Shown here: positions 1-58,232 of the stretch, one piece after another
Layout of the letters: each line of letters starts with the position of its first letter
Numbering within the stretch: the first letter of the stretch is position 1
IMG/VR virus record: IMGVR_UViG_3300044843_000700
Location: 64,001 to 122,232 of that record
From: a virus
Lineage: Duplodnaviria; Heunggongvirae; Uroviricota; Caudoviricetes
Length of the DNA stretch: 58,232 nt
Strand: one strand, 5' to 3'
Position numbers and translations under genes: made by a program
Notes under the pieces: model-generated
What the model was told of the DNA's origin: nothing
Seen by the model: the letters and a program-made list of their open reading frames with translations, nothing else
Database searches by the model: none

Positions 1-1398
1 GATAACTGGTACTTCTTCCTGGCCAACAACTACTATGACTTCCTATCTCGAGTAACATGCATTAAGCCGATTAATAAGAACGGTGCCATGATATTCTTTG
101 AGACAGAAAGTCCTGTGCAGTTCTTAGGGGTAGATCAGCTTCAGACAGATGCTGGAACAAAACTTACAATTGGTGACGGAGGTCTCTTCTCTCAACCTCT
201 TCAGAATATTCTGAATGCAGATCGTCCGTATGAGTATGGATCTTGCCAAGATCGTTTAAGCGTAATCAACACGCCGGTTGGTGTGTACTGGATTAGCCAA
301 AACCAAGGTAAGATCTTCAACATGCAAGGAGGTCTTAAAGAGATCTCTATGCAAGATCTCAAATGGTGGTTTGCTCAGTATTTACCTTATAAGCTTCTTG
401 AGCAGTTCCCTACTTTCGAGTTGAAGGAAAATCCCGTTATTGGTATCGGTTGTCAATCGATCTACGATAACGAGAATAACATAGTGTACTTCTGCAAGAG
501 AGACTTTATAGTCAGAACAGATCTTCCTCCGGGTACTACAGTAACTTATACTGGTAGAGACAACTTCCTTGTAAACGGGATGTTGCCAATAAAGCTTGGA
601 GATCCTAACTATTTTGAGGATGCATCCTGGACCGCAAGCTTTGATCCTAAAACAGGCGCATGGTTAAGCTGGCATGACTGGCATCCTAATCTTTGTTTAC
701 CAGGTAAGAATACATTCATGACGATCATGAATGATCATTCCAATCCTGCGCGTGCAAACGGTATATGGATCCATAACTTACGTTGTGATAGCTACTGTAA
801 CTACTATGATGTGGATTATCCGTTTGAGGTGGAATACATGGTGCACACCGTACAGACTGTAAACAGTCTTCGTTCCATTGAGTATATCATGGAGGTGTAT
901 CGCTATGCTCAAAATTGTCACGATCGTTTCCACGTTCTGGATTTCAACTTCGATGAGGCTGTTATCTATAACACAGAACAGTGTTCAGGATTACTGAGAC
1001 TTAATCTGACACCTAAGAACAATGCTCCTATGATTGTCCAATATCCTCAGGTAAACCCTACGTTTATCGAGATACTGTACAGCAAAGAAGAACAGAAGTA
1101 TCGCTTTAACCAGTTCTGGGATATCACAGATTCTCGCGGCGAGTTTCCGATCGGTTCTCCTTATCCACCTCCAACACCAAACGTTGGTACGTTTGCTGAA
1201 AGGATGATATGGAATACTGCAGCTAACGGTTATGTGCGCAACCTCAATCCGAATAATCTTAACTATTCTAAGGACCCTCTGCAACGTAAGAAGTTCAGGC
1301 ATTACGTAAATTTTGTACTTTTGCGTAGAAGGGTTTCTGGCGATAGAAAGATGCTGGTGATGATTGCGAATAACAAGAACCTTCTTTCCCCTAGATAA
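1..1398 (+). CDS. Tail muzzle/stabilisation-like protein, 5'-truncated by window edge
   Basis: Frame is open from base 1 (DNWYFFLANN...) into ORF 88..1398. Beta-rich, aromatic-rich sequence (GDGGLF, WTASFDPKTGAWLSWHDWHP) and its position just before the cargo/vRNAP block match crAss-like tail muzzle genes (recalled, not searched). Confidence 0.65.
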   Translation, partial: DNWYFFLANNYYDFLSRVTCIKPINKNGAMIFFETESPVQFLGVDQLQTDAGTKLTIGDGGLFSQPLQNILNADRPYEYGSCQDRLSVINTPVGVYWISQNQGKIFNMQGGLKEISMQDLKWWFAQYLPYKLLEQFPTFELKENPVIGIGCQSIYDNENNIVYFCKRDFIVRTDLPPGTTVTYTGRDNFLVNGMLPIKLGDPNYFEDASWTASFDPKTGAWLSWHDWHPNLCLPGKNTFMTIMNDHSNPARANGIWIHNLRCDSYCNYYDVDYPFEVEYMVHTVQTVNSLRSIEYIMEVYRYAQNCHDRFHVLDFNFDEAVIYNTEQCSGLLRLNLTPKNNAPMIVQYPQVNPTFIEILYSKEEQKYRFNQFWDITDSRGEFPIGSPYPPPTPNVGTFAERMIWNTAANGYVRNLNPNNLNYSKDPLQRKKFRHYVNFVLLRRRVSGDRKMLVMIANNKNLLSPR

Positions 1399-3863
1399 TG
1401 ATGAATATTGCCCACATATCAGCTCTTATTCCTACCCAGAATTTAGCGGGTAAGGATCGCAAGACTATTGATAGTCTTAAACAAGCTATCATGAGAGGTG
1501 ATTACATCGAACCTATCCAAGTAGAAAACAGCAAGAATGGTCCAGCCATTAAAGACGGGCATCACCGTTATCTTGCATACAAAGAGATGGGTATAACTGA
1601 TATTCCGGTAGAGGAGTATAAACGAGGCGGTGCACTTAAACGTCAACCTAAGGGAAAAACATCAAAGAACATACAGTCGAGTATCAACGAGATTCTCTTC
1701 AAGAGAAACGAGATGATCTTCGGCCCGTCTGGTAAGAAATATTTTAAGCCTTTCCTCGAAGGAGGAGAAAACGACAAGCCTATGAAAAAGAACATAAGTA
1801 CTAAGGAGTTAGGGTTCCCTCAGCAACCTACAGCTCAACAATTTTATGAGAGAGGTTATGTGCCAAACTCTCCAGTAGGATTTTATATGCATGGTGGTAT
1901 GAACACCAACATGATTGCTTTTCCTCAACAGCCAGATGCTGCACACTTCTTCAGCGGATTCCCATGGGATCCTAAGTTCAAACAAGGAGGAATGCCTTGC
2001 TTTGAATGTGGTGGTGCACATATGGATCAAGGTGGATCTATTTTCGGCTACGGAAATTTCCCTGCTACACAATATGGTGGCAATGTGGGAATGAACGAAG
2101 CTGATGATGACATGCTTGAAATGTACAAGAAAGGTGGAAACTGGATCCAGGCTGCTAACAAGAAGATGAAAGCTAAAGGTACTAAAGGAGCTTTCACTGA
2201 ATATTGTGGTGGTAAAGTAACTGAAGCGTGTATTCAGAGAGGGCTGAATTCACCGGATCCTACAATTCGCAAAAGAGCTGCTTTCGCTAAAGCTATGCAC
2301 AAGATTCGCAAAGCTGATGGTGGAGAGTCTCCTCAAGGGTACAATATGGACAACGTTCTTGATAGCAACAATAATGCTTTCAAGGCTTTCTTGGCTGATA
2401 ATACCATGAGTGCTTTACAGAACGAAGTAGAGCAAGAGATATTCGATATGGGTGGTAACAACTTCAACTACGCTAATCAAGACAAGTTGAACTATGCTAA
2501 CCAGATGATGGATCAAATGAACGAGCGTGGTCAGATGATCAACCAGAACTTCTGGGGACAAACTGCTAACATGCTTGGCAACATGAGAGCATTTGATGAA
2601 GGAGGTTCTAATGCTGCTCCTGCAAACACTCCTTCTTATTTGACCAAGGAAGATCTTGAGAAGTACTTCCAAGAAAAGTTTGGTCAACAACAGCAACAGT
2701 ATGGATATCCTCAAGGTTATGGATATGGTCAACCGGTTTCTTATTACCGCGGTCAAGGAATGCAAGGATACTTTCCTATGAATCCTATGGGTCCTTACTA
2801 CAAGACTAAATTCAAAGGCTGGAGTAATGTACCAACTACCTATGGTGTGCCTCAACAATACGCAGGAATGATGTCAGGTGCTCCTGCAACTTCTGGTCAG
2901 ATGACAGAAGATCAAATGAAAGAGTATCAAAAGTACTGGGCTGATCGCGGAGTAAATGCTGAGATAAGCCAGGATGTTAAACGCGGCTTACTCGGCAAAT
3001 GGCTTGGTCCAAGACGTGTTCAAACAAGCGTTAAGTTTTCTATGATGCCTGGTCAAAATCCTGGTGTTACAAGTCCCTCTCAACAACAGCAGCAAAATAT
3101 TCAACCGGTTTCTCAGAATCCGGCTCAGAATACTCAGAGCAACTTCAGCAATTACCCTACAACAACCGATCAGCAAGGTGGATACGATTTCCTACAGATA
3201 GGATCTACTCCTGTGAATAAGGAACAATTCATGCAAGGTAAGATCAACCAAGATCTTCAGATGATGAATCCTAATGTTCCTGCTGTGGTTCCAGCTCCTC
3301 AGTCTGGAATTCCTTATGCGGAGCCTAATATGATGACTGCTCCAGAAGGTTGGAACAAGTATGGAGGATTGAACATGTTTGCAAATGGTGGTACAGAACC
3401 CGGTTTAAATACAGCTGGTCCTCTTGAATGGGGATTCAATACTGTAGAAAAGCGTAAGATGGGCTTTGCTCCGGGTACTGCAGATTGGATGGTAGGAGCT
3501 GAATATGCCGGCGCTAATCTTCTTGGTAATGTTCTTGGTGCTAATCGCAGTGAGAAAAAAGCTATGGAAGAGTGGATGCGTTCAAAACAAGGCGCAGATG
3601 CTAATTACTATGCAATGCAGATGGACAAAGGTGATCATACAAAAGATGTGTATGGTACAGACACCTTAATGCCGGATCAGATCGGAGTAAAAGTAGAACC
3701 ATGGGCAATGGGTCAGTTCCAAGGAAACCGTGGTGATGCATATTACCAGGGTAAATATGGGGGAGCTTTCATGGCTCAAGGTGGAGCTACTGAAACTTAT
3801 ATGACAGACGAAGAAATCAAACAATTCATGGCCATGGGAGGTCGTGTAGAATTCCTTGACTAA
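1398..3863 (+). CDS. Virion cargo-type protein with N-terminal ParB/Srx-like domain and many [FYM]xxGG-type motifs
   Basis: N-terminal LKQAIMRGDYIEPIQV...IKDGHHRYLAY...IPV has the ParB/sulfiredoxin signature; the rest is Q/G/M/P-rich low-complexity sequence with about 17 xxGG motifs. Confidence 0.6.
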   Translation: MMNIAHISALIPTQNLAGKDRKTIDSLKQAIMRGDYIEPIQVENSKNGPAIKDGHHRYLAYKEMGITDIPVEEYKRGGALKRQPKGKTSKNIQSSINEILFKRNEMIFGPSGKKYFKPFLEGGENDKPMKKNISTKELGFPQQPTAQQFYERGYVPNSPVGFYMHGGMNTNMIAFPQQPDAAHFFSGFPWDPKFKQGGMPCFECGGAHMDQGGSIFGYGNFPATQYGGNVGMNEADDDMLEMYKKGGNWIQAANKKMKAKGTKGAFTEYCGGKVTEACIQRGLNSPDPTIRKRAAFAKAMHKIRKADGGESPQGYNMDNVLDSNNNAFKAFLADNTMSALQNEVEQEIFDMGGNNFNYANQDKLNYANQMMDQMNERGQMINQNFWGQTANMLGNMRAFDEGGSNAAPANTPSYLTKEDLEKYFQEKFGQQQQQYGYPQGYGYGQPVSYYRGQGMQGYFPMNPMGPYYKTKFKGWSNVPTTYGVPQQYAGMMSGAPATSGQMTEDQMKEYQKYWADRGVNAEISQDVKRGLLGKWLGPRRVQTSVKFSMMPGQNPGVTSPSQQQQQNIQPVSQNPAQNTQSNFSNYPTTTDQQGGYDFLQIGSTPVNKEQFMQGKINQDLQMMNPNVPAVVPAPQSGIPYAEPNMMTAPEGWNKYGGLNMFANGGTEPGLNTAGPLEWGFNTVEKRKMGFAPGTADWMVGAEYAGANLLGNVLGANRSEKKAMEEWMRSKQGADANYYAMQMDKGDHTKDVYGTDTLMPDQIGVKVEPWAMGQFQGNRGDAYYQGKYGGAFMAQGGATETYMTDEEIKQFMAMGGRVEFLD

Positions 3864-6318
3864 CATGAAGAGACGCGTAAAAATAGTAGCCATGCCTAAA
3901 GCTCAGTCTGGGCTGGAGACAAAATTGACAGCAGGATTAGGGTTTAATGCTAATCAGCTGAACTGGCCAATCCAGGCTGGAGAATTTTCTGCGCCGAATG
4001 TTTCGGTGAAAAAAGTTCTTGAGCCTACAGATTGGGACAATGCCAACTTGGAAGCAGAAAAAGGTGAGACCGTGGTAACGGATCTTAATCATGATGGTAT
4101 TCCGCAGCATTTTAAAATTGGCGGGAAGCGTCACTCTGAAGGAGGCACCCCCCTTAATCTTCCTCCTGATTCTTTCATCTTCTCTCGTGATAAAAGCATG
4201 AAGATAAAGAATGAGGACATCTTGAAGATGTTTGGTAAAAAGGAGAAACGCGGAGGATTCACTCCTGCCGATATTGCTAAACAGTACGACATAAACGAGT
4301 ACAGAAAAGTACTTGCAGATCCGGATTCTGACGATTTACAGCGTGAGACTGCTGAGATGATGATTGCTAATTACAATCTCAAGCTCGGTAAGCTTGCTCT
4401 CGCTCAAGAATCTCTGAAGGGCTTTCCTCAAGGAATTCCGCAGATTGCGATGCCCTACCTCGAAAACATGGGTATGAACCCAGAAGACTTTGTGCAAACA
4501 CAAGGTGAAAAGGATGAATCTGGTGAAGGAGATATGGCTCGTTATGGTAAGGAAGTTTTACCAAAGGCTCAACTGGGACGCCATCGCGTACGTATTATTC
4601 CGCCAGCTGGTGGATTTATGTATCCGATGAATCCAGGTTATGGTTACGGATACCCTGTAGAACAACAGCCTCAAGTTAATGTTACGCAAAGTACTACAGT
4701 TACCAAGAAACAAGAAATACCGAAAGACGCTCTAGTTATAAAGCGTAGCGATTATAAAACCGAAGAAGAGTACATTGCTGCTCGTGATAAGGCTTACAAA
4801 GAATCCCAAGGTAAACCAGTGTATACTCAGGGTTCAGATGGTAAGTATTACAGTGTAGGCACCAAACAATCTCAGATCGATGAGCAAAAGCATGTTCAGT
4901 TGATTCAAGACAGATTCTCGGATCCTGCTGTTCAACAAGCTCTTTATGACCGGACAATGGCTGCTGTAAAGGATAAGAAGAATCGCGGACGTGACATGGG
5001 CTTCTCCGAAAAAGAACTCGAGGAACTAGGACCACAGGGTCTGGCTAATCAGTTCATCGAGATGCAGACTCGTAACGTAAAGACTGGATACCTTATGGCA
5101 AATGAAGGCATCAGTTATGACTGCTTTGATAATACTACCGGTAAGAGACTAGACAAATGTAAGGACAAGGTTCCTTACACAAGTTTGGATGATATGTTTG
5201 CTAAAATTGGTGTGGGTGGACCAAAAGATAAAAAATCAGTAGGTTTTCAGCAAGCTGCCTATATTGGTTACCGAGATCTTCTTAAAGATCGCGATGCCGG
5301 TAAAATCGAGGATGAAAATCTGAAGGCTACACTTAAGCCTTTCAACATAAATTTCCAGGGAGTAAAAGATGAGGAGGGTGTTGACGTAGGTAAACAGATC
5401 TCTAAGATCGATACCTATTACACCAACACTACAACTGGTCAGATGGCCGGTATTGATCTCAATGAGATCGGGGAAAATCTTGTCCCGGAAACAGAAGAAG
5501 AGCAGAAGAAGCAGCAGGCTATAAAACACATGGGGCCTGAATATGTAGAAGAGAAAAATGCTCCTTGGTGGCTTCAAGATATTATTCGTACAGCAGGAGC
5601 CTTTGGCGATGCTATGCGTGTTAAAAAGTACATGCCTTGGCAAGCTACTCCAGCTGTTTATTTACCAGATGCAGTGCTTGCTGATCCTAATCGAGAGCTT
5701 GCAGCTAATGCTGAACAAGCAAATATCATGGCGCAAAACCTGGCAGCTTTCTCCGGACCAAAAGCTCTTTCTTCAAGAAGCTCTCAGATCCAAGGTCAGG
5801 CTGCTAAGAATGCTGCAGATATCCTTAGTCGTTATGCAAACATGAATGTTGGCACAGTTAACAATGTTGAAATGGCCAAGGCTAATATCATGAATCAAGC
5901 AGCTCAAAACCGTGCAGGTTTAGCTACCCAGCTTTATGATAAGAATGTGATCGCCAATCAACAGTTTGATAATGCGAAGAACCTTGCTCGCCAGAATCTT
6001 CGTCAAGCTTACATTGATGCTATCACAAACAAGGAGATGACCTATAACCTGAACCAGCTCTTCCCTCAGTATGCAGTGCATCCGGAATGGGGAGGCGGAA
6101 TTGAGTTTACTAAAGGTCGTCCTGTTACTCCTACTGATCCTAGCAGTCAAGAAGCTGCTCTGAACAAGTACAAAACATATCGTCATCAGCTACCTGGTGT
6201 TGACGATAATACTATCTGGAATCTGGTGAAGTCTGATATGGGACAGGGAACTGCCGGTGAAGGTAATGCTGATATGAATTACCTGAAGATGCTGATGGCT
6301 TCTCAAGGACAGATGTAA
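3856..6318 (+). CDS. Virion cargo/internal protein (crAss-like)
   Basis: 820-aa ORF; EAEKGE...GGKRHSEGG motif typical of crAss-like cargo proteins; N/Q/A-rich helical C-terminal half; located in the structural block. Confidence 0.55.
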   Translation: MTNMKRRVKIVAMPKAQSGLETKLTAGLGFNANQLNWPIQAGEFSAPNVSVKKVLEPTDWDNANLEAEKGETVVTDLNHDGIPQHFKIGGKRHSEGGTPLNLPPDSFIFSRDKSMKIKNEDILKMFGKKEKRGGFTPADIAKQYDINEYRKVLADPDSDDLQRETAEMMIANYNLKLGKLALAQESLKGFPQGIPQIAMPYLENMGMNPEDFVQTQGEKDESGEGDMARYGKEVLPKAQLGRHRVRIIPPAGGFMYPMNPGYGYGYPVEQQPQVNVTQSTTVTKKQEIPKDALVIKRSDYKTEEEYIAARDKAYKESQGKPVYTQGSDGKYYSVGTKQSQIDEQKHVQLIQDRFSDPAVQQALYDRTMAAVKDKKNRGRDMGFSEKELEELGPQGLANQFIEMQTRNVKTGYLMANEGISYDCFDNTTGKRLDKCKDKVPYTSLDDMFAKIGVGGPKDKKSVGFQQAAYIGYRDLLKDRDAGKIEDENLKATLKPFNINFQGVKDEEGVDVGKQISKIDTYYTNTTTGQMAGIDLNEIGENLVPETEEEQKKQQAIKHMGPEYVEEKNAPWWLQDIIRTAGAFGDAMRVKKYMPWQATPAVYLPDAVLADPNRELAANAEQANIMAQNLAAFSGPKALSSRSSQIQGQAAKNAADILSRYANMNVGTVNNVEMAKANIMNQAAQNRAGLATQLYDKNVIANQQFDNAKNLARQNLRQAYIDAITNKEMTYNLNQLFPQYAVHPEWGGGIEFTKGRPVTPTDPSSQEAALNKYKTYRHQLPGVDDNTIWNLVKSDMGQGTAGEGNADMNYLKMLMASQGQM

Positions 6319-6323
6319 AAAGT

Positions 6324-6349
6324 GTAAACCTCACAGGTTTACTAAACCT
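6324..6349. promoter_or_regulatory. Intergenic inverted repeat GTAAACCT-CAC-AGGTTTAC plus a further TAAACCT copy
   Basis: Perfect 8-bp inverted repeat (6324-6331 / 6335-6342) followed by a direct copy TAAACCT (6343-6349), in the longest intergenic gap (62 nt) of the structural block. Confidence 0.45.
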
Positions 6350-6380
6350 ATAAGATTTTTGTGTAATTTTAGCGCGTAAT

Positions 6381-9300
6381 ATGGCAACATACATTCAAGG
6401 AGTCACTGACTATTTACCCGTAATCCAGCCCTTCCAGCCGGACTACAATTTCCTGTCTAATGTTCTCCAGACTAAGCAAAGTCGATATGACGCAGCTCAC
6501 AAGCAATTGAGCAGTGTATATGGTACACTACTGAACTCACCGATGCTTCGTGATCAAAACATCAAGCGTCGTGAAGAATTCTTTAAAGCGATCGACCAGG
6601 ACATTCAAAGGATGTCAGGAATGGACTTATCCCTGCAGCAAAATCAAGATGCTGCCTTGAATGTGTTCAAAGGATTCTATGAGGACAAAGACATGGTGAA
6701 AGATATGCTTTGGACTAAGAACTATATGAGCGAACACTCTCGTGCAGAATCTTTCAAAGATTGTGTGGACCCGGAAAAGTGTGGAGGATCTTGGTGGGAA
6801 GGTGGAGTAAAAGCTCTTGATTATCGCGCACAAGAGTTTAAGATGGCTTCAGATAAAGAGGCCTTAAGTTTTGCTAATGCATCCTTTGTTCCAGCGCAAG
6901 ATCTCATGGGAAAAGCCATGAAAGCAGCTAAGGAATCGGGATTCTCTATAAAGTATGATGAAGTAAAAGGCGACTGGATTGTTACCACTAAGAATGGTTC
7001 TAAGATGGTTCAGCCTCTTGCAGAGTACTTCGTATCCAAATTTGGTAGTGATCCAAAGATGATGGATTACTATAAGACCAGCGCATATGTACAACGTAAG
7101 GATTGGGTGAATCAAAATCTAGCCAACTATGGTGATGAGAATGAAGCAAACCTTGCTTACGTGGCACAGATGTATTCTTCTACTCGTCCTGTAGTGGAAA
7201 GAGGTAAAGAAGAAGCTGATCAAGTAGCTGATGCAGCACGTAACGAAAGCGAGAAGATCGATCGTTACATTAAGCAAAACGGCTACATTCCTACCATGAA
7301 TTTTGCTAACCAGTGGAAGGATGTAAAGGATGAGCATGCGGTTGCAGTTCAGACCAAACAGGTATATGATGATGCCTATAACAAACTAGAAGCTCTTGGT
7401 TATAACAGAGACAACATTCGTTTCGTTGTTGACCAGATCGATGGTCTTGTAGGATTGAATATGCTTAAGGGAGCTTCTCTTAATGCTGCAAGCGCTTATG
7501 CTTCTCTTACGTCTGAGATGGAGATTAAGGCTAATCCTTATGCTTTGCAAGCAAAAGATCAAGCCTTCCAGCGTTCAATGAAACAAATGGACCAAGCATT
7601 CCAGCTTCAGATGAAGCAGATGGAATGGGAACGTGAAGATCGTGTTCGAGAAGAAGCGATGAAAAAGCTTGTTGGTGCCGGTGGAAATCTTATACCAAGT
7701 GTAGACAAGAGCGGGTGGTCCGCTACAGATGTTCAAGAAAAACTTCGCTCTCATAATGTAAACGTAGAGCAAAAGAATAAGCTTGCTGCAGAGATTGATG
7801 GTGCTAAGAAAGAAAAGGTTATCACTATTCTTACAGCAGCTCAAGAGGCTTATGCTAACGGATCTGCTAGCTATGGTGATTTAAGCTACATGCTTTTAAA
7901 AGCTTTCCGGGGAAGTAAGAGTGGAATTGATCCTGCAAAGTTCATCAAGAATGATCCTGCAGAGATGGCTAAGTTTAATAAGGCCTTAGAGGATGGTTCT
8001 ATCATGGTGAATATGTATGAGGCGCTTAATCCTTATGCAGATCCTAACTCTGCTTTAGGTGCTATCAACAAAGACTGGACTTCCGGTATTCAACCTAAGA
8101 TCAACCAGATTGACCAGAAGCTTAATGAGACTCGTCAGTTTTATGGAACGTTCGATAAGTGGCACAAGAAAGAAGTAGGCGACGTTGTTACCAATGCTAC
8201 TGTTGCCGAGCTTCGTAATAAAGGTAATGCTCTTGAGGCCGATGCTTTCCAGTTCATGTTTGATGGACTAAGTAAAGATGGATTCTATCCTAAGACTTCT
8301 TCAATAACAGATAATAGTCTTAGAGAAAGAGCTAGTCAATGGGCCCAGCAAAATCAAGACAAGTTTGAGTCAGAAATATCGATGACTGGACCTACAGGTA
8401 CCGTCAGTTACAAAGTTCCTCGTCTGAACGTAAAAGGTCAGCCGATGAGCAATGATCAGTATGAAAAAAGCAGCTACGATTTCTTTAACGCGCAGACAAA
8501 AGGTCTCCAAGATGTAGGTGTTATACAGAAAACAGCTTACCAAAAAGCATACGAGTTTGCTTTGACATCTATCACGAACAACGAAGATTCCTGGAGAACT
8601 AATTACAACATACATGGTAAAGCTTGGGATAATCCTAAGAGCCGAGAAGGTGGAAATGCTAAAGCTACAATGGCTGGAAGAGGTATTGTAGATGCTGCAG
8701 CACAGTCAACTATTACAGGAAATGTCATGATAGAGATGCTCGGAAACTACGAGAATCTTAAAGATGACGCTATTGTTGTTTATGGTAGCAATCTTGGCGC
8801 AAGTAAAGCTCTTGGAACAGATAAATCTGCTCAGGCTATATTCGAACAATGGGCTGCAGACTTCAGAAAAGGTTCTCCTTTAGACAAAAACGGACTACCT
8901 ACAGAAGACAACAGAGCTATTGCCAATTTTGAGATTGCTCGTATTGCAGGACAAGATCCTAATCTGATGGGATTCCGAATCAAGCCTGCATACTCTTGGG
9001 GTAAACAATACAGGTCTTCAGAAGGTAAATCTGATAAGCTTATCGACAACGATAAGTACACCGAAGAAGGTATTGTGGTTTACCTTCCTAAGAACAAAGT
9101 TCAAGGAAGCTTCATGAGAGGTAGTGAATACAACATGTATGACTTCATGATGGAGACAGATGGTCAACTTAAAGTAGATCGTCCAGGTGGTGGTAATGCT
9201 ACATTGACAATGATCAATGGTCAATATCACTTGACCACAGTTGTAGATGTAGTGAATCCGGATGGCACAAAATCCAAGATGAGCAATACTACAGTGCATG

Positions 9301-9440
9301 GTATGGATTTCGATTTACCAACCTTTGTTCAAACGTATCAGCAAGGTCTGGACTACCAAGCAATAGTTAATCAGCAGTCGTTATTCAACATTGCAGCACA
9401 AACAGGTACAAAAGATCCTAATCAAGTATTCAACCGTTAA
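6381..9440 (+). CDS. Virion internal/ejection-associated protein
   Basis: 1019-aa helical ORF directly before the giant proteins; N-terminus MATYIQGVTDYLPVIQPFQPDYNFL resembles crAss-like cargo proteins. Confidence 0.55.
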   Translation: MATYIQGVTDYLPVIQPFQPDYNFLSNVLQTKQSRYDAAHKQLSSVYGTLLNSPMLRDQNIKRREEFFKAIDQDIQRMSGMDLSLQQNQDAALNVFKGFYEDKDMVKDMLWTKNYMSEHSRAESFKDCVDPEKCGGSWWEGGVKALDYRAQEFKMASDKEALSFANASFVPAQDLMGKAMKAAKESGFSIKYDEVKGDWIVTTKNGSKMVQPLAEYFVSKFGSDPKMMDYYKTSAYVQRKDWVNQNLANYGDENEANLAYVAQMYSSTRPVVERGKEEADQVADAARNESEKIDRYIKQNGYIPTMNFANQWKDVKDEHAVAVQTKQVYDDAYNKLEALGYNRDNIRFVVDQIDGLVGLNMLKGASLNAASAYASLTSEMEIKANPYALQAKDQAFQRSMKQMDQAFQLQMKQMEWEREDRVREEAMKKLVGAGGNLIPSVDKSGWSATDVQEKLRSHNVNVEQKNKLAAEIDGAKKEKVITILTAAQEAYANGSASYGDLSYMLLKAFRGSKSGIDPAKFIKNDPAEMAKFNKALEDGSIMVNMYEALNPYADPNSALGAINKDWTSGIQPKINQIDQKLNETRQFYGTFDKWHKKEVGDVVTNATVAELRNKGNALEADAFQFMFDGLSKDGFYPKTSSITDNSLRERASQWAQQNQDKFESEISMTGPTGTVSYKVPRLNVKGQPMSNDQYEKSSYDFFNAQTKGLQDVGVIQKTAYQKAYEFALTSITNNEDSWRTNYNIHGKAWDNPKSREGGNAKATMAGRGIVDAAAQSTITGNVMIEMLGNYENLKDDAIVVYGSNLGASKALGTDKSAQAIFEQWAADFRKGSPLDKNGLPTEDNRAIANFEIARIAGQDPNLMGFRIKPAYSWGKQYRSSEGKSDKLIDNDKYTEEGIVVYLPKNKVQGSFMRGSEYNMYDFMMETDGQLKVDRPGGGNATLTMINGQYHLTTVVDVVNPDGTKSKMSNTTVHGMDFDLPTFVQTYQQGLDYQAIVNQQSLFNIAAQTGTKDPNQVFNR

Positions 9441-9448
9441 TAGTCGTC

Positions 9449-12400
9449 ATGGCAGAAGAGTTACCAAATCCAAACGATATAGCTCCAGAGACGACCCTTA
9501 ACGCTGGAGTGATAAATCCACTCAGCTTAAGACCGATCGAACTGGATCTTCCGGAGCCTCCTAAGAGTTATCCTCCGATGGTTATTCCATCAACGATGAT
9601 TCCTACACAGAAGGCTGCACCTAATCAGTCTTTACAAGGAGCGCAGGCCCTTTTAAATATGTCGAGTAATGCCGGCAGCTGGGCTAAGAATCCTTTCCAC
9701 TATAACAAAGAGAAATCTTATAATGCGGATTATGATGGTGCGAATTTCAAGCGTTATGCTGAAGTTCCTCGCTTAATGCGTGAGTACGGGTTTACTCCTT
9801 ATCGAGATAACGAGAAGCTTTACAACGAGCATGCTACAAACTGGGAGTACTTCAAGAGAAGTGCTGGTCAGAGTTGGGAGCTTATGAAAACCGGTTTCAG
9901 TGAAATGCTTCCTTGGAATGCTTGGGACGGAGAAGAAGTCGACATTGAAGCTGCTCGTGAAATGGAAAGAGCTCATGCGATCGGGCATGATTCAAGAAAT
10001 GGCTTTGGTGCCTGGGTCAATAACATGACTGTTGACTCTGGATACACATTTGGTATCCTTGCTGAATTCGCAGCAGAAGAAATTGTAGGATGGGTTGGAG
10101 CAACTTTATTAGCTCCAGAATCTGGTGGAGCATCTTGGGCTGCTATGGCTGCTGAGACAGGCAATGCTGTCAATAAGATGCGCAAACTTTGGAGCCTGGG
10201 TGACAAAGTAAAAGATATGTACAAAGGAGTCAGTCGTACTTATGACTGGATCCGCAGTGCTGATAAAATGCGAGACATGTATAATCTGGGTAAATCCGGA
10301 GTATCATGGACCGCTAAGCAACTTACTCCAGAAATGATGAAGTGGGGTAGCGATATGGTGAAGGGTGGCTTCAGCATGAAAGGCGGAGAGATGATGATCG
10401 ATATGGCCAAGGCATCAAAAGGCTTTGGAGCTTTTTATCGCGACGCCCGAGCATACGCTGCCATCGTCTCTGAAGCTAAACTTGAAGGTGGTAGTACAGA
10501 ACTACAAGTTCGAGATAAGCTTATTGATGAATATGTAGCTTCACATAATGGAGAAATGCCTAATGCTGATGAGCTGACTCGTATTTATAGGGTTGCTTCT
10601 GAAGCAGGACAAAGTACTTTCTGGTGGAACGTTCCAGCTCTTTATATCTCAAACAAGATTGTCTTTGATAAAGCGCTCAAAGGTTTCAAACCTATGTCTG
10701 CTTTCAGAGAAGAACTTGAAGTAGGGCTTAAAGGAAAGCTTGCTTACAACGAAGCTTGGAAACAAGCTGGTACTAAAGCTTGGGAAGTAGTTGATGATGG
10801 ATTCCGTTCCACGTTGAAAAGCTTGACCAAGGCTAGTACATATGCTCCTAAGAATTTACTCAAGAACGGTATCGGTACATTCGTTAATTATTCTAAGGCC
10901 AACCTAACAGAAGGTCTTCAGGAGATGTACCAAGATGCCGTGCAAAATACAATGCTTGACTACTACTCGGATAGATATTATCATCCATCCATTGAGGGTA
11001 GTCGCTCTGTACTTGGCTCTTTTGTGCAAAATGCCGGTGAGACTCTTACCTCTAAACAAGGATGGGAAACTTTTGCTTCCGGATTCTTCATGGGAGGAAT
11101 GGTACAAATGCCTCAGAAGCTGGCATTCGAGTGGGCCCCTAAAGCATGGTGGAAAATAAAAGATCCAGAAGGGTACACTAAGTACATGTCCGATCTTGAA
11201 GAGCATACCAATTCCGTGGTGAATGCTCTTAATGCGGCCACAATGGACGATAAGTTTTGGGATTCAATAACCGAGAATACCGCACAACAGCTTAATAATA
11301 AGATCCAGGCCGAGAAAGCAAATGCTGCTGGTGATAAGAAGGCGTATTACGATATCATAGATGAAGATGTATTCAACCACATGCATACTCTTCTCAAGAG
11401 TGGTAAGATAAGTCTCATAAAGGATCATCTCAAAGACTTGAAGCAGCTTGATAAGAAATCTTTACAAGAAGCGTTTGGTCCTGTTGATGAGTCAGAAGGA
11501 GATGCTATGGAGGTTTACCAGAAGCGTCTGGACTCTATGATGAGAAGAGCTGATTCTGTAGAAAAGCATTATCAAGCTGTAGAGAAGCGATTCCCTAATC
11601 CGTTCGATCCTAGTCGCTATAACAGTAAGAAAAACCCGGAAGCATACTCTAACGAGTTAAAAGCCTATCAGGCTTTCGAGCAAGCTAAAAAAGCGGCCAT
11701 GTATTCCAACTACGCATTCGAACGTTCTGTTGAACGTATGAAGAGTGTAATGGATGATCTCAACAGAAACAAGCCTGTCGGAGAAGCTGCAGCTAGTGAT
11801 TTCACTACAATACTCAACAAGCAAAATCTTGATGCAGAAGTAAGCATCCTTGAAAATGAGATTCGCACTTTCCGTCAAGGTGATTCTGAGTCTAAGTCTA
11901 AAGCAGACAAGCTCCAGAAAAAGCTTGATCATCTTAAAGATTACCAGGATGCCGTAGAACAATACCAAGAAGCTCTTCGTGTAGCTTCAAAAGATAAGTC
12001 AAAGATCTCTGATCAAGAGGTAGAAACTGCGAAGAAAGCAGCTAAGATTACCAAAGGAACAAGAGTTAAGAATAAGAAAGGTAAAGAAGCTGTAGTAGCG
12101 AAAGTACGTAAAGGTATAGCTTATGATCGAGATGGTAACAGAATCGGTAGTCTTAAGACTCTTCAGGCTGTTTCCGGAGAACGTGAATCAGAAATGCTTG
12201 ATGCTGCGACAGAAGATCTTTACGAAAAGTATCACGCTTACCTGAAGTTTATTGCTTCAGATAAAGGCACCTTTGCTCCTAATGAGGACATCATGTCTTC
12301 GTTCCAAAAAGTGAAGGATTACTACAGCTTGAACCAAGATGCTTTGGACATGTCTGATGCTGTCGACACTCTACATAATCCTGCAAAACTTGCAGAATAT

Positions 12401-14365
12401 GCTAGTCGTGTAGCTCAGGTTTACGAAGAAGCAAAGAAGCAGCATAAGAGCAAGATCGAGAATTCTTATAAGCGTTTCCTACGCATGCGTAAGATGAACG
12501 ATCTCTTCAATCAATTATACAACATAGGAGTTTTCCTTGACGAAAAAGGCATGCAGGATATTCTTGAGAACAAGATGCCTGATACTTTCTTTGACATAGC
12601 TACCAAGCAAGTTATATTCGAGACGGATCCGAAGTGGCAGCAGATAAAAGATCTTTTCGCCAGCTTCAACGCTACTACGACAGAACCAATCAAAGAGGTT
12701 AGCGTTGAAGAGAAGACTGAGCAAACTCAGGAAAAGAAAGAAGCTGCACCTACAAGTATACTTACGCTTTCCTCTTCAGTAGATCAGTTTCGAGAAGCCG
12801 GTGTTCTTGATCCTATTATCAAAGCTTACCGAGAATTTGTAGCTCTTCAGAACTCTGCTACAGCAGAAGGGTGGATTGATAAATTCGCCTTAGAGAAAAG
12901 CGATGATCAAATCGCTTACTCAGATGCTTTCAAACAGTATCTGCAAATGAGTCCTGGTGCCGTAAACAGCATCTTGCGAGAGTATAATCAACAGGTACAA
13001 CCTAAAACACCTGGTATTGATTTGGGTACAGCTGCTTCTGAACAACTCGTAGCCAAAGGACAACGCCTTGGATTTACCAAAGAGCAGCTTAATGCTATGA
13101 CTCCTGAGGAAAGAGATCTTGTTCGTCAAGCTAATGCTAAGGAAGACGTACAAGGGCTTCTTGATAAGTATGCACAGAGAGCTCCTGCTCTTTCTATTGA
13201 AGATGCTAAAGCTGATATAGAAAGAAGAAGACAAGAAGAGTTAGGGGTAATAGAGAAAAGAACTTATACAGAAGATGATGGAACTACTTTTGAAGTCCAA
13301 ATACATACTACTGGAGATAAAAAAATAGTTAAAGTTACTAACCTTGATACCAAAGGTTCTTATACTACTGAATATAGTAAAGATTTAAGTAATGATAAGA
13401 TATATGAGGTGAGTAATCCCAATGGGTTTGAGTACTCCGATGTACAAGAAGTACAAAGTAGAGGGGGTAAAAAAACTGATGCTATCAATGCTAAATATGA
13501 TGCAGAATATGTAGATGCTGTTAAAAAGGGCACAATGACTAAAGAGCAGGCTATGAAAGCTCTTGAAGAAGTTGGTAGAAAAGATAGCAGTGCTTATGCA
13601 GAACTAGCTGCTTTAGAAGGACCTAAACCTGCTGAAGGAAGAGAACCTTCTACTCGAGAACAGCACAAGATCATTGTTGATGACCTAGGTTATACTTGGC
13701 CGGAAGCAAGAGCTATGTCTGCTTCGGAAGCTCAAGCTTTGATCAATGAAGGTCTGACCAAAACTCAACGTATCGAGTTAGATCGTGACCTGGCAGAAGA
13801 AGCTGAAAGAATGGCTGAGGCTGAGAAAGAATTCCTCATGGAGTACATGGAGGAACGCATCGCTAATGCGAAGTATATCGAAGAGCTCGAGACTATTGAG
13901 AACGAGCTAATGGAAGCGCTCATCGTAGATCCTATGCGAATCGATAACGATAGGATGAATACTGCTATCGAAGCTCGTAAACAACAGCTGGCTCGTGATA
14001 TAAACTTTGAGGATATACGTGAGAACGAGGTTGTTATCATGAAGGACAATCGCAAAATGATTGTTGTAGAAAAGGATGGTAATAAGCTCAAACTTCGTAA
14101 ATTTGGCGAGACGGCTGGAGCTGTGGAAATAGTTTACCAGAATGAGGTCAAGGACAAGATCCTGTACAAAGATCAACCATTTATGAGAACAGTAGATATC
14201 AATCCGCCTGTGACTCCGGAGGCTCAAGAGACTTCCAATGAAAACGTGAGATCGGCTCAAAACTTAAACACTACCGAGGCTATCGAGGAAGATCGTAATG
14301 CGGCCAAGGTGATGACACAACAAGAAGTAGATGACGAATTCAATAACTCAATAGGCTGCGAATAA
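9449..14365 (+). CDS. Giant ejection protein 1 (membrane-channel-like, vRNAP-associated)
   Basis: 1638 aa; G/A-rich hydrophobic segments (YTFGILAEFAAEEIVGWVGATLLAP; FASGFFMGG), EGLQEMYQ motif and long coiled coils; first of three giant genes, as in crAss-like phages. Confidence 0.65.
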   Translation: MAEELPNPNDIAPETTLNAGVINPLSLRPIELDLPEPPKSYPPMVIPSTMIPTQKAAPNQSLQGAQALLNMSSNAGSWAKNPFHYNKEKSYNADYDGANFKRYAEVPRLMREYGFTPYRDNEKLYNEHATNWEYFKRSAGQSWELMKTGFSEMLPWNAWDGEEVDIEAAREMERAHAIGHDSRNGFGAWVNNMTVDSGYTFGILAEFAAEEIVGWVGATLLAPESGGASWAAMAAETGNAVNKMRKLWSLGDKVKDMYKGVSRTYDWIRSADKMRDMYNLGKSGVSWTAKQLTPEMMKWGSDMVKGGFSMKGGEMMIDMAKASKGFGAFYRDARAYAAIVSEAKLEGGSTELQVRDKLIDEYVASHNGEMPNADELTRIYRVASEAGQSTFWWNVPALYISNKIVFDKALKGFKPMSAFREELEVGLKGKLAYNEAWKQAGTKAWEVVDDGFRSTLKSLTKASTYAPKNLLKNGIGTFVNYSKANLTEGLQEMYQDAVQNTMLDYYSDRYYHPSIEGSRSVLGSFVQNAGETLTSKQGWETFASGFFMGGMVQMPQKLAFEWAPKAWWKIKDPEGYTKYMSDLEEHTNSVVNALNAATMDDKFWDSITENTAQQLNNKIQAEKANAAGDKKAYYDIIDEDVFNHMHTLLKSGKISLIKDHLKDLKQLDKKSLQEAFGPVDESEGDAMEVYQKRLDSMMRRADSVEKHYQAVEKRFPNPFDPSRYNSKKNPEAYSNELKAYQAFEQAKKAAMYSNYAFERSVERMKSVMDDLNRNKPVGEAAASDFTTILNKQNLDAEVSILENEIRTFRQGDSESKSKADKLQKKLDHLKDYQDAVEQYQEALRVASKDKSKISDQEVETAKKAAKITKGTRVKNKKGKEAVVAKVRKGIAYDRDGNRIGSLKTLQAVSGERESEMLDAATEDLYEKYHAYLKFIASDKGTFAPNEDIMSSFQKVKDYYSLNQDALDMSDAVDTLHNPAKLAEYASRVAQVYEEAKKQHKSKIENSYKRFLRMRKMNDLFNQLYNIGVFLDEKGMQDILENKMPDTFFDIATKQVIFETDPKWQQIKDLFASFNATTTEPIKEVSVEEKTEQTQEKKEAAPTSILTLSSSVDQFREAGVLDPIIKAYREFVALQNSATAEGWIDKFALEKSDDQIAYSDAFKQYLQMSPGAVNSILREYNQQVQPKTPGIDLGTAASEQLVAKGQRLGFTKEQLNAMTPEERDLVRQANAKEDVQGLLDKYAQRAPALSIEDAKADIERRRQEELGVIEKRTYTEDDGTTFEVQIHTTGDKKIVKVTNLDTKGSYTTEYSKDLSNDKIYEVSNPNGFEYSDVQEVQSRGGKKTDAINAKYDAEYVDAVKKGTMTKEQAMKALEEVGRKDSSAYAELAALEGPKPAEGREPSTREQHKIIVDDLGYTWPEARAMSASEAQALINEGLTKTQRIELDRDLAEEAERMAEAEKEFLMEYMEERIANAKYIEELETIENELMEALIVDPMRIDNDRMNTAIEARKQQLARDINFEDIRENEVVIMKDNRKMIVVEKDGNKLKLRKFGETAGAVEIVYQNEVKDKILYKDQPFMRTVDINPPVTPEAQETSNENVRSAQNLNTTEAIEEDRNAAKVMTQQEVDDEFNNSIGCE

Positions 14366-14366
14366 C

Positions 14367-17300
14367 ATGATCTGTGCATTATCGGAGAATCAACAAAGAG
14401 CTCTGCGCAAGAAGGTATATAAAGACCTGGTAGCAACTCTTCAGACGGATACCCCTTTCACTGTGAAGGGGTATGTCAATTCTGTATATAGCCAAGTACT
14501 GGAAAAGAGTGACAATCCAGAGTTGGCCTTAGCTTATGCAGCCTTGGTGCCTCGTTATATCGACCAACTTAAATCCGTTGATGATGATATTCGTAGAGGA
14601 CTGCGTTCTAAAGGTGTTAACTCTGACGTAGATATCACAGATAATATCGACAAGTTTGAAGATCCTGATACCGGTTTAAATAATGTTCGCGAATACCTAG
14701 GGTTGTCAGAGGATATCGCTCAGGAAGTTCGCGAGTTGAACCAGTCTGTTCAACAAGAAACAGAGCAACAGGAAGAAAAAAAAGAGGAGCGTATTACTCC
14801 AGAAGAGCAAGAAGTAATTCCTCCACCTGCACCAAACTTCAGCTACCAGCGTTCTGAAAAAGAATTCTCAGCGGTTAAGCCTACTGTTATGGCTGACCAA
14901 GATCAGGAAGCTTTAGAATGGAGAAACAAAAAGAGCCCTGATTACAATAAAGTGAATCCTGCGGTAGCTTTCTACTTCAAGATTAAGCGTGTGATATTAT
15001 CCAAGCTTTTTGCACCTGGAGCTAATCAGAGCAGTGAAAACATTTCTGTAAATGCGTTAGTGGGTCAAGGTGTATACCTGACTTTGATGCCGGTTAGCAA
15101 ACTGGACCGAGACAAGATTCGTCCTAAAGATCTTGAGCCTGTAGAAGCTGGTCAACCTTCGAACTGGGATTCTAACGAACCGGTTCTTGTGCTTACAGAT
15201 CGATATGGTTCAACCATATTGTTTAACGACAATGGAGAGTTTGACATTAATGGTAAGCCCGCATATTACTACTTCCGTAAAATCTATCCGAGCCAAGTTC
15301 GTGATGGTAAGGTTGACTTATGGAAGTCATCCAATCCTAACACTTCAGATGATTATGATCGCGCAGACTCATTAGCTCGTCAGAAAGGTATAAGCAAAGA
15401 AGAAGCTATTGATCAAATACGTAAAGAGCTTCAGACAGCATATGATCTTCGTCAGGCTTTAAAGAATAACCCTGATATGAGGATCCGTTCTGAGATTACG
15501 GGTGGAACCTTCGGATATCCGGCTATGGATTACAACATTGATACTCCAATATCGAGCATCAATTTTGGTAACTACCCTGTGTCATTTGATGTAGCTCCTA
15601 TGACAGATCCTACTACTGGAGCTATAAAAGGACGCACATATTTTCAGACAGCTGAGACCGGTTCTCGTCTTATTGAGGTAGAACGTCCAGCTTTGAATGC
15701 TATCAACGGTATGGTGGATCGTGTGGCAGATTTGATGTTTAAGAACATCTTGGTGCCAATTGGAAACACTATGTCTCCTATAACAAGTCAGCAGCGTCAT
15801 GACTTTATCCAACAGTATTTTATGACTCGAGGAGAAGGTCTAGATTTTATTACTGAAGAAGATGGCTCTTACAAGGTGAAGATTAAGGGTGATGTTATCT
15901 ACAAGTCTTTACCGACAAGAAAGAAAGAGGCAGATGGTACATGGACTGATATTGGTCAGTATTCTCCGGAAGTTGTTTCTGCTAAAAAAGCAGAAGCAGA
16001 TATGGCTTCAGCACAGGTAAAAAATTACCTGAGCACCTTATCACCTCAGACAAAGATTGAACGTCCTACTGATGCAGAAAAAGCTCGATCTACGAGTAAC
16101 CCTGCTGAATTTCGCGTAGGATCTATTTATAAAGCCGCTGACGGCTCTTATTGGCGAGTAGGTTATCCTAAAGCCAATATAGCTTCTGCTTACGTTAAAA
16201 CGGATTTCAAAGATGTTACGATTGAGGATCGTGATGGTAAGTCTGTTCTTAATACTACAATTCGTCCTTACGCGGACTACATCAAAGAGAACTTCGTAAT
16301 ACACTATCCAGTAAACTCTGAGGGAAGACTTACTAACCTCAATGCTTATTTCACCTTTGAGCCTTTGCAAGAGGATCTAGAAAAGGTATACAAGAAAGAA
16401 GAGCCTGCTATTAATACTCCAGTAGAATCTCCTTCTATAGAGCAATCTGACATTGCCAGCAACAACGTTAAAACAGGTCTGGATGCAGCTTTTGATGATC
16501 CTTCTCTGAATAAAGAGTTAGATCAGAAGAATGCTGATAAGAAGGCTACCCAGGAACAAATTGCTGCAGCTAAGACTTGGTATGAAAATCATCCTTTGAG
16601 CAAGCACTTTCCGTTCGAAGCTATGTTCAATGCTGTCAACAGTAAAAATCCTAGAGCTGTTGCTAATTGGACTATCCAGGGTATCACTCTTTATAAAGGC
16701 TCGGATTACTCAGATCTTTACCACGAAGCATGGCACGGATTCACTCAAGCTTTCCTTACAAAAGAGCAGAAGAAATCTTTGTATAACGAGGTAAGAAAAA
16801 AGAGCGGAAGCTTCACAGACTACAAAGGCCGTCGAGTATCTTTCAAATATGCTAGTGATAAACAAGTTGAGGAATATCTTGCTGAAGATTTTCGTCAGTG
16901 GATGTTGTCAGGAGCTAAGTCTGAAATTAAAGATCCGGTTAAGCGTAATATCTTCCAGAAGATCTTGGATTTCTTGAGAGCTCTTTTTGGAGATCTTACT
17001 CCTAGCCAATTGAATGGTGATGCTCAAGCTATGCGTACAGTGCATACTCTTTATGAGAAAATGCGCGTAGGTAACCTTAACGAGTATTCATTCTCACAAG
17101 ACAATGTAACCTTTACTATTCTTGACAAAGGAGCTGTAGCTTTCAAAGAAGATGCCTCTATACAAAGCTTGAGTTACGAAGACTCTCGCTTCCTTGTAGA
17201 AGCTATGGACTCTTTCATGTCAAAGTTTGTGGATGATTTTAGCAAGGGTAAACGTAATCAGTTATTAGCTCAGGCTCCGGATTCCCAGCTTTCCTATAAG

Positions 17301-20300
17301 TGGACAAGCACTTTGCTAAAAACACCTGCCGGTTTAAAATATGCTTACGAGCAAATCCTTAAGGATTTTGCTACAGTTCGGAATGGTCTAGCTGATCAAT
17401 TGGCTAAAGCTTCAGAAGAACAAAAGCCTGCTCTTCAGAAGCAGATTAATCGTTTAGACTGGGCTATTGATAACTTTGGTGATATCAATAACCTGATCAA
17501 CAATCGTCCGGAAAAAGGACAAGCTCCTAAGGGTATGATCGGGTACCATATGCTTAAGTCAAAAGTTCTTGAGGCCGAGAGTAAAGAAGCTTTCTTTGAC
17601 GAAGATGTCACCAAGGAAGAAGATCTATTCTTAAAAGGTCGTGAGGGCTTTGACCGTAATGGTAACGAAACTTCCTTGAAAGATCTTGCTAGCAAAGAGA
17701 TCCTTTTCATTTTGCGTGGTCTTCATAAGACTGATGTTAATGGTCGACCTGTATATGTAAATGGTACAGAAGCCGAAGTAGATGGTGTGAAAACCGGTAT
17801 ACCTCAGCTTGAAGATTTCGATAAGGTGTGGAATGTTCTAGCTAAAGCTCTTCAGAATACTCTGAGCGCTGAAGAGATGTACAAGAAAATGATCAGCTAT
17901 GGAGCAAAGTATCCAGACTTCCCTATGAAGCAATTGCTGGATAAACTGGGCCCATTACAGACAGCCGGTTCCAATGAGTTTCACTTGTGGACAAACTTCT
18001 GGCAAACCTTTAACAAGACTCGAGTTCCTTTATTGCAAACTACTGTAGAGATCACTACTCTCGATAATGAGGGACAATCTCTTGCTTTTGAGAACTGGGG
18101 ATTTGCTATTAAGCCTGGTATTGCTTTCAGTGATACAAAGCGCATCCAAACAGCTTGGCAAGGAATGTTTGCTGCAGAAGAGACTCCTTACATCAAACCG
18201 GATAAAGGTGGTGTAAATACTCTTGATCTTGATAAGGTGATCAAAGATTTTCCTTTGAACAGTTTACCTGGAAGAGAGCTTCAGTTCTTACGTGCTATAG
18301 GATTTAAGCTTGATGAGAACAACGAGGATATCTCTAATGCGCTAAAGAGTAAAGAAGTTGCGGTTACTCCCTTCTGGTATGCCATAAATAATCTACGCAT
18401 GCGTAGAGATTCTGCAGGAAGACCAGCTGTTCGTATAACGCGTCTCGTTCAGTTGAAGGCTGAGTATCCGGAAGTACCTAAGCGTAATTCTGATGGAAGT
18501 ATTGTTCGTGATGAAAAGATACCGGCTCTTAGAGGAGAAGGTGCTAACTTCAATGCTATCCTTGAGCTGCAGGCTAAGTACTCTGACAAGTGGGGTAATT
18601 TCATGGTAACTAATGCTGAGGGTAATACTCAGTTTGAACATACACTCAACAACTCTCTAACCGTTATGGTTAATGCTATCAATGATGTTTCCTCTTATGA
18701 AGAGTTAATCTCTCTTCCTTGGATGAGTCATCTTGATGTAAAGCGTAATCCTTTCGCCAAAGCTTCTTTATGGCTGAACTCTGTGTTCAACATGAACGAC
18801 AAGTATCCGGATGGAAAAATCCGAGGCTTGAAGCGTATGGATAAGAAGGGTAATCCTGTAGTGATGAACCTTCAGAATCTAAGCGGTGTTGCCATAAACA
18901 AAGACGGTCAGTTTGATAACGATCTAGGTATCGCTTCAGCTAAAGCCGATGCTGTCACTAAACTCCTGATGGATTTCCACATGGTACTCCTTAAAGGAGC
19001 TCCTGAGTTAACGCGTCACGCTGATAAAGGTACTTCCTTCTCTGTTTACCTGAGCAACATTTATACTCGAGGAGATAAACCAAGTACTACTTACGTGGAT
19101 ACTCTGGACTTCTTGAGAAGCATTAAAGATAGCACTGGTGTAGATACCGGTGTTACAAGAGCTGATGTAAATCTTCTCGATAACATTCTGATGCCGCATA
19201 TTGCTGCAGAACTTTCTCGTATCAAACAGATGCGAGATATGGAAGCTATGCGCAAAGAGAATAAGGCTTCTGTACAAAACTTCGACTTCAAATATATGGA
19301 GCGTGGTAAAGGCTTTGTTGTCTTTTCGGACGTCCTTTCCTCTCCTACAAAAAAAGCTTTGCTAAAGGTAGAGGGTGACCTTATGGATTTCCTCAACACA
19401 GCAGACCCGAAAGCTGTCAGATTGAAAACTGCAATCAGCAATGACGTTCAAGCTTACTTCAGCAAGGAGTCTGCTCGAGTTGGAAAAATGTTCAACAAGG
19501 CTAAGAATCGTGATGGTAAATCTTTGATCTCGGATAATCTTTACAAGAAGATCATAGGTGATGCGAATAACGATGCTGACCTTCGTGGTAAGTTCAACAA
19601 GAATAGTGCTCAACTCAAAGATGCTTTGGTGAAATCCTTTGTAGTGAATTCTTGGGTACATAATCTAGAGTCTATCTCTGTTATTTATGGAGATCTTGCT
19701 CTTTACAATATGGCCAAAGAAGAATTCCATAAACGTAACGCCGGAGCTGGATCTACTGGAACAATATATCGTACCGATGCTCAAGCTGTGAGCTATGTAA
19801 ACAATGTTCTTGGAAGAGGGTACTATAGCAAGAACTTTCCTGGTCAGCCGGTAAAACAGTTCAATGGTACTTTTGATACAGCCATCGTAAAAGACAATGA
19901 GATACGCTCTGTGTACTTTAAAGAGTATGCTGAGGCTATGATCCAAGATGAAATAAACCGAGGTCTTTCTGAGACAGAAGCTAAGAAAAAAGTTCTTGGT
20001 GTAGACAAATCCGGTAAGATAGGTACAATTGAAGAACCTATTAAAGGAGGTCTTGCTTATGCCTATCAGGAGATGAATGAAGGTGATGCTCAAGGATGGA
20101 TCACCTTTGACTCATATCGTATACTACTTACTCTTGAAGGTAAGTGGAGTGATGCTCAAGAGAAGATGTACCAGAAGATTATTGCTGGAGATCGTGTGAG
20201 TCCTGCTGATGTTACCATGTTCTTCCCTACCCAAAAGGTTCAGTACTTTGGTCCTTTGCAAACAGAAGGATTACCTATCACAGCTTTCCATAAGTTCTCA

Positions 20301-23300
20301 CTGTTCCCTCTTATCCCTAGTGTTATTCAAGACAAGCGTCTGAAAGATCTACACGATAAGATGACTACAGAAGGTGTAGATTACGCTCTGTTCCAATCCG
20401 GTTCCAAAGTAGGAACTATCACCAAGGAAGGTAAGAATGACAAGCTTTACCTCGAAGAAACAGATCGTAAGATAGACGAAAGTCCGTTTACCAAGAACAC
20501 AATCTTCCTTAACTACCTGAAGAACCAGCTGGAGATTGCTCCAAAGTTCAAGGAGAAAGTAATATTCTCTACACAGCTTCGTAAGCTTATCGAAGATGGT
20601 TTAGTTGAAGGTGGTGTACCTACAGATTTCAGACCTGATCTAGACCTTAATAAGCGTCGTCAAGCTTGGAAAGCTCTAGGTTCTGATCAGGCTCGTCTTG
20701 ATCAATCTAAGAACTATCGCTTGTACAAAAACTATGAAGCGAATGTTGCTAAGCTTACCGAGCTTAAGAAGCAGGAACTTCTTGACGAGATGCAATGGAC
20801 TATTGTTGATGGTAAGGCTCAAGGAAGTCTTGAAAACTTGTTGAAGTTTGTAAGAGAAGAACTCACAAGACAAGACATGGCCGATCACGAAATAGATTTC
20901 ATCGATCTTGGTCGTGGTGGTAAAGGTTTAAAGCACGATCTATCAATGTCACTTTCTGCTGAGAAGATTGAGAAGATGCTGAATGCTATTGTGACAAGAC
21001 GTTTGATTAAGCAGAAGGTGAATGGTGAAGGTCTTATCCAGGTTTCTGGTGCAGGCTTTGAGAGTTCATCATCTACTGGTCGAAATTATACTAACCCTAC
21101 AGATGCTGATAAAGCTAAGTGGGGTACAAATGATTTACCTACCTATCACCGAAAAGCAGACGGAACAACTGCTGCTATGAAAGTGAAAGTAGCAATGCAA
21201 GGACAGTTTAAGAAACTGCTCGAGCTTAAAGACAAAGAAGGTAATCGCATCGGATCCCTAGATCGTCTGAACCAGTTGCTCAAAGATGACGCATGGTTAG
21301 ACATGGATGAACACCGTCGTATGATTACAATGGTTGGTGTGCGTATTCCAGTACAAGGTTTGAACTCTATGGAGTTCATGGAAGTGTACGAGTTCCTTCC
21401 GGAAGAAGCAGGAAACATTATCGTTCCACCAGCAGAGATCGTAGCTAAATCAGGATCTGACTTTGACATCGATAAGCTTACAGTAATGATGCCTTCGTAT
21501 CGTACACAAAAAGATGCAGAAGGTCGTAGTACTACAGTGATGGCCCGTCAGGTTTCTGATAAGGAAGCTAAGGCTCTTTACGAAATGTACAAGGATTACA
21601 AAGTAAGATCTGAGCGTCGTAAAACAGAGATATCACCTAGAACAGCTGGTACAAGAACTCTCGAAGATCTTGCTGTATACGATGATTTGATGTACAGTAT
21701 ATTTGGTGTTTCTCCAGAAGAGCTTGATGCTGAAATGAAAGAGATGCTTCTTGAAGAAGGTAAGATGCAGTCTTATGAAGACTTCTTCCGTAAGCTTAAT
21801 GGCACAAAAGCTGTAGAGAATGATCTTATCTGGAATATCAAGGAGATCTTAGAGCAACCTGAAAACTTTGCCAACCTAGTTCGTCCGAATGGTACAGATA
21901 TCGTTAAGCCTCTTGCTGATGAGTTAGCAAGTAAGGTGATCGAGTACAATCCTAAGGAAAGATTATCTGGTGAACTTTCTCCTGAAGATGCTGAAGAGTT
22001 ATCCGAGTCTACAAGTAATGTTGCAGGATCTCGCGTGCTTGAAATAGGCTATAACCTTTACAAGCATAGCTCCAATAATATTGGTAAGCAAACTCTAGGT
22101 CTAGGTGCAGTTGACAACACCTACAACGTCATCTTCAATCGTATTGGTGCTTACATGAACCCTACAGGTAAAGTTAAGATCAATCGTGGTAGAAATATTC
22201 TCGAGGTTCGTCAGACATTGTTGATGCCTCACAATACTCTAGACGTAGATGGTAAAGAAGCAATTTCTCTTTCTCATGCTATGGCTAAAGATGGCAATCG
22301 TATTTCTGACGTGATATCTCAGCTTATAAATGGTTGGGTGGATATCGCTAAGGATGCCTGGATCTTCAATATTCAAGGTAACAAAGAAGTAGCACCTACA
22401 CTATTATTCATGGTTCAAGCCGGTGTTCCTTTTAAGACTGCTGTTTACTTAGCCTCTCAACCTATGGTTAGAGATTATGTAGAAGCTCAGCGTCTAGCAA
22501 AAAGCACCTTTGGAGATCTTATGGGTACTGCTGCAGAGAATGTAAACTTCTACCGCAACCAAGCTAGAAAAGCTATTCTTTCCGGTGGAAAGTATGGTTT
22601 CAATCTTGATCCTAGAAAAGTAGAAAGACAAGATAAAGCTTACATGTACAAAGCAACAGTAGAGCTTACAACAAAAGCTTTTGCTGAAGATAACGGTCAG
22701 GTGGTAGACTCAAAACTTACCAGCGAAATCGATAAGTACAAAGAAGCCATTAAAGCTGGAACAGAGCCTGAGTACTCCGAGTATCAAAGAGCTGCTTTCC
22801 TGCACTTCCTTGAAATAGAAGAGATGGCTAAAGCTGTTCGTGATATCAAGATGCGCCTGAACTTCGATACCAGCAAATCTGATAGCTTATTCGATGCTCA
22901 GAACAGAACTCTTATGCTCAATGAGCTAAGAGAGAATGGTCGTATTCCTGAGAACATTGTCGATAATATTCTTAAGCACTCTGTTATTGGTAGCTTCTAT
23001 GTTCAACCTTTTCAGCTAGAAGTATGGAAAGATCTTTTCCCTCTTCGTAATAGCCCGGTACTGAACAAGTGGTTAGCCGATAAGATGCAAGAAGGTATCA
23101 TGGATGATGTTAACGATACTTTCGGTGATGCAGAAAAGTTTGCCAACGAACTTCGTAACGATCTTGTGAGCTTCATCTTCCAGAATACTGTAAAAGGATT
23201 TGATGTTGACAAGCTTACTCATTACAAAGGTGAAGCCCTAGAAGACATGAGTGCTTCTAAGCTGAACGAAAAAGAGATGGTGTCTAGCTTAGCTATTGGC

Positions 23301-24833
23301 GTATTCTTCAAGAATGGTAAAGCTTATGCAGACAAGGAATCCTTAAAGCGTCAATACATCAACCAGCTTTACTCTAAAGAAGCTTATGCAAGCTTCGGCT
23401 TAGCTAAAGTTGCTCCAGGTACATTCGATTCTCAAGAAGAGTACAATCATTTTGTGTTCGAACGTGAATACCTACGCAGCATGTATCCTACAGTTACATC
23501 CTTACAGAACAACGTAGAGTATAACTGGATAGTGAAAAATGTGAAGGCTGATACTAAGCGTTTAGAAGGTGAGACTGATGAGCAGTTTGGAGAAAGAACA
23601 GATCGTCTGGGTTATGAAGAGTTCATCAAGGAGAAAGCTCTAGAGAATATCTTGAATGGGTCTAAGCTTTTCAAAGGAGACAAGACTTATGCTGATAAGC
23701 TTGTTATGATAAAGACTATGTTCCCCGAGTTACTCGATGAGTATTCTCTTATCAAGAAGCTTGCAGCATCCTCATCTAAAGTAGGTATGGAGCAGTATAC
23801 AAACATTCAGCTTCAGGATCCTTTAAGCGATCCAGACCTACTGAATCTCTACTACGAGAACATGGTGAGTCTGATGGATCCTACTGTGAAGAAAGTAGAA
23901 GATGCTGCTTCAAATAAGATGATTAGCGATTTCTTTGCGAAGCTTCCTCTTGTTGGCTTCTTGCAATCTGGCTTGAGTACTAAGTCCCAGATGTCTTTCA
24001 ACCGGATTATGCCTCAGGATTCTTTTATAAGAATCATGGAACAACCAATGAAAGAGTATACAGCTAAGCTTAATCCTTTAGCTCTGGATGTGTTTTATAA
24101 GAGGTTTGTTGATCAGAACAGTGCGTCAAGAAGCCGTCTGCGTAACCGTTATAAAAATTACATGGTGCCTGGCTTTAGCTTAAATCAGTCTTACGCTTTA
24201 TCTAAAAAAGGAGCTGAGGTATACATGCCTACTGAGTACTCTGAAGCAGCAAGAGAACTTCTCGAGAAAGATTACAGAGGAGTAGAAACTTTTGATGCTA
24301 AAGCTATCAACTTGGAAACAGCTAATCAAGTCGCACAGAATAATCCGGACAAGGTGTTTGTATACAATGACGCCTTTGAGTCTAGACAAACAACCGGCTT
24401 TACTGGTGAGCGCTCGTTTAAGCAGCTTCCTATTTCCAATAAGGTAGGTCTTCCTACATACAGAGTTTACTCAATCACAAAAGCTACAGCTATCCAAGAT
24501 GTAAACAATGAGATCAATCCTCAGCTCAAAGCTAGAATCGATGAAGCTGTTGAGAATATGAAAGCTCTTCAACGTGAAGGTAAGACTCTTGTGTTCTCTT
24601 CTGAAGGTTATGGTCAAGAATGGAATGGTGTTTATAAAGGCGTTGTTCCAAGGCCAGATGCTCAAGTTAAGGCACCTGAAAGTTTCTTATATTTGTCGGA
24701 GCAATTGTACCGTAACTTCGGCTACATAAATCCCGGATATCAAGTGAAGGAAAGAGGAAGAGCTGTTATCCAGGAAGGTCAGGAAATCACTGACCAAATG
24801 GTAAGAGATTATATGTCACACTGTTATAGATAA
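14367..24833 (+). CDS. Virion-packaged DNA-dependent RNA polymerase (crAss-type single-chain vRNAP) with zincin-like domain
   Basis: GVRIPVQG followed by GSDFDIDKL (DFDID at 21459-21473), the catalytic motif reported for phi14:2 gp66; HEAWH...EEYLAE zincin motif (16722-16736); 3488 aa. Confidence 0.9.
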   Translation: MICALSENQQRALRKKVYKDLVATLQTDTPFTVKGYVNSVYSQVLEKSDNPELALAYAALVPRYIDQLKSVDDDIRRGLRSKGVNSDVDITDNIDKFEDPDTGLNNVREYLGLSEDIAQEVRELNQSVQQETEQQEEKKEERITPEEQEVIPPPAPNFSYQRSEKEFSAVKPTVMADQDQEALEWRNKKSPDYNKVNPAVAFYFKIKRVILSKLFAPGANQSSENISVNALVGQGVYLTLMPVSKLDRDKIRPKDLEPVEAGQPSNWDSNEPVLVLTDRYGSTILFNDNGEFDINGKPAYYYFRKIYPSQVRDGKVDLWKSSNPNTSDDYDRADSLARQKGISKEEAIDQIRKELQTAYDLRQALKNNPDMRIRSEITGGTFGYPAMDYNIDTPISSINFGNYPVSFDVAPMTDPTTGAIKGRTYFQTAETGSRLIEVERPALNAINGMVDRVADLMFKNILVPIGNTMSPITSQQRHDFIQQYFMTRGEGLDFITEEDGSYKVKIKGDVIYKSLPTRKKEADGTWTDIGQYSPEVVSAKKAEADMASAQVKNYLSTLSPQTKIERPTDAEKARSTSNPAEFRVGSIYKAADGSYWRVGYPKANIASAYVKTDFKDVTIEDRDGKSVLNTTIRPYADYIKENFVIHYPVNSEGRLTNLNAYFTFEPLQEDLEKVYKKEEPAINTPVESPSIEQSDIASNNVKTGLDAAFDDPSLNKELDQKNADKKATQEQIAAAKTWYENHPLSKHFPFEAMFNAVNSKNPRAVANWTIQGITLYKGSDYSDLYHEAWHGFTQAFLTKEQKKSLYNEVRKKSGSFTDYKGRRVSFKYASDKQVEEYLAEDFRQWMLSGAKSEIKDPVKRNIFQKILDFLRALFGDLTPSQLNGDAQAMRTVHTLYEKMRVGNLNEYSFSQDNVTFTILDKGAVAFKEDASIQSLSYEDSRFLVEAMDSFMSKFVDDFSKGKRNQLLAQAPDSQLSYKWTSTLLKTPAGLKYAYEQILKDFATVRNGLADQLAKASEEQKPALQKQINRLDWAIDNFGDINNLINNRPEKGQAPKGMIGYHMLKSKVLEAESKEAFFDEDVTKEEDLFLKGREGFDRNGNETSLKDLASKEILFILRGLHKTDVNGRPVYVNGTEAEVDGVKTGIPQLEDFDKVWNVLAKALQNTLSAEEMYKKMISYGAKYPDFPMKQLLDKLGPLQTAGSNEFHLWTNFWQTFNKTRVPLLQTTVEITTLDNEGQSLAFENWGFAIKPGIAFSDTKRIQTAWQGMFAAEETPYIKPDKGGVNTLDLDKVIKDFPLNSLPGRELQFLRAIGFKLDENNEDISNALKSKEVAVTPFWYAINNLRMRRDSAGRPAVRITRLVQLKAEYPEVPKRNSDGSIVRDEKIPALRGEGANFNAILELQAKYSDKWGNFMVTNAEGNTQFEHTLNNSLTVMVNAINDVSSYEELISLPWMSHLDVKRNPFAKASLWLNSVFNMNDKYPDGKIRGLKRMDKKGNPVVMNLQNLSGVAINKDGQFDNDLGIASAKADAVTKLLMDFHMVLLKGAPELTRHADKGTSFSVYLSNIYTRGDKPSTTYVDTLDFLRSIKDSTGVDTGVTRADVNLLDNILMPHIAAELSRIKQMRDMEAMRKENKASVQNFDFKYMERGKGFVVFSDVLSSPTKKALLKVEGDLMDFLNTADPKAVRLKTAISNDVQAYFSKESARVGKMFNKAKNRDGKSLISDNLYKKIIGDANNDADLRGKFNKNSAQLKDALVKSFVVNSWVHNLESISVIYGDLALYNMAKEEFHKRNAGAGSTGTIYRTDAQAVSYVNNVLGRGYYSKNFPGQPVKQFNGTFDTAIVKDNEIRSVYFKEYAEAMIQDEINRGLSETEAKKKVLGVDKSGKIGTIEEPIKGGLAYAYQEMNEGDAQGWITFDSYRILLTLEGKWSDAQEKMYQKIIAGDRVSPADVTMFFPTQKVQYFGPLQTEGLPITAFHKFSLFPLIPSVIQDKRLKDLHDKMTTEGVDYALFQSGSKVGTITKEGKNDKLYLEETDRKIDESPFTKNTIFLNYLKNQLEIAPKFKEKVIFSTQLRKLIEDGLVEGGVPTDFRPDLDLNKRRQAWKALGSDQARLDQSKNYRLYKNYEANVAKLTELKKQELLDEMQWTIVDGKAQGSLENLLKFVREELTRQDMADHEIDFIDLGRGGKGLKHDLSMSLSAEKIEKMLNAIVTRRLIKQKVNGEGLIQVSGAGFESSSSTGRNYTNPTDADKAKWGTNDLPTYHRKADGTTAAMKVKVAMQGQFKKLLELKDKEGNRIGSLDRLNQLLKDDAWLDMDEHRRMITMVGVRIPVQGLNSMEFMEVYEFLPEEAGNIIVPPAEIVAKSGSDFDIDKLTVMMPSYRTQKDAEGRSTTVMARQVSDKEAKALYEMYKDYKVRSERRKTEISPRTAGTRTLEDLAVYDDLMYSIFGVSPEELDAEMKEMLLEEGKMQSYEDFFRKLNGTKAVENDLIWNIKEILEQPENFANLVRPNGTDIVKPLADELASKVIEYNPKERLSGELSPEDAEELSESTSNVAGSRVLEIGYNLYKHSSNNIGKQTLGLGAVDNTYNVIFNRIGAYMNPTGKVKINRGRNILEVRQTLLMPHNTLDVDGKEAISLSHAMAKDGNRISDVISQLINGWVDIAKDAWIFNIQGNKEVAPTLLFMVQAGVPFKTAVYLASQPMVRDYVEAQRLAKSTFGDLMGTAAENVNFYRNQARKAILSGGKYGFNLDPRKVERQDKAYMYKATVELTTKAFAEDNGQVVDSKLTSEIDKYKEAIKAGTEPEYSEYQRAAFLHFLEIEEMAKAVRDIKMRLNFDTSKSDSLFDAQNRTLMLNELRENGRIPENIVDNILKHSVIGSFYVQPFQLEVWKDLFPLRNSPVLNKWLADKMQEGIMDDVNDTFGDAEKFANELRNDLVSFIFQNTVKGFDVDKLTHYKGEALEDMSASKLNEKEMVSSLAIGVFFKNGKAYADKESLKRQYINQLYSKEAYASFGLAKVAPGTFDSQEEYNHFVFEREYLRSMYPTVTSLQNNVEYNWIVKNVKADTKRLEGETDEQFGERTDRLGYEEFIKEKALENILNGSKLFKGDKTYADKLVMIKTMFPELLDEYSLIKKLAASSSKVGMEQYTNIQLQDPLSDPDLLNLYYENMVSLMDPTVKKVEDAASNKMISDFFAKLPLVGFLQSGLSTKSQMSFNRIMPQDSFIRIMEQPMKEYTAKLNPLALDVFYKRFVDQNSASRSRLRNRYKNYMVPGFSLNQSYALSKKGAEVYMPTEYSEAARELLEKDYRGVETFDAKAINLETANQVAQNNPDKVFVYNDAFESRQTTGFTGERSFKQLPISNKVGLPTYRVYSITKATAIQDVNNEINPQLKARIDEAVENMKALQREGKTLVFSSEGYGQEWNGVYKGVVPRPDAQVKAPESFLYLSEQLYRNFGYINPGYQVKERGRAVIQEGQEITDQMVRDYMSHCYR

Positions 24834-24839
24834 TACGAT

Positions 24840-27800
24840 ATGTTAGCATGCCCGTTTGGACCGGAGTGGGATACACTCGTTAAAGAAGTAGGTAAATTTC
24901 AAGCCTACAGAGACTACCTTCAACATGATGGTGAAATTCGTACGCCGGAAGAGGTGAAATCCAAACTGGCATCGGAAGGTATTATGACCTCCATGTATCC
25001 AGCTCACCAGTATCAAATAGAGCGTACGCCTAATACTGCAGCCACAGCTACAGTAGAGGTGTTTACTTCTATGGCTGAAGCTCTTCTTAGTAAGTTCCCG
25101 GAAGGATATACATACAGATTAGAACACCGTACAGATGTTCCTTGGAAAGGTTATGTTGAGCCAGCTAATCCGAATTCTGTAGGAGGAAAACCTACCATTG
25201 TGATCAATACTGCTAAAGCTAGTCTTGATACACCTCTACATGAGTTTGGTCATATTTTCCTGAACATGGTCCGTCAGGAGAATATTCGTCTTTATTTCCA
25301 GTTGATGAATGGCGTCTTTACTACAGAGACTGTTGACGAAACAGCTATGGATCCTAAAACCGGTAAAGAGGTCACCAGAAAAAAGATTGTAGGTTATAAA
25401 CCTAAGGACAAGTACAAGACCTTGTTCGAAGAGATCCAGCGTCTGTATCCTAACAGTACAGAAGAAGAACATGCAGAGGAGCTCATCACGGAGCTCCTTG
25501 GTCGTTATGCTTCGGAGTACTATGATCCTGCTACAGGTAAAGTAAAAAAAGACTTCGAGAGTGATGATTCAATCTTGAAAGGTATTGCCAGTACCTTGAA
25601 GAAAATATGGGAAGCTATTAAGGATGCTCTCTTCAGAAACACAGTTCTTGTAGAAGTCAAAGACCTTAATCCTAATGCTACAATAGAGAATCTTGCTATG
25701 ATTCTGGCTCACCCTATGGTGAAGTTCAATGTAGGATCCATGCGACAAAAAGTAAGTGAGCAGCAAGTAGAAGGATTGAAAAAGCGCTTGACTCAAATGA
25801 AGAGCCTTAAGGATAGCTTCATAGCTGATCCCACTATTACTTTAGTAAGATCTGGTAACTACCAGTATCTTCTTACAAAGAAGCAAGGCGAACGTCTAGA
25901 GCTTATTAGATCGAAGCTTCCGATGATTCGTGCCTATGTAGATACTAATCCTAACGGTCCAAAAATTCGTCACGCTAAAGGTGTGTATGGAGGCTCAACC
26001 AAATTCCGTAATGGACTAGAGAAGTTGGCTAGTATTTATCTTGAGAAACCGAACATGTCGACTCAAGAAAAGCTTGCCGTTCTCGATCGTCCAGAATTCT
26101 CTCGAGTAAAGACTATACTACAAGCTTATCCTGATGGTCTAGATTATGTTGTAGAAAAAGTTTCCGGACCAAACCATGCTTATGTTATTGATCAAGCTGT
26201 AAAAGATGCAGCGATACTTTTCTGGGGTAGTGGTCGTGGAAGTGCTTCTCGAGATTATGAACAACATACACCAGAGATGCTTTTAAAGCAGCTTCTTGAT
26301 GGAAGCGATGAACATCTCAACAGGATATTCAACTTCCCAAAAGCTTTTGCTAAAACACATGCGATAATAGACAGAGCTCCTAGTGTTCAAACAGTATTGG
26401 AGGCCATTGACAAAAAGATTCAGGAGTACACTAAAGCTATAGAATCTCCTTCTGCTTACTTTAATAAATCTCGTAGAGCTACATTTAAGGTATCCTCTGT
26501 AAGACCTACAACAGGAGAAGTCATCGAAGATGAGATTACTGTAGCAGGTAATCTGAGAGAAGATGGAGATGTTGAAGTATCGTTTAGCTCAGACATTTGG
26601 AGCATGACGGATCCTTATTGGATTGTACCAGCCACAGAAAGAAATATTGGAGAAGGTAGTCGCGTTGTAAAAATCAGTGCTTCTGGAAGATCTGTGTCAA
26701 GATCTCGCACATCTGAAAGGATGGATACTCGAGATGAGTATGGAGTAGTTGAACATGATAATACTTCAGCTCTGATTTTACCTGCCGGTGCTTTCAGAGA
26801 ATATATGGATGCCAAGAGAAATGGCGACAATACTCAGATGGAGTATTGGCATAACAAAGCAACTCTTGTACCTATCAATACCCTTGAGGTAAAACAGTCT
26901 CAAGATAAGAGAGCTCTAGATGTAATGAATGGTGTGGTAGAAACTCTTGCTGCTATGTTCGAAGACGTGGATTACACCTCATTTATCTTTACCCCGATGT
27001 CTGGAGAATCTCTAACAAGAGAGACCGGTGAAATGCGTGAGAAGCTTTATAACCTTACGGCTAAACGTCTTTTTGGAAGATGGTCTCCTCTAGGAGAAGG
27101 AGTCTTCTCAAGAAGGCTTATGGTACCAAACTGGTTCCGTCCTGGTATCAAGATGGAGAAACCGGTTTACCAGATGGACAGTGCACCAGACAGCTTAAAT
27201 CAGTTTGTAGAAGATACAGCTGACAACATGGCTACTCTTGGTATTGAAGCTATAAGAGGTTCCATTAAAGTAGACGAACGTACACAAGATAACGCTTCTG
27301 GAGTAGGTGCTATTAAAGCTTTTGCCCGTGGACTAGCTGGTCAGCTTACTCTTGAAGGAAAGCCTGTTAACTATGCATTCATCGATACTGCAGAAGCACA
27401 ACGATTGACTGAAGGAAAAAAGAATCCTTGGTCCGGAGAGAAAGCCTTCTTCATTGGAGATACTGTATACTTTGTGGGAGATAACATTTCTTTGAGTGAT
27501 GTTTTCCACGAGTTTGCTCACCCGTTTGTACGTACTCTTTTCTACCAGAATGAAGGTCTTTTCCGAAAGCTGTATCAAGATCTAGTAAGTACTCAAGAAG
27601 GTATTGCTCTTTATAATCAGGTAAAACTTGCTTATCCGGAGCTTAATGATACGGATCCTCTCTTCATGGAAGAGATGCTTGTCAGAGCTATTACTACTGC
27701 GGCAAACTTGGAACAACAAGGCAAGAGTGAATCTAAAGGGTTCGCGAAGTTTATGAAAGATCTTCTTTACGCTATAAAGCAGATGCTTCGTAAAGCTTTC

Positions 27801-30800
27801 GGTCAGTCCTCAAATGTTTCTAAGCTTGGTCCCAACACTACTATTAAGCAGTTAGCTGATATGCTCAAGGAGGGTAAGAACTTTATACTCGATGAGCAGG
27901 TAACTGAGAATATTGATACAGTAGCTTATGTCAGAGATACTCGCAAGTTTATCGAAGATGTAGCTATGATCACTAAACCAGAGCTCATGAGCATCACAGT
28001 AAGAGCTCATGATATTGCTCTTAAGCATATTGACACGGTAATGCGTAATAAGAATTACCGGGAAATTGCTTCCATCTTGGCAGATGAGTTCAAGCGTGGA
28101 GATCTTCAAGAGATACAACGTAATCTGAACAAGTTTGCTAAACCTCTTGAGGATAAGCTTCGTGCTAAAAGAGACGAGGTTGAATACAATAAAGCTCATG
28201 CGGAAGCCTTGGTGAATACTTTCTTCAGGCTTCAAAACATGGTTGGTAAAATCAAAGAGCATATGAAAGAGTTGTCCAAAGATCCGGACAGCATTGATAA
28301 TATGCACAAGGCTTATTACTACGACTACTTGCTTCGTTACTGGAGCGATTATATCGATGAGGTAATCGAGACAATGAATGAAGCTGAGGTACCAGAAACT
28401 TCTCCTCTGTCAGAGCTTGTCACAAGTATCAAACGCGGTATCGAAAGTAGTAAGGATTATACCAAGAAGATGTATGCTACTGGTGTGAAGGATGTCCTTT
28501 ATTCTGAGCTGCGTCCAATGGCAGAAAGAATAGCAGAGCGCTATAGTAAGATCATTGAGAATCTGAAAAAGAACAATGCTGATCCTAAGCTTATCGATAA
28601 GTGGATGATGGAGTACTATGGACTCAATCAAGAAGAGCTTGCTCGTAAGGAAGGATTAGAAAACGCTTACAAGAACGGTCTCATTACTACTGAGCAAAAG
28701 AAAGAGCTTGACTTCCTACGTAAGAAATCTCTTGATGGTGCACAGATCACTGATGAAAAGATCGAGATGGCTCTTAAAGGGGAGCTTAAAGATGCTAACG
28801 TGTTCAACTCCTTCTTTGAGGGATACATGTACAATACAGATCCTGTCATAGGAGGCTTTGCACTTTATGTGAAAAACCAGATGTCCGATGTGATGAACGC
28901 GGCCATGGTTAAGTTCAACGATTATGCTAAAGATCTTAAGCCTTTGCTAGAAGCTGCTGGTTACAATCCAGCTAATGTTAATGAGCTCATAGAAAAAGTT
29001 GGCAGAAGAGAGCTTATAGGTAAGATTGACTCTTACGGTAAGTGGGTAGAAAAAGAAGTATGGACTCTTAAGAGTGCACATACCGGTTGGAGAATTGCCA
29101 TGGATAGAGCTCGTAGAGCAATTGATGATGCTCAGCGTCAATACAGCATGACAGGTACAAGTGAAGATCATGAGAAACTTGTAGAAGCTGTTGCTGACAG
29201 AAAGAAACTATTACGTGATTACTTCCACCAGGAATATGATAAGAAGGTCTATGCTCGAGATTACATGCTTGAGAAAGGCTACAAAGTTGTCGATGGTGTA
29301 GATATTGGTATTGAAGCAGCTTATCGTAGAGATAAGATCTTTGAACTGATGGCCGAGATATCCAATCCTCTTACCACGCAGATGGAGCATCTGGAGATGG
29401 CGGAACAAATGGATAATCTGTGGAGAGAGTATCACCAACTTTATTCCTTAGTGGATCTTAACGGTAAACTTAAGACCGGAGTGGATCGTGAGGTGGCATT
29501 ACTTTTAAAGGAGCATCGTGCAGCAGGAGTAGATACAGATCAATATCTTCCTGATGGTTCGCTCAATCCTAACTACATGAAGTCTTTCCATGACTGGAAA
29601 CTTCGTACAGGTGTATTTGAAAACACCTTAGCTCAGTTTGAGCAAGAGCTTGTAAACAAGTATGGTAAAGATACACCAGAGTTCAACTTCTTCCGTGAAC
29701 AATGGATCAAGAAGAACACGAGAACTGTGATCAAGCCTGAGTTCTATGAAGAGCGTAAGAAGATCCTTGAGGCTATTGATACGATCATGGCTAAGCTTCC
29801 TGATGCTCAACAAAAGAAGCTTAATGTTTCTGAGATGTGGTCTCAGATTCTAGATCTTACTGCCGGTAATCGTGATGAAGATGGTCAACCTAATGGCTTA
29901 AACTTTACTGAGCAAGGTATAGCTTTCATAAAGGAAAAGCAGCTTGAGATCCAGAAAGCTATGGAGAAGTTCGCAGGTTTATCTGGCTTGAACAAGCAAG
30001 AAGCTGCAGAACTTCAGGGTTACTGGGATGTTATAAATGCGAAGGAGCGTCGACTTACTCCTGAAGAACAGGAGCGATTCAATGCTTTGATGTCCATCTC
30101 AGATAATACAGGCTTGAGTAAACTCGATAAGCAAAAGCTTTTCGGCTTATTTGCTAAGCTTCAAGGTCTGCAAAAGAAAGAAGCCACTGATTATTATGTG
30201 AGCATCATGAACAACTGGTTGAGTAAACTCAATACAGGTCTCATGATGAATGAGCTTGGTACGAATACCATTACTCGTGAAGCAGCTAATATGATTCTAG
30301 AGGATCATGTTATCAACCCACTTTTACAACAAGATGAAGAGTTCAAAACCTGGTTTAAGAATAACCACATACGCAAGACCGTTTATGATAAAGAGTCTGG
30401 TCAACAGAAAGAGATCTGGGAAAGAATCTATGCCTGGAATGTCGTCCGACCAGTTGAGAAAGAATTTTACGAACAGACAGAGATCAAGAGAGAAGATGGT
30501 ACGTCAGAAATCATTGACGGATTACCCTCACTTAAATATTATGCTCGGGTTGTAAAACCTCAGTATCGTACAGAAAGAGTGGTTGGAGTAACCGTGGATA
30601 ACCAAGGTAACTTCTTACCTAGAACAGATGTGGCTGATAGTCCTTACATCGATCATGAGTATATGCAAATGTCGAAGACTGATCCTAAGCATTACGCTAT
30701 TCTCGAGAAGATGAAAGAACATCATCTTAAGAACCAGGAGAGTCTCGGCTATAAGAATCGTTTATACCTAGATATTCCTCGTTACCGTAAGAATGCTCTG

Positions 30801-32837
30801 GAAGTTGTTCGTACTAAAAAGCTGAAGGTGATTGCCGGAGGACTAGGTGAAAAGAATTTCCCTTTCCTTCAGATCATGGTGGAACGCGTTAAGAACTTCT
30901 TCCGCAAAGCTAAAGATCAAAAAGGATCCGAGTACAACTGGGAAGATGATGCAGTACTAGTTCGTGCAGACATGTTCGATAACGAGATTGCAAGTATCCC
31001 AATCAGCGGTCTCTATGATATCGATATTGATGACACATCAGTAGATGTTAATCAGTCACTGATGCGTTATATGTTCTCGGCTGAACGTCACAAGAAGCTT
31101 GTTGAGATCAACCCTGTTGCTCAAGCGTTAAAGACTACTGTGAATGATCCTAAGAATCTTGCTAAGCAAATGGATCGCATCAATAAGTTCAACTTTATAC
31201 ACCGTGGAGTTGTCACTTATCTGAATAAGAAAGGACGCTACACTCGTCAAGCTGCAGTGAACAATTTCATCGAGCGTGAGTTCGAAGGACAGGTTGATGC
31301 CGGGTTTACAAAAGATATGCCTTGGTTACAGAATGCAAGTAACATTATCATGGGTCGTGCAGCATTCAGTTTCTTTGCTTTGAACATTCCTTCCGCTGTA
31401 AAGAATGCCATCGGTGCAAAGTGGCAAGCTATGATTCATATGGCAGGGGGTATTGATGTAGATGCTGTGTCTATGAGTAAAGGTGAAGGATGGTCTTTTA
31501 ATACCATGGCTCAAATAAGTTCTCAGATCTACACGAGAGGACCTAAGCCTTTGAACATGCAGATTCTAGATTCTTTTGATGCTATTCGTGAAAGAGCTGA
31601 AGATAAGCTTCCAGAGTCAATGTCTCGTACTTTCATGCATGATGCTGTTAACTTCAGTTGGCTTATGAACTTCCGTAAATGGACCGAGATGCAAGCTACA
31701 GCTCAACTTTTTGCAGGTATGATGTATAAGCAAAAGGTTGACATGAAGGGTAAAGAGATTTATTACATGGATGCCTGGGAAACTAGAGATGGTCAGCTTA
31801 GACTTAAAGATGGTATTGATGTAAGATGGTCAAACATTCCTACTGAATATACTGTTCAGGAAGGTGATACCATGGCTTCGCTTGCTGCTAAGTTCAACAT
31901 GTCAGAGGAAGATCTGCGAAAAGAAATTAGCGGAAAGCTTAAAGCTGGTAAGGAGATAACTATCAATAATGGTAAGTACAAAGCTTTCAAGAATAGAGTG
32001 CACTCTGTTACTATGAATCTGAACGGAGCATATTCTAAGTTTGATCAACCGGAAGCACAGCGTTATTTAGCATTCCGACACATCTCTTTCTTGAAGCGTT
32101 TCTTTACCACGATGTTTGTTAATCGCTGGGGATACTCAGGATCTATTCTTGGAGCCAAAAGAGGTCGTGTTAACCCTGGAATGGGTGACATCCATGAAGG
32201 TTATTATGTTACCACGTTAAAGACTCTGTGGCGCACGATTGAGTTTGGTGGGAAGAATCTTCCGCATATGACTCCAGAAGAGCGTGCAGCGCTTAAAAAG
32301 ACCCTTGTCGAGGTAATGGCGGCTATAGCTCTATTGATGGTTGTTGCTCCAATGTTAGGATGGGATCCTACAGATCCAGAACGTTATGAAAAACTTCGTA
32401 AGCGCAGTGGTAATCTTCCTTTCTTCGGTCTTGTACCAGAAGATCCAGAACACCCATTCAATATGGGAGGGTGGTTAATGAACCATGCCTTATTGATGAC
32501 TCTTCAAGTGCGGGCTGAGAACGAAGCTTTCATTCCTTGGATGGGCTTTGGTCTTGACAATTACTACGAGACTTTCACTGATGCTACATCGATCGGATAC
32601 GGTCCTACGCTGAAATCGTATAAGCAAATGCTAGAATACCTCTACATGGAGATGACTGGTAACCCTTATGCTTATTATCAGAAAGATGCTGGTCCATACG
32701 AGTGGCAAAAAGAGGGAGGATCTAAGCTTATGACTACCTTCTGGAAGTCTCTCGGTCTAACAGGTGGTTCAATTGATCCAGTTACAGCCATCAAGAATAA
32801 TCCTACGCTTTCCTCTGGGAGCAGCAAGATGAGATAA
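24840..32837 (+). CDS. Giant ejection protein 3: two zincin-like HExxH domains, LysM domain, C-terminal hydrophobic segment
   Basis: HEFGH (25239-25253) with downstream EELITE; HEFAH (27507-27521) with downstream EEMLVR; YTVQEGDTMASLAAKFNMSEEDL LysM pattern (from 31845); LVEVMAAIALLMVVAPMLGW hydrophobic stretch. Confidence 0.75.
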   Translation: MLACPFGPEWDTLVKEVGKFQAYRDYLQHDGEIRTPEEVKSKLASEGIMTSMYPAHQYQIERTPNTAATATVEVFTSMAEALLSKFPEGYTYRLEHRTDVPWKGYVEPANPNSVGGKPTIVINTAKASLDTPLHEFGHIFLNMVRQENIRLYFQLMNGVFTTETVDETAMDPKTGKEVTRKKIVGYKPKDKYKTLFEEIQRLYPNSTEEEHAEELITELLGRYASEYYDPATGKVKKDFESDDSILKGIASTLKKIWEAIKDALFRNTVLVEVKDLNPNATIENLAMILAHPMVKFNVGSMRQKVSEQQVEGLKKRLTQMKSLKDSFIADPTITLVRSGNYQYLLTKKQGERLELIRSKLPMIRAYVDTNPNGPKIRHAKGVYGGSTKFRNGLEKLASIYLEKPNMSTQEKLAVLDRPEFSRVKTILQAYPDGLDYVVEKVSGPNHAYVIDQAVKDAAILFWGSGRGSASRDYEQHTPEMLLKQLLDGSDEHLNRIFNFPKAFAKTHAIIDRAPSVQTVLEAIDKKIQEYTKAIESPSAYFNKSRRATFKVSSVRPTTGEVIEDEITVAGNLREDGDVEVSFSSDIWSMTDPYWIVPATERNIGEGSRVVKISASGRSVSRSRTSERMDTRDEYGVVEHDNTSALILPAGAFREYMDAKRNGDNTQMEYWHNKATLVPINTLEVKQSQDKRALDVMNGVVETLAAMFEDVDYTSFIFTPMSGESLTRETGEMREKLYNLTAKRLFGRWSPLGEGVFSRRLMVPNWFRPGIKMEKPVYQMDSAPDSLNQFVEDTADNMATLGIEAIRGSIKVDERTQDNASGVGAIKAFARGLAGQLTLEGKPVNYAFIDTAEAQRLTEGKKNPWSGEKAFFIGDTVYFVGDNISLSDVFHEFAHPFVRTLFYQNEGLFRKLYQDLVSTQEGIALYNQVKLAYPELNDTDPLFMEEMLVRAITTAANLEQQGKSESKGFAKFMKDLLYAIKQMLRKAFGQSSNVSKLGPNTTIKQLADMLKEGKNFILDEQVTENIDTVAYVRDTRKFIEDVAMITKPELMSITVRAHDIALKHIDTVMRNKNYREIASILADEFKRGDLQEIQRNLNKFAKPLEDKLRAKRDEVEYNKAHAEALVNTFFRLQNMVGKIKEHMKELSKDPDSIDNMHKAYYYDYLLRYWSDYIDEVIETMNEAEVPETSPLSELVTSIKRGIESSKDYTKKMYATGVKDVLYSELRPMAERIAERYSKIIENLKKNNADPKLIDKWMMEYYGLNQEELARKEGLENAYKNGLITTEQKKELDFLRKKSLDGAQITDEKIEMALKGELKDANVFNSFFEGYMYNTDPVIGGFALYVKNQMSDVMNAAMVKFNDYAKDLKPLLEAAGYNPANVNELIEKVGRRELIGKIDSYGKWVEKEVWTLKSAHTGWRIAMDRARRAIDDAQRQYSMTGTSEDHEKLVEAVADRKKLLRDYFHQEYDKKVYARDYMLEKGYKVVDGVDIGIEAAYRRDKIFELMAEISNPLTTQMEHLEMAEQMDNLWREYHQLYSLVDLNGKLKTGVDREVALLLKEHRAAGVDTDQYLPDGSLNPNYMKSFHDWKLRTGVFENTLAQFEQELVNKYGKDTPEFNFFREQWIKKNTRTVIKPEFYEERKKILEAIDTIMAKLPDAQQKKLNVSEMWSQILDLTAGNRDEDGQPNGLNFTEQGIAFIKEKQLEIQKAMEKFAGLSGLNKQEAAELQGYWDVINAKERRLTPEEQERFNALMSISDNTGLSKLDKQKLFGLFAKLQGLQKKEATDYYVSIMNNWLSKLNTGLMMNELGTNTITREAANMILEDHVINPLLQQDEEFKTWFKNNHIRKTVYDKESGQQKEIWERIYAWNVVRPVEKEFYEQTEIKREDGTSEIIDGLPSLKYYARVVKPQYRTERVVGVTVDNQGNFLPRTDVADSPYIDHEYMQMSKTDPKHYAILEKMKEHHLKNQESLGYKNRLYLDIPRYRKNALEVVRTKKLKVIAGGLGEKNFPFLQIMVERVKNFFRKAKDQKGSEYNWEDDAVLVRADMFDNEIASIPISGLYDIDIDDTSVDVNQSLMRYMFSAERHKKLVEINPVAQALKTTVNDPKNLAKQMDRINKFNFIHRGVVTYLNKKGRYTRQAAVNNFIEREFEGQVDAGFTKDMPWLQNASNIIMGRAAFSFFALNIPSAVKNAIGAKWQAMIHMAGGIDVDAVSMSKGEGWSFNTMAQISSQIYTRGPKPLNMQILDSFDAIRERAEDKLPESMSRTFMHDAVNFSWLMNFRKWTEMQATAQLFAGMMYKQKVDMKGKEIYYMDAWETRDGQLRLKDGIDVRWSNIPTEYTVQEGDTMASLAAKFNMSEEDLRKEISGKLKAGKEITINNGKYKAFKNRVHSVTMNLNGAYSKFDQPEAQRYLAFRHISFLKRFFTTMFVNRWGYSGSILGAKRGRVNPGMGDIHEGYYVTTLKTLWRTIEFGGKNLPHMTPEERAALKKTLVEVMAAIALLMVVAPMLGWDPTDPERYEKLRKRSGNLPFFGLVPEDPEHPFNMGGWLMNHALLMTLQVRAENEAFIPWMGFGLDNYYETFTDATSIGYGPTLKSYKQMLEYLYMEMTGNPYAYYQKDAGPYEWQKEGGSKLMTTFWKSLGLTGGSIDPVTAIKNNPTLSSGSSKMR

Positions 32838-32863
32838 CATCTTTGTCGTCTCACCGACTAGAG

Positions 32864-32890
32864 AAAAAAAAGGGGCTAATGCCCCTTTTT
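32864..32890. terminator. Bidirectional intrinsic terminator at the convergence of structural and replication blocks
   Basis: A8-GGGGC-TAAT-GCCCC-T5: GC stem with a U-tract on both strands. Confidence 0.85.
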
Positions 32891-33049
32891 CTCAAGCTCT
32901 GCTTTTAAGGTCTGATCAATGTTGGTCAGATCTTTGGTGTCTACTTTGAACTGTTTACTCTTGTCTTCGTTATAAGAGGCAATGACGTACGACTTGTCTT
33001 GAGAGACATGAGTCACATAAATTGTTTTACTCTGATACTCGGCTTGCAT
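32876..33049 (-). CDS. Hypothetical protein (57 aa; probable start MQAEYQ)
   Basis: ORF track gives 32876..33157; the internal ATG at 33049 minimises overlap with the upstream gene. Confidence 0.5.
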   Translation of the reverse strand: MQAEYQSKTIYVTHVSQDKSYVIASYNEDKSKQFKVDTKDLTNIDQTLKAELEKKGH

Positions 33050-33356
33050 ATTTCTTGAGGTTTTCAATACGTTTGAGGTGGTGATCTCGTGTTTTGGGTG
33101 GTGAAAGTCTGAATATTGCTGTGATACCTTCCAAGAGTTTTTTCTTGGTCTCTTCATCTAAGGTATCGAATACTACAGGAGGAAACTCTGATAAAGCCAT
33201 ATCATCTTCGAAAACCAGTATTGCTGCGCAGTAAACACACAGCGTAAGATCTTTTGGTGAAGGCTTGTATTCCGGATTCTCTATACTTTGTACAGCATCT
33301 AACTGTGATGCACATACTGGACAACGATCATCGCCCATCTTGATGAACTCACTCAT
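33027..33356 (-). CDS. Small zinc-ribbon protein
   Basis: CPVC...CVYC pair; coupled to neighbours. Confidence 0.6.
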   Translation of the reverse strand: MSEFIKMGDDRCPVCASQLDAVQSIENPEYKPSPKDLTLCVYCAAILVFEDDMALSEFPPVVFDTLDEETKKKLLEGITAIFRLSPPKTRDHHLKRIENLKKYASRVSE

Positions 33357-33750
33357 TGTTTGCTATTTCCGGAAATAGTATTTTGCCAATGTTTGGTGGA
33401 GTATAATTAGGTCCCTTGAGGATCTTCTTATCTTCGCGAAAGATAGGCTTACCATCTTCTCCGAGTTTACTCATGTTACTACGTTGTATTTCCCAGAACA
33501 CTTCTTGAATCTTGTGTTGCAGGCCGTGCTTTAATATTGTTCCGCACAAGATATACAACTGATCACCTAAAGCATCGGCTACACCTACAATATCACCGTT
33601 CCAGCAGGCTTCGATGTATTCATCATTTTCTTCCTTCATCAAGCGATGACGTAACATGAAGTCGTCATCCGGCAGAAGAATGGGTTCTTTGCCGTTCTCG
33701 ATCTGGAATTTGTCGTGGAATTCTTCCACAGCTCCTAAGATGTCTTTCAT
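33349..33750 (-). CDS. All-alpha NTP pyrophosphohydrolase (MazG-like/PRA-PH-like family)
   Basis: EENDEYIEA...VADALGDQLYILCG acidic helical motif; SNMSKL...GKP...KILKGPNY tail typical of phage PRA-PH-like proteins. Confidence 0.85.
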   Translation of the reverse strand: MKDILGAVEEFHDKFQIENGKEPILLPDDDFMLRHRLMKEENDEYIEACWNGDIVGVADALGDQLYILCGTILKHGLQHKIQEVFWEIQRSNMSKLGEDGKPIFREDKKILKGPNYTPPNIGKILFPEIANNE

Positions 33751-34073
33751 ATCTTATATATTTTGACCCAGATATGCACTCTGTTACCAGGCGTGCTATA
33801 CCAAGGTCTTTGGTTTAACTTTTTTTCTGCTCCGATTTCTACCCACTCACCATTATCCTTAAATCCAATCTCGACAGTGTGATACATTGAGAGTCTTGTA
33901 TATTCTCCGGATGCACTACTGTTTACTCTTAGATCGTAGTAAAAGGTGTATGTTGACCAATCTCCATCAGGTAGGAGCGTCGTCATCAATTGTAGGAGGA
34001 CTTTCATCGGAACTTCTCCATCGAACCGGATGTGCGGTTCCTGGACTATTATGCTGCCTACTACTTCGCTCAT
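33747..34073 (-). CDS. Hypothetical protein
   Basis: 108-aa ORF with ATGA overlap to the downstream gene. Confidence 0.6.
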   Translation of the reverse strand: MSEVVGSIIVQEPHIRFDGEVPMKVLLQLMTTLLPDGDWSTYTFYYDLRVNSSASGEYTRLSMYHTVEIGFKDNGEWVEIGAEKKLNQRPWYSTPGNRVHIWVKIYKI

Positions 34074-34115
34074 ATTTTTCCGGATACATTAAAGAGATAA
34101 GTACTAACCACAAGT

Positions 34116-34144
34116 GGAGAGCCCAGCCTTTAAGGCTGTTCTCC
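34116..34144. terminator. Intergenic hairpin (possible terminator/processing site)
   Basis: GGAGA-GCC-CAGCCT-TTA-AGGCTG-T-TCTCC in an 89-nt gap; no clear U-tract. Confidence 0.35.
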
Positions 34145-34162
34145 CTCTTGTAGTTTGCATAC

Positions 34163-35002
34163 TTAGTTTTGTATCTCTCCCTGACCATTGCTTTCAACTT
34201 CAGCGATTGCTTGATCTAAAGTAATCTGTCGAGGATCTACTTCCGGTACAGATTGAACTGCAGGCGCAGGTTCCTGAACATGGTTATAGATGTCGAAGAT
34301 ATCCGTCATGAAGAAGTGAATCAGTCTTTGCTGATCCAACCAGTTCTTAGGATGAGATCTTTGAAGAGAGTATATGACATGACAATACAGTGTCCATAGG
34401 CTGTCCTTATCCGCGTTGTAGCTGAATGAAGGATTCTTATGTTGCTGCTTGATTATACCAAGTTGTTCACCGGTAAGTAACCCGTGTTCGAAGTAAAGAA
34501 TTCCCAGCACCTCTGCTTTTCTGCGTTCTGGTACAAGGACATTCTTCATAACGGCCTTATCATTGATCAACTCTGTATAATACATGTCTGCAGAATGGAT
34601 CTGATGTTTGATTGTTTCAAGAGTTTGTTGAGCTGCAGATCCGGTATGCTTCCTTCCCCACGAGCCCATATTTCCTGAAACGAGGATACTTCCTGATTGA
34701 GGTAAGTATCCTCCGATTGCACACTTGAAGCGCATCGATTTATCATATGAGTTTGCCCAAGCAAACATCATACGCATCTCCTGGTCTTCACCTTGTTTAA
34801 GGTGAAGTACTCCAGAGGCGACTTGAGCACTGTCTGTAGCTTTGTACAGTTCTTGCTCGATCTCAAGACCGGCGGCCTTAAGCTCCTGCTCCACACTGCT
34901 TATAACAAAGTCATGTGGTATTACAGTATATGTTGCCGTAGCTTGCGGCAATGGTGCATTTATCAGTAACTCTTTGGTTACAGAACCTGTTCTTTTAGGC
35001 AT
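34163..35002 (-). CDS. DUF932-like protein
   Basis: YTVIPH...AWANSYDKS...KHTG pattern characteristic of DUF932-type phage proteins. Confidence 0.6.
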   Translation of the reverse strand: MPKRTGSVTKELLINAPLPQATATYTVIPHDFVISSVEQELKAAGLEIEQELYKATDSAQVASGVLHLKQGEDQEMRMMFAWANSYDKSMRFKCAIGGYLPQSGSILVSGNMGSWGRKHTGSAAQQTLETIKHQIHSADMYYTELINDKAVMKNVLVPERRKAEVLGILYFEHGLLTGEQLGIIKQQHKNPSFSYNADKDSLWTLYCHVIYSLQRSHPKNWLDQQRLIHFFMTDIFDIYNHVQEPAPAVQSVPEVDPRQITLDQAIAEVESNGQGEIQN

Positions 35003-35003
35003 G

Positions 35004-35258
35004 TTACTTCTTTGTGAGGTTGTCGATATGACGGTTCAGATACCACTGAGCCTTTTTGAGATCCTCTACAGTTTTAGATGGATCTTTTCTTCCGGCACGT
35101 GCGATGTACTTCACAGCATTACCGAGATGAAAACCTAGTTCCTTGTCCTCGATGAAGTCTATTACTTCGATCTTGGTACCCGCATAGTGTTGCGGGCGAT
35201 TTACTGCGTCAAACTTAGCTACTGGCTTTGTTGACTTCTTCTTTCTTGTTGTTGCCAT
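35004..35258 (-). CDS. DUF3310 (SaV-like/T7 gp1.7-like) protein
   Basis: VNRPQHY...IEVIDFI...GNAVKYIARAGRK...EDLKKAQWYL signature. Confidence 0.85.
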   Translation of the reverse strand: MATTRKKKSTKPVAKFDAVNRPQHYAGTKIEVIDFIEDKELGFHLGNAVKYIARAGRKDPSKTVEDLKKAQWYLNRHIDNLTKK

Positions 35259-37168
35259 TATTCAAACGTTAGTTGATATTGTTGGTTTGTTTTGCGCGGT
35301 ACGATATTAGCTATCTCCTTGTAGATGTAATCCAGATAGTACTTCTCATCGATATCATAGTCTTCCCACTTCCTGCTGTCAGTTTGATTGTATACCTGTT
35401 GCATCCATGGACCTGCTTCCAATTGTATCTGGCGCCCGTCTGACTTGTTTACCTTGATAATCTTACATCCGGTGTTACTGATGAAGTATCTGATTGTATT
35501 CTGTAAAGGTTCATAAGTAACTTGACCGTTCCTAATGCATGTCTGCTGGAACATCCAATCACCTTTGATCTTTACTCCGGCGCAATAGTCAAAGATATTC
35601 TTGTTACCAGCTAAGTGCTTTTCTGGTGGAATATCGTTGACAAAATAATCATATAAGGCCTTACGAATCACTAGTTGGCTCTTGTTCTTATGTAGAGCTA
35701 AACCTTCGAACTCGAAACGACCTTTGCACTTGGTTTTGCCGTTCTTGAAAACAGCGATGTAGTTATTCACGTCAGCTAGTACTAGCTTTTTGTATTCATC
35801 GTGCTCCAACTGGAGCTTTGTTATTCTCTCCCATTCTGCACAGACTTCCATGTACTTTTCCTTATACTCGACAGGGATTATCATTTCCAGACCATCTGTA
35901 TTTTGCATCAGCGGTATGGATCCCGGAATAGCATCCGAGAGCATTTCATACAGCATAGTCAATAACAGTTGACCGTTAATGGTGATCTGCATTCCGAACT
36001 GTGGATCGTACAAGAACGAGTTAGGCTCAATTGATAAACCATATGTCGCATTAAGGATGATCTTGTATACATAGTTCTTCGGATCCTTCTTAGGTATTTT
36101 CTTTCTCTCTTCGAAGAACCACTCGTATAGCTCGCAGAATTCTTCCTTTGGAAGATGAGCTGGCGACCATTTATTTCTGATAGCCAGGTTGGGATAGAAA
36201 CTCGTTACATCCGACGTCATGATAATCATCTTGTCATCGGACTGGTATATCCCGCTTTTTGTAGCACCATGTAAACCACCTAGGCCATATTCAGTCTTGA
36301 CACCTTTATGATTAGCTACATACTTGAAAGCTCCTTTTATCCTTGCTGGATTTATGATGAGTTTCTTGTAGGCCTCATGAAGATCTTGGAACTCCGGCCG
36401 GTTGAACTTTATATAAGGTAGCAAAATGTCGCTTACCTTAATACGTTCTCTGTTGGTCCGCATTTGTTTGAGCTCGTATTTTCGAATGCCAGTACGCTTA
36501 CTTAAGAAAAGTAAGAATAGCTCTTTCGAGATACGTGGCTCTGATGCACTATACAATGGGATATTGTACTCAGCTGTAAGCGTGCTTCTGAGATTCACTT
36601 GCTCAGCACTTAACTGCATTATCCTCTTGGTAGACTTTACGTCATTACAACAGTAATCGATAATCTTGCTGATTTCTTTCACCGTTGTAATAAATGTGGA
36701 GTGATGTATAGGCATTTCCTGCATGTTCTCCCAATCGATGGTGTATTGTATCCACTTTAAAGAGGATCTCTTGGCTGGATTATCCCAGTGATTAAGTTTG
36801 AAAACATCCACCTGTTTTATCTTCAGGTCTCGTTCACTATACTCTGACCACTCTCCTCTTTCTTGACGATCGATTACTTCTTGAGCTTTAGCATAGATTG
36901 CCTTAGCTACGTCTTCAACTTCAGACTGCAGTAGTATATCCTTTTCTCTAAGGATGTATTCCGTAATCTGCGAGTCAAAAGCTAGACCATTGAAAGAGAT
37001 ATGCCATTCACCATTGGTAGCATTTTGCTCGAGGAACTTTATGAGTTCTGGCAAGTGATTCATCAGCTTGTGTACAACAAAGATCTTACGAGAATCTTCT
37101 TTGTAGTGTTCGAAGACAGCTACAAAGCAATTGCTCAAAGTTTCATAGTCATGTACCCAGTGATTCAT
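35258..37168 (-). CDS. polB: Family B DNA polymerase with 3'-5' exonuclease
   Basis: Exo motifs HDYETL, FNGLAFD, YCCNDV; polymerase motifs SDVTSFYP, KIILNATYG, NTDGLE. Confidence 0.93.
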   Translation of the reverse strand: MNHWVHDYETLSNCFVAVFEHYKEDSRKIFVVHKLMNHLPELIKFLEQNATNGEWHISFNGLAFDSQITEYILREKDILLQSEVEDVAKAIYAKAQEVIDRQERGEWSEYSERDLKIKQVDVFKLNHWDNPAKRSSLKWIQYTIDWENMQEMPIHHSTFITTVKEISKIIDYCCNDVKSTKRIMQLSAEQVNLRSTLTAEYNIPLYSASEPRISKELFLLFLSKRTGIRKYELKQMRTNRERIKVSDILLPYIKFNRPEFQDLHEAYKKLIINPARIKGAFKYVANHKGVKTEYGLGGLHGATKSGIYQSDDKMIIMTSDVTSFYPNLAIRNKWSPAHLPKEEFCELYEWFFEERKKIPKKDPKNYVYKIILNATYGLSIEPNSFLYDPQFGMQITINGQLLLTMLYEMLSDAIPGSIPLMQNTDGLEMIIPVEYKEKYMEVCAEWERITKLQLEHDEYKKLVLADVNNYIAVFKNGKTKCKGRFEFEGLALHKNKSQLVIRKALYDYFVNDIPPEKHLAGNKNIFDYCAGVKIKGDWMFQQTCIRNGQVTYEPLQNTIRYFISNTGCKIIKVNKSDGRQIQLEAGPWMQQVYNQTDSRKWEDYDIDEKYYLDYIYKEIANIVPRKTNQQYQLTFE

Positions 37169-37178
37169 GCGTATAGAT

Positions 37179-37207
37179 AAAAAAGGCAGAGTGATGAGCT
37201 CTGCCTT
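37179..37207 (-). terminator. Intrinsic terminator directly upstream of polB
   Basis: - strand AAGGCAGAG-CTCATCA-CTCTGCCTT followed by a T-run. Confidence 0.7.
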
Positions 37208-37228
37208 GTGTTTATATTCTAATGTGTT

Positions 37229-37639
37229 TTACGGTTGAACCAAGTTCAACTTTGGTACTTCTGGTGTAACTAGACCAGCCATGATTGACTTGTAGTCATA
37301 GTCTTCCTTGTTCACCGCAAACATCGAGATTACTTGTTCAATTTCTTTTGTCTCTGAGATGTAGTGTTCTTGATATGTCTCCAGCGCTTTTCGTTCTTCA
37401 GGAAACGGCTTCATGTTAGCACGTGGCCGTTTCAGTTTTAATGGATCTCCTTGTTCGTCAAGCTTAGCCAGCATGTGGAAGCTTTCCTTTTTGTCTTTGG
37501 AGATCATGACCAGTACTTTTCCGTCCGGGTCATAGATCCCTTCTGTGAAGGGGCAGTTTAAATCGATCGGCATGAGGCGAAATGTCTTTTTCTCTCCCCA
37601 CGAAGATGTGATCAGCATCATTGATTGTGATTGTGACAT
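37229..37639 (-). CDS. Hypothetical protein
   Basis: 136-aa ORF with its own promoter and downstream terminator. Confidence 0.7.
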   Translation of the reverse strand: MSQSQSMMLITSSWGEKKTFRLMPIDLNCPFTEGIYDPDGKVLVMISKDKKESFHMLAKLDEQGDPLKLKRPRANMKPFPEERKALETYQEHYISETKEIEQVISMFAVNKEDYDYKSIMAGLVTPEVPKLNLVQP

Positions 37640-37661
37640 ACGTTACAAATGTTGGTTTCGG

Positions 37662-37694
37662 CAAATTTAAGCTATTTTCTGGTTCATGCGCAAA
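37662..37694 (-). promoter_or_regulatory. Bacteroidota primary-sigma-type promoter
   Basis: - strand TTTG-N21-TAAATTTG matches the -33/-7 consensus TTTG...TAnnTTTG; 22 nt upstream of ATG 37639. Confidence 0.7.
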
Positions 37695-38251
37695 TCTTTT
37701 ACGTTTGCTATGAGATTCTCCAGCTCCAGGTTAGGTTTCGAGCATAACTCTCCTACACTTTTGAGGATACCTTGCATCTCTATTTCGTCCTCTCGCCTTG
37801 TGGTCAAGAGTTCTGCATAGAGCTTGAAGTATCTTTCTGGGTATAGAAAGCTGTCGATATAACCAAGGTTACTAGCTCCGAAGAAAGCCCGGATCTTTCG
37901 TTTGAGATCCGGACTGAGCTTCGAATATTTACCAGCTAGGAAGTTCTCCCAGTCGGCTTTTATGTTGCTGAAATCAAATATGTAGACGCCCTTGTCATCA
38001 TCCGTCATTTTAAAGTCAAAGAACATGGGATGTCCCAAGAGTCTCTGCTTCTCATACTGACGGAATTCCTCATCTTTTCGCATGTGATACACACACACCA
38101 GCTTGCACTGGTCAAATGTGTATTGATTCTGCCATGCTGCATACGTTTGGATAGGTGTAACGCTATGACCGCGTTTCATATCCAGAGCTGGATAGAGGAA
38201 GATCCTGCTCTTCTGCACGTAATCTCGATACAAGGATTGTAGTCTTGACAT
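37667..38251 (-). CDS. Hypothetical protein
   Basis: 194-aa ORF in the replication operon. Confidence 0.7.
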   Translation of the reverse strand: MSRLQSLYRDYVQKSRIFLYPALDMKRGHSVTPIQTYAAWQNQYTFDQCKLVCVYHMRKDEEFRQYEKQRLLGHPMFFDFKMTDDDKGVYIFDFSNIKADWENFLAGKYSKLSPDLKRKIRAFFGASNLGYIDSFLYPERYFKLYAELLTTRREDEIEMQGILKSVGELCSKPNLELENLIANVKDLRMNQKIA

Positions 38252-38263
38252 AAATGCTTGTGG

Positions 38264-39298
38264 TTAAAGTAGTACTTGGCTTGTCGCTAATTCGTACGGC
38301 AAGTCATATCTCCTACTTGTGTAATGCCACTCTGCTTCTTTAAGTTTACCATCAAGCTTTTCCTTCCATTGCTGCATAGTTTCAGGTGATACCCGGAAAG
38401 GATATACCTGTCTGTACTTGTCTACAACAATAAAGGTAAACTCGATTCGCCATTCAGACTCATCGATACCATTACTACGTAGGAATTCATGTCTTACCAT
38501 GATATCGTACAGGGCAGCTTGCATCCATAGGTTCCAGAAGTCTATGGTCTCTTTAAAGTCGGTCAACGATTTGCTCGTTGTCTTTAGGTCATTGATCCGG
38601 ATAAGCTTCTGTTCGAAGTCTACCTTCACATTGTCCAAGATACCTTTTACTCCGAAAGAGTAACCTTCGATTTCTGCGTGAATAGGAAGCTCGTTAAACA
38701 CCTGTACAGTTTCTGCATCGGCTGATATGCCGAGCAGATCATTAACCTCTGGGTGCTGTTTGAGTAGCTCTGCGACTTCAGTGCAGTATTCAAGCGTGGG
38801 AATGTCAACAATATCTTTTCCTTCTCGCTTAAGCAAGAACTGGAAGTATTCTTTGTTGGCATCTGTCAAGATCTTTTCAAGGCGCTGCTCATCCGTTTTA
38901 AGGGATTGGTGCAGGTTTATCTCCTTGAGAATCTCTAGGATTTTGTCCTTGTAATCAGCCAGGTTCGGTGGAAGATTTACTTCTCCTTCTGCCGGTGGAT
39001 TTTCTAGGTAGTGAGTGAGAATCTTTTCTACTACCTTTTTGGGATTGTCACTCGGCATATTACCGGGTAACAATAGAAACTGTTTATCGAAGCTACCATT
39101 ATCAAGAAGTAGGCAGTGTATCACCTTTCCTTGTAGTAACGCCGGTGTAGTTTCATCATCACGCTGTCTAAGAACATAATGTTTATAGAACAGCTGAGGA
39201 GCATAAACAAGCTTGTTAAGGCCAGAATAGCTCATGAAGAACTTATTCGCATAGAACTCGTCCTCGAGTAATCTTTTATCTACAGCTGTCTCATTCAT
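38264..39298 (-). CDS. PD-(D/E)xK exonuclease (RecE/ExoVIII-like)
   Basis: MSYSGLNKL, GKVIHCLLL, KGILD...INDLKTT and QAALY motifs. Confidence 0.8.
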   Translation of the reverse strand: MNETAVDKRLLEDEFYANKFFMSYSGLNKLVYAPQLFYKHYVLRQRDDETTPALLQGKVIHCLLLDNGSFDKQFLLLPGNMPSDNPKKVVEKILTHYLENPPAEGEVNLPPNLADYKDKILEILKEINLHQSLKTDEQRLEKILTDANKEYFQFLLKREGKDIVDIPTLEYCTEVAELLKQHPEVNDLLGISADAETVQVFNELPIHAEIEGYSFGVKGILDNVKVDFEQKLIRINDLKTTSKSLTDFKETIDFWNLWMQAALYDIMVRHEFLRSNGIDESEWRIEFTFIVVDKYRQVYPFRVSPETMQQWKEKLDGKLKEAEWHYTSRRYDLPYELATSQVLL

Positions 39299-40424
39299 TA
39301 GTTTCTGCTTTTTCAGTTACAGGAGCTGCTGTTTGAGATGCTAACTTGGCTTGACGGATTCGGTCTGCTCTTTCGATTGCTTCAGTGAGATCATCATTGG
39401 GTTCGATATCTTTTACCCGGAAGAATGTAGATGATAAATCATCTGACATGTCCTCTTTTACAAGCTTCATCAAGAGTGGTAATTCTTCTGTACCTATGGC
39501 ATTAATCCTGGTGCAGATTTCAATTACTTCATCTAGTGTTAAAGACTCGCCGGTACTAATATCGAAGAAACTGCAGAGTGAGCGGAAGTTGACATGATCT
39601 TTTTCCTTGCGGTTATTGATCTGTGATGAGTGGTTCTTGAGTAGGAGCAGCAAATATATAGCGGATTTTTGGTAATCGCAATTAGCCATAAGCTCCATTG
39701 CTAACACATGATTGTTATTATCCTCAGACTCAAACATTTTGACTGCTTCATGATACATCTCTTCCGTCATTACATTGGATGAGTTAATGATGGCCAAAAG
39801 ATTATTCTGGTAGACAATCGGCTTCATCGTGTCCAGGATCTTGTCGAAATCTCTGAGCTTTTTATCTTCAGAAATCCAAACGTGCATGCTGTTAGTAGGA
39901 CTGTTTACAGTTTGCTTAACCCAACGATAGTTTTGATCCGCTGCTCCAGTTCTCACTGCTCTCTGAACATTGTAGCCATAAAGTACAACCAGGTCGAATG
40001 TGTCATCTTTGGAAAGCTCTTGCTTTATAGCCAAGGTTCCAAGATTTCCTACTGAGTAGTTTTTATCTATCCAGTTAAGACACTCTTCCACTGTGATGTA
40101 TTGTGAGATATATTCTTCTTGAACAATTTCTTGCTCGGTGTTATCACCCTTGATAATTACCGTAGCATTATCCGGGGTTTTACCTACGGACATTCCCGTA
40201 GCCTCACACAATTGTTTTACCTTAAAGCGTGGGACAGTACATCCCGGCATGAAGAAGATTTTATCTGAGGCGCTGAACTGATACTCTGTAGTATCAGCCA
40301 GCACTTCAGAAATTGCTCCTTCTGCTAGTTCGCTTTTGTATAAAGCCAATCGAGTGGTAAACTGGATACCTTCTTGTGTGATATCCGTGATGACGATTTG
40401 CTTCTTGAAAAGTTCTCTTAGCAT
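39291..40424 (-). CDS. Hypothetical protein with possible BRCT-like N-terminal region and SxDxxN motif
   Basis: IFFMPGCTVPRFKVKQLCEATGMSV...ATVII loosely resembles BRCT; immediately downstream of MoxR. Confidence 0.5.
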   Translation of the reverse strand: MLRELFKKQIVITDITQEGIQFTTRLALYKSELAEGAISEVLADTTEYQFSASDKIFFMPGCTVPRFKVKQLCEATGMSVGKTPDNATVIIKGDNTEQEIVQEEYISQYITVEECLNWIDKNYSVGNLGTLAIKQELSKDDTFDLVVLYGYNVQRAVRTGAADQNYRWVKQTVNSPTNSMHVWISEDKKLRDFDKILDTMKPIVYQNNLLAIINSSNVMTEEMYHEAVKMFESEDNNNHVLAMELMANCDYQKSAIYLLLLLKNHSSQINNRKEKDHVNFRSLCSFFDISTGESLTLDEVIEICTRINAIGTEELPLLMKLVKEDMSDDLSSTFFRVKDIEPNDDLTEAIERADRIRQAKLASQTAAPVTEKAETNE

Positions 40425-40431
40425 AGTGTCT

Positions 40432-41922
40432 TTATTTCATTGCCATTTTCACAACTTCCGGGTTGGTCATCATCTTCTGGAACTTCTGCTTGTTGCCATT
40501 GAGGATCTTCTTCACCACATGATACTTTATATCGTTGGCAAAGGTTTCCTCATCTGTTACCAGACGCGTTAAGCGATCGATTTCCTTCTGAGTAATACCT
40601 ACCTTTTCTGCGTGATAAAGGCTGTAGTTAATGATACGAGTACCCATGATGCTCGCGATGTCTGCTCGGTAATCATTACCACGACCAATTGTGTTTCTCA
40701 GTTCACCCATGATATAGGCTTCGTTATCATGAAGCAAAATATCTTTAGGGCTAAGCATTTTATCAAGCTTGTTATTGATGAAGCTTGTAAACATGCTTGA
40801 GAATTCTATTCCTACAGATCCTTCTCCGATCATTTGAATCAGTGGGAGCTGTTCTTCAAACTTAGGGATAGAGCTGATACTGTTGAAGAAGTTCGTGATA
40901 GAACGAGCATTTACTTTGCTGTTCACCAGTTCTGGATGCATCAACATGAAGTTGATACAACGAGTGTCGATTTGAGACATCTCAGCCCACTTAGCCCAAA
41001 CCTCGACATCATACTTCAGATTAACGCTAATGAAGCGTGTACGCTGAGCTGTATCGATGGTATTTACTAAGTAGTCTCCGTTATCCGGATTCGCAGTAAG
41101 GATGATGTGCCAGTCCTTTGGAAGCTTCCAGGAGATGTACTCTTGGCGATCCACCAATTCCATTACGGCCTGAATGAATCGGATGTCTGCACGATTCCAG
41201 TCATCCAAGATAAGGATTCCTCCTCCTTGTTTGTCTGCAATCCATTCCGGCGGACAGTACGACATACGCTTCTGACCAGTGAATTCGTATCCTCGCTTTA
41301 CATACTCTTCTACAGCATGTTCATCTGCCCAGATACATTCGTTGGAGTTCATAGATACTACATCTACGATTCCGACTTCTCCTTGGATAGTCACCGGTTC
41401 TTCCACTTCCATTTCAACCATTTCAGTGATTGTCACCGGCACTTCTTTTTCAACAAGCTTAGGCACCTTGGTTTCGACTTCCTTTGTAACGAAGCGCCCG
41501 TTTTCCAGCACTTGTTTCTTGGTAACCTTCACCTCGAACTCCTGGACCTGTTGCTTCTCCATACGGGTCACCTCCTTTGGCACAGTCTTTTTGACCTTTT
41601 GCATTTCCACTTTGCTGGAGGATACCGGAGTAGAGGTTACATTTGTTCCTGTTTTGCAGAGCTGGAACTGGCGAATAGGAAATCCTACTAAGTCACCAAG
41701 CTCTTCGATCTGCGCAAGGTTTAACTTTACAAAGTTTAAACCTTGTTCGTTTGCCATCTGGAGGATAGAGCTAGTCTTTCCGATCCCTGACTCACCGATT
41801 ACCTCTACGGAAACAGAGTTTTTCCCTTGTTCCTGCAGGAATCGGTTGTTGCTAATAATGTGGGCCATGAACCCTTTCAATTCATCGATGTTCAGGCTTA
41901 CTTGATTTTGTACGTTGCTCAT
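40432..41922 (-). CDS. MoxR-like AAA+ ATPase with an approximately 100-aa insertion
   Basis: Walker A GESGIGKT, Walker B ILILDDWNRA, ILTANP sensor, DTAQRTRF arginine finger; adjacent VWA gene. Confidence 0.85.
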   Translation of the reverse strand: MSNVQNQVSLNIDELKGFMAHIISNNRFLQEQGKNSVSVEVIGESGIGKTSSILQMANEQGLNFVKLNLAQIEELGDLVGFPIRQFQLCKTGTNVTSTPVSSSKVEMQKVKKTVPKEVTRMEKQQVQEFEVKVTKKQVLENGRFVTKEVETKVPKLVEKEVPVTITEMVEMEVEEPVTIQGEVGIVDVVSMNSNECIWADEHAVEEYVKRGYEFTGQKRMSYCPPEWIADKQGGGILILDDWNRADIRFIQAVMELVDRQEYISWKLPKDWHIILTANPDNGDYLVNTIDTAQRTRFISVNLKYDVEVWAKWAEMSQIDTRCINFMLMHPELVNSKVNARSITNFFNSISSIPKFEEQLPLIQMIGEGSVGIEFSSMFTSFINNKLDKMLSPKDILLHDNEAYIMGELRNTIGRGNDYRADIASIMGTRIINYSLYHAEKVGITQKEIDRLTRLVTDEETFANDIKYHVVKKILNGNKQKFQKMMTNPEVVKMAMK

Positions 41923-41923
41923 G

Positions 41924-43129
41924 CTAATTTAACTTGATGGTTGCTCCTGGTAAATGATCTGTTTCGTTTGATTGTGTAGAAAGCACCCACAACACACGGC
42001 CCTTTACAGTTTCCGGTGCTGGAGCTTCGCCATCTGTTAAGTAAACAAGACAGCTGTACTTTCTGGTGTTTGCATTGTAGTAGTCTACAACCGGGTCAAA
42101 ACTGGTTCCACCTCGACCATAGATTTTGTACTCTGCTTTGGGGTCGTATGCTTCTATCTTTTGAATAGCGGCATCAGCGTGCACTACAGTTACATCAGCT
42201 CCTGTTTTGTAGATGTGATGGATCTCTTGCATAAACTCCAAGAGTTCTTTATCACTTACAGAACCGGATGTATCTAGTGCTACGAGAACATGTCTTTTCG
42301 GTTTTATCTTAAGACCAGGATTGTCCTCGTATCGTTTGTTATACTTACGACGAGTTTTCTTGGTGAAGATCTTTACAGATCCTCCAGCAAATCGTCTTAA
42401 GTAACCTCTCCAATCAAACTTTGGAGGCTCGATGTGATTAAGCTTTTCCAAGATGCTTGCAAATTCACCGGGAACAGTGCCGCGGCTTTTCTGAATCTGT
42501 TCTGCTACCTCGTTTAACACATGCTTAGTTTGGTTATGGATAAGCTTTTGTGTTGCTTCATCCAAATCACTGGCGTTCCAAGAGGAATGATCAGGTAAAT
42601 TAATATCTTCTGGACCACCAGGTCCTTGGCAAGTGCACACGCCTTCTCCTGCAGCCATAGCGGCTAGCTGGATATTCAAGTTAGGGCAATTACCCTTTTC
42701 CTTAGCTTCCTTAAGCTTTTCGTAGTAGTAGTGTGTACCTTTCTTGGGTTCAAGATTCAGCTCTGGATAAAGATCCAGCTTCTGTCCTCCTGGTGGTAAA
42801 TAATCATCTTTGATGTACTGGTTAATTTCCAAGTCCATGGCGATGTTGGCTAGCTCCTTATCATCAAAATGACTGTAGTCAGTAAGATGAAAGAAGCCTA
42901 TATGCAGGAGCTCGTGTTTGAGCAATCCTTTTCTGTGAGGAACTGCCAAGCTCTTCCAGAATTCCTCGTTGATCAACAAATTGTAGTTGATTCCAGAGAG
43001 GCATACCCCTGCTGTGGGTACTTGTTTGCTCCACTTTTTGTTGAGCATGATTAAGAAGAGGCCGTAGAACGGTTCTTCCATCATCAAATCCTTGCCGGCT
43101 TTAGCCAGGCTTTCGTCTTTAGTCTGCAT
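41924..43129 (-). CDS. Metallopeptidase-like + VWA domain protein (DUF2201-type)
   Basis: LLKHELLH (HExxH); C-terminal VALDTSGS MIDAS, GRGGTSFDP, YLTDG. Confidence 0.88.
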   Translation of the reverse strand: MQTKDESLAKAGKDLMMEEPFYGLFLIMLNKKWSKQVPTAGVCLSGINYNLLINEEFWKSLAVPHRKGLLKHELLHIGFFHLTDYSHFDDKELANIAMDLEINQYIKDDYLPPGGQKLDLYPELNLEPKKGTHYYYEKLKEAKEKGNCPNLNIQLAAMAAGEGVCTCQGPGGPEDINLPDHSSWNASDLDEATQKLIHNQTKHVLNEVAEQIQKSRGTVPGEFASILEKLNHIEPPKFDWRGYLRRFAGGSVKIFTKKTRRKYNKRYEDNPGLKIKPKRHVLVALDTSGSVSDKELLEFMQEIHHIYKTGADVTVVHADAAIQKIEAYDPKAEYKIYGRGGTSFDPVVDYYNANTRKYSCLVYLTDGEAPAPETVKGRVLWVLSTQSNETDHLPGATIKLN

Positions 43130-43544
43130 AGTCCAGCTTTACTTCTATTGATTTGAGGTAGTCGTATCCTATATCTCGAAGATCTTTTAATACCTGAGTA
43201 TTGATACGCTCTACCAATAATTGTACATGTTCTTTTGGAGCCTTGTGAGTTACTCCTGCTTCAGAAATCTGCTTGAATGTCACTGTGGAGTCAAAGGGTA
43301 TACCATTTTCCTTCATGACATTTACTACGGTTGGAGCATGCGTATTCCACATACCTATCCCGGCTGCTGATTCTTTACGTAGCAATAAGGTCTTAACGAT
43401 ATTAGGTAAGACTTCTATGTTCTCAAGGCTTGTGAGAGCGAGTACAACGTTTTCCTGATCTTCAGAATTAAGCATTCCTAGCAGAGTGTCATAGTCGTAA
43501 TCGACGTGTTCAGGTATCATACTACAAATTGTTTCTGCGTGCAT
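43119..43544 (-). CDS. Hypothetical protein with SxDxxN motif
   Basis: 141-aa ORF immediately upstream of the VWA gene; LGMLNSEDQENVVLAL. Confidence 0.6.
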   Translation of the reverse strand: MHAETICSMIPEHVDYDYDTLLGMLNSEDQENVVLALTSLENIEVLPNIVKTLLLRKESAAGIGMWNTHAPTVVNVMKENGIPFDSTVTFKQISEAGVTHKAPKEHVQLLVERINTQVLKDLRDIGYDYLKSIEVKLDYAD

Positions 43545-44043
43545 ATTCTGCCATCAGTACTGCATCAATAAGACCGTCATGAGGCTTTGTTGCTTTTTCA
43601 CCAAAGGTGAGTTTAAGGTCCGGAAACAATCTCTTGATAGCTACCAAAGCCATAGCTTTAGTGTCTCTCACAGATGTTTTACCGGTCTTGCTTGGCCTGG
43701 AGATTTCTTCCACGCCTTGAAACATTGTCTTCTGCCAGTCTTTAGCATTAACTTTTGTGTAAGGAATGCCTTGACAGATACACTTCATTTCTACAGCACC
43801 GGCTTGATTCCCCATAGAGAAAGCCGTTTGCTTAGATGATCCGAATATTACACCTAGCTTTTCAAATACTATGTGAGGTTTTTCCGAATCACTACACATC
43901 CTTGATAAGATGCGACTGAGCTCATGGTAATCAAGCTCAGTTTTTATTTTTGGCATGGGCCATGTCACGATTTTTCCATCGTGTATTGCTGCGATAGCAC
44001 CGTCTTTTCCGATGTCTATTCCTACATAGATCTTGTTACTCAT
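43522..44043 (-). CDS. RuvC-like Holliday junction resolvase
   Basis: VGIDIGKDGAIA, VFEK, DAVLMAEY acidic RNase H-fold motifs. Confidence 0.85.
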   Translation of the reverse strand: MSNKIYVGIDIGKDGAIAAIHDGKIVTWPMPKIKTELDYHELSRILSRMCSDSEKPHIVFEKLGVIFGSSKQTAFSMGNQAGAVEMKCICQGIPYTKVNAKDWQKTMFQGVEEISRPSKTGKTSVRDTKAMALVAIKRLFPDLKLTFGEKATKPHDGLIDAVLMAEYARRNNL

Positions 44044-45032
44044 ATGTTGAGAGCTTTGCGTAGTAACGGAGTGACAGCTTCCCGGATTTTATCCAGACCA
44101 TGCTCTTTTATGGCATCTGAAATGTCTTTCTCTATTTCCAGGTGCACGTAGTTCATACCATACCGGTCACTGTATTTCTTCATGGCAGCTATTCCAGCTT
44201 CATCATTATCAAACAATGTGCACACGTTTTTGTATTTGTGTCTGTATGCTGTGATTACATGTTCTCCGATGAGTGTGTTTTCGCTGTCTGGAGCTACTTG
44301 TTCTACGTTGGCATATCCCAGTTTTCTGAGAGCCATCATATCTTTAAGTGAGCTGCAGATAACCAGGTATTCTTTCTGATACGTTAGCTGATCTGTTCCT
44401 TGTATGTACTCCTTTACTTTGATGAATTTGTTGTCTGTTACTTTCGGCTGGTAGATCTTATACAAGCTACCATCGTTTCGGAAGTAGCCATAGATATACT
44501 GACCTTTTATTACGAGCTCTTTTAACTCACCGTCTTCTTCCTTGGTCATCTTGTATGACTCTAGAGGCTGTACATTGTAGTACTCCAAATCCTTGGAGCC
44601 TATCTTATACTTGTTCCAGTAGTTTTTATCAAGAGTATTCCAGCTCCGTGCGGTAAACTCTGTTACCTTGTACTTGGCTCGGATCTTAAATTCTCGTAAG
44701 CTATAATCTTCTTTGTTGTTCAACATCCACTGATTATAGTCTTCGATAATCTTATGAGCAGCCTCACCACGAGTGGTAAGACTGAACATCATTTGCACAA
44801 GAGTAACACCATCTCCAGACCGATCCTGTGAGGAAAAGTCTTTGAACTTGTAGGCTCCAGCTGATTTGGCGTAGTAGATAAACATCGATGGGTTCTTCTC
44901 CGTAGGATTGAACACAGATGTGATCTTTATGTCTTGACCAGACAGCTTTTCGCTAAGCTTCAAGTAGTACTCGAATACCCATTCTCTCGGTACTTCGTTA
45001 AGATTTGCTATGAGAGATCGTGTTCTTAGCAT
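44040..45032 (-). CDS. DNA primase (crAss-type, Toprim, no Cys zinc finger)
   Basis: KIYQP, LVICSSLKDMMAL, TLFDNDEAG (DxD), KDISD. Confidence 0.82.
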   Translation of the reverse strand: MLRTRSLIANLNEVPREWVFEYYLKLSEKLSGQDIKITSVFNPTEKNPSMFIYYAKSAGAYKFKDFSSQDRSGDGVTLVQMMFSLTTRGEAAHKIIEDYNQWMLNNKEDYSLREFKIRAKYKVTEFTARSWNTLDKNYWNKYKIGSKDLEYYNVQPLESYKMTKEEDGELKELVIKGQYIYGYFRNDGSLYKIYQPKVTDNKFIKVKEYIQGTDQLTYQKEYLVICSSLKDMMALRKLGYANVEQVAPDSENTLIGEHVITAYRHKYKNVCTLFDNDEAGIAAMKKYSDRYGMNYVHLEIEKDISDAIKEHGLDKIREAVTPLLRKALNI

Positions 45033-45037
45033 AATAT

Positions 45038-45068
45038 AAAAATAAGGGAGAGCTTGCGGCCCTCCCTT
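45038..45068 (-). terminator. Intrinsic terminator between SSB-like gene and primase
   Basis: - strand AAGGGAGGGC-CGCAA-GCTCTCCCTT followed by ATTTTT. Confidence 0.65.
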
Positions 45069-45087
45069 TATTATTGTTTCACTCAGA

Positions 45088-45771
45088 TTAAAGCTTGAAG
45101 TCGCTGCTTACTTTAGAGCTGTCAGCTTGTTCTCCTCCTTCGAAGCTTGATACATTCTCCACGTTTTTCTTGCGGATATGATCAGCCGGGTTGAACTTCA
45201 TGACTTTGTCTTTAGCTTTGCCGACACCTTCGAAAGGTACTCCAGCTTTGCTGAACTTAGGAAGGAACAAGTCGTAGTTAGTGTAACCTTCTTTGTTCAA
45301 ATATTCTTTACCTGCTACACAGGCATTCATCCACTTACCTTTGAAAGGCTTGTCCTCATTGAATTTTCTCATGAGTGACTCGATGGTAGGATGTTTTCCA
45401 TCTTGATCTTCCAACCAAGATAGACAGTCAAGCTCTATACAGAGTGTTTTCAAGAACTTGAGCATGTCCTGGTCACGGCTTACCGGGATACCAGATTTGG
45501 TTGTTCCATCAGCGAATGCGTATTCGCTTGCTTTGATTCGACCCACTTGCCCCTTGTAACGACCAAGAGATTCGTTTGCCTTATCAATGAAGAAGCCTTC
45601 AAAATCTTCTCCCATATCCTCTCCTTCACAGTGAAGTACGATGTGTAGGCCACCTGGTTTAAACTTGAACTCCTCCAGTTCTACACTGTGGATAGTCAAA
45701 GTTTGGTTGCCTGGCTGCAGTATTTTAGGAGTCGAGCTTCCTCCGGTCTTGATGTCTTTCGTGTTTAACAT
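45088..45771 (-). CDS. Putative single-stranded DNA-binding protein (DUF669-like)
   Basis: PGNQTLTIHSVEL start, beta-rich body, flexible tail ending DFKL; adjacent to AAA_24 and primase; followed by a terminator. Confidence 0.5.
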   Translation of the reverse strand: MLNTKDIKTGGSSTPKILQPGNQTLTIHSVELEEFKFKPGGLHIVLHCEGEDMGEDFEGFFIDKANESLGRYKGQVGRIKASEYAFADGTTKSGIPVSRDQDMLKFLKTLCIELDCLSWLEDQDGKHPTIESLMRKFNEDKPFKGKWMNACVAGKEYLNKEGYTNYDLFLPKFSKAGVPFEGVGKAKDKVMKFNPADHIRKKNVENVSSFEGGEQADSSKVSSDFKL

Positions 45772-45788
45772 GATATTGACGTTGATGG

Positions 45789-46553
45789 TTAATCGATGTA
45801 TACCTTATCCCAGTGTGTGATCAGACCTTTGTCTGTCATCTCGGAGATAACGATCTCTTGATTTCTCAAGTGATCTGGTCTTGCTCCACAAGCTACTTCG
45901 TCACTAGTACGGAAGCTTAAGATATTCTGATTGCCTTTTCTGTAAAGGTATCCGATGGCATCAGATTGAGAGGTTGTAATCCTCTTGAGTTTACCAGTAA
46001 GATCTAAGTCCATACTGTTGAAATCTGCACCGGCTTTCTCAAGCATCACATCTTTAATGTGCCCGATTAAGATCACTCTTGGTGCCCAGGTTTTGATGTA
46101 CTCGATCATCTTTGTAAATGCTTCACGAAGATAAGGATATCCTGCTCCGTTGGGCATGTTAAGAATAGATCCGTACTCTGGTTTCAACTTTGTGTACCAG
46201 TTTTTACCCATTGAGGTGCGCGAGTAAATAAGTTCAGCATAAGGAACACACATCTCTTCCAATGCTGTAATAGTATCTACTGCTACGTATTTGTAAGGTC
46301 TTCCTTGACGAATGATCTCGTCTCCGATTTCCTTGATCTCCTCTACGGTGTTCGCTTTGATTTTCATAGCGTCAACGTAATCTGTACCATGTTCCAAGTC
46401 AAGAATCAAGCAGTCTGGCAATTGCGCAAACAAGCTTGTCTTTCCTACTTTAGGCTTGGAAAATACGATAAGGTTCTTCGGGCTTTGGTGAGCCGCAGCG
46501 ACCTTTGCTGTTGGTAGCACAATCTTTGGTGCTTCTGTTTTTTCCTTACTCAT
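45789..46553 (-). CDS. AAA_24/Sak4-like ATPase
   Basis: FSKPKVGKT Walker A, LILDLEHG, VAVDTIT, LIGH motifs. Confidence 0.8.
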   Translation of the reverse strand: MSKEKTEAPKIVLPTAKVAAAHQSPKNLIVFSKPKVGKTSLFAQLPDCLILDLEHGTDYVDAMKIKANTVEEIKEIGDEIIRQGRPYKYVAVDTITALEEMCVPYAELIYSRTSMGKNWYTKLKPEYGSILNMPNGAGYPYLREAFTKMIEYIKTWAPRVILIGHIKDVMLEKAGADFNSMDLDLTGKLKRITTSQSDAIGYLYRKGNQNILSFRTSDEVACGARPDHLRNQEIVISEMTDKGLITHWDKVYID

Positions 46554-47122
46554 GCTAGGGCTTTTGTTATCATCTCGTTAATCCATTGCTTATTACTTAC
46601 TGGTTGCTTCCAGAGTATAGCAGCAAGATCTCTAACGGTTGCTTCTTTTAAAGGAAGATCTCCTTTAGTTTCTTGCATTGATGGAGCTTTGTTCTCACTC
46701 CCAGCAAATAACTGGAGTTGGCCAGTAGCATGTTCCTCAACAAGAGTTTCCGGCGGATTAGCTTTCACCAGGATAAGTTCTGCTGTTGGAATCAGGTAAC
46801 GCACAATACCCTTACCATCGAGTACTTCGTATTCCTCTTTGTAATTAGGATTGTAGCGCCATTTATAAAGTCTTCTCTCAGGATCTTGAGGCTCATACTC
46901 AGCGTCCGCAAACTCTGTGTAGATGTCCTGTCCTTTTGCAAGTTCACTTGCGAAGAATGCTAAGTATAGCTCGTTCTTCCCTGCCGGTTTATAGGCAAGC
47001 TTCGGAATAAATAAAGCATCTGGTATTCCCAGCTTTTCGAAGGTAGGTTCGTGAAGCTTACGAAGCAGCTTCATTCTTTCCTTTTTGTCCTCCGGCTTTT
47101 CGGTTGTTTGTATACCACTCAT
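46550..47122 (-). CDS. Hypothetical protein
   Basis: 190-aa ORF coupled between DnaB and AAA_24. Confidence 0.7.
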   Translation of the reverse strand: MSGIQTTEKPEDKKERMKLLRKLHEPTFEKLGIPDALFIPKLAYKPAGKNELYLAFFASELAKGQDIYTEFADAEYEPQDPERRLYKWRYNPNYKEEYEVLDGKGIVRYLIPTAELILVKANPPETLVEEHATGQLQLFAGSENKAPSMQETKGDLPLKEATVRDLAAILWKQPVSNKQWINEMITKALA

Positions 47123-48138
47123 GATCTAGTTGTTATTTTTCGTTCTTGTGTTGGTGGCGTATCCATTTCAGATACTTGCATCTTGTCAAACTCTGCTCGC
47201 ATAAAACTCATTCTGGTATCACCATTACGAGCTTTAATGAAGTGGAAGACTAGCACACTGAGATCTTCGATTATGTATCGCTCTACTCCGTAGAACTGGA
47301 TCTTCTGTTTTGCAGGTCTGTTTACTCCTACAACCGTATCTGCATGTTGTAAGAGAGCATCTGAACCATAGATGTCAGATTCCAAGATGTGGTTACCGTA
47401 TTTTCCATCTTCATTCCTTTCGGGACGATCGATGTCACGGTTGAGTTGACTCAGGACTATAAACGCTATTGGGTACTTTCTTTTGAGATCTGTGAGTGCT
47501 TCTCCGAGTGCAAATAGAGTATCATGTTTATCTTTCTCAAAGGGAGCTTTCTTGAGTAGTAATGAGTGATCGAGAGTGATAATTGTCTTGGTGTATTCCT
47601 TATAAGACTTTCCAGCCTTATCAACTTTTTGGACAGAGTGTGCGTCCATGTATTCCGCAATCGTTTCTCGGAACTCTGTGACAGTACATGGCTCATCGAT
47701 TATGTCAATCGGATGTTCAATCATCTTCTTCGCATAAGCATAGCATTTAGCCATGTCTTCATCCGTGATAACACCATCAGCGCTACACAGATATTTATAC
47801 GCTCTTCCGATGAACGAAGAAAAGGATCTCATAGCAGAGACTCTTCCCACCATTTCAAGACTAAACTCAAGCACGCGGAATGATGTGCTTTTATTTAGTG
47901 CAAACGCTTCACGGATAATCTGGTCTTTGATAAGAGTCTTACCGGTTCCAGGTCTTGCCGCTATTACTGTTGTCGAGTTCCATTCTATGCCGTCAGCAAT
48001 GGCATCGTTAAACTTCTTCCACGGAGTCTTTATACTCGTGATTGTCCCATTCTGTCGCCCTCGCATATAATCGAGAGCTTCTTGATAGGACTCTTTCTGA
48101 GATCTCCACTTACGCTTTCTATAGTTTGGTTGACTCAT
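47119..48138 (-). CDS. dnaB: DnaB-like replicative helicase (probable start MSQPNY at 48138; ORF extends to 48249)
   Basis: AARPGTGKT, FSLEM, ITLDH, LSQLNR, SDALLQHAD and KARNG motifs; a consensus promoter inside the 5' extension supports the shorter start. Confidence 0.88.
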   Translation of the reverse strand: MSQPNYRKRKWRSQKESYQEALDYMRGRQNGTITSIKTPWKKFNDAIADGIEWNSTTVIAARPGTGKTLIKDQIIREAFALNKSTSFRVLEFSLEMVGRVSAMRSFSSFIGRAYKYLCSADGVITDEDMAKCYAYAKKMIEHPIDIIDEPCTVTEFRETIAEYMDAHSVQKVDKAGKSYKEYTKTIITLDHSLLLKKAPFEKDKHDTLFALGEALTDLKRKYPIAFIVLSQLNRDIDRPERNEDGKYGNHILESDIYGSDALLQHADTVVGVNRPAKQKIQFYGVERYIIEDLSVLVFHFIKARNGDTRMSFMRAEFDKMQVSEMDTPPTQERKITTRS

Positions 48139-48218
48139 AATTAGTGGCGACAATTCCCTGAGCGTACTGTTGAGTACACTTAGGAAAACATCGTAAAACG
48201 GGTGATTTGGTTCCTCTG

Positions 48219-48250
48219 CAAACGTAGTAAAAAGCTGTGACATGACCAAA
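48219..48250 (-). promoter_or_regulatory. Bacteroidota primary-sigma-type promoter for the dnaB operon
   Basis: - strand TTTG-N20-TACGTTTG. Confidence 0.65.
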
Positions 48251-48297
48251 CATTTCTTGTAGTTTTATCCACATAGATCTGCTTGATGCACAGCTAG

Positions 48298-48906
48298 TTA
48301 TACCACCTTCTCCTTGAATATTTTAGGCTCATCATTATCATCTCCAGCGCTAACAATTTCACACCAATCTGCAAGATCTGAGTGTGTTATGTTCTTCTCG
48401 TTTTTCCGGATGAAGTACATGGATGTTCTGGTGAACTTATAGTTATCACGCAGTTGTTGTTCCATGTATCGTGCTGTAGCTTCCAAGATAACTTCCCAAG
48501 GATAAGTGTAGTTGTCAAAGAACCATCTGAAGTTGGTCTCAACGTTTTTGATATTCGACCGCATATACTTACCACTCCCTGCTTTACGCTTAGGAAAAAG
48601 CTCGTTATACTTAGTCATGTTTTCCAGAAAGTCTTTTCCCAGCAGTTGAGTACTGGTCTTCTTCTTGTGGATCTTGAAGAAACTTTCTACCTGTGCGAGA
48701 ATACTCATCGCCTTAGGCTCCAGCTGCATGTTTTCAGTTATCCAACCTGCTTGCTGAAGTGTGTGTAATTCTTTATGAATGTTGATGTTTAGAGCACCTA
48801 CAGATTCTCTCATGCAATACAAGAGATAGAACTCATTCGGTGTCAGATTCGCCTGAGCTATCTTGTTGAACATCTCCATCATCACTAAATCGCTTTTTGT
48901 AGCCAT
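48298..48906 (-). CDS. Putative replication initiator/helicase-loader-like protein
   Basis: N-terminal HTH-like region, central YNELFP...VILEAT..Y segment; sits just upstream of dnaB as in crAss-like phages. Confidence 0.45.
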   Translation of the reverse strand: MATKSDLVMMEMFNKIAQANLTPNEFYLLYCMRESVGALNINIHKELHTLQQAGWITENMQLEPKAMSILAQVESFFKIHKKKTSTQLLGKDFLENMTKYNELFPKRKAGSGKYMRSNIKNVETNFRWFFDNYTYPWEVILEATARYMEQQLRDNYKFTRTSMYFIRKNEKNITHSDLADWCEIVSAGDDNDEPKIFKEKVV

Positions 48907-49315
48907 TGATCACGGTATTATAGATTCTTGTTGCTAGAACATCATGGGTTTCTAAGAGAGCCACCATGTGTCTATTACTGTGAATAGCTGTTGCATGATC
49001 GTAGCCGATGTGAGTAGCCGAAACAGATGGTCCGTATCCTATATCGTATGCGATCTTTAAGAAAGCTTGACGATACATGACTATTTCTCGTTTCCGAGTT
49101 CTTAGCCTTATACCCATAGGAGTATAAAATTGCGGATCCTCTTCCTCCATTACATCGTTGACTAACTGCTCTAGCATTTTCAGCGTTATTCGAGGAAGTC
49201 CTGCTTTGTCAAAAGAGTAGTTTACAACAGGATAGACTCCGAATGTTGCATAGAACTCTTTACGAAATCGAGATACCATCTCCTCAGCCAAACGCTTCTT
49301 GTAGCTCTTTTTCAT
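48833..49315 (-). CDS. Stand-alone DnaA domain IV-like (Bac_DnaA_C) DNA-binding protein
   Basis: RTRKREIVMYRQ...IGYDHATAIHS parallels DnaA R..IV.PRQ...G.RDHTTV.HA; no AAA+ domain. Confidence 0.7.
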   Translation of the reverse strand: MKKSYKKRLAEEMVSRFRKEFYATFGVYPVVNYSFDKAGLPRITLKMLEQLVNDVMEEEDPQFYTPMGIRLRTRKREIVMYRQAFLKIAYDIGYGPSVSATHIGYDHATAIHSNRHMVALLETHDVLATRIYNTVINGYKKRFSDDGDVQQDSSGESDTE

Positions 49316-49379
49316 GGTATTATCTTTTGGTGATGTCCAGTTTTTTGCCTATATTATATAAGCTACCCCCAGACAAAAG

Positions 49380-49449
49380 GGCTGATCAAACCAGTATCTG
49401 GGACTGGATTTGCGATCGATCCCGCGGTCAGCCGCGGTTCCCAAAGTTA
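49380..49449 (-). promoter_or_regulatory. GC-rich structured intergenic element with TAACTTTG -7 box
   Basis: TAACTTTG on the - strand at 49449-49442; nested stems GGCTGA/TCAGCC and CCAGT/ACTGG plus two CCGCGG palindromes. Confidence 0.45.
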
Positions 49450-49490
49450 ATACTTTGCGGGTGAGATCGCTCACTTTAAATGCTTGAGCT

Positions 49491-49799
49491 ATGAGAAAAT
49501 GGATGAAAGAAAACATGCCTGGTACCTGGAAGTTCTTTGAGGACTTCTTCAACGGCCTGAATAATAAGCCGGGAGGACACTCCCTGAGAAAACTTCTAGC
49601 AGTAGGGTTCTTCTGGTTAACTGCAGCACTTTGTTTAAAGTACACAGATTCCAGCAACTTGTCTACTGTAGTAGGTATCCTTTGTGGTATGATTACTTCT
49701 TTGATCATCACTTACTCTGTGAGTAACATCAAGCAGATGAAGATTAAACAAGAGCCTTCCGAAGAACCTAATGTGCAGGAGGAGGGTAAAAATGAATAA
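49491..49799 (+). CDS. Putative holin (two TM helices)
   Basis: LLAVGFFWLTAALCL and VVGILCGMITSLIITYSV hydrophobic segments, charged C-tail. Confidence 0.55.
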   Translation: MRKWMKENMPGTWKFFEDFFNGLNNKPGGHSLRKLLAVGFFWLTAALCLKYTDSSNLSTVVGILCGMITSLIITYSVSNIKQMKIKQEPSEEPNVQEEGKNE

Positions 49800-50124
49800 G
49801 GCCAATCTTATAGCTTATAGCAGCTTGATTGGGATAATCATTATTCTCCTTGCCATCATTTACTTTCGCAAGCCTCAAGTGATTGTAGAGTCAGACCGGG
49901 AGAAAGTTCTTGAGGACTCAATAGCTGTGCTGAACACTAGAATAGATTCTAGTCATGTTCGACAAGCTAAAATCCAGAAGGCTTACGATAGTCTTCTTTC
50001 CATCGATCCCATTGTAATATCCAAGACCCGTGATAAGATCAAGTTTATTTACAGCACTAATAGTCCTGATGAGTTGGACAGCATCATCCGCACAAACTGG
50101 AAAACCAAATCCCGATACCGTTAA
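49792..50124 (+). CDS. Putative i-spanin-like membrane protein
   Basis: N-terminal TM (LIAYSSLIGIIIILLAIIYF) followed by a coiled-coil; follows the holin-like gene. Confidence 0.45.
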   Translation: MNKANLIAYSSLIGIIIILLAIIYFRKPQVIVESDREKVLEDSIAVLNTRIDSSHVRQAKIQKAYDSLLSIDPIVISKTRDKIKFIYSTNSPDELDSIIRTNWKTKSRYR

Positions 50125-50440
50125 GTGTTACGGTGTGAAGGAGCTCCAGTATATTGCAGCAACTTTGGTTGAAGCCAGAGCTTGCGATACACTATTGTCT
50201 ACAGCGAACGCAAAGCTTGCCAACAGAGACACTCTCATCAAAGAAAAAGATTACGAGATATCTCAACTGAACGGACAGCTCGTTCTCAAGGATAAGATCA
50301 TTGAGGTAAAGGAGCAGGAGATCAAAGAGATCAACCTGCACCTTGAAGCTGCTGAGCGTCATAAGAAATGGCTCAAGTTCGGCTGGGGATCTACGTCAGT
50401 CATCCTGGGGGGAGCCCTGGTCTACTTTATTCTCAACTGA
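50030..50440 (+). CDS. Secreted coiled-coil protein with C-terminal TM (spanin partner candidate)
   Basis: GTG start; signal-peptide-like N-terminus (SLFTALIVLMSWTASSA-Q), coiled-coil, C-terminal hydrophobic helix; overlaps the previous gene by 95 nt in another frame. Confidence 0.45.
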   Translation: MIRSSLFTALIVLMSWTASSAQTGKPNPDTVKCYGVKELQYIAATLVEARACDTLLSTANAKLANRDTLIKEKDYEISQLNGQLVLKDKIIEVKEQEIKEINLHLEAAERHKKWLKFGWGSTSVILGGALVYFILN

Positions 50441-50683
50441 GAAAGCTGTTGTCCAGGAAGCACGATCTAAAATCGTCCCGAATCCCATGATTAAAGAGTG
50501 TGCTTCTCTTATCGGAAACTTGGCACCCCAAGCCATGATGTCTTGAATGTCAAATTCCAAGTTGGAGCCGGCAACATCTTTTATCCAGGCCTTTGGTCTT
50601 TTCTCGATAGCGTCATATCCCATGACGATACCGATGTTGGTTCTACCATTAAACCAGACTACACCTATAGGTTTACTGCTCAT
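50396..50683 (-). CDS. Hypothetical protein
   Basis: 95-aa ORF, ATGA-coupled to the upstream gene. Confidence 0.6.
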   Translation of the reverse strand: MSSKPIGVVWFNGRTNIGIVMGYDAIEKRPKAWIKDVAGSNLEFDIQDIMAWGAKFPIREAHSLIMGFGTILDRASWTTAFSVENKVDQGSPQDD

Positions 50684-50967
50684 TCTAGTTCTTCTTCAAG
50701 AATCTCCAAAAGCATTTTATCAGTGTCCCACATGGACTTCAGCATGATACCCATACCTACTACCATGATCATTCCAGTAGCATAGTCCAATCCTTTTTCT
50801 ACAGATGTTATGGGGCCTGTATGCCAACCATACATTACAATGTAGATCAGTGTTTCCAATAACCAGATTCCCCAGCCTATGAAGAATATGACTTTACCTA
50901 GGCGGCGAAGATCTTTTATGCTTTTGAGCATGCGATATGCACGCTCTTCTCTGTCGTCTCTTACCAT
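50680..50967 (-). CDS. Small membrane protein (two TM)
   Basis: VIFFIGWGIWLLETLIYIVMYG and YATGMIMVVGMGIML. Confidence 0.6.
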   Translation of the reverse strand: MVRDDREERAYRMLKSIKDLRRLGKVIFFIGWGIWLLETLIYIVMYGWHTGPITSVEKGLDYATGMIMVVGMGIMLKSMWDTDKMLLEILEEELE

Positions 50968-51680
50968 ACGATTTGATATTTATAGTGTTTGAGTACAAGA
51001 TCACTTGTCTTGTTAAAGATGTCACCTGAGTCCCATTTTTCTTGGTTCTGATGTGCTGCAGATGCAGGGTGACTACACATTAGCTTCCAGTTGTTATCAG
51101 GAATAGATTTAGCCCACTCTTGTGCTTTCTTACCCATAAACACATACACAAGCCCTGGATTGTTGAACGATAAGATATCGAACAAGTATGCCAGAAAAGG
51201 CTGCCACAATATATAGTGTTGACCTACTCGGTTTATTGTTGTAGTAAGAGCTATGTTGAGCATTAGGATTCCTTGTTTTGACCAGCGTGCCAAATCAGGA
51301 TCCCAAGTATATCCTTGGTTAGGATACACGGTGTCTTCTATTTCCTTGAACATGTATCGTAAAGAGGCTTGTACCTTTCCATCGTTACCGCATGAGAAAG
51401 CTATGCCGTCCGCTACCCCGGGATAAGGATAAGGGTCTTGTCCGATCATTACTACCTTGAGATCATTGTAAGGACATTCTTCAAATGCCCGAAACAGTTG
51501 TTTGATCACCGGAGTAAACCTGCGATTGTCTCTTGCTTCTGCCAGTAGACTCTTCAGGATCTTGTGAAAATCATCACTGAGAAGAAAGCCTTTTAGCTTA
51601 TCCCCCCAGCCTGAGGGTTTTAACCTCTCGTACAGTTTCATCTGTACTTCTTCTAAGTTTACACTTTCTAGATTGCTCAT
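50961..51680 (-). CDS. ung: Uracil-DNA glycosylase (family 1)
   Basis: GQDPY, GIAFS, GILMLN and HPAS motifs. Confidence 0.93.
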   Translation of the reverse strand: MSNLESVNLEEVQMKLYERLKPSGWGDKLKGFLLSDDFHKILKSLLAEARDNRRFTPVIKQLFRAFEECPYNDLKVVMIGQDPYPYPGVADGIAFSCGNDGKVQASLRYMFKEIEDTVYPNQGYTWDPDLARWSKQGILMLNIALTTTINRVGQHYILWQPFLAYLFDILSFNNPGLVYVFMGKKAQEWAKSIPDNNWKLMCSHPASAAHQNQEKWDSGDIFNKTSDLVLKHYKYQIVW

Positions 51681-51687
51681 CTTACAC

Positions 51688-51719
51688 TTGTAAAGTTTAG
51701 CGAATAATGCTTATCTTTG
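51688..51719 (+). promoter_or_regulatory. Bacteroidota-type promoter, divergent from ung
   Basis: TTG-N21-TATCTTTG ending 4 nt before ATG 51724. Confidence 0.6.
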
Positions 51720-51723
51720 GAGC

Positions 51724-52020
51724 ATGGCAAAGAAATTTAACGTAAAGACCATACCCTTCGAGGCGAAGATCAACATCCAGATACCTGGTAGCTTTTATGC
51801 AAGACTGCAGCAGCTTGTTGTTCATTACGGTAACTCTAAGCCTCATTCTGAATTGCTTGCTGCTATGCAAGCTTTAGCCAAGAATGAGCAGGCCAAGAGT
51901 GAGTTTGAATACCATATCCACACCTTGACTATTCTGATCTGGGAGATTGAGAATGCTGCTAAAGAGCAGAATCTCTTGAAAGATGAAGAGATTGAGATTC
52001 CGGAAGAAGGTGCTGATTAA
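51724..52020 (+). CDS. Hypothetical protein (isolated + strand gene)
   Basis: 98-aa ORF with its own promoter, converging on the NinB-like gene. Confidence 0.65.
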   Translation: MAKKFNVKTIPFEAKINIQIPGSFYARLQQLVVHYGNSKPHSELLAAMQALAKNEQAKSEFEYHIHTLTILIWEIENAAKEQNLLKDEEIEIPEEGAD

Positions 52021-52424
52021 CGCAAGTTCATTCCCACGGTATCTCCGATCTCAATAATAGCCTCGATTGCAAGAGCTAGTTCATCCTTGGAACAGTCTCC
52101 AAAAGATTTGCACACCATAAAGGTGTCGCCTCCTAAGTGTTTTCTTACACATAATCCGGCTTGTCTTTTTACCTCCAGCTTCATATCCTCAAAGCTGTAG
52201 CCAAGTTCTTTTGCAAGTTCTCGAATACATACATGGATTTTTGCTAGTTGAGGTACACTACCGTTATCAACGTTGGCTTCCATGAAGATCTCGATGGTTT
52301 GTCCATCTACGATTCCCTTCTTGAATTCTCCATAACGTGTAGCATCTGCTGTAGTAGCAGGTACGAGTTCTCCATAAATGTTCTTTACGAATTGTCCGTG
52401 GAATATGTTATGCTTCTCACTCAT
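52017..52424 (-). CDS. NinB/YbcN-like recombination accessory protein
   Basis: SVPQLAKIHVCIRELAKELG...K and KSFGDCSKDEL...IEAI resemble the NinB family pattern. Confidence 0.55.
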   Translation of the reverse strand: MSEKHNIFHGQFVKNIYGELVPATTADATRYGEFKKGIVDGQTIEIFMEANVDNGSVPQLAKIHVCIRELAKELGYSFEDMKLEVKRQAGLCVRKHLGGDTFMVCKSFGDCSKDELALAIEAIIEIGDTVGMNLR

Positions 52425-53473
52425 GCTTCAATTTCTTCTTCGCGTTTTACCTTGAGTTTGGAGATATGACAATCCTTCTCATCAAGATCGTCTCTTTCAC
52501 CTAAGAGTACTGGTTGAAATAACGAGCCTCCAGGGAAGTAGTAAAGATACTTGATTTCTACTATGCTATTGACCTTGGGTATCTGTTGATTAGGATACAC
52601 CGTGGCATTCCCTACCGCGATTCTTCCTTTACCGTCATGAACAGCAAGCATGATGGATCTTTTATCTTGATTCACTTTTGTCACAATACAAGAAGCTGTT
52701 GCACAAAACTTGTACTTGAGCTGGTCACCTAGTGAATTAGGTCTTCCTGGAGTGTACTTAGAGTCCTTGCGCTTGAACACAATTCCTTCGGCATTATCTT
52801 CCTTCAGTCTTTGTAGCAAAGCTTTCTTCTCTTCCTTCGTCCAAGCAACTGGAGCTAGTTGTGCATATACTCCATCAAACACAAACTCTTCACGAAGCTT
52901 CTTGTAACGCTCCTCAAAGCTGAGTCCGGGTATTACATTATCAAATATTACAACCTTGTCTCCAATAGCTTCTCCATCGAGAATATAAATTCCTTCCGGA
53001 AGAATACTTTGAAGATTGTCTGGGATGGAAACGGTCAGTCCTTTGCGATTGGTACCTATTAGTGAGGCACCATTTCTTATAAGACCTCTACGCTTTCCAT
53101 CATACTTTTCTTGAGCACACCAATTAGGATCGTTGATATAAGCTTCTACAGTATCCTCATCGATATCGTTGAGGAGTTGTGGTCTGAAACCTGTATCTGC
53201 AGGATCAGTTACACTCATAGTAGGAGCAGCTTTACCTCCGATCATTTCTTGATAGCCTTTGCCGGTCTTTTCTTGCACAAGTTTGTCATAGACTTTTCTT
53301 GCAGCTTGAACAGTCGCACCGGAAATTTTTGTACCAGTAGTTAAAGCAGAGCCTCGTCTTCCATAGGCGAAGTCTACTTGGTACTTCCCGTTTATTTCAA
53401 CGAGCTTTACATGATACACCTTATCAGAGCCTCCCTGTCTAAAGTAAAGGTCTGTCTTGTCAACTATTGTCAT
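52421..53473 (-). CDS. lig: WGR-domain + ATP-dependent DNA ligase
   Basis: N-terminal GGSDKVY...YGRRG (WGR-like); motif I EKYDG, LDGE, FD, EGIVFK, LKYK; C-terminal OB fold. Confidence 0.88.
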   Translation of the reverse strand: MTIVDKTDLYFRQGGSDKVYHVKLVEINGKYQVDFAYGRRGSALTTGTKISGATVQAARKVYDKLVQEKTGKGYQEMIGGKAAPTMSVTDPADTGFRPQLLNDIDEDTVEAYINDPNWCAQEKYDGKRRGLIRNGASLIGTNRKGLTVSIPDNLQSILPEGIYILDGEAIGDKVVIFDNVIPGLSFEERYKKLREEFVFDGVYAQLAPVAWTKEEKKALLQRLKEDNAEGIVFKRKDSKYTPGRPNSLGDQLKYKFCATASCIVTKVNQDKRSIMLAVHDGKGRIAVGNATVYPNQQIPKVNSIVEIKYLYYFPGGSLFQPVLLGERDDLDEKDCHISKLKVKREEEIEA

Positions 53474-53772
53474 AGCTTTATTCCCTTTTCATTACACCAG
53501 TTTATGCACACTTGTGAGATGAGCTGATGCAAATCTGTTATCCGGTTTTCATCAATGAAAGTGATAGCGCTTATCACCATGACAGGAGAGAGTTCGAATC
53601 TCACCTTACTCCATACTGGTATTAACCAGTCCCAGGATTCATGGAAACGCAGATCTTCTAAGCCGATGAGCTCGAATTCTACGTCCATAAGATCCTTGAA
53701 ATGCTTTTCTCTCAGGTAGCCTGGGCCACCCATGAAAGCTGTTATAGCATTATTTCTTTGGGCAGTTGTCAT
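53470..53772 (-). CDS. Hypothetical protein (FHESWDWLIPV family)
   Basis: 100-aa coupled ORF. Confidence 0.6.
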   Translation of the reverse strand: MTTAQRNNAITAFMGGPGYLREKHFKDLMDVEFELIGLEDLRFHESWDWLIPVWSKVRFELSPVMVISAITFIDENRITDLHQLISQVCINWCNEKGIKL

Positions 53773-53975
53773 AGCGTGCTAATCAACTGCGCAATAGTTT
53801 CTTCTGCTACAACATGGTTCTCTACATCTCGAGATCCTAGTTGTTTGTACAGAGTTTTGTATTGCTCTGGTGTAATAGCTTGCATATTGTGCAAGTGTAA
53901 AAGATGCTGATACAGTTTACCTGTATCGACCCATCTGGCTTCACTAGCCATAGGTCCTGATTCGTCTTGACTCAT
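53769..53975 (-). CDS. Small protein carrying the SxDxxN motif
   Basis: YKTLYKQLGSRDVENHVVA. Confidence 0.6.
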   Translation of the reverse strand: MSQDESGPMASEARWVDTGKLYQHLLHLHNMQAITPEQYKTLYKQLGSRDVENHVVAEETIAQLISTL

Positions 53976-54223
53976 AAATCGTCTGCTTGGTTCATAAATG
54001 TTTGTGCTTTGTTGCGCTCTTGAATTGCTTCGATGCGCCGCTGATCCAACTCGATGATTGATTCACCACCTAGTTCCAGGTCCACTTCTATTTCGTCGTA
54101 GAAGCGAATAGTTTTGTCCAGCTTTCTTGCTAGACCTTTTGTTACCGGCTGATCACGGAGAACACTCTGAATATGCTTCAGCGTCTCTTTCATTTGCCAG
54201 TGTTCTTTGAGGTTTACCTTCAT
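53972..54223 (-). CDS. Hypothetical coiled-coil protein
   Basis: 83-aa coupled ORF. Confidence 0.6.
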   Translation of the reverse strand: MKVNLKEHWQMKETLKHIQSVLRDQPVTKGLARKLDKTIRFYDEIEVDLELGGESIIELDQRRIEAIQERNKAQTFMNQADDL

Positions 54224-54312
54224 TTTACTAAGGATAATAGAGCTATCAGTAAAGCAATGTATGCTACTATGAGAGCATGAGTACTTCTTTCACTATATCT
54301 ACGATATCTCAT
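54220..54312 (-). CDS. 30-aa single-TM peptide (not in ORF track)
   Basis: MRYRRYSERSTHALIVAYIALLIALLSLVK*; fills the gap, and its TGA overlaps the ATG of the next gene. Confidence 0.55.
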   Translation of the reverse strand: MRYRRYSERSTHALIVAYIALLIALLSLVK

Positions 54313-54514
54313 CTGGTGGAGAAAGTGCTTTCCGTTTAACAATCTCTAAAGCCTCATCACGATCTTTAGCATCGAAAGGTCCCACTACTTGTTTACAGAA
54401 GGGGCTCTCATTAGCTTCCTGAATATCTTCAGGTCCGAAGTAGCGCTTGGCTTGAAGGCTACCTGAGGTGTGGACATATCCCCACCATTTGTTCTTTGTT
54501 TCTTCCATGCTCAT
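54299..54514 (-). CDS. Hypothetical protein
   Basis: 71-aa coupled ORF. Confidence 0.6.
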   Translation of the reverse strand: MSMEETKNKWWGYVHTSGSLQAKRYFGPEDIQEANESPFCKQVVGPFDAKDRDEALEIVKRKALSPPDEIS

Positions 54515-54855
54515 AGTTCTATTCTAAAACAACTTGCTCCTTTTGGATTACCGTCTGAGTCTACAGCGTAGAGTCTTGGCCATTTACCCATCATCAAATA
54601 TTCTCCACGTGCTTCTGGAAAAGCTTGATGGAATAATGGTGATGTGATAAAGATCTGAGTATGGACATCACCCATCCGGGTTTTTCTTCTTACACCTTCA
54701 GTATACTCTTCGATCTTGAGTACTACATGAGGCATCCTCTCAGGATCTTTTTGGTTGGTGTATTCTTCAAGTGTCATAAGCTTTGTGTAAAAGGGACGGT
54801 ATCTGATCTGCTCATCAAATACCGTTGCCCTGTACTCCGGTTTGACCCGGTTCAT
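54511..54855 (-). CDS. Hypothetical protein
   Basis: 114-aa coupled ORF. Confidence 0.6.
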   Translation of the reverse strand: MNRVKPEYRATVFDEQIRYRPFYTKLMTLEEYTNQKDPERMPHVVLKIEEYTEGVRRKTRMGDVHTQIFITSPLFHQAFPEARGEYLMMGKWPRLYAVDSDGNPKGASCFRIEL

Positions 54856-55016
54856 TTCTTTACCTTCTTCTGCAAAAAGCGGAGGTCTTTAACTTCTTCT
54901 GGAGTAAGAGCCTTCATCTTGATAGTTTTGCCAGAAGTTTCACAGTAAGATGTTGTAACAGGCTCCTTACGGACTATTACTTGGTCACATCCTTTGCAAT
55001 AGTAATAGTGTGCCAT
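54852..55016 (-). CDS. 54-aa Cys-containing small protein (not in ORF track)
   Basis: MAHYYYCKGCDQVIVRKEPVTTSYCETSGK...KKVKK*; ATGA-coupled to 54855. Confidence 0.55.
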   Translation of the reverse strand: MAHYYYCKGCDQVIVRKEPVTTSYCETSGKTIKMKALTPEEVKDLRFLQKKVKK

Positions 55017-55225
55017 CTTCTTATGAGTTTTACTCTTAGTCCTGTTTTCTTGAAGAGACGTTTATCTCCTCTACCATAAACGGTATAGCCTCTTCTACCC
55101 CAATCCCTGTCAGAGGGTATTCTTATTGACCCGTTTCTACTAGTCAAAACAACCCTCCAGTTGGTTCCTTTTTGGTTGGAGATTACATCTCCTGGTTGTA
55201 GAGACAACCACTCATCCGTTGTCAT
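54977..55225 (-). CDS. Hypothetical basic protein
   Basis: 82-aa ORF. Confidence 0.5.
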   Translation of the reverse strand: MTTDEWLSLQPGDVISNQKGTNWRVVLTSRNGSIRIPSDRDWGRRGYTVYGRGDKRLFKKTGLRVKLIRRWHTITIAKDVTK

Positions 55226-55589
55226 GCTTTACTACGATTTCTACTTGATCAGGACACAGTACTGAGCGAAAATCATCCAGTATCATAGCCATCAACGTTT
55301 GTCGATACTCAGGATCCATGTCATTCCAATGGATACAGTGTGCTAAGCGATAAACACTCAAGCGTTCTGAGGAGATATGAATACCGGTTAATTCAGATGC
55401 TTCTCTTATAGCGCAGATATCTAACCACTTTCCGGGCTTCATCATGGCGTGTAAAGAATGAGCAACAGCGTTGAACTGGATATTACCGTTTATTCCTCCA
55501 GGAGGTACACGAGATAGGATAGCATCCACATCTCTGTAAAGATTCTTAAAGTCTCCAGCTTTGCGGAGCTCTAGTCCAAATGCTTTCAT
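55212..55589 (-). CDS. Hypothetical protein
   Basis: 125-aa ORF. Confidence 0.6.
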   Translation of the reverse strand: MKAFGLELRKAGDFKNLYRDVDAILSRVPPGGINGNIQFNAVAHSLHAMMKPGKWLDICAIREASELTGIHISSERLSVYRLAHCIHWNDMDPEYRQTLMAMILDDFRSVLCPDQVEIVVKHDNG

Positions 55590-55591
55590 AG

Positions 55592-55921
55592 TTACTGATC
55601 CATTGTGCCATCTTGCACATCTGCTACCTGAACAAAACCTCTTTCGAGTTCTTGTATTACATGACGCAGATGCTCAGCTGAATCCCTCCAGCCTTTTTGA
55701 TGAGCGTTGTGAATATTTGCTACCAAACCTTGGATTAAGGTATGGGTTAAAGCACGACATCCTTCAGCTGTAGGTCTTCCTTCTGGATCAAGATATTGTT
55801 TCTTGTCCAAGTTTTCTGATACCTCCAAGCGAATATTAGTTGCCACGTGCTTTGATTTCGGAGCTCCTTTCTCATAGGAAAGCTCAATCTGGCTTACACC
55901 AGTAAAAGTAAACTGCATCAT
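55592..55921 (-). CDS. Hypothetical protein (probable start MMQF at 55921)
   Basis: The ORF-track start at 55945 lies inside the tRNA-like element; ATG 55921 avoids it. Confidence 0.6.
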   Translation of the reverse strand: MMQFTFTGVSQIELSYEKGAPKSKHVATNIRLEVSENLDKKQYLDPEGRPTAEGCRALTHTLIQGLVANIHNAHQKGWRDSAEHLRHVIQELERGFVQVADVQDGTMDQ

Positions 55922-55938
55922 GTTGCTTAGATTTTTAG

Positions 55939-56002
55939 TGGACACAAAGGGAATCGAACCCTAATCAGCCCCCTCGGGTTAGCCCCCGCCGCTTGTGTGC
56001 CC
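55939..56002 (-). ncRNA. 64-nt tRNA-like RNA with alanine identity elements, no normal D/anticodon arms
   Basis: Acceptor GGGCACA/TGTGTCC (G1-C72, G2-C71, G3.U70), discriminator A, T-arm AGGG-TTCGATT-CCCT. Confidence 0.65.
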
Positions 56003-56307
56003 TGGTTGGCCCTTGAGATTCAGTCCGGGCACTAGGATACGAGCCTAGATGAGTTGTACCTCACCGCAGTTTGAACTTAGTTTCCCTCTCTAGTCGTCCC
56101 GTTGCAGAGACACCACTCGTTAACCCATGAGCTTACGCTGGGGAAAAGTATTGCAACTTTTCGGCTGTCACATCGGTCGCGCCATGTGCCTACATTTTTA
56201 CTTCCTCCTGGAGATTTCGTTCTCCGCGTTCACCCCGTGAAGCTTGGGTCTCATCACCACTAACCATCCTTGATGAGCAATTCTAATGGATGACCTGGTC
56301 TGCTTCT
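56003..56307 (-). ncRNA. Candidate ~305-nt structured ncRNA ending in CCA
   Basis: Gap with no ORF of 60 aa or more in the track, in an otherwise tightly packed operon; many hairpins; 3' end ...GCCAACCA abuts the mini-tRNA. Confidence 0.5.
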
Positions 56308-56604
56308 TTAATTCAAGATACACCAGTCTTCAGCAAGCATATCTGTCTGAGAGGCTAACCACCCAGTAAGAATCTTTTTATCCGCAGTAAACATTCGGAT
56401 GCTTCCGAGTGCTTCAAATGAATCACCACCGATTTCTTTCTCGATTACTTCCCGTAAAGCGGGGTCATGAATGGCCTTAGTAGGAACCGTTCCGGCTGGT
56501 AATAAGAAAAGGAACATGTTCTTTCCATTCCATCCTGTACGTGCTACACGTTTTCCTTGTTTGAGAGCTTCTATAGCATCTCCGAACTTCAAGTTCTCTT
56601 GCAT
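56308..56604 (-). CDS. DUF2829 / Tad2-like anti-defence sponge protein (probable start MQENL at 56604)
   Basis: FGDAIEALKQG..V.R.GWNGKNMFLFL...TAD.KI...W.ASQTD.LAEDW signature of the DUF2829/Tad2 family. Confidence 0.85.
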   Translation of the reverse strand: MQENLKFGDAIEALKQGKRVARTGWNGKNMFLFLLPAGTVPTKAIHDPALREVIEKEIGGDSFEALGSIRMFTADKKILTGWLASQTDMLAEDWCILN

Positions 56605-56624
56605 GATAGTTGTTTTTAAGTTAG

Positions 56625-56740
56625 GGAGGACGGTAGGATTCGAACCTACGACACACGGCACCAAAAGCAGTTAAGTTGCTGAGGTAACCTTTAAAACAGG
56701 CTACACATATACGTTGCTCTACCACTGAGCTACGTCCTCC
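56625..56740 (-). tRNA. Atypical tRNA (UUG anticodon, Gln-reading; His-like G-1:C73) with a 43-nt insertion in the anticodon stem
   Basis: G-GAGGACG/CGTCCTC-C acceptor, GCTC-AGTGGTA-GAGC D-arm, GTAGG-TTCGAAT-CCTAC T-arm; deleting 56669-56711 gives ACGGC-TTTTGGT-GCCGT and a 73-nt tRNA. Confidence 0.75.
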
Positions 56741-56750
56741 ATTTATGTTA

Positions 56751-56822
56751 GACCCTGACCCGGATTCGAACCGGTAAGTCCATGTTTTATAAAGCTTGCA
56801 TGCAGAGGCTTCAACACAGGGT
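56751..56822 (-). tRNA. Degenerate tRNA-like element (pseudo-tRNA)
   Basis: ACCCTG/CAGGGT acceptor, CCGG-TTCGAAT-CCGG T-arm, weak D-arm, anticodon stem interrupted by CAAGC. Confidence 0.45.
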
Positions 56823-56892
56823 TTATTCCACACCGCTTTTCCATTCCGAGAGTGGTGAGCTCTCAACCGGTCCGTATATCGCCGGGGCATCT

Positions 56893-57270
56893 TTAGTCTT
56901 TTAGTTCTGTCCAGAATTGCTTGACCTGATTGTCTGTCATTTCTCCTTTGAGAAAGGCCATACACATGTCATAAAGAGTTTTCCATCTCCATTCTTTGGG
57001 CATAGGTTGTAGCGCATTCCAATGATTACTTGAGAATCTCCATCCTGCGCTTCCCATACGAAAAGTTACACACCAGATTTTAGCATCTCGACTATCGTAT
57101 ACACTGTCAATGTACTTTATATTCAGACCATGTGCACCAAACTTGCCCATGTTGTGGTAGATTTTGTTTCGGTCTTTTACCTGTTCATCCGACATCCATA
57201 GTGCAAACTTGTGATATTTTTGAGCAAAGTTCACAACCTCAGCAAACTGTTCAATAGTCATCGCTTCCAT
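56893..57270 (-). CDS. Hypothetical protein
   Basis: 125-aa ORF. Confidence 0.65.
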   Translation of the reverse strand: MEAMTIEQFAEVVNFAQKYHKFALWMSDEQVKDRNKIYHNMGKFGAHGLNIKYIDSVYDSRDAKIWCVTFRMGSAGWRFSSNHWNALQPMPKEWRWKTLYDMCMAFLKGEMTDNQVKQFWTELKD

Positions 57271-57998
57271 AGCTTCTTTGTTTTTGCGATTTGTGTGAGT
57301 TTTCTCCTGTTAAACAGGATAGGAAGTTGCCACTTGGAATCAGCTACGAGGCTTTCCGCATACTTACCTTGCATCTTGATCTTCTTAAAAGGCTTTCCCT
57401 TTTGAGTCAGTAAGATTGCAAAAGCTCTTTTGTAGAGCTTCTTTATCTTGCGAGGAGTACGCTTTTCCTGTAGCCATCTGCTGAGATACTTCTTAGGAAT
57501 ATTCTGTGCATGCTTCTTGCAGTAGATGTTACCTTTGGTATCGCTCATCCAGTTAGTAGGAACTTTGCACTTACAACACTTGTTCAGTATAGGAAGAACT
57601 CCCGATTTAGAAAGAGTGCAGCGTTTACAGTATCCATAACCATCTTTCCTACCACGAGCTTCAAACTCATGTCCGGGACAGTTAAGAATACCGAGCCATT
57701 TCTGATAAGCTTTTTCTTCAGCTTCTTCCACTGTTTTACCTTCGCCTCTGATAAAGCATGAAGGATTCTTAGGAAAAGCCTCGAAGAAAGCTGTAGTGTA
57801 AGTTTCTTCATGAGCTGTGGCTTCAGCCAATTCTTCTAGAGGATTTTCTCCTCCTAGTACTTTACCTAAGGAACCTTTTCCACCTAGGACAATACCTGAG
57901 TCGCCGCATTGCACTCCGCAATCTTCTGGCCATGGTTGAAGACAATCATAAGGTTTACCGAATGATCTTCGTGCTTGTTTTTGAGTTTGTGTTTCCAT
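57258..57998 (-). CDS. Conserved phage protein with Cys/His zinc-finger-like motifs
   Basis: FFEAFP...FIRGEG; C.GHEF...C..C; CCKC...YCKKH. Confidence 0.65.
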   Translation of the reverse strand: METQTQKQARRSFGKPYDCLQPWPEDCGVQCGDSGIVLGGKGSLGKVLGGENPLEELAEATAHEETYTTAFFEAFPKNPSCFIRGEGKTVEEAEEKAYQKWLGILNCPGHEFEARGRKDGYGYCKRCTLSKSGVLPILNKCCKCKVPTNWMSDTKGNIYCKKHAQNIPKKYLSRWLQEKRTPRKIKKLYKRAFAILLTQKGKPFKKIKMQGKYAESLVADSKWQLPILFNRRKLTQIAKTKKLWKR

Positions 57999-58219
57999 TA
58001 CCAGTCCTGATTAGGTGCTTCATCTTTGACAATAACTTTTCCCTCTTTGTTGAGTTCAGCGTTGAAGTAAGCCTTTGGGCGACCCTTAAGCACCTTCATT
58101 AAAGGCTCGACTTCATCACGCTTATCAGTCTCATAATAGACCCTTCTTGAACGGTCGTAAATAAGACAGCGCCCTATTCCATCAGAGGAAAACTGGCTGG
58201 ATTGTATTTTGACAATCAT
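57998..58219 (-). CDS. Hypothetical protein
   Basis: 73-aa ORF with TAATG-type coupling to the downstream gene. Confidence 0.6.
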   Translation of the reverse strand: MIVKIQSSQFSSDGIGRCLIYDRSRRVYYETDKRDEVEPLMKVLKGRPKAYFNAELNKEGKVIVKDEAPNQDW

Positions 58220-58232
58220 AACTTAGCTTTTT

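Follow-up and report, generated by a model that had tools for sequence, protein, structure and literature searches.

Cysteines confined to facing termini suggest a head-to-tail chain of giant virion RNA polymerase cargo proteins in crAss-like phages

Three giant cargo proteins encoded side by side in a 58,232-nt stretch of a crAss-like phage genome (hereafter the window, meaning all the DNA that was analysed) carry four cysteines in 7,791 residues, each of them at a terminus that faces the neighbouring protein across a gene junction. The pattern is conserved in relatives and strictly coupled to the gene boundaries. Judging from these comparisons, the proteins, named here P1, P2 and P3, are probably joined head to tail in gene order through their terminal cysteine pairs, most probably by disulfides, threaded as one chain and taken apart in the host cytoplasm. 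Cysteine-free ejected proteins of N4-like phages and disulfides in the crAss001 virion are already known. A chain of cargo proteins held by terminal cysteine pairs was not found in the literature, in line with a sequence-only reading of this DNA, which had believed a redox-released ejection chain to be undescribed.

Identity of the cargo block

The three genes lie on the plus strand and comprise P1 (1638 aa, 9449..14365), P2 (3488 aa, 14367..24833) and P3 (2665 aa, 24840..32837). Profiles of all three were built with the known phages left out. That of P2 recovered gp66 of phage phi14:2 (E 3.7e-38) and gp50 of crAss001 (E 5.2e-25), whereas the profiles of P1 and P3 matched crAss001 gp47 (E 1.9e-26) and gp49 (E 2.4e-22), of which we consider them orthologues. 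The latter two profiles did not match phi14:2 gp67 and gp65 at E 0.01; P1 is the positional counterpart of gp67, and P3 is of the gp65 type. The DFDxD catalytic motif (DFDID, residues 2365-2369, 21459..21473), the homology with gp66 and gp50, and the flanking genes of the gp47 and gp49 type identify P2, at the level of sequence, as a crAss-type two-barrel virion RNA polymerase (vRNAP). A T7-like polymerase of the N4 gp50 type was rejected, as the only PDB match of P2 was the two-barrel gp66 itself (6VR4, E 1.6e-23). The proteins of the window are considerably larger than their counterparts in phi14:2 and crAss001 (for the vRNAP, 3488 versus 2180-2412 aa), with which they share 20-25% identity.

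The window has the same three-protein module, with the same terminal-cysteine pattern, as phi14:2 (gp67-gp66-gp65) and crAss001 (gp47-gp50-gp49). In these two phages, the only ones for which virion packing of the RNA polymerase cargo is known by mass spectrometry, the cargo proteins are believed to be ejected, and the published accounts of this cargo make no mention of cysteines.

P3 has two HExxH motifs (HEFGH and HEFAH), the former a zincin-type motif at residues 134-138 (25239..25253) with the consensus HEFxHP in the alignment of relatives. When its N-terminal model was compared with the PDB by Foldseek, nothing significant was retrieved, only weak zincin-like rows. A search of P0 to P3 against PHROGs returned no match, and in Pfam a LysM domain of P3 (PF01476, residues 2337-2361, 31848..31922) was alone above its cut-off (23.2 bits versus 20.9). 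A crude Kyte-Doolittle scan pointed to a transmembrane-like hydrophobic stretch at residues 2483-2510 of P3 (32286..32369). The sequence-only reading had called the neighbours of the polymerase membrane-anchored; the hydrophobic stretch and the LysM domain faintly suggest this for P3, but the same scan revealed no transmembrane segment in P1.

Cysteine layout of the three proteins

The sole cysteine of P1 is its second-last residue, Cys1637 (...IGCE, codon TGC, 14357..14359). P2 has one at residue 3 (MIC..., TGT, 14373..14375) and one at residue 3486, third from its end (...HCYR, TGT, 24822..24824), and P3 has one at residue 4 (MLAC..., TGC, 24849..24851). Each junction is therefore flanked by a cysteine pair, whereas the outer ends, i.e. 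the P1 N-terminus and the P3 C-terminus, are bare. The full recount detected no internal cysteine in any of the three proteins, and the sequence-only reading proved exact in the number, the coordinates and the placement of the four residues. The remaining open reading frames of the window contain approximately 1.1% cysteine, a background that corresponds to about 85 cysteines over the combined length of 7,791 residues. If four are taken as given, the probability that all fall inside the 16 positions no more than four residues from the four facing termini is about 1.8e-11.

The combined mass of the three proteins is 886 kDa (185, 395 and 306 kDa), close to the earlier estimate of about 0.87 MDa. 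The intergenic gaps of 1 nt (P1/P2) and 6 nt (P2/P3) fit coupled, equimolar synthesis. In AF2 models (pLDDT 85 and 81), Cys4 of P3 was found in the N-terminal coil that precedes a helix at residues 8-17, and Cys3486 of P2 at the tip of the last predicted helix, which would place these cysteines at the extremities of folded modules.

Conservation across relatives

The sample of relatives comprised 51 non-redundant lineages (below 80% identity), with relatives at 28-58% identity. A facing cysteine pair, within 10 residues of both termini, was present at 91 of their 93 gene junctions, while internal cysteines amounted to 12 in 348,748 residues and none of the 49 outer C-termini carried one. Of the two junctions that deviate, one has a P2 start disrupted by a frameshift, with MVNCSL still legible in the interrupted frame, and the other has a broken P3. 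The cysteine on the C-terminal side was the very last residue in 36 of the 91 pairs. Since the lineages are related, the 91 junctions do not represent 91 independent events; independence can be claimed only for the few cases in which genes fused, split or shifted their boundaries. Further scans, with cr10_1 gp32 and crAss001 gp50 as seeds, added few independent points, as they returned mostly relatives with 96-99% identity.

Among 35 relatives, no column of the C-terminal 250 residues of P2 other than Cys3486 was near-invariant, and Cys4 alone was invariant among the first 250 residues of P3, where it was better conserved than the adjoining HExxH motif. The residues flanking the terminal cysteines vary by subclade. 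Both cysteine codons are in use (TGT 158 times, TGC 29 times), which indicates that selection acts on the residue.

The terminal-only placement, conservation of which across crAss-like vRNAP loci was a check proposed for the sequence-only reading, persists at identities as low as about 30% and also in cultured phages. Positions are -1, then 3 and -2, then 3 in phi14:2 (g067, g066, g065); -3, then 5 and -9, then 5 in crAss001 (gp47, gp50, gp49); and -4, then 4 and -1, then 5 in Dulem virus 41, with negative numbers counted from the C-terminus. It was also valid in genomes of Intestiviridae and Suoliviridae. In crAss001 it is maintained even though gp47 is encoded on the strand opposite to gp50 and gp49.

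Several simpler accounts of the cysteines were considered and discarded. The strand of crAss001 gp47, the varying positions and flanks, and the use of both codons speak against a DNA-level signal for stop-start coupling. Readthrough or recoding is contradicted by the stops, which are TAA, and by frames and spacings that vary among loci. Lipobox and prenylation were dismissed because both the signal peptide and the CaaX context are absent, and intein or ligation chemistry because the N-terminal cysteine never occupies either of the first two positions and the C-terminal one is often the last.

Cysteine pairs track gene boundaries

In other crAss-like phages the block occurs as a single fused polyprotein (Drobysheva et al., bioRxiv 10.1101/2020.03.07.982082). 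The fused forms in Suoliviridae and Intestiviridae have the same modules in the same order, with a peptide bond in place of the link that the cysteine pair is proposed to make in the window; their junctions are devoid of cysteine, and release is thought to be proteolytic, in contrast to the reduction proposed here. In fusions of P1 with P2 (cr118_1, cr55_1, cr10_1 and relatives, and L073), the first 2000 residues are free of cysteine, the P2 part begins at about residue 1040-1230, and the pair between P2 and P3 is retained. In the P2-P3 fusions of Intestiviridae, the upstream pair alone is kept and the C-terminal cysteine is missing.

The converse was observed as well, pairs being gained at new junctions. 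Some phages encode an extra link protein of 242-950 aa between P2 and P3, in which cysteine occurs only at residue 3 and as the last residue; it is homologous to the unsplit P2 C-terminus of sister phages, which have no cysteine there. An HExxH module that resides inside P2 in the window belongs in Dulem virus 41 to the P1 equivalent, at its C-terminal end (E 1.7e-15), and a cysteine pair is present at both boundaries in spite of this shift. The number of terminal cysteines is accordingly 2, 4 or 6, following the number of junctions. These counts are what pairwise links would give, and they do not suit one cluster common to all termini.

With moderate confidence, the profile comparison identified the N-terminal part of the Suoliviridae giants as P1-like (hhalign E 1.6e-5, probability 79%), whereas the N-terminus of L073 gave no significant match to the P1 profile. 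HMMs of the terminal regions (200 aa) proved too clade-specific and had no match at the fused junctions, which were mapped with full-length profiles instead; those of P1 and P3 did not extend to the distant fused proteins.

Proposed chain and its release

The recount, the conservation and the coupling to boundaries argue for the idea, put forward in the sequence-only reading, that links tie the proteins in gene order. From the same comparisons we infer the mutual bonding of the paired cysteines, its disulfide nature, the timing of its formation and the release by reduction. P1, P2 and P3 would be synthesised as separate polypeptides and joined afterwards in the order P1-P2-P3, the single cysteine at the C-terminal tip of one protein bonding with the single cysteine at the N-terminal tip of the next, most probably through a disulfide. 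The product, a pseudo-polyprotein of about 886 kDa, would be almost linear, with side stubs of up to about 10 residues. It might thus travel through portal and tail channel as a single, partly unfolded thread, with cargo order and stoichiometry fixed. Internal cysteines would have been purged, as wrong or intrachain disulfides could block unfolding or threading, an argument made before for the cysteine-free ejection proteins of N4-like phages. On arrival, the reducing host cytoplasm would cut the links and set the polymerase free, a counterpart of the proteolytic cleavage thought to act in the fused relatives.

Co-folding of the C-terminal 250 aa of P2 with the N-terminal 250 aa of P3, with custom alignments, gave 0.46 versus 0.34 for the best control, a gap below the required margin. 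The host cytoplasm, the site of virion assembly, is reducing, and a search of the 122-kb genome revealed neither a thioredoxin-fold nor a glutaredoxin gene; oxidation would hence have to await lysis, take place within the capsid or depend on another factor. In a search of the phage genome for Erv1/ALR, the controls gave no signal. Gut relatives also meet an anoxic environment outside the host, and aerobic purification may have given rise to the disulfides of crAss001.

In AB toxins (diphtheria toxin and the clostridial neurotoxins, for example), the translocated chain hangs on one disulfide and is freed by reduction in the target cytosol. The proposed chain would work alike, yet the toxins are unrelated, non-phage proteins with one link that is not at chain termini.

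Within Crassvirales, specific interchain bonds are documented in the crAss001 virion, where disulfides connect the gp57 dimer, the tail hub with ring proteins, and R1 with R2 (PMC10172136). According to cryo-EM these are static braces of shell and tail, whereas the links proposed here would hold ejected cargo. The RNA polymerase-associated cargo was not resolved in that structure; it was proposed to be extruded partly unfolded, its order set by packing and mutual interactions (PMC10172136). Such extrusion and the presence of virion disulfides make the chemistry of the proposed chain feasible.

The ejection proteins of Schitoviridae (N4 gp50-52, DEV gp71-73) resemble those of the window in that a giant ejected vRNAP and its companions are nearly free of cysteine (0.00075%), for which the proposed reason is to avoid disulfides during envelope passage (PMC11445570). 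Their termini, however, lack cysteine as well, the polymerase is an unrelated T7-like enzyme, and no chaining is implied. The window proteins share the internal depletion with that class, but their four conserved terminal cysteines set them apart from its complete lack of the residue.

Alternative explanations

The comparative evidence for pairing would apply equally if the facing termini jointly bound one metal ion (Zn, Cu or Fe, with further ligands from other side chains or solvent), giving a non-covalent, clamped chain. This could form in the reducing cytoplasm, whereby the oxidation problem disappears; acidic residues are frequent beside the P1 C-terminal cysteine (...DLDC, ...EDNSKTC), and His precedes the cysteine at the P2 end in the window (...SHCYR). 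However, these His and acidic neighbours vary across subclades, and each terminus has one cysteine without a second conserved ligand within 30 residues, whereas in a zinc-hook-like site each partner would contribute two or more conserved ligands (CxxC or Cys/His). Two thiolates alone are a poor site for the common structural metals, and we regard a metal bridge, which the sequence-only reading had named as an option, as unlikely. We attach somewhat less credence to free thiols in the virion that host periplasmic Dsb oxidises after ejection, locking a trans-envelope assembly with no role in threading. No oxidation in cytoplasm or capsid would be required, and the LysM domain, the transmembrane-like stretch and the zincin motifs of P3 suggest work at the envelope; avoidance of cysteine in ejected proteins has already been tied to periplasmic oxidases (PMC11445570). 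Yet the vRNAP must act on cytoplasmic DNA, with which periplasmic locking is hard to reconcile, and the closeness of the cysteines to the extreme termini is explained by the geometry of threading, not by a lock.

It is improbable that each terminal cysteine bonds instead with further copies of its own protein, in homodimers, polymers or rings of P2, or with another virion component, for instance the inner capsid or portal. Some six copies per virion have been suggested for crAss001, so homotypic contacts are conceivable, and crAss001 gp57 is itself a disulfide-linked homodimer; but such bonding leaves unexplained why cysteines sit on facing termini only, why they are lost together on fusion and gained together on fission, and why there are two in middle proteins but one in end proteins. 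A terminal cysteine without any linking role, be it a redox sensor, a tag for processing or recognition, or a leftover by descent, would be compatible with the shared ancestry of all lineages and with a bond that is deduced from comparison. We hold it to be very improbable, as cysteine is the sole invariant column amid fully diverged flanks, and pairs arise at new boundaries and vanish at fused ones, with both codons used.

Implications

The joining of P1, P2 and P3 through terminal cysteines is thus the reading we prefer. Whether it extends to a general principle of Crassvirales we judge evenly balanced: two to four giant cargo proteins, joined by cysteines into a post-translational pseudo-polyprotein, would form a thread nearing 1 MDa, be ejected through the tail in fixed order and be unzipped by thiol reductants of the host cytoplasm. 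Fusion, with a peptide bond and a protease, and fission, with a disulfide and reduction, would then be interchangeable ways in which evolution has solved one problem of delivery.

For annotation, a gene break in this block can be read as a true protein boundary if it has a cysteine pair, and as an intron or frameshift if it lacks one. Two cultured systems are at hand for the idea, phi14:2 with Cellulophaga and crAss001 with Bacteroides.

Crassviruses are the most abundant phages of the human gut, and the finding touches the question of how proteins of several hundred kDa are delivered through a narrow tail in correct order and quantity. If the proposed chain is real, a covalent, redox-cleavable thread would be a simple physical answer. 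It would also explain why some lineages encode the block in one gene and others in two to four, why internal cysteines were purged, and how the polymerase is released at the right place.

Cargo locus and encoded proteins

The 122-kb viral contig from which the window was taken (bases 64001-122232) is complete by CheckV. Four large genes are tightly packed on the + strand: P0 (6381-9440, 1019 aa) precedes the three giant cargo proteins P1 (9449-14365, 1638 aa), P2 (14367-24833, 3488 aa) and P3 (24840-32837, 2665 aa), with spacers of 8, 1 and 6 nt, respectively. The - strand of the window carries a replication module, including DNA polymerase, helicase and ligase. Judging by sequence similarity, P2 is a crAss-type virion RNA polymerase (vRNAP): it has a DFDID motif at residue 2365, matches PDB 6VR4 (phi14:2 gp66) at E 1.6e-23 and many Crassvirales in tblastn. 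Profiles of environmental relatives alone, with known phages excluded, matched crAss001 gp47 (P1 profile, E 1.9e-26), phi14:2 gp66 and crAss001 gp50 (P2 profile, 3.7e-38 and 5.2e-25) and crAss001 gp49 (P3 profile, E 2.4e-22). Features of P3 are a LysM domain, two HExxH motifs and a single TM-like stretch. A PHROG search matched none of the four proteins, a result that places the window in a divergent environmental crAss-like lineage.

P3 is in frame with P2, with TAA and two codons between them (24831-24842). This packing, together with the single nucleotide between P1 and P2, fits coupled, equimolar translation; readthrough is unlikely, because relatives differ in frames and spacings. The virion module also encodes an 821-aa protein (1398-3863, +) whose N-terminus is a ParB-like domain (phrog_1033, E 6.9e-10) and whose Cys include two close pairs, 201/204 and 270/278.

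Cysteines in the cargo proteins and their conservation

P1, P2 and P3 contain four Cys in 7,791 residues, compared with a mean of ~1.1% in the other ORFs of the window. They are residue 1637 of 1638 in P1, residues 3 and 3486 of 3488 in P2 and residue 4 of 2665 in P3, all at termini facing each other across gene junctions, and neither outer terminus has any. Our recount thus agrees to the base with the sequence-only reading, which had claimed four terminal-only Cys. With four Cys given, all would fall by chance into the 16 residues closest to the four facing termini with a probability of ~1.8e-11.

The only Cys of P0 are residues 128 and 134. This pair recurs at the same positions in the MATY... 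proteins of many relatives (L001, L003, L005, L010, L013, L019, L030, L049 and L069), the P0 of other relatives being Cys-free, and may form a disulfide locally or a site between subunits. Cargo protein 1 of crAss001, gp45, also has just two Cys, eight residues apart (390 and 398).

A scan of IMG/VR yielded 80 related loci with 28-58% identity; homology mapping and clustering at 80% identity reduced them to 51 lineages with 93 junctions within the cargo block. At 91 of the 93, both facing sides carry a Cys within 10 residues of the end. The protein on the C-terminal side ends with this Cys at 36 of these junctions and has it one residue before the end at 26; in the N-terminal partner its position is 3-6 at all 91. 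Both exceptions are breaks resembling errors: the P2 start of L039 is frameshifted, MVNCSL still being readable in the interrupted frame, and P3 of L043 is split into 1716 and 187 aa. Twelve Cys are internal, among 348,748 residues (0.0034%). None of 49 outer C-termini has a Cys; four outer N-termini do, apparently in loci truncated ahead of P1. Cys codons among the relatives are TGT (158) and TGC (29).

Alignments of 35 relatives show Cys as the sole near-invariant column over the 250 C-terminal residues of P2 and the sole invariant one over the 250 N-terminal residues of P3, where it is conserved more strongly than the adjacent HEFxH motif. The residues flanking the terminal Cys are entirely different between subclades.

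Three relatives have breaks without a Cys pair within P1, P2 or P3 (L025 2791-9998, L039 7634-7832 and L043 23927-24017). That of L039 is due to a frameshift, the other two may reflect a frameshift or a short gap, and all three probably stem from errors in assembly or sequencing or from recent pseudogenisation.

Terminal pairs also occur in named phages of the order. Phi14:2 has Cys at -1 (from the C-terminus) in g067, 3 and -2 in g066 and 3 in g065; Dulem virus 41 at -4, then 4 and -1, then 5; crAss001 at -3 in gp47, 5 and -9 in gp50 (plus one internal) and 5 in gp49. Since gp47 is encoded on the strand opposite to gp50 and gp49, the terminal Cys cannot be a by-product of stop-start DNA junctions. 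Internal Cys of the cargo block are more frequent in gut Crassvirales (L083, L085, L162-L169), at about 0.08% by rough count and with up to 15 in cr271_1 gp48, than in the environmental clade of the window (L001-L080), at 0.0034%; weaker selection in an anoxic habitat may be the reason. Terminal pairs are retained in both groups alike.

Cysteine pairs follow gene boundaries

The coupling of the pairs to gene boundaries is the strongest argument that facing Cys belong together. In Suoliviridae (cr118_1, cr55_1, cr10_1 and relatives), P1 and P2 form one protein of 4.3-4.9 thousand residues, in which P2 starts at about residue 1040-1230 by its profile and the N-terminal part is P1-like (E 1.6e-5, probability 79% in profile-profile comparison with null controls). 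None of these fusions has a Cys before residue 2000, and all retain the P2|P3 pair (-4/3, -4/5 or -3/5); L073 behaves in the same way. In Intestiviridae (cr271_1, cr11_1 and Rudgehvirus jaberico) the downstream part is fused instead; the upstream junction still has its pair (-2/3), the only one, and the C-terminus lacks Cys.

Fission has the converse effect. Six loci (L027, L037, L039, L042, L063 and L073) encode an extra link protein of 242-950 aa between P2 and P3, with Cys at residue 3 and the last residue and no others, while the preceding P2 and following P3 retain their own. In sister phages P2 is longer and unsplit; its C-terminus, which has no Cys at the equivalent site, aligns end-to-end with the C-terminal ~120 residues of the link protein (E down to 1e-17).

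Boundaries have also moved. The N-terminal part of P2 in the window contains, around residue 786, an HExxH module (HEAWH, near 16722-16736) whose homologue occupies residues 2322-2400 in the Dulem virus 41 equivalent of P1 (L169 4764-12188; E 1.7e-15), at the C-terminal end. The first cut thus falls at different points in the order of modules, yet a Cys pair marks the boundary between first and second protein in both phages. The vRNAP of two Steigviridae is annotated as two ORFs with no facing Cys pair at the break: gp054/gp053 of cr108_1 (L162 9341-20931), with a 290-nt insert across which the P2 profile continues (hmm 2166 to 2167), and gp051/gp049 of cr116_1 (L168 10091-20956), with an 840-nt insert holding a small Cys-rich ORF. 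Both inserts are probably introns, with or without a homing endonuclease, rather than protein boundaries.

A putative cargo chain

The head-to-tail linkage proposed in the sequence-only reading is the most economical explanation and is well supported by the comparative evidence of conservation, fusions, fissions and moved boundaries. Such links, probably disulfides, would join the cargo in the order P1-P2-P3; with Cys at the very tips, the chain would be nearly linear, as threading through portal and tail requires, and the purge of internal Cys would prevent wrong links. What cleavage does for the polyprotein, reduction of the disulfide in the cytoplasm would do for the split-gene forms. Confident AF2 models of the two terminal fragments (pLDDT 85 and 81) place Cys4 of P3 within an N-terminal coil and Cys3486 of P2 at the end of the last helix.

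Terminal Cys number two, four or six, tracking the number of junctions, which fits pairwise links and not a single shared cluster. A metal bridge between facing Cys is possible; no second conserved potential ligand was found near the terminal Cys across subclades. Virions assemble in the reducing cytoplasm, and no thioredoxin or glutaredoxin gene was found in the phage genome; oxidation in the periplasm after ejection is another possibility, as is linkage of the terminal Cys to other partners.

Each of three elements is already known separately: ejected proteins poor in Cys, disulfides in virions, and fused polyproteins. Ejection proteins of N4-like phages are Cys-free, for which avoidance of wrong disulfides has been proposed, and, unlike the cargo described here, also lack terminal Cys (PMC11445570). 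Virions of crAss001 contain several specific intermolecular disulfides; their cargo has been proposed to leave in a partly unfolded state, with packing and mutual interactions determining the order, its RNAP-associated part not being resolved in the structure (PMC10172136). Drobysheva et al. noted that the three proteins are fused in some phages into a polyprotein, probably cleaved; the words cysteine and disulfide are absent from that phi14:2 preprint (bioRxiv 10.1101/2020.03.07.982082). Our full-text literature searches found no mention of these cysteines. New here are the conserved terminal Cys pairs and the chain they would imply. The pattern itself is genuine, far from random and conserved throughout the order, and its interpretation as a chain is directly testable in two cultured phages.

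Follow-up and report, generated by a model that had tools for sequence, protein, structure and literature searches.

A phage-encoded mini-tRNA with alanine identity and no anticodon arm descends from tRNA-Ala, adjoins a pseudoknotted RNA and may serve as a processing handle

The phage DNA analysed here carries a 64-nt mini-tRNA which, judged by alignment, is a tRNA-Ala with its decoding part removed, its accepting half kept and its middle rebuilt, apparently with a second copy of a D-loop segment. The mini-tRNA belongs to a cassette that consists of a Tad2-like gene, a 305-nt pseudoknotted RNA and the mini-tRNA itself. Quite possibly it acts as a co-transcribed tRNA-processing handle, a reading that we put forward tentatively, and the released product would probably accept alanine and would be unable to decode. 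The window is the whole stretch of DNA that was analysed (58,232 nt), which makes up the second half of a virus record of 122,232 bases. The mini-tRNA and its parts are as follows:

55939..56002, minus strand: anticodon-less mini-tRNA with alanine identity (G3.U70, A73), 64 nt, recognised from its sequence, its fold and its descent from tRNA-Ala
56002-55996 (5' strand) and 55946-55940 (3' strand), minus strand: acceptor stem of the mini-tRNA, 7/7 pairs
55988-55975, minus strand: hairpin of the mini-tRNA, 4-bp GC stem and 6-nt loop
55962-55948, minus strand: T-arm of the mini-tRNA, 4-bp stem, U.U at 49:65, loop UUCGAUU

The sequence can be read as a tRNA on the minus strand only (56002 to 55939), and all of the genes surrounding it are on the minus strand. 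The acceptor pairs are G1-C72, G2-C71, G3.U70 (56000 with 55942), C-G, A-U, C-G and A-U. The discriminator base A73 is at 55939 and is followed by CUA, with no CCA encoded; A73 is left unpaired, because position -1 carries an A. Seven unpaired bases lie between the acceptor 5' strand and the hairpin, and a 12-nt G-rich linker lies between the hairpin and the T-arm. The alanine identity set (G1-C72, G2-C71, G3.U70 and A73) is present and is kept in 7/7 haplotypes. The element has the features of an AlaRS minihelix substrate, which are a 7-bp acceptor with G3.U70 stacked on the T-stem and a free A73. No 7-nt anticodon loop can be drawn in the mini-tRNA, where a 5-bp stem with a 7-nt loop and an NGC anticodon was looked for. 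A sequence-only reading of this DNA had described a 64-nt mini-tRNA with full alanine identity and no anticodon arm, whose core holds one 4-bp hairpin and G-rich linkers. The minus-strand sequence and the alignment bear out the first part of this description, and the hairpin at 55988-55975 agrees with the second. The alignment places the hairpin at the D-arm region of the parent tRNA (shared G-run) and not at the anticodon arm. Positions 11-37 of the mini-tRNA (window 55966-55992, minus strand) contain a pair of similar 12-nt segments, both of which include five consecutive G.

In the nearest-neighbour model of ViennaRNA, a competing fold has a lower energy (-24.4 kcal/mol) than the fold with the T-arm (-20.7 kcal/mol). 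In the competing fold the second G-run takes the place of the 5' strand of the T-stem and pairs with its 3' strand. The pair probability of the T-stem in this model is ~0.12, and the stability of the mini-tRNA fold is not above that of shuffles (z = -0.88). Since the nearest-neighbour model omits the tertiary contacts of the T-loop, the competing fold is a warning and not a refutation. The acceptor and T-arm had both been called intact from the sequence; this holds for the acceptor, which is 7/7 paired, and has to be qualified for the T-arm, which is one of two competing predicted folds.

ARAGORN, tRNAscan and Infernal checks had been suggested along with that description; the mini-tRNA is called neither by ARAGORN nor by the Rfam tRNA and tmRNA models. 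With default settings ARAGORN calls no gene in the window, and in the remaining genome it calls only the phage's regular tRNA array. The Rfam tRNA model RF00005 (threshold 29 bits) reports no match at E<=10 in the 391 nt searched; the best Rfam matches on these 391 nt are mascRNA (15.3 bits) and tmRNA models (11-12 bits, T-arm only). With a lowered threshold ARAGORN proposes a Val tRNA with a 161-nt intron that uses the T-arm of the mini-tRNA. This tRNA with a long intron was rejected, since all 7 acceptor pairs form with the local 5' strand. A loose descriptor (7/7 acceptor plus T-arm, 45-70 nt) has 4 matches in the genome compared with 1.4 +/- 1.2 in 100 shuffles, and the alanine-type version of the descriptor has 0 occurrences in 100 shuffles. 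On this comparison of sequences the mini-tRNA is no chance fold, and its similarity to real tRNA-Ala genes is more decisive for this conclusion than the descriptor counts. The mini-tRNA has no paralogues within its own genome, its internal 20-mer has no match in the metagenome collection, and its matches in GenBank phages are limited to generic T-arms.

The mini-tRNA shares a 23-mer, which covers the T-arm and the acceptor 3' strand, with real tRNA-Ala genes on viral or metagenome contigs that are otherwise unrelated:

L003 (= L113, L114): tRNA-Ala(UGC), called by ARAGORN
L112: tRNA-Ala with anticodon UGC, acceptor 5' strand identical to that of the mini-tRNA
L115: tRNA-Ala with anticodon CGC, same acceptor and T-arm

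The T-arm, acceptor 3' strand and discriminator of this family are identical to those of the mini-tRNA (27 nt), and the G-run of the D-loop is shared. The family members are complete decoding tRNAs, whereas 9 nt, U33-G35 among them, are missing from the mini-tRNA, which is without an anticodon arm. Compared with the L003 tRNA-Ala(UGC), the mini-tRNA is identical at 52/64 bases, including a 27-nt exact run, and the differences amount to 1/34 in the acceptor and T-arm and 11/30 in the middle (Fisher p = 0.0008). The 9 deleted nt comprise 2 of the D-stem, 4 of the 5' strand of the anticodon stem, and U33-U34-G35. In the alignment to the L003 tRNA the linker of the mini-tRNA resembles a second copy of the D-loop segment, which suggests that a local duplication of this segment took the place of the anticodon arm. 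The uneven differences could stem from a single rearrangement and not from long selection. Since G3.U70 is inherited from the parent tRNA, its presence by itself is no proof of selection for charging. The mini-tRNA is no copy of the tRNA-Ala that the phage encodes at genome 27504-27579, whose acceptor stem and T-arm are different. The genome of the mini-tRNA phage has no protein match to the ORFs of the 7-kb L003 locus, and the 23-mer is absent from all 185,579 bacterial species representatives.

The L003 locus also carries a 68-nt tRNA-like element (L003:4035-4102, minus strand) with G1-C72, G2-C71, G3.U70, A73 and a short D-arm. Its 'anticodon' stem is closed by a 3-nt loop, it scores only 18.4 bits with the Rfam tRNA model, and it is located ~70 nt downstream of that unrelated phage's real tRNA-Ala. 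The same tRNA cluster includes a GOLLD RNA with an embedded tRNA (L003:3450-3698, minus strand; Rfam RF02032, 103 bits for the 5' half, E = 7e-28), which is cut by the search range and follows the 68-nt alanine-type element at a distance of ~340 nt on the downstream side.

The mini-tRNA is part of a row of elements on the minus strand, which runs from a partial tRNA-like element to an insert-type tRNA-like element, the Tad2-like gene, the 305-nt RNA, the mini-tRNA, 17 nt and a 109-aa gene. In this order, the neighbours are:

56741..56800, minus strand: third, partial tRNA-like element, T-arm and short acceptor-like stem, upstream of the second element
56624..56740, minus strand: second tRNA-like element, G-1 and C73 (histidine-type ends), D- and T-arms, 54-nt insert for the anticodon loop
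56308..56604, minus strand: Tad2-like (DUF2829) anti-Thoeris sponge gene, Pfam PF11195, E = 8.9e-23, first gene of the cassette
56003..56307, minus strand: 305-nt non-coding RNA that adjoins the mini-tRNA on its upstream side, with several hairpins and, near the 5' end of the RNA, an H-type pseudoknot
55592..55921, minus strand: 109-aa gene, function unassigned, ATG 17 nt after the mini-tRNA discriminator base

The last base of the 305-nt RNA is 56003 and the first base of the mini-tRNA is 56002. The two abut directly and are linked in all haplotypes, and the last bases of the RNA before G1 are ...ACCA. In the pseudoknot of the RNA, one pair of stem 1 shows a compensatory change from C-G to U-A (3 vs 4 haplotypes), and one pair of stem 2 changes from A-U to G.U across haplotypes. 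The RNA has no Rfam match at E<=10. A coding role of the region was rejected because no frame is conserved between haplotypes; a 53-aa ORF on the reverse strand of the region has 4 amino-acid changes per ~6 base changes and no homologue, and was rejected as well. In the L002/L099 haplotype a small lipoprotein-like ORF replaces the Tad2-like gene, and the last ~35 nt of Tad2 are left. Since these ~35 nt are retained before the 305-nt RNA, the functional 5' border of the RNA may reach into the end of Tad2. When window 56308-56604 is set beside L002:5071-5300, the ORF that was swapped in for the Tad2-like gene is 52 aa long.

The second tRNA-like element scores 50.2 bits with the Rfam tRNA model, with a 54-nt insertion. 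Its homologues without a usable anticodon loop are:

L002:4961-5027
L005:26-140
L006:176-291

The L002 homologue (4961-5027) has an arm with a 4-bp stem and a 3-nt loop (54.1 bits), and the other homologues have a hairpin-containing insert of ~50 nt. The ends are G-1 and C73 in the window, L002 and L005; L006 and L007 have U-1, G3.U70 and A73. This L006/L007 variant differs from the histidine-type version at -1, 70 and 73 and has compensatory changes at 2:71, 6:67 and the T-stem pair 50:64. The insert pattern of the second element has no match in viral contigs. In the third tRNA-like element a T-stem pair changes from C-G to U-A in L006 and L007. A match to the YrlA model near the second and third elements reaches 18.3 bits, far under the 69-bit threshold.

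The 109-aa gene has 36 homologues. In other phages these adjoin Acb2/Tad1-hairpin, DUF1643 and Tad2-like genes (L092:1854-2141; L095:3323-4308), and such neighbours suggest that the 109-aa gene belongs to a variable counter-defence neighbourhood. Promoter- and terminator-like sites in 55500-57400 are not enriched over shuffles; few were found, and they are outside the 305-nt RNA and the mini-tRNA. A candidate early-promoter box has no copy near the mini-tRNA locus and is not enriched in the window. Pfam detected no SmpB, TROVE domain, CCA-adding enzyme, RtcB or tyrosine integrase (PF00589) in the genome.

The 305-nt RNA and the mini-tRNA were found together, via the downstream protein, in one phage lineage, where at least 13 contigs with 7 haplotypes carry them. 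The contigs with the cassette come from JGI, ENA and Logan assemblies, with identities of at least 95% among all copies. Wherever upstream sequence is present, the RNA and mini-tRNA are preceded by the Tad2-like gene or by its 3' remnant, and one haplotype group has lost most of Tad2 and retained the 305-nt RNA and mini-tRNA. Across the 7 haplotypes the mini-tRNA varies only by A5G (A-U to G.U, pairing kept) and C8U; the A5G polymorphism is the same as that between the real tRNAs of L112 and L003. When the window is compared with L002, 8.4% of the four-fold sites differ, as do 5.0% of the positions in the 305-nt RNA and 3.1% of those in the mini-tRNA. The divergence of the RNA and mini-tRNA taken together (17/367) is not significantly lower than that of the four-fold sites (15/178; chi-square by hand, p ~0.08).

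The cassette is absent from L005, L006 and L007, whose 109-aa proteins have 72-83% identity; in its place an insert-type tRNA-like homologue is located directly before the 109-aa gene. A 17-nt junction is identical between L006 and the window. A tRNA-like element is immediately upstream of the gene in 5/5 of its nearest relatives. Upstream of the more distant homologues there is no tRNA-like element, so the gene does not depend on a handle. Neither the 305-nt RNA nor the mini-tRNA occurs at any of 80 other Tad2 loci; a general link of the two to Tad2 was rejected on this ground (absent from 80/80). Phages with a Tad2 that is 82-86% identical have odd tRNA-like genes a few hundred nt downstream (L021:2434-2624; L026:2219-2290). 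ARAGORN reports these as 'tRNA-???' with 2- or 4-base anticodons, and a 63-nt short form is also seen.

The position of the mini-tRNA inside a long minus-strand operon leads us to infer that it is co-transcribed with its neighbours. Host tRNA-processing enzymes would then excise it: RNase P would cut at G1, and RNase Z or a different nuclease would cut after A73. The acceptor/T-arm half of a tRNA is the part that is recognised by RNase P, RNase Z, the CCA-adding enzyme, AlaRS and EF-Tu. The addition of CCA after excision would lengthen the RNA from 64 nt to 67 nt; since no CCA is encoded and no CCA-adding enzyme of the phage is found by Pfam, this step would depend on an enzyme of the host. 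Through the cut at G1 the 305-nt RNA would acquire a defined 3' terminus (...ACCA), and the cut after A73 would release the mRNA downstream, headed by a short, A-rich leader of 17 nt. By analogy with alanine minihelices, the excised mini-tRNA would probably be alanylated, because the full anticodon-independent AlaRS identity set is kept, and it would be non-decoding.

Several observations are consistent with a processing handle. The uneven change relative to tRNA-Ala keeps a minimal substrate of RNase P, RNase Z and the CCA enzyme, and the mini-tRNA abuts the 305-nt RNA exactly, with 17 nt between it and the next ATG. In L005, L006 and L007 a different tRNA-like element fills this slot in front of the same gene. 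The linkage of the RNA and mini-tRNA is stable in at least 13 contigs and 7 haplotypes, the upstream 305-nt RNA looks structured (pair changes in the pseudoknot), and there is no excess of promoter- or terminator-like signals nearby. However, all copies are at least 95% identical, and their divergence is not significantly under that of four-fold sites; the uneven differences could reflect one rearrangement; the thermodynamic model prefers a fold without the T-arm; and G3.U70 is inherited and is unnecessary for processing. The sequence-only reading had offered two roles, an alanylatable decoy and an RNase P handle. The identity set and the missing anticodon arm agree with these roles, the tmRNA/SmpB version of the decoy is weakened, and the abutment of the mini-tRNA to a structured upstream RNA keeps both the decoy and the RNase P handle in consideration.

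The mini-tRNA could instead be a non-functional remnant, either a tRNA-Ala pseudogene or a recombination scar at the cassette boundary, that arose by one rearrangement and is not yet eroded. This is conceivable and, on balance, somewhat unlikely. The loss of the anticodon arm and a middle that resembles a local duplication of the D-loop segment would suit a remnant, as would a cassette border that coincides with tRNA-like sequence common to L006, the unrelated tRNA-Ala that the phage has of its own, the lack of a significant conservation excess and an MFE fold that is not tRNA-like. Against a remnant stand an acceptor that is 7/7 paired and a T-loop that is intact in 7/7 haplotypes, with pairing kept by the sole stem substitution, the clustering in the middle of the differences from the parent family (p = 0.0008), and a deletion that takes out exactly the decoding nucleotides. 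In addition, the two nearby anticodon-less tRNA-like elements, whose relatives have compensatory stem changes, suggest that such elements are maintained in the lineage, which argues against a remnant. Phage att sites often copy the 3' halves of tRNAs; however, a tRNA-derived attachment site for integration was already disfavoured and has next to no probability, since there is no integrase (Pfam PF00589), both acceptor strands are present and the 23-mer occurs in 0/185,579 bacterial species representatives. It is also very improbable that the mini-tRNA is a Y-RNA-like partner of a Ro60-like protein. YrlA RNAs mimic tRNA, and a weak match to the YrlA model lies near the second tRNA-like element, but the match has 18.3 bits against a threshold of 69 bits and does not cover the mini-tRNA. 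In topology the mini-tRNA matches an ordinary tRNA, whose two ends meet in the acceptor stem, and not a permuted YrlA with a Ro-binding stem, and Pfam TROVE finds nothing in the genome.

A role in trans, the chief alternative among functional readings, is unlikely, in our view, and would make the mini-tRNA a decoy or sponge. Excised, CCA-tailed and possibly alanylated, it would titrate a factor that reads the acceptor end. The candidate targets, which we name with the same reserve, are SmpB/tmRNA rescue, which has been suggested for TLD-only tmRNA too, EF-Tu, AlaRS and defence toxins that modify or cut the 3' ends of tRNAs; decoding would be undisturbed. The mini-tRNA and Tad2 could then form a counter-defence cassette of RNA plus protein, an arrangement that we likewise doubt. 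The full alanine identity set is kept and the anticodon removed, a Tad2-like sponge gene adjoins, and the homologues of the 109-aa gene are found beside Acb2/Tad1-like and Tad2-like genes. Independent anticodon-less elements with G3.U70 and A73 exist (the 68-nt element of L003 and the insert-type elements of L006/L007), and the DS6A TLD-only tmRNA and a TLD-like tmRNA inhibitor, the latter mentioned in one passage of PMC4131195, would be precedents for a decoy. Since the change at -1:73 in L006 (G:C to U:A) is at the same time a simple compensation within a pair, its interpretation as an 'identity switch' is ambiguous. Against a decoy stand the absence of the GG..UCGAC motif, tmRNA models that reach only 11-12 bits and the absence of SmpB from the phage, and the cassette is limited to one narrow phage lineage, with 0/80 other Tad2 loci having the RNA or mini-tRNA. 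A bolder proposal, which we consider quite unlikely, is that the mini-tRNA is the RNA part of a mobile counter-defence cassette (Tad2 sponge, 305-nt RNA) and acts as an alanine-accepting, non-decoding decoy that absorbs a host factor or acceptor-end toxin or diverts ribosome rescue. Phages would then repeatedly make such decoys by anticodon deletion from tRNA types whose synthetases ignore the anticodon (Ala, His).

Literature searches found no natural phage example of an anticodon-less RNA with alanine identity beyond the DS6A TLD-only tmRNA, and natural gene-encoded tRNAs with amino-acid identity but no decoding are hardly described. The origin by anticodon deletion from tRNA-Ala is new here, as are the linkage to a Tad2 gene and an uncatalogued pseudoknotted RNA, the slot shared with other tRNA-like elements and the competing fold. 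The mini-tRNA represents a second, independent route to a non-decoding RNA with alanine identity, in which the decoding nucleotides are deleted from a tRNA-Ala and the accepting half is kept. If it is processed and charged, it offers a concrete system in which the benefit of non-decoding aminoacyl-RNAs to phages can be studied, and tRNA punctuation would shape phage operons. If it is only a scar, tRNA-like sequences would mark joints for the exchange of accessory cassettes.

The TLD-only (message-less) tmRNA of mycobacteriophage DS6A was described by Hudson, Lau and Williams 2014 (PMC4131195), and a passage of that paper that cites Mao 2009 states that a TLD-like molecule strongly inhibits tmRNA, perhaps by titrating SmpB. 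A simple descriptor located the DS6A element at L116:28478-28557 (JN698994, 80 nt). It is unannotated in the GenBank record JN698994, and DS6A also encodes an RtcB-like RNA ligase (49300-50502). Like the mini-tRNA, the DS6A element is phage-encoded, falls in the range of ~64-80 nt and has G1-C72, G2-C71, G3.U70, A73 and a T-arm; both are without an anticodon, a message or an encoded CCA, and in both A73 is followed by CUA. In tmRNA a conserved D-loop analogue, GG..UCGAC, follows the acceptor 5' strand and leads into the P2 helix. The DS6A element keeps this analogue and a P2-like closing stem, whereas the mini-tRNA is without both (the motif is absent from its 64 nt) and descends from tRNA-Ala(UGC). 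The Rfam tmRNA models reach 11.5-11.9 bits on the mini-tRNA, on the T-arm only, compared with thresholds of 47-84, and ARAGORN makes no tmRNA call with default settings. A standard or permuted tmRNA spanning the 305-nt RNA and the mini-tRNA was rejected because there is no conserved tag frame and the stops differ between haplotypes. The tmRNA calls of ARAGORN were also rejected, since they appear at a lax threshold only and among 29 obvious false positives. On sequence grounds the mini-tRNA is not a member of the TLD-only tmRNA family; by analogy, it may act like one. The descent from tRNA-Ala, the absence of GG..UCGAC and the absence of SmpB from the genes encoded by the phage weaken the tmRNA/SmpB role that had been proposed earlier.

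An acceptor stem with G3.U70 and A73 that is stacked on a T-arm suffices for alanylation without an anticodon (Francklyn and Schimmel; PMC9976931). The alanine minihelices and microhelices are laboratory constructs, whereas the mini-tRNA is a natural gene, has an extra hairpin and linkers and needs the addition of CCA. YrlA and bacterial Y RNAs (RF02553) resemble the mini-tRNA in the non-decoding mimicry of tRNA by a small RNA, which occurs in phages too. They differ in being circularly permuted relative to tRNA and in having a Ro-binding stem, and there is no RF02553 match of at least 69 bits on the mini-tRNA. The mascRNA of MALAT1 and the menRNA of NEAT1 (RF01684) are eukaryotic nuclear RNAs and have no sequence relation to the mini-tRNA (15.3 bits, E = 2.2, threshold 42.5 bits). 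To our knowledge, mascRNA does not carry the alanine identity set. These systems are alike in that a tRNA-like element of ~60 nt is located directly 3' of a longer structured non-coding RNA, and an RNase P cut in front of this element would generate the 3' terminus of the longer RNA. The arrangement of the mini-tRNA and the 305-nt RNA thus resembles that of mascRNA and MALAT1 by analogy and without homology.

What the first reader, a model, noticed from the sequence alone, without database searches (positions are those of the whole stretch)
56625..56740. Chimeric tRNA: His-type G-1:C73 body, Gln UUG anticodon, and a 43-nt insert carrying a Lys-like anticodon hairpin
Seen: removing 56669-56711 restores a perfect ACGGC/GCCGT stem with loop TTTTGGT (anticodon TTG) in a 73-nt cloverleaf. 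The acceptor has the extra G-1:C73 pair that defines tRNA-His. The insert folds into GTAGCCT-GTTTTAA-AGGTTAC, whose 7-nt loop mimics a tRNA-Lys(UUU) loop, and it repeats AGCAAC from the D-arm junction. No BHB or group I signature was evident. Inference: a novel small intron, a mistranslating tRNA, or a decoy for anticodon nucleases (PrrC and PARIS target tRNA-Lys UUU).
Basis: partly seen in the sequence, partly recalled or inferred. Interest (0 to 1): 0.76.

Follow-up and report, generated by a model that had tools for sequence, protein, structure and literature searches.

The report
tRNA-shaped phage RNA with docking module
The odd "chimeric tRNA" is a real, intact tRNA-shaped gene of a 122-kb phage whose anticodon stem carries a hairpin-plus-CAGCAA insert; the same design occurs in other phages that encode a Ro60-like RNA-binding protein, so it is most likely a tRNA-mimicking partner RNA (Y-RNA-like) rather than a His/Gln/Lys chimera, though splicing as a small intron is not excluded.

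Summary
On the minus strand, 56740-56625, lies a tRNA-shaped gene (Rfam tRNA 50.2 bits) with perfect acceptor, D and T arms and 54 nt where the anticodon arm should be. Removing 56711-56669 gives a clean tRNA-Gln(UUG).

The "chimera" reading does not hold. G-1:C73 is kept only in a near-identical relative. The "Lys-like" loop is a lineage-specific enlargement of a GUCAA/GNNA loop. The repeated AGCAAC is a conserved box.

The insert follows a design shared with KVP40 "tRNA-Pseudo-3/4/5", Synechococcus phage B3 "tRNA-Pseudo" and several metagenomic phages: P1 ACG/CGU, a 5-7-bp hairpin, a CNGCAA box, then a small hairpin that often mimics an anticodon loop. Every carrier found encodes a DUF2828/DUF7788 protein, present in 1.4% of phage records. 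Its model here matches Ro60 over its full length.

Best reading (about 0.5): a Y-RNA-like tRNA mimic that docks the phage Ro60-like protein.

Caveats:
- My covariance model scores this insert only 7-9 bits.
- The protein gene is 14 kb away.
- The closest relative has lost both insert and loop.
- No RNA data could be obtained.
- A protein-dependent mini-intron remains possible (about 0.2).

This scan has noted the same RNA class on other DNA before.

The parts
56625..56740 (-). Whole tRNA-shaped gene (G-1 at 56740, position 73 = C at 56625; no encoded CCA)
   Evidence: Rfam RF00005 50.2 bits; sequence
56733..56739 (-). Acceptor 5' strand GAGGACG; pairs perfectly with 56632-56626 CGUCCUC
56716..56730 (-). 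D arm GCUC-AGUGGUA-GAGC
56712..56714 (-). P1 5' strand ACG (nt 27-29); pairs with CGU at 56657-56655. ACG followed by UA is conserved at this junction in most family members
56669..56711 (-).
56684..56704 (-). P2 hairpin GUAGCCU / GUUUUAA / AGGUUAC. The stem covaries with L093 (GCAGCCU/AGGUUGC). The loop is an enlarged GUCAA
56671..56681 (-). Box CAGCAACUUAA (core CNGCAA), 2 nt after the hairpin. CAGCAACUUA also occurs in a leader element of phage L093
56655..56668 (-). P3: GC-UUUUGGU-GC, then CGU. This is the anticodon-like hairpin; UUG at 56664-56662, U33 and G37 as in the phage's own tRNA-Gln
56633..56649 (-). T arm GUAGG-UUCGAAU-CCUAC

Best explanation
The gene makes a roughly 116-nt tRNA-shaped non-coding RNA that is NOT meant to decode.

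It keeps a complete tRNA top half (acceptor, D arm, T arm). This should let host RNase P, RNase Z, the CCA enzyme and modification enzymes process and stabilise it. The anticodon arm is rebuilt into a three-way junction:
- P1 (ACG/CGU);
- a 7-bp hairpin P2;
- a single-stranded box, CAGCAA;
- a short hairpin P3 that displays a tRNA-Gln-like anticodon loop.

The hairpin-plus-box is proposed to be the docking site for the phage's own Ro60-like protein (DUF2828+DUF7788, genome 12685-14082, minus strand). That would make the RNA a tRNA-embedded analogue of Y RNAs.

What is shown: the architecture, its recurrence, covariation in P2, the Ro60 fold of the protein, and the co-occurrence of RNA and protein.

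What is inferred: that the protein binds the box; that the RNA stays unspliced; and that the particle acts on tRNA-related targets (tRNA damage or anti-defence), as its place beside a Tad2-like gene suggests.
For: 1. Intact tRNA body, 50.2 bits, with perfect stems.

2. Shared architecture. The order ACG-UA junction, 5-7-bp hairpin, CNGCAA box within 0-3 nt, then a small hairpin before CGU is found in:
- three tandem genes of L030;
- KVP40 tRNA-Pseudo-3/4/5 and two more KVP40 genes;
- L093 and L102;
- Synechococcus phage B3 'tRNA-Pseudo-GCA'.
The chance that a shuffle of our 54-nt core shows such a hairpin plus box is 3e-4 for >=7 bp and 4e-3 for >=5 bp.

3. P2 covaries in the family: 7 of 7 pairs have changes on both sides; 90.7% of cells are paired against 62% in shuffles, 0/500 shuffles reaching it. 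Between ours and L093, C:G becomes U:A at pair 2.

4. The own genome encodes a DUF2828+DUF7788 protein. Its model (pLDDT 88) has Ro60/TROVE structures as its top 13 PDB hits, including phage phiLo Ro60, with E from 3e-9 to 2e-5 over more than 500 columns.

5. Co-occurrence.
- The protein family is in only 711 of 50,697 phage records.
- Yet it is present in every phage found with the module: ours, L030, KVP40, L093, L102, B3.
- Among 37 records with any insert-bearing tRNA, only 4 have it, and 3 of these 4 are the records with this module.
- Always on the same strand; distances are about 0.1-0.2 kb (L030, L102), 0.4 kb (B3), 1-1.6 kb (L093), 10-11 kb (KVP40) and 14 kb (ours).
- All 7 covariance-model hits in 34 loci around the protein gene lie upstream of the gene and on its strand.

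6. Paralogues with equally good tRNA bodies, P2 and box have P3 loops of 4, 6 or 8 nt (KVP40 ps5, L030 gene 3, KVP40_b, ps4). The conserved function therefore cannot be decoding.

7. The genome already has a canonical tRNA-Gln(UUG).

8. Precedent: Ro60 partners that mimic tRNA (YrlA; PMC4201824), and Y-like RNAs encoded next to a phage Ro60 gene and shown to bind it (PMC12135203).
Against: - Covariance models of the module built without our sequence score it only 7.4 bits (R1) and 9.4 bits (R2; E 1.2 in 4.2 kb, although it is the top hit of that stretch). By that test membership is not significant.
- Our P2 loop has 7 nt, not the GNNA type.
- The Ro60-like gene is 14 kb away, not adjacent.
- The closest relative G038 keeps the protein (97% identical) but at this locus has only ACGG-UUG-CCGU: no module, no loop, and a C6.A67 mismatch. 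The module here is therefore dispensable, or that allele is dead.
- Four near-complete relatives carry the protein but give no tRNA hits at all, so the protein does not need a tRNA-shaped partner.
- The box differs from the known Ro-binding motifs (GNCGAA in YrlA, CGAA in phiLo Yrl).
- There is no expression or binding data.
Confidence: 0.5

Rival explanations
1. A new kind of small (43-nt) protein-dependent tRNA intron. The hairpin plus box marks the insert for excision by an unknown nuclease and ligase. This would release a tRNA-Gln(UUG), possibly charged by HisRS because of G-1:C73.
For: - Precise removal gives a textbook cloverleaf (ARAGORN score 122).
- The resulting loop UUUUGGU nearly equals the loop UUUUGGA of the phage's own tRNA-Gln.
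- About 8 of 14 family members give a canonical stem, U33 and a purine at 37 after one deletion (Gln, Asn, Lys, Arg, Thr), against about 1% in shuffles.
- The nucleotides after the insert covary with the 3' strand (ACG/CGU, UGC/GCA, AUC/GAU).
Against: - No mechanism is known. The insert is far too small for group I, there is no BHB, and there are no Rfam ribozyme hits.
- The phage has no RtcB, EndA or TROVE Pfam match.
- Paralogues with loops of 4, 6 or 8 nt would not yield tRNAs.
- Discriminator bases do not follow the anticodon (A73 for Asn, Arg and Lys alike; C73 for Gln).
- The tRNA would duplicate the canonical tRNA-Gln(UUG).
- No precisely insert-free allele was seen. G038 lacks the loop as well, and all 30 KVP40-like records keep the insert.
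Confidence: 0.2
2. A decaying tRNA gene: a relic disrupted by an insertion, in a hypervariable accessory region, with no function of its own.
For: - ARAGORN does not call it.
- It is redundant with a canonical tRNA-Gln.
- The allele in the closest relative is truncated and has an acceptor mismatch. Meanwhile the other tRNA-like gene of the two phages is 100% identical, so this spot turns over fast.
- The neighbouring genes differ between the two phages.
Against: - All four tRNA stems and the 7-bp insert hairpin are perfect.
- The architecture matches genes in unrelated phages (p about 3e-4).
- The hairpin covaries.
- Co-occurrence with a rare protein family.
Confidence: 0.15
3. A stand-alone decoy or sponge for a host enzyme that recognises the tRNA-Gln anticodon arm (an anticodon nuclease or a modification enzyme), acting without the Ro60-like protein. 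Alternatively, merely an RNase P/Z processing signal in the transcript upstream of the Tad2-like gene.
For: - The P3 loop mimics a genuine Gln loop.
- Family loops are those of Lys, Asn, Gln, Arg and Thr. From my own knowledge, these are typical targets of anticodon nucleases.
- The gene sits 20 nt upstream of a Tad2-like anti-Thoeris gene (Pfam PF11195, E 9e-23).
Against: - It does not explain the conserved hairpin plus box, nor its tie to the Ro60-like gene.
- The Lys-like insert loop that prompted the idea is not conserved.
- No anticodon nuclease is known for this unknown host.
Confidence: 0.1

Closest known systems
'tRNA-Pseudo-3/4/5' of Vibrio phage KVP40 (NC_005083) and 'tRNA-Pseudo-GCA' b3_0347 of Synechococcus phage B3 (MN695334)
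   Same: A full tRNA body. ACG...CGU at the base of the anticodon arm. An internal hairpin followed by CNGCAA. A small 3' hairpin, often with a legitimate anticodon loop. The phage also encodes a DUF2828-type Ro60-like protein on the same strand.
   Different: Those hairpins end in a GNNA tetraloop or a triloop, whereas ours has a 7-nt loop GUUUUAA. The KVP40 genes encode CCA; ours does not. Their records annotate them only as pseudogenes, with no function assigned. The module models score ours below significance.
YrlA-type bacterial and phage Y RNAs with Ro60/Rsr (Rfam RF02553; Chen et al. 2014, PMC4201824)
   Same: A non-coding RNA that mimics tRNA (D and T arms, acceptor). It is encoded on the same strand as a Ro60-type protein, and the anticodon side carries the protein-binding part.
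   Different: YrlA is circularly permuted (T arm, closed acceptor, D arm) and carries GNCGAA. Ours is a normal, non-permuted tRNA with open acceptor ends, a CAGCAA box and an anticodon-like loop. The Rfam YrlA score here is 18.3 bits against a threshold of 69, and that match spans two neighbouring elements. The protein is DUF2828/DUF7788, not Pfam TROVE.
Thermus phage phiLo Ro60 with Yrl1/Yrl2 (PMC12135203; PDB 9KOP, 9L5Y)
   Same: A phage-encoded Ro60 with phage-encoded partner RNAs next to its gene. This protein is the best structural match of ours.
   Different: Yrl1/2 are stem-bulge-stem RNAs with a CGAA motif and are not tRNA-shaped. Binding was shown there; it has not been shown here.
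Engineered tRNA scaffold for recombinant RNA (Ponchon and Dardel; from my own knowledge)
   Same: Foreign RNA placed in the anticodon stem of an otherwise intact tRNA, so that the cell processes and stabilises it.
   Different: That scaffold is man-made. Here the arrangement is natural, conserved and tied to one protein family.
Group I introns in bacterial and phage tRNA genes (PMC3984707)
   Same: An intervening sequence in the anticodon arm of a tRNA gene in a phage.
   Different: Group I introns are about 200 nt or longer, sit in the anticodon loop and have a P3-P9 core. Ours is 43 nt, sits in the stem between nt 29 and 30, and gives no Rfam hit.

Membership tests
Canonical decoding tRNA (Rfam RF00005) | Acceptor, D and T arms with conserved loop residues | tested here: met
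   50.2 bits against a gathering score of 29, full model 1-71
Canonical decoding tRNA (Rfam RF00005) | Contiguous 5-bp anticodon stem with a 7-nt loop | tested here: not met
   54 nt lie between ACG and CGU. ARAGORN in default mode finds nothing
Group I intron-containing tRNA | Intron of about 200 nt or more with a catalytic core, located in the anticodon loop | tested here: not met
   43 nt, in the 5' strand of the stem. No Rfam intron or ribozyme match at E<=10
Archaeal/eukaryal-type (BHB) tRNA intron | Bulge-helix-bulge at both splice sites; splicing endonuclease and RtcB-type ligase | tested here: not met
   The start of the insert (UAUAUG) has no 4-nt complement in the start of exon 2 (GCUUUUGG), by hand. 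No PF01974 or PF01139 in the phage. Host enzymes could not be tested
tRNA-His | G-1:C73 together with a GUG anticodon; the feature conserved among homologues | tested here: not met
   G-1 and C73 are present, but the anticodon is UUG. The pair is kept only in G038. L030, L093 and B3 have A73
YrlA Y RNA (RF02553) | Score at or above the gathering threshold; permuted T-acceptor-D order; GNCGAA motif | tested here: not met
   18.3 bits against 69. The gene is not permuted, and I saw no GNCGAA when reading the gene
YrlA Y RNA (RF02553) | Encoded near, and on the same strand as, a Ro60 orthologue | tested here: inconclusive
   The Ro60-like protein is present and on the same strand, but 14 kb away. 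The YrlA criterion was within 4 kb (PMC4201824)
Module-bearing tRNA-shaped RNAs of phages with DUF2828-type Ro60-like protein (KVP40/B3 'pseudo-tRNAs') | Intact tRNA body; P1 ACG/CGU with a UA junction; 5-7-bp hairpin; CNGCAA within 0-3 nt; 3' hairpin | tested here: met
   All are present at 56714-56655. The R2 alignment pairs all 7 bp and aligns the box. Shuffle probability is 3e-4
Module-bearing tRNA-shaped RNAs of phages with DUF2828-type Ro60-like protein (KVP40/B3 'pseudo-tRNAs') | Significant score with a covariance model of the module built from other members | tested here: inconclusive
   R1 gives 7.4 bits and R2 9.4 bits (E 1.2 in 4.2 kb, top hit). B3 and L093, also left out of the R1 seed, score 22 bits
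Module-bearing tRNA-shaped RNAs of phages with DUF2828-type Ro60-like protein (KVP40/B3 'pseudo-tRNAs') | The genome encodes the DUF2828/DUF7788 Ro60-like protein | tested here: met
   Pfam E 3e-50 and 2e-35. Foldseek top hits are Ro60 structures
Module-bearing tRNA-shaped RNAs of phages with DUF2828-type Ro60-like protein (KVP40/B3 'pseudo-tRNAs') | The protein binds the RNA | not testable with these tools
   Needs EMSA or RIP. No RNA-protein predictor was available

The most novel reading that the evidence does not exclude
Phages have built a second, undescribed kind of Y RNA by grafting a Ro60-docking module (hairpin plus CNGCAA) into the anticodon stem of whole tRNAs, while keeping a genuine anticodon loop on display (Gln here; Lys, Asn, Arg and Thr elsewhere). 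The RNA would bring the phage Ro60-like protein to enzymes or lesions that recognise those particular tRNAs. One example is as a decoy or repair platform against anticodon-nuclease defences, which would fit its place beside a Tad2-like anti-defence gene.
Probability: 0.25. Interest if true: 0.8.

Novelty: new variant of a known kind. Interest (0 to 1): 0.6.

Why it matters
Ro60 with Y RNAs is a conserved but poorly understood RNA-surveillance system. In bacteria it is linked to tRNA mimicry and to the tRNA-repair operon. If this reading is right, a distinct and widespread phage branch (the DUF2828 protein is in 1.4% of sequenced phages) uses ordinary tRNAs as the chassis for its partner RNAs. 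That would explain dozens of genes now annotated as 'pseudo-tRNA' or 'tRNA-OTHER'. It would give a defined RNA element (hairpin plus CNGCAA) to test for Ro60 binding. It would also suggest a link between phage Ro60 and the tRNA-targeting arms race. If the insert is instead spliced, it would be a new class of bacterial-virus tRNA intron. Either outcome can be tested with one Northern blot or tRNA-seq experiment on KVP40 or Synechococcus phage B3, both of which are in culture.

Tried and rejected
- The search for related loci with the upstream ORF 56893-57270 found nothing.
- The metagenome pattern scan returned only the unrelated 'GCAUA...GUUCCUA' insert type found in huge phages. That type, and the L028 type, occur in records without DUF7788, so not every insert-bearing phage tRNA belongs to this class.
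- A loose hairpin-plus-box scan of the own genome was too unspecific (37 hits against 18 in shuffles). No stand-alone modules could be claimed.
- Module covariance models R1 and R2 did not reach significance on our insert.
- Pfam TROVE, RtcB and tRNA-intron endonuclease are all absent from the phage.
- phmmer of the protein against PDB sequences gave nothing. Only the fold comparison showed Ro60.
- ARAGORN's intron mode calls the gene tRNA-Leu(taa) with a 35-nt intron. I rejected this: it needs a mismatched stem and a long variable arm.
- T4 RNA C and RNA D were compared as possible relatives. They do not show this architecture.
- The idea that ACGGC/GCCGU marks a special scaffold was rejected. 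Ordinary uninterrupted phage tRNAs of many identities share that stem.
- A 14-mer of the insert (AAGGTTACCTCAGC) recurs at genome position 16030 (+), inside an ORF. With p about 0.03 and no link to a start site, I treated it as chance.
- Mobile-element reading: the insert has no terminal inverted repeats or target duplication, and no other copy in the genome.

Full report
**What is there.** The window is the right-hand part (genome 64001-122232) of a 122,232-bp IMG/VR virus record that CheckV rates complete. The finding lies on the minus strand.

Rfam's tRNA model matches 56739-56625 end to end at 50.2 bits. It opens a 54-nt insertion between ACG and CGU of the anticodon stem. ARAGORN in default mode reports no tRNA in the window.

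Read 5' to 3', the gene is:
- G-1 (56740);
- acceptor GAGGACG;
- UA;
- D arm GCUC-AGUGGUA-GAGC;
- A;
- ACG;
- UAUAUGU;
- hairpin GUAGCCU-GUUUUAA-AGGUUAC;
- CU;
- CAGCAACUUAACU;
- GC-UUUUGGU-GC;
- CGU;
- GUGUC;
- T arm GUAGG-UUCGAAU-CCUAC;
- CGUCCUC;
- C73 (56625).

Deleting 56711-56669 in silico gives tRNA-Gln(UUG), ARAGORN score 122, drawn with an 8-bp acceptor. A single deletion restores a canonical arm in only 2% of shuffles of the central region.

**Genome context.** The phage has 23 ordinary tRNA genes at 26.3-28.9 kb. They include Gln(UUG), His(GUG) and Lys(UUU); none resembles this gene.

A second tRNA-shaped gene with a long insert lies at genome 2185-2353, minus strand.

In the closest relative, G038, the two record ends are contiguous. 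The order there is Ro60-like gene, about 12 kb, second tRNA-like gene, 3.7 kb, orthologue of our gene. Our record is therefore a permuted linearisation.

Our gene sits in a 290-nt non-coding stretch. Upstream is ORF 56893-57270. Downstream is a Tad2-like gene, 56308-56604 (Pfam PF11195, E 9e-23).

**The insert is a member of a recurring design.** Pattern scans of IMG/VR found dozens of phage tRNA bodies with 40-70 nt in place of the anticodon arm. They fall into several unrelated insert types.

Ours groups with the following:
- three tandem genes in L030;
- KVP40 'tRNA-Pseudo-3/4/5' and two further KVP40 genes;
- two genes in L093 and one in L102;
- 'tRNA-Pseudo-GCA' of Synechococcus phage B3. 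This was the only strong blastn hit of our gene in 50,697 phage records: 74% identity over 98 nt including the insert, E 1e-6.

All share the same order of parts:
- P1 = ACG/CGU, with the insert starting UA;
- a 5-7-bp hairpin (P2);
- a CNGCAA box 0-3 nt later;
- a linker;
- a small hairpin (P3) directly before CGU.

The L093 hairpin GCAGCCU-GUCAA-AGGUUGC differs from ours by a compensatory C:G to U:A change and a shorter loop. A leader element in L093 carries CAGCAACUUA, as ours does.

Across 20 distinct family sequences, all 7 P2 pairs show changes on both sides. 90.7% of cells are paired against 62% in shuffles, and 0 of 500 shuffles reach that value.

A shuffle of our 54-nt core shows a >=7-bp hairpin followed by the box in 0.03% of trials.

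The caveat is real. Covariance models of the module built without our sequence find B3 and L093 at about 22 bits. They give ours only 7.4 and 9.4 bits, mainly because of its 7-nt loop.

- G-1:C73 is kept only in G038, which is nearly identical. L030, L093 and B3 have A73 and no G-1.
- The 'Lys-like' loop GUUUUAA corresponds to GUCAA, GAUA, GUCA, GACA or GUU in homologues. It is not a conserved anticodon mimic.
- The second AGCAAC is the family box.

What is anticodon-like across the family is P3. After one deletion, about 8 of 14 members give a canonical stem with U33 and a purine at 37 (Gln, Asn several times, Lys, Arg, Thr). The nucleotides following the insert covary with the 3' strand. Our loop UUUUGGU nearly equals the loop UUUUGGA of the phage's own tRNA-Gln.

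**The protein partner.** Earlier notes of this scan suggested a Ro60-like protein as partner, and I tested this.

- Pfam TROVE is absent from the phage.
- Genome 12685-14082 (minus strand) encodes a 465-aa DUF2828+DUF7788 protein with a DxSxS MIDAS motif.
- Its AlphaFold model (pLDDT 88, pTM 0.89) has Ro60/TROVE structures as its 13 best PDB matches. These cover the full length and include Ro60 of Thermus phage phiLo, Xenopus and human Ro60, and Deinococcus Rsr (E from 3e-9 to 2e-5).
- The family occurs in 711 of 50,697 phage records (1.4%), and some records annotate it as 'Ro-like RNA binding protein'.
- It is present in every phage where I found the module: L030, KVP40, L093, L102, B3 (40% identical) and ours.
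- Among 37 records with any insert-bearing tRNA, only four have it, and three of those four are the records carrying this module.
- RNA and protein genes are always on the same strand. The distance is about 0.1-0.2 kb in L030 and L102, 0.4 kb in B3, 1-1.6 kb in L093, about 10 kb in KVP40 and 14 kb here.
- All seven module hits in 34 loci around the protein gene are upstream of the gene and co-oriented with it.

**Intron or stable RNA?** I could not get RNA data.

In favour of an intron:
- the clean restoration of a tRNA;
- the legitimate anticodon loops.

Against an intron:
- the insert is too small for group I, lacks a BHB and gives no ribozyme hit;
- the phage encodes no RtcB or EndA;
- tandem paralogues with equally good bodies, P2 and box have P3 loops of 4, 6 or 8 nt;
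- discriminator bases do not track the anticodon;
- the tRNA would be redundant;
- no precisely insert-free allele exists. G038 has ACGG-UUG-CCGU, lacking both insert and loop, and all 30 KVP40-like records keep the insert.

The ACGGC/GCCGU stem is not diagnostic. Ordinary phage tRNAs of many identities share it.

**Verdict.** The most likely reading (0.5) is a tRNA-embedded, Y-RNA-like partner of the phage Ro60-like protein. The analogies are YrlA (PMC4201824) and phiLo Yrl1/2 (PMC12135203). It differs from both in three ways: it is a non-permuted tRNA, it carries a different box, and it displays an anticodon-like loop.

Points against, or limiting, this reading:
- the weak model score;
- the 14-kb distance to the protein gene;
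- loss of the module in the closest relative, at a locus that turns over fast. The second tRNA-like gene is 100% identical between the two phages, whereas this one is not;
- relatives that carry the protein but no tRNA-shaped genes at all.

Rival readings are a protein-dependent mini-intron (0.2), a decaying relic (0.15), and a protein-independent decoy or processing signal (0.1).

I found no paper describing this RNA class. Database records call its members pseudo-tRNAs. This scan has already flagged the same class on other DNA, so this is one more, somewhat atypical, member.

Noticed in passing
window 56751-56822 (-): A degenerate tRNA-like element just upstream of the gene: acceptor-like ACCCUG/CAGGGU, a T-arm-like CCGG-UUCGAAU-CCGG, and a hairpin whose 12-nt loop CUCUGCAUGCAA is conserved. 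Its stem is fully replaced between our phage (GAAGC/GCUUU, 56812-56791) and relative G038 (ACGGU/ACCGU). It gives no tRNA hit in Rfam. The loop contains a CUGCA box.
   Followed up: partly
window 56830-56900 (-): A further conserved non-coding stretch upstream. Hairpin GAGAG-CUCACCA-CUCUC (56864-56848) covaries with GGAGA-CUCACCA-UCUCC in G038. Together with the two tRNA-like elements this forms a roughly 290-nt RNA-rich spacer.
   Followed up: no
genome 2185-2353 (-), outside the window (L070/L021): A second tRNA-shaped gene. It has a leucine-type class II D arm (GCGGAAUUGGCAGACGC) and about 87 extra nt in the anticodon region. It lies directly downstream of a helicase-like ORF and is 100% identical in relative G038. 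A similar Leu-type top half with a different insert is at L072 13421-13526.
   Followed up: partly
window 56308-56604 (-): A Tad2-like (DUF2829, anti-Thoeris) gene starts about 20 nt downstream of the tRNA-shaped gene. In relative G038 it is replaced by a small lipoprotein-like ORF, with only the last roughly 35 nt of the Tad2-like gene left. An extra ORF is inserted upstream. This looks like an accessory-gene hotspot.
   Followed up: partly
L114 2340-2480 and 2605-2660 (Synechococcus phage B3); L093 8284-8383; L091 and L094: Stand-alone 'leader' elements next to the Ro60-like gene: a helix whose 5' strand is directly followed by (A/U)CAGCAAC or UCAGCCA. They are repeated before and after the tRNA-shaped gene. 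The box therefore also exists outside tRNA bodies.
   Followed up: partly
L024, L029, L032, L043, L054, L055, L064-L068 (huge phages, 230-415 kb): A different conserved insert in tRNA bodies, at the same ACG|..|CC site, with the motif GCAUA-N4-GUUCCUA. It restores Gly(UCC) or Glu(CUC) loops. These records lack DUF7788.
   Followed up: no
L028/L042/L045 (provirus-class records): A tRNA-shaped gene with a 40-nt insert flanked by a direct repeat UUUCAU. It contains GUGUUUAAAGGUUAG, which matches 12-13 nt of our hairpin region (UGUUUUAAAGGUUA). There is no DUF7788 in those records. This may be chance.
   Followed up: no
genome 16030-16043 (+), outside the window: An exact 14-mer of the insert (AAGGTTACCTCAGC) lies inside ORF 15855-16379 (-), so the insert could pair with that mRNA. 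Expected by chance at p about 0.03, and not near a start codon.
   Followed up: partly
window 1398-32837 (+): A run of very large ORFs (821, 820, 1019, 1638, 3488 and 2665 aa; a 1694-aa ORF starting upstream of the window ends at 1398). They were not examined.
   Followed up: no
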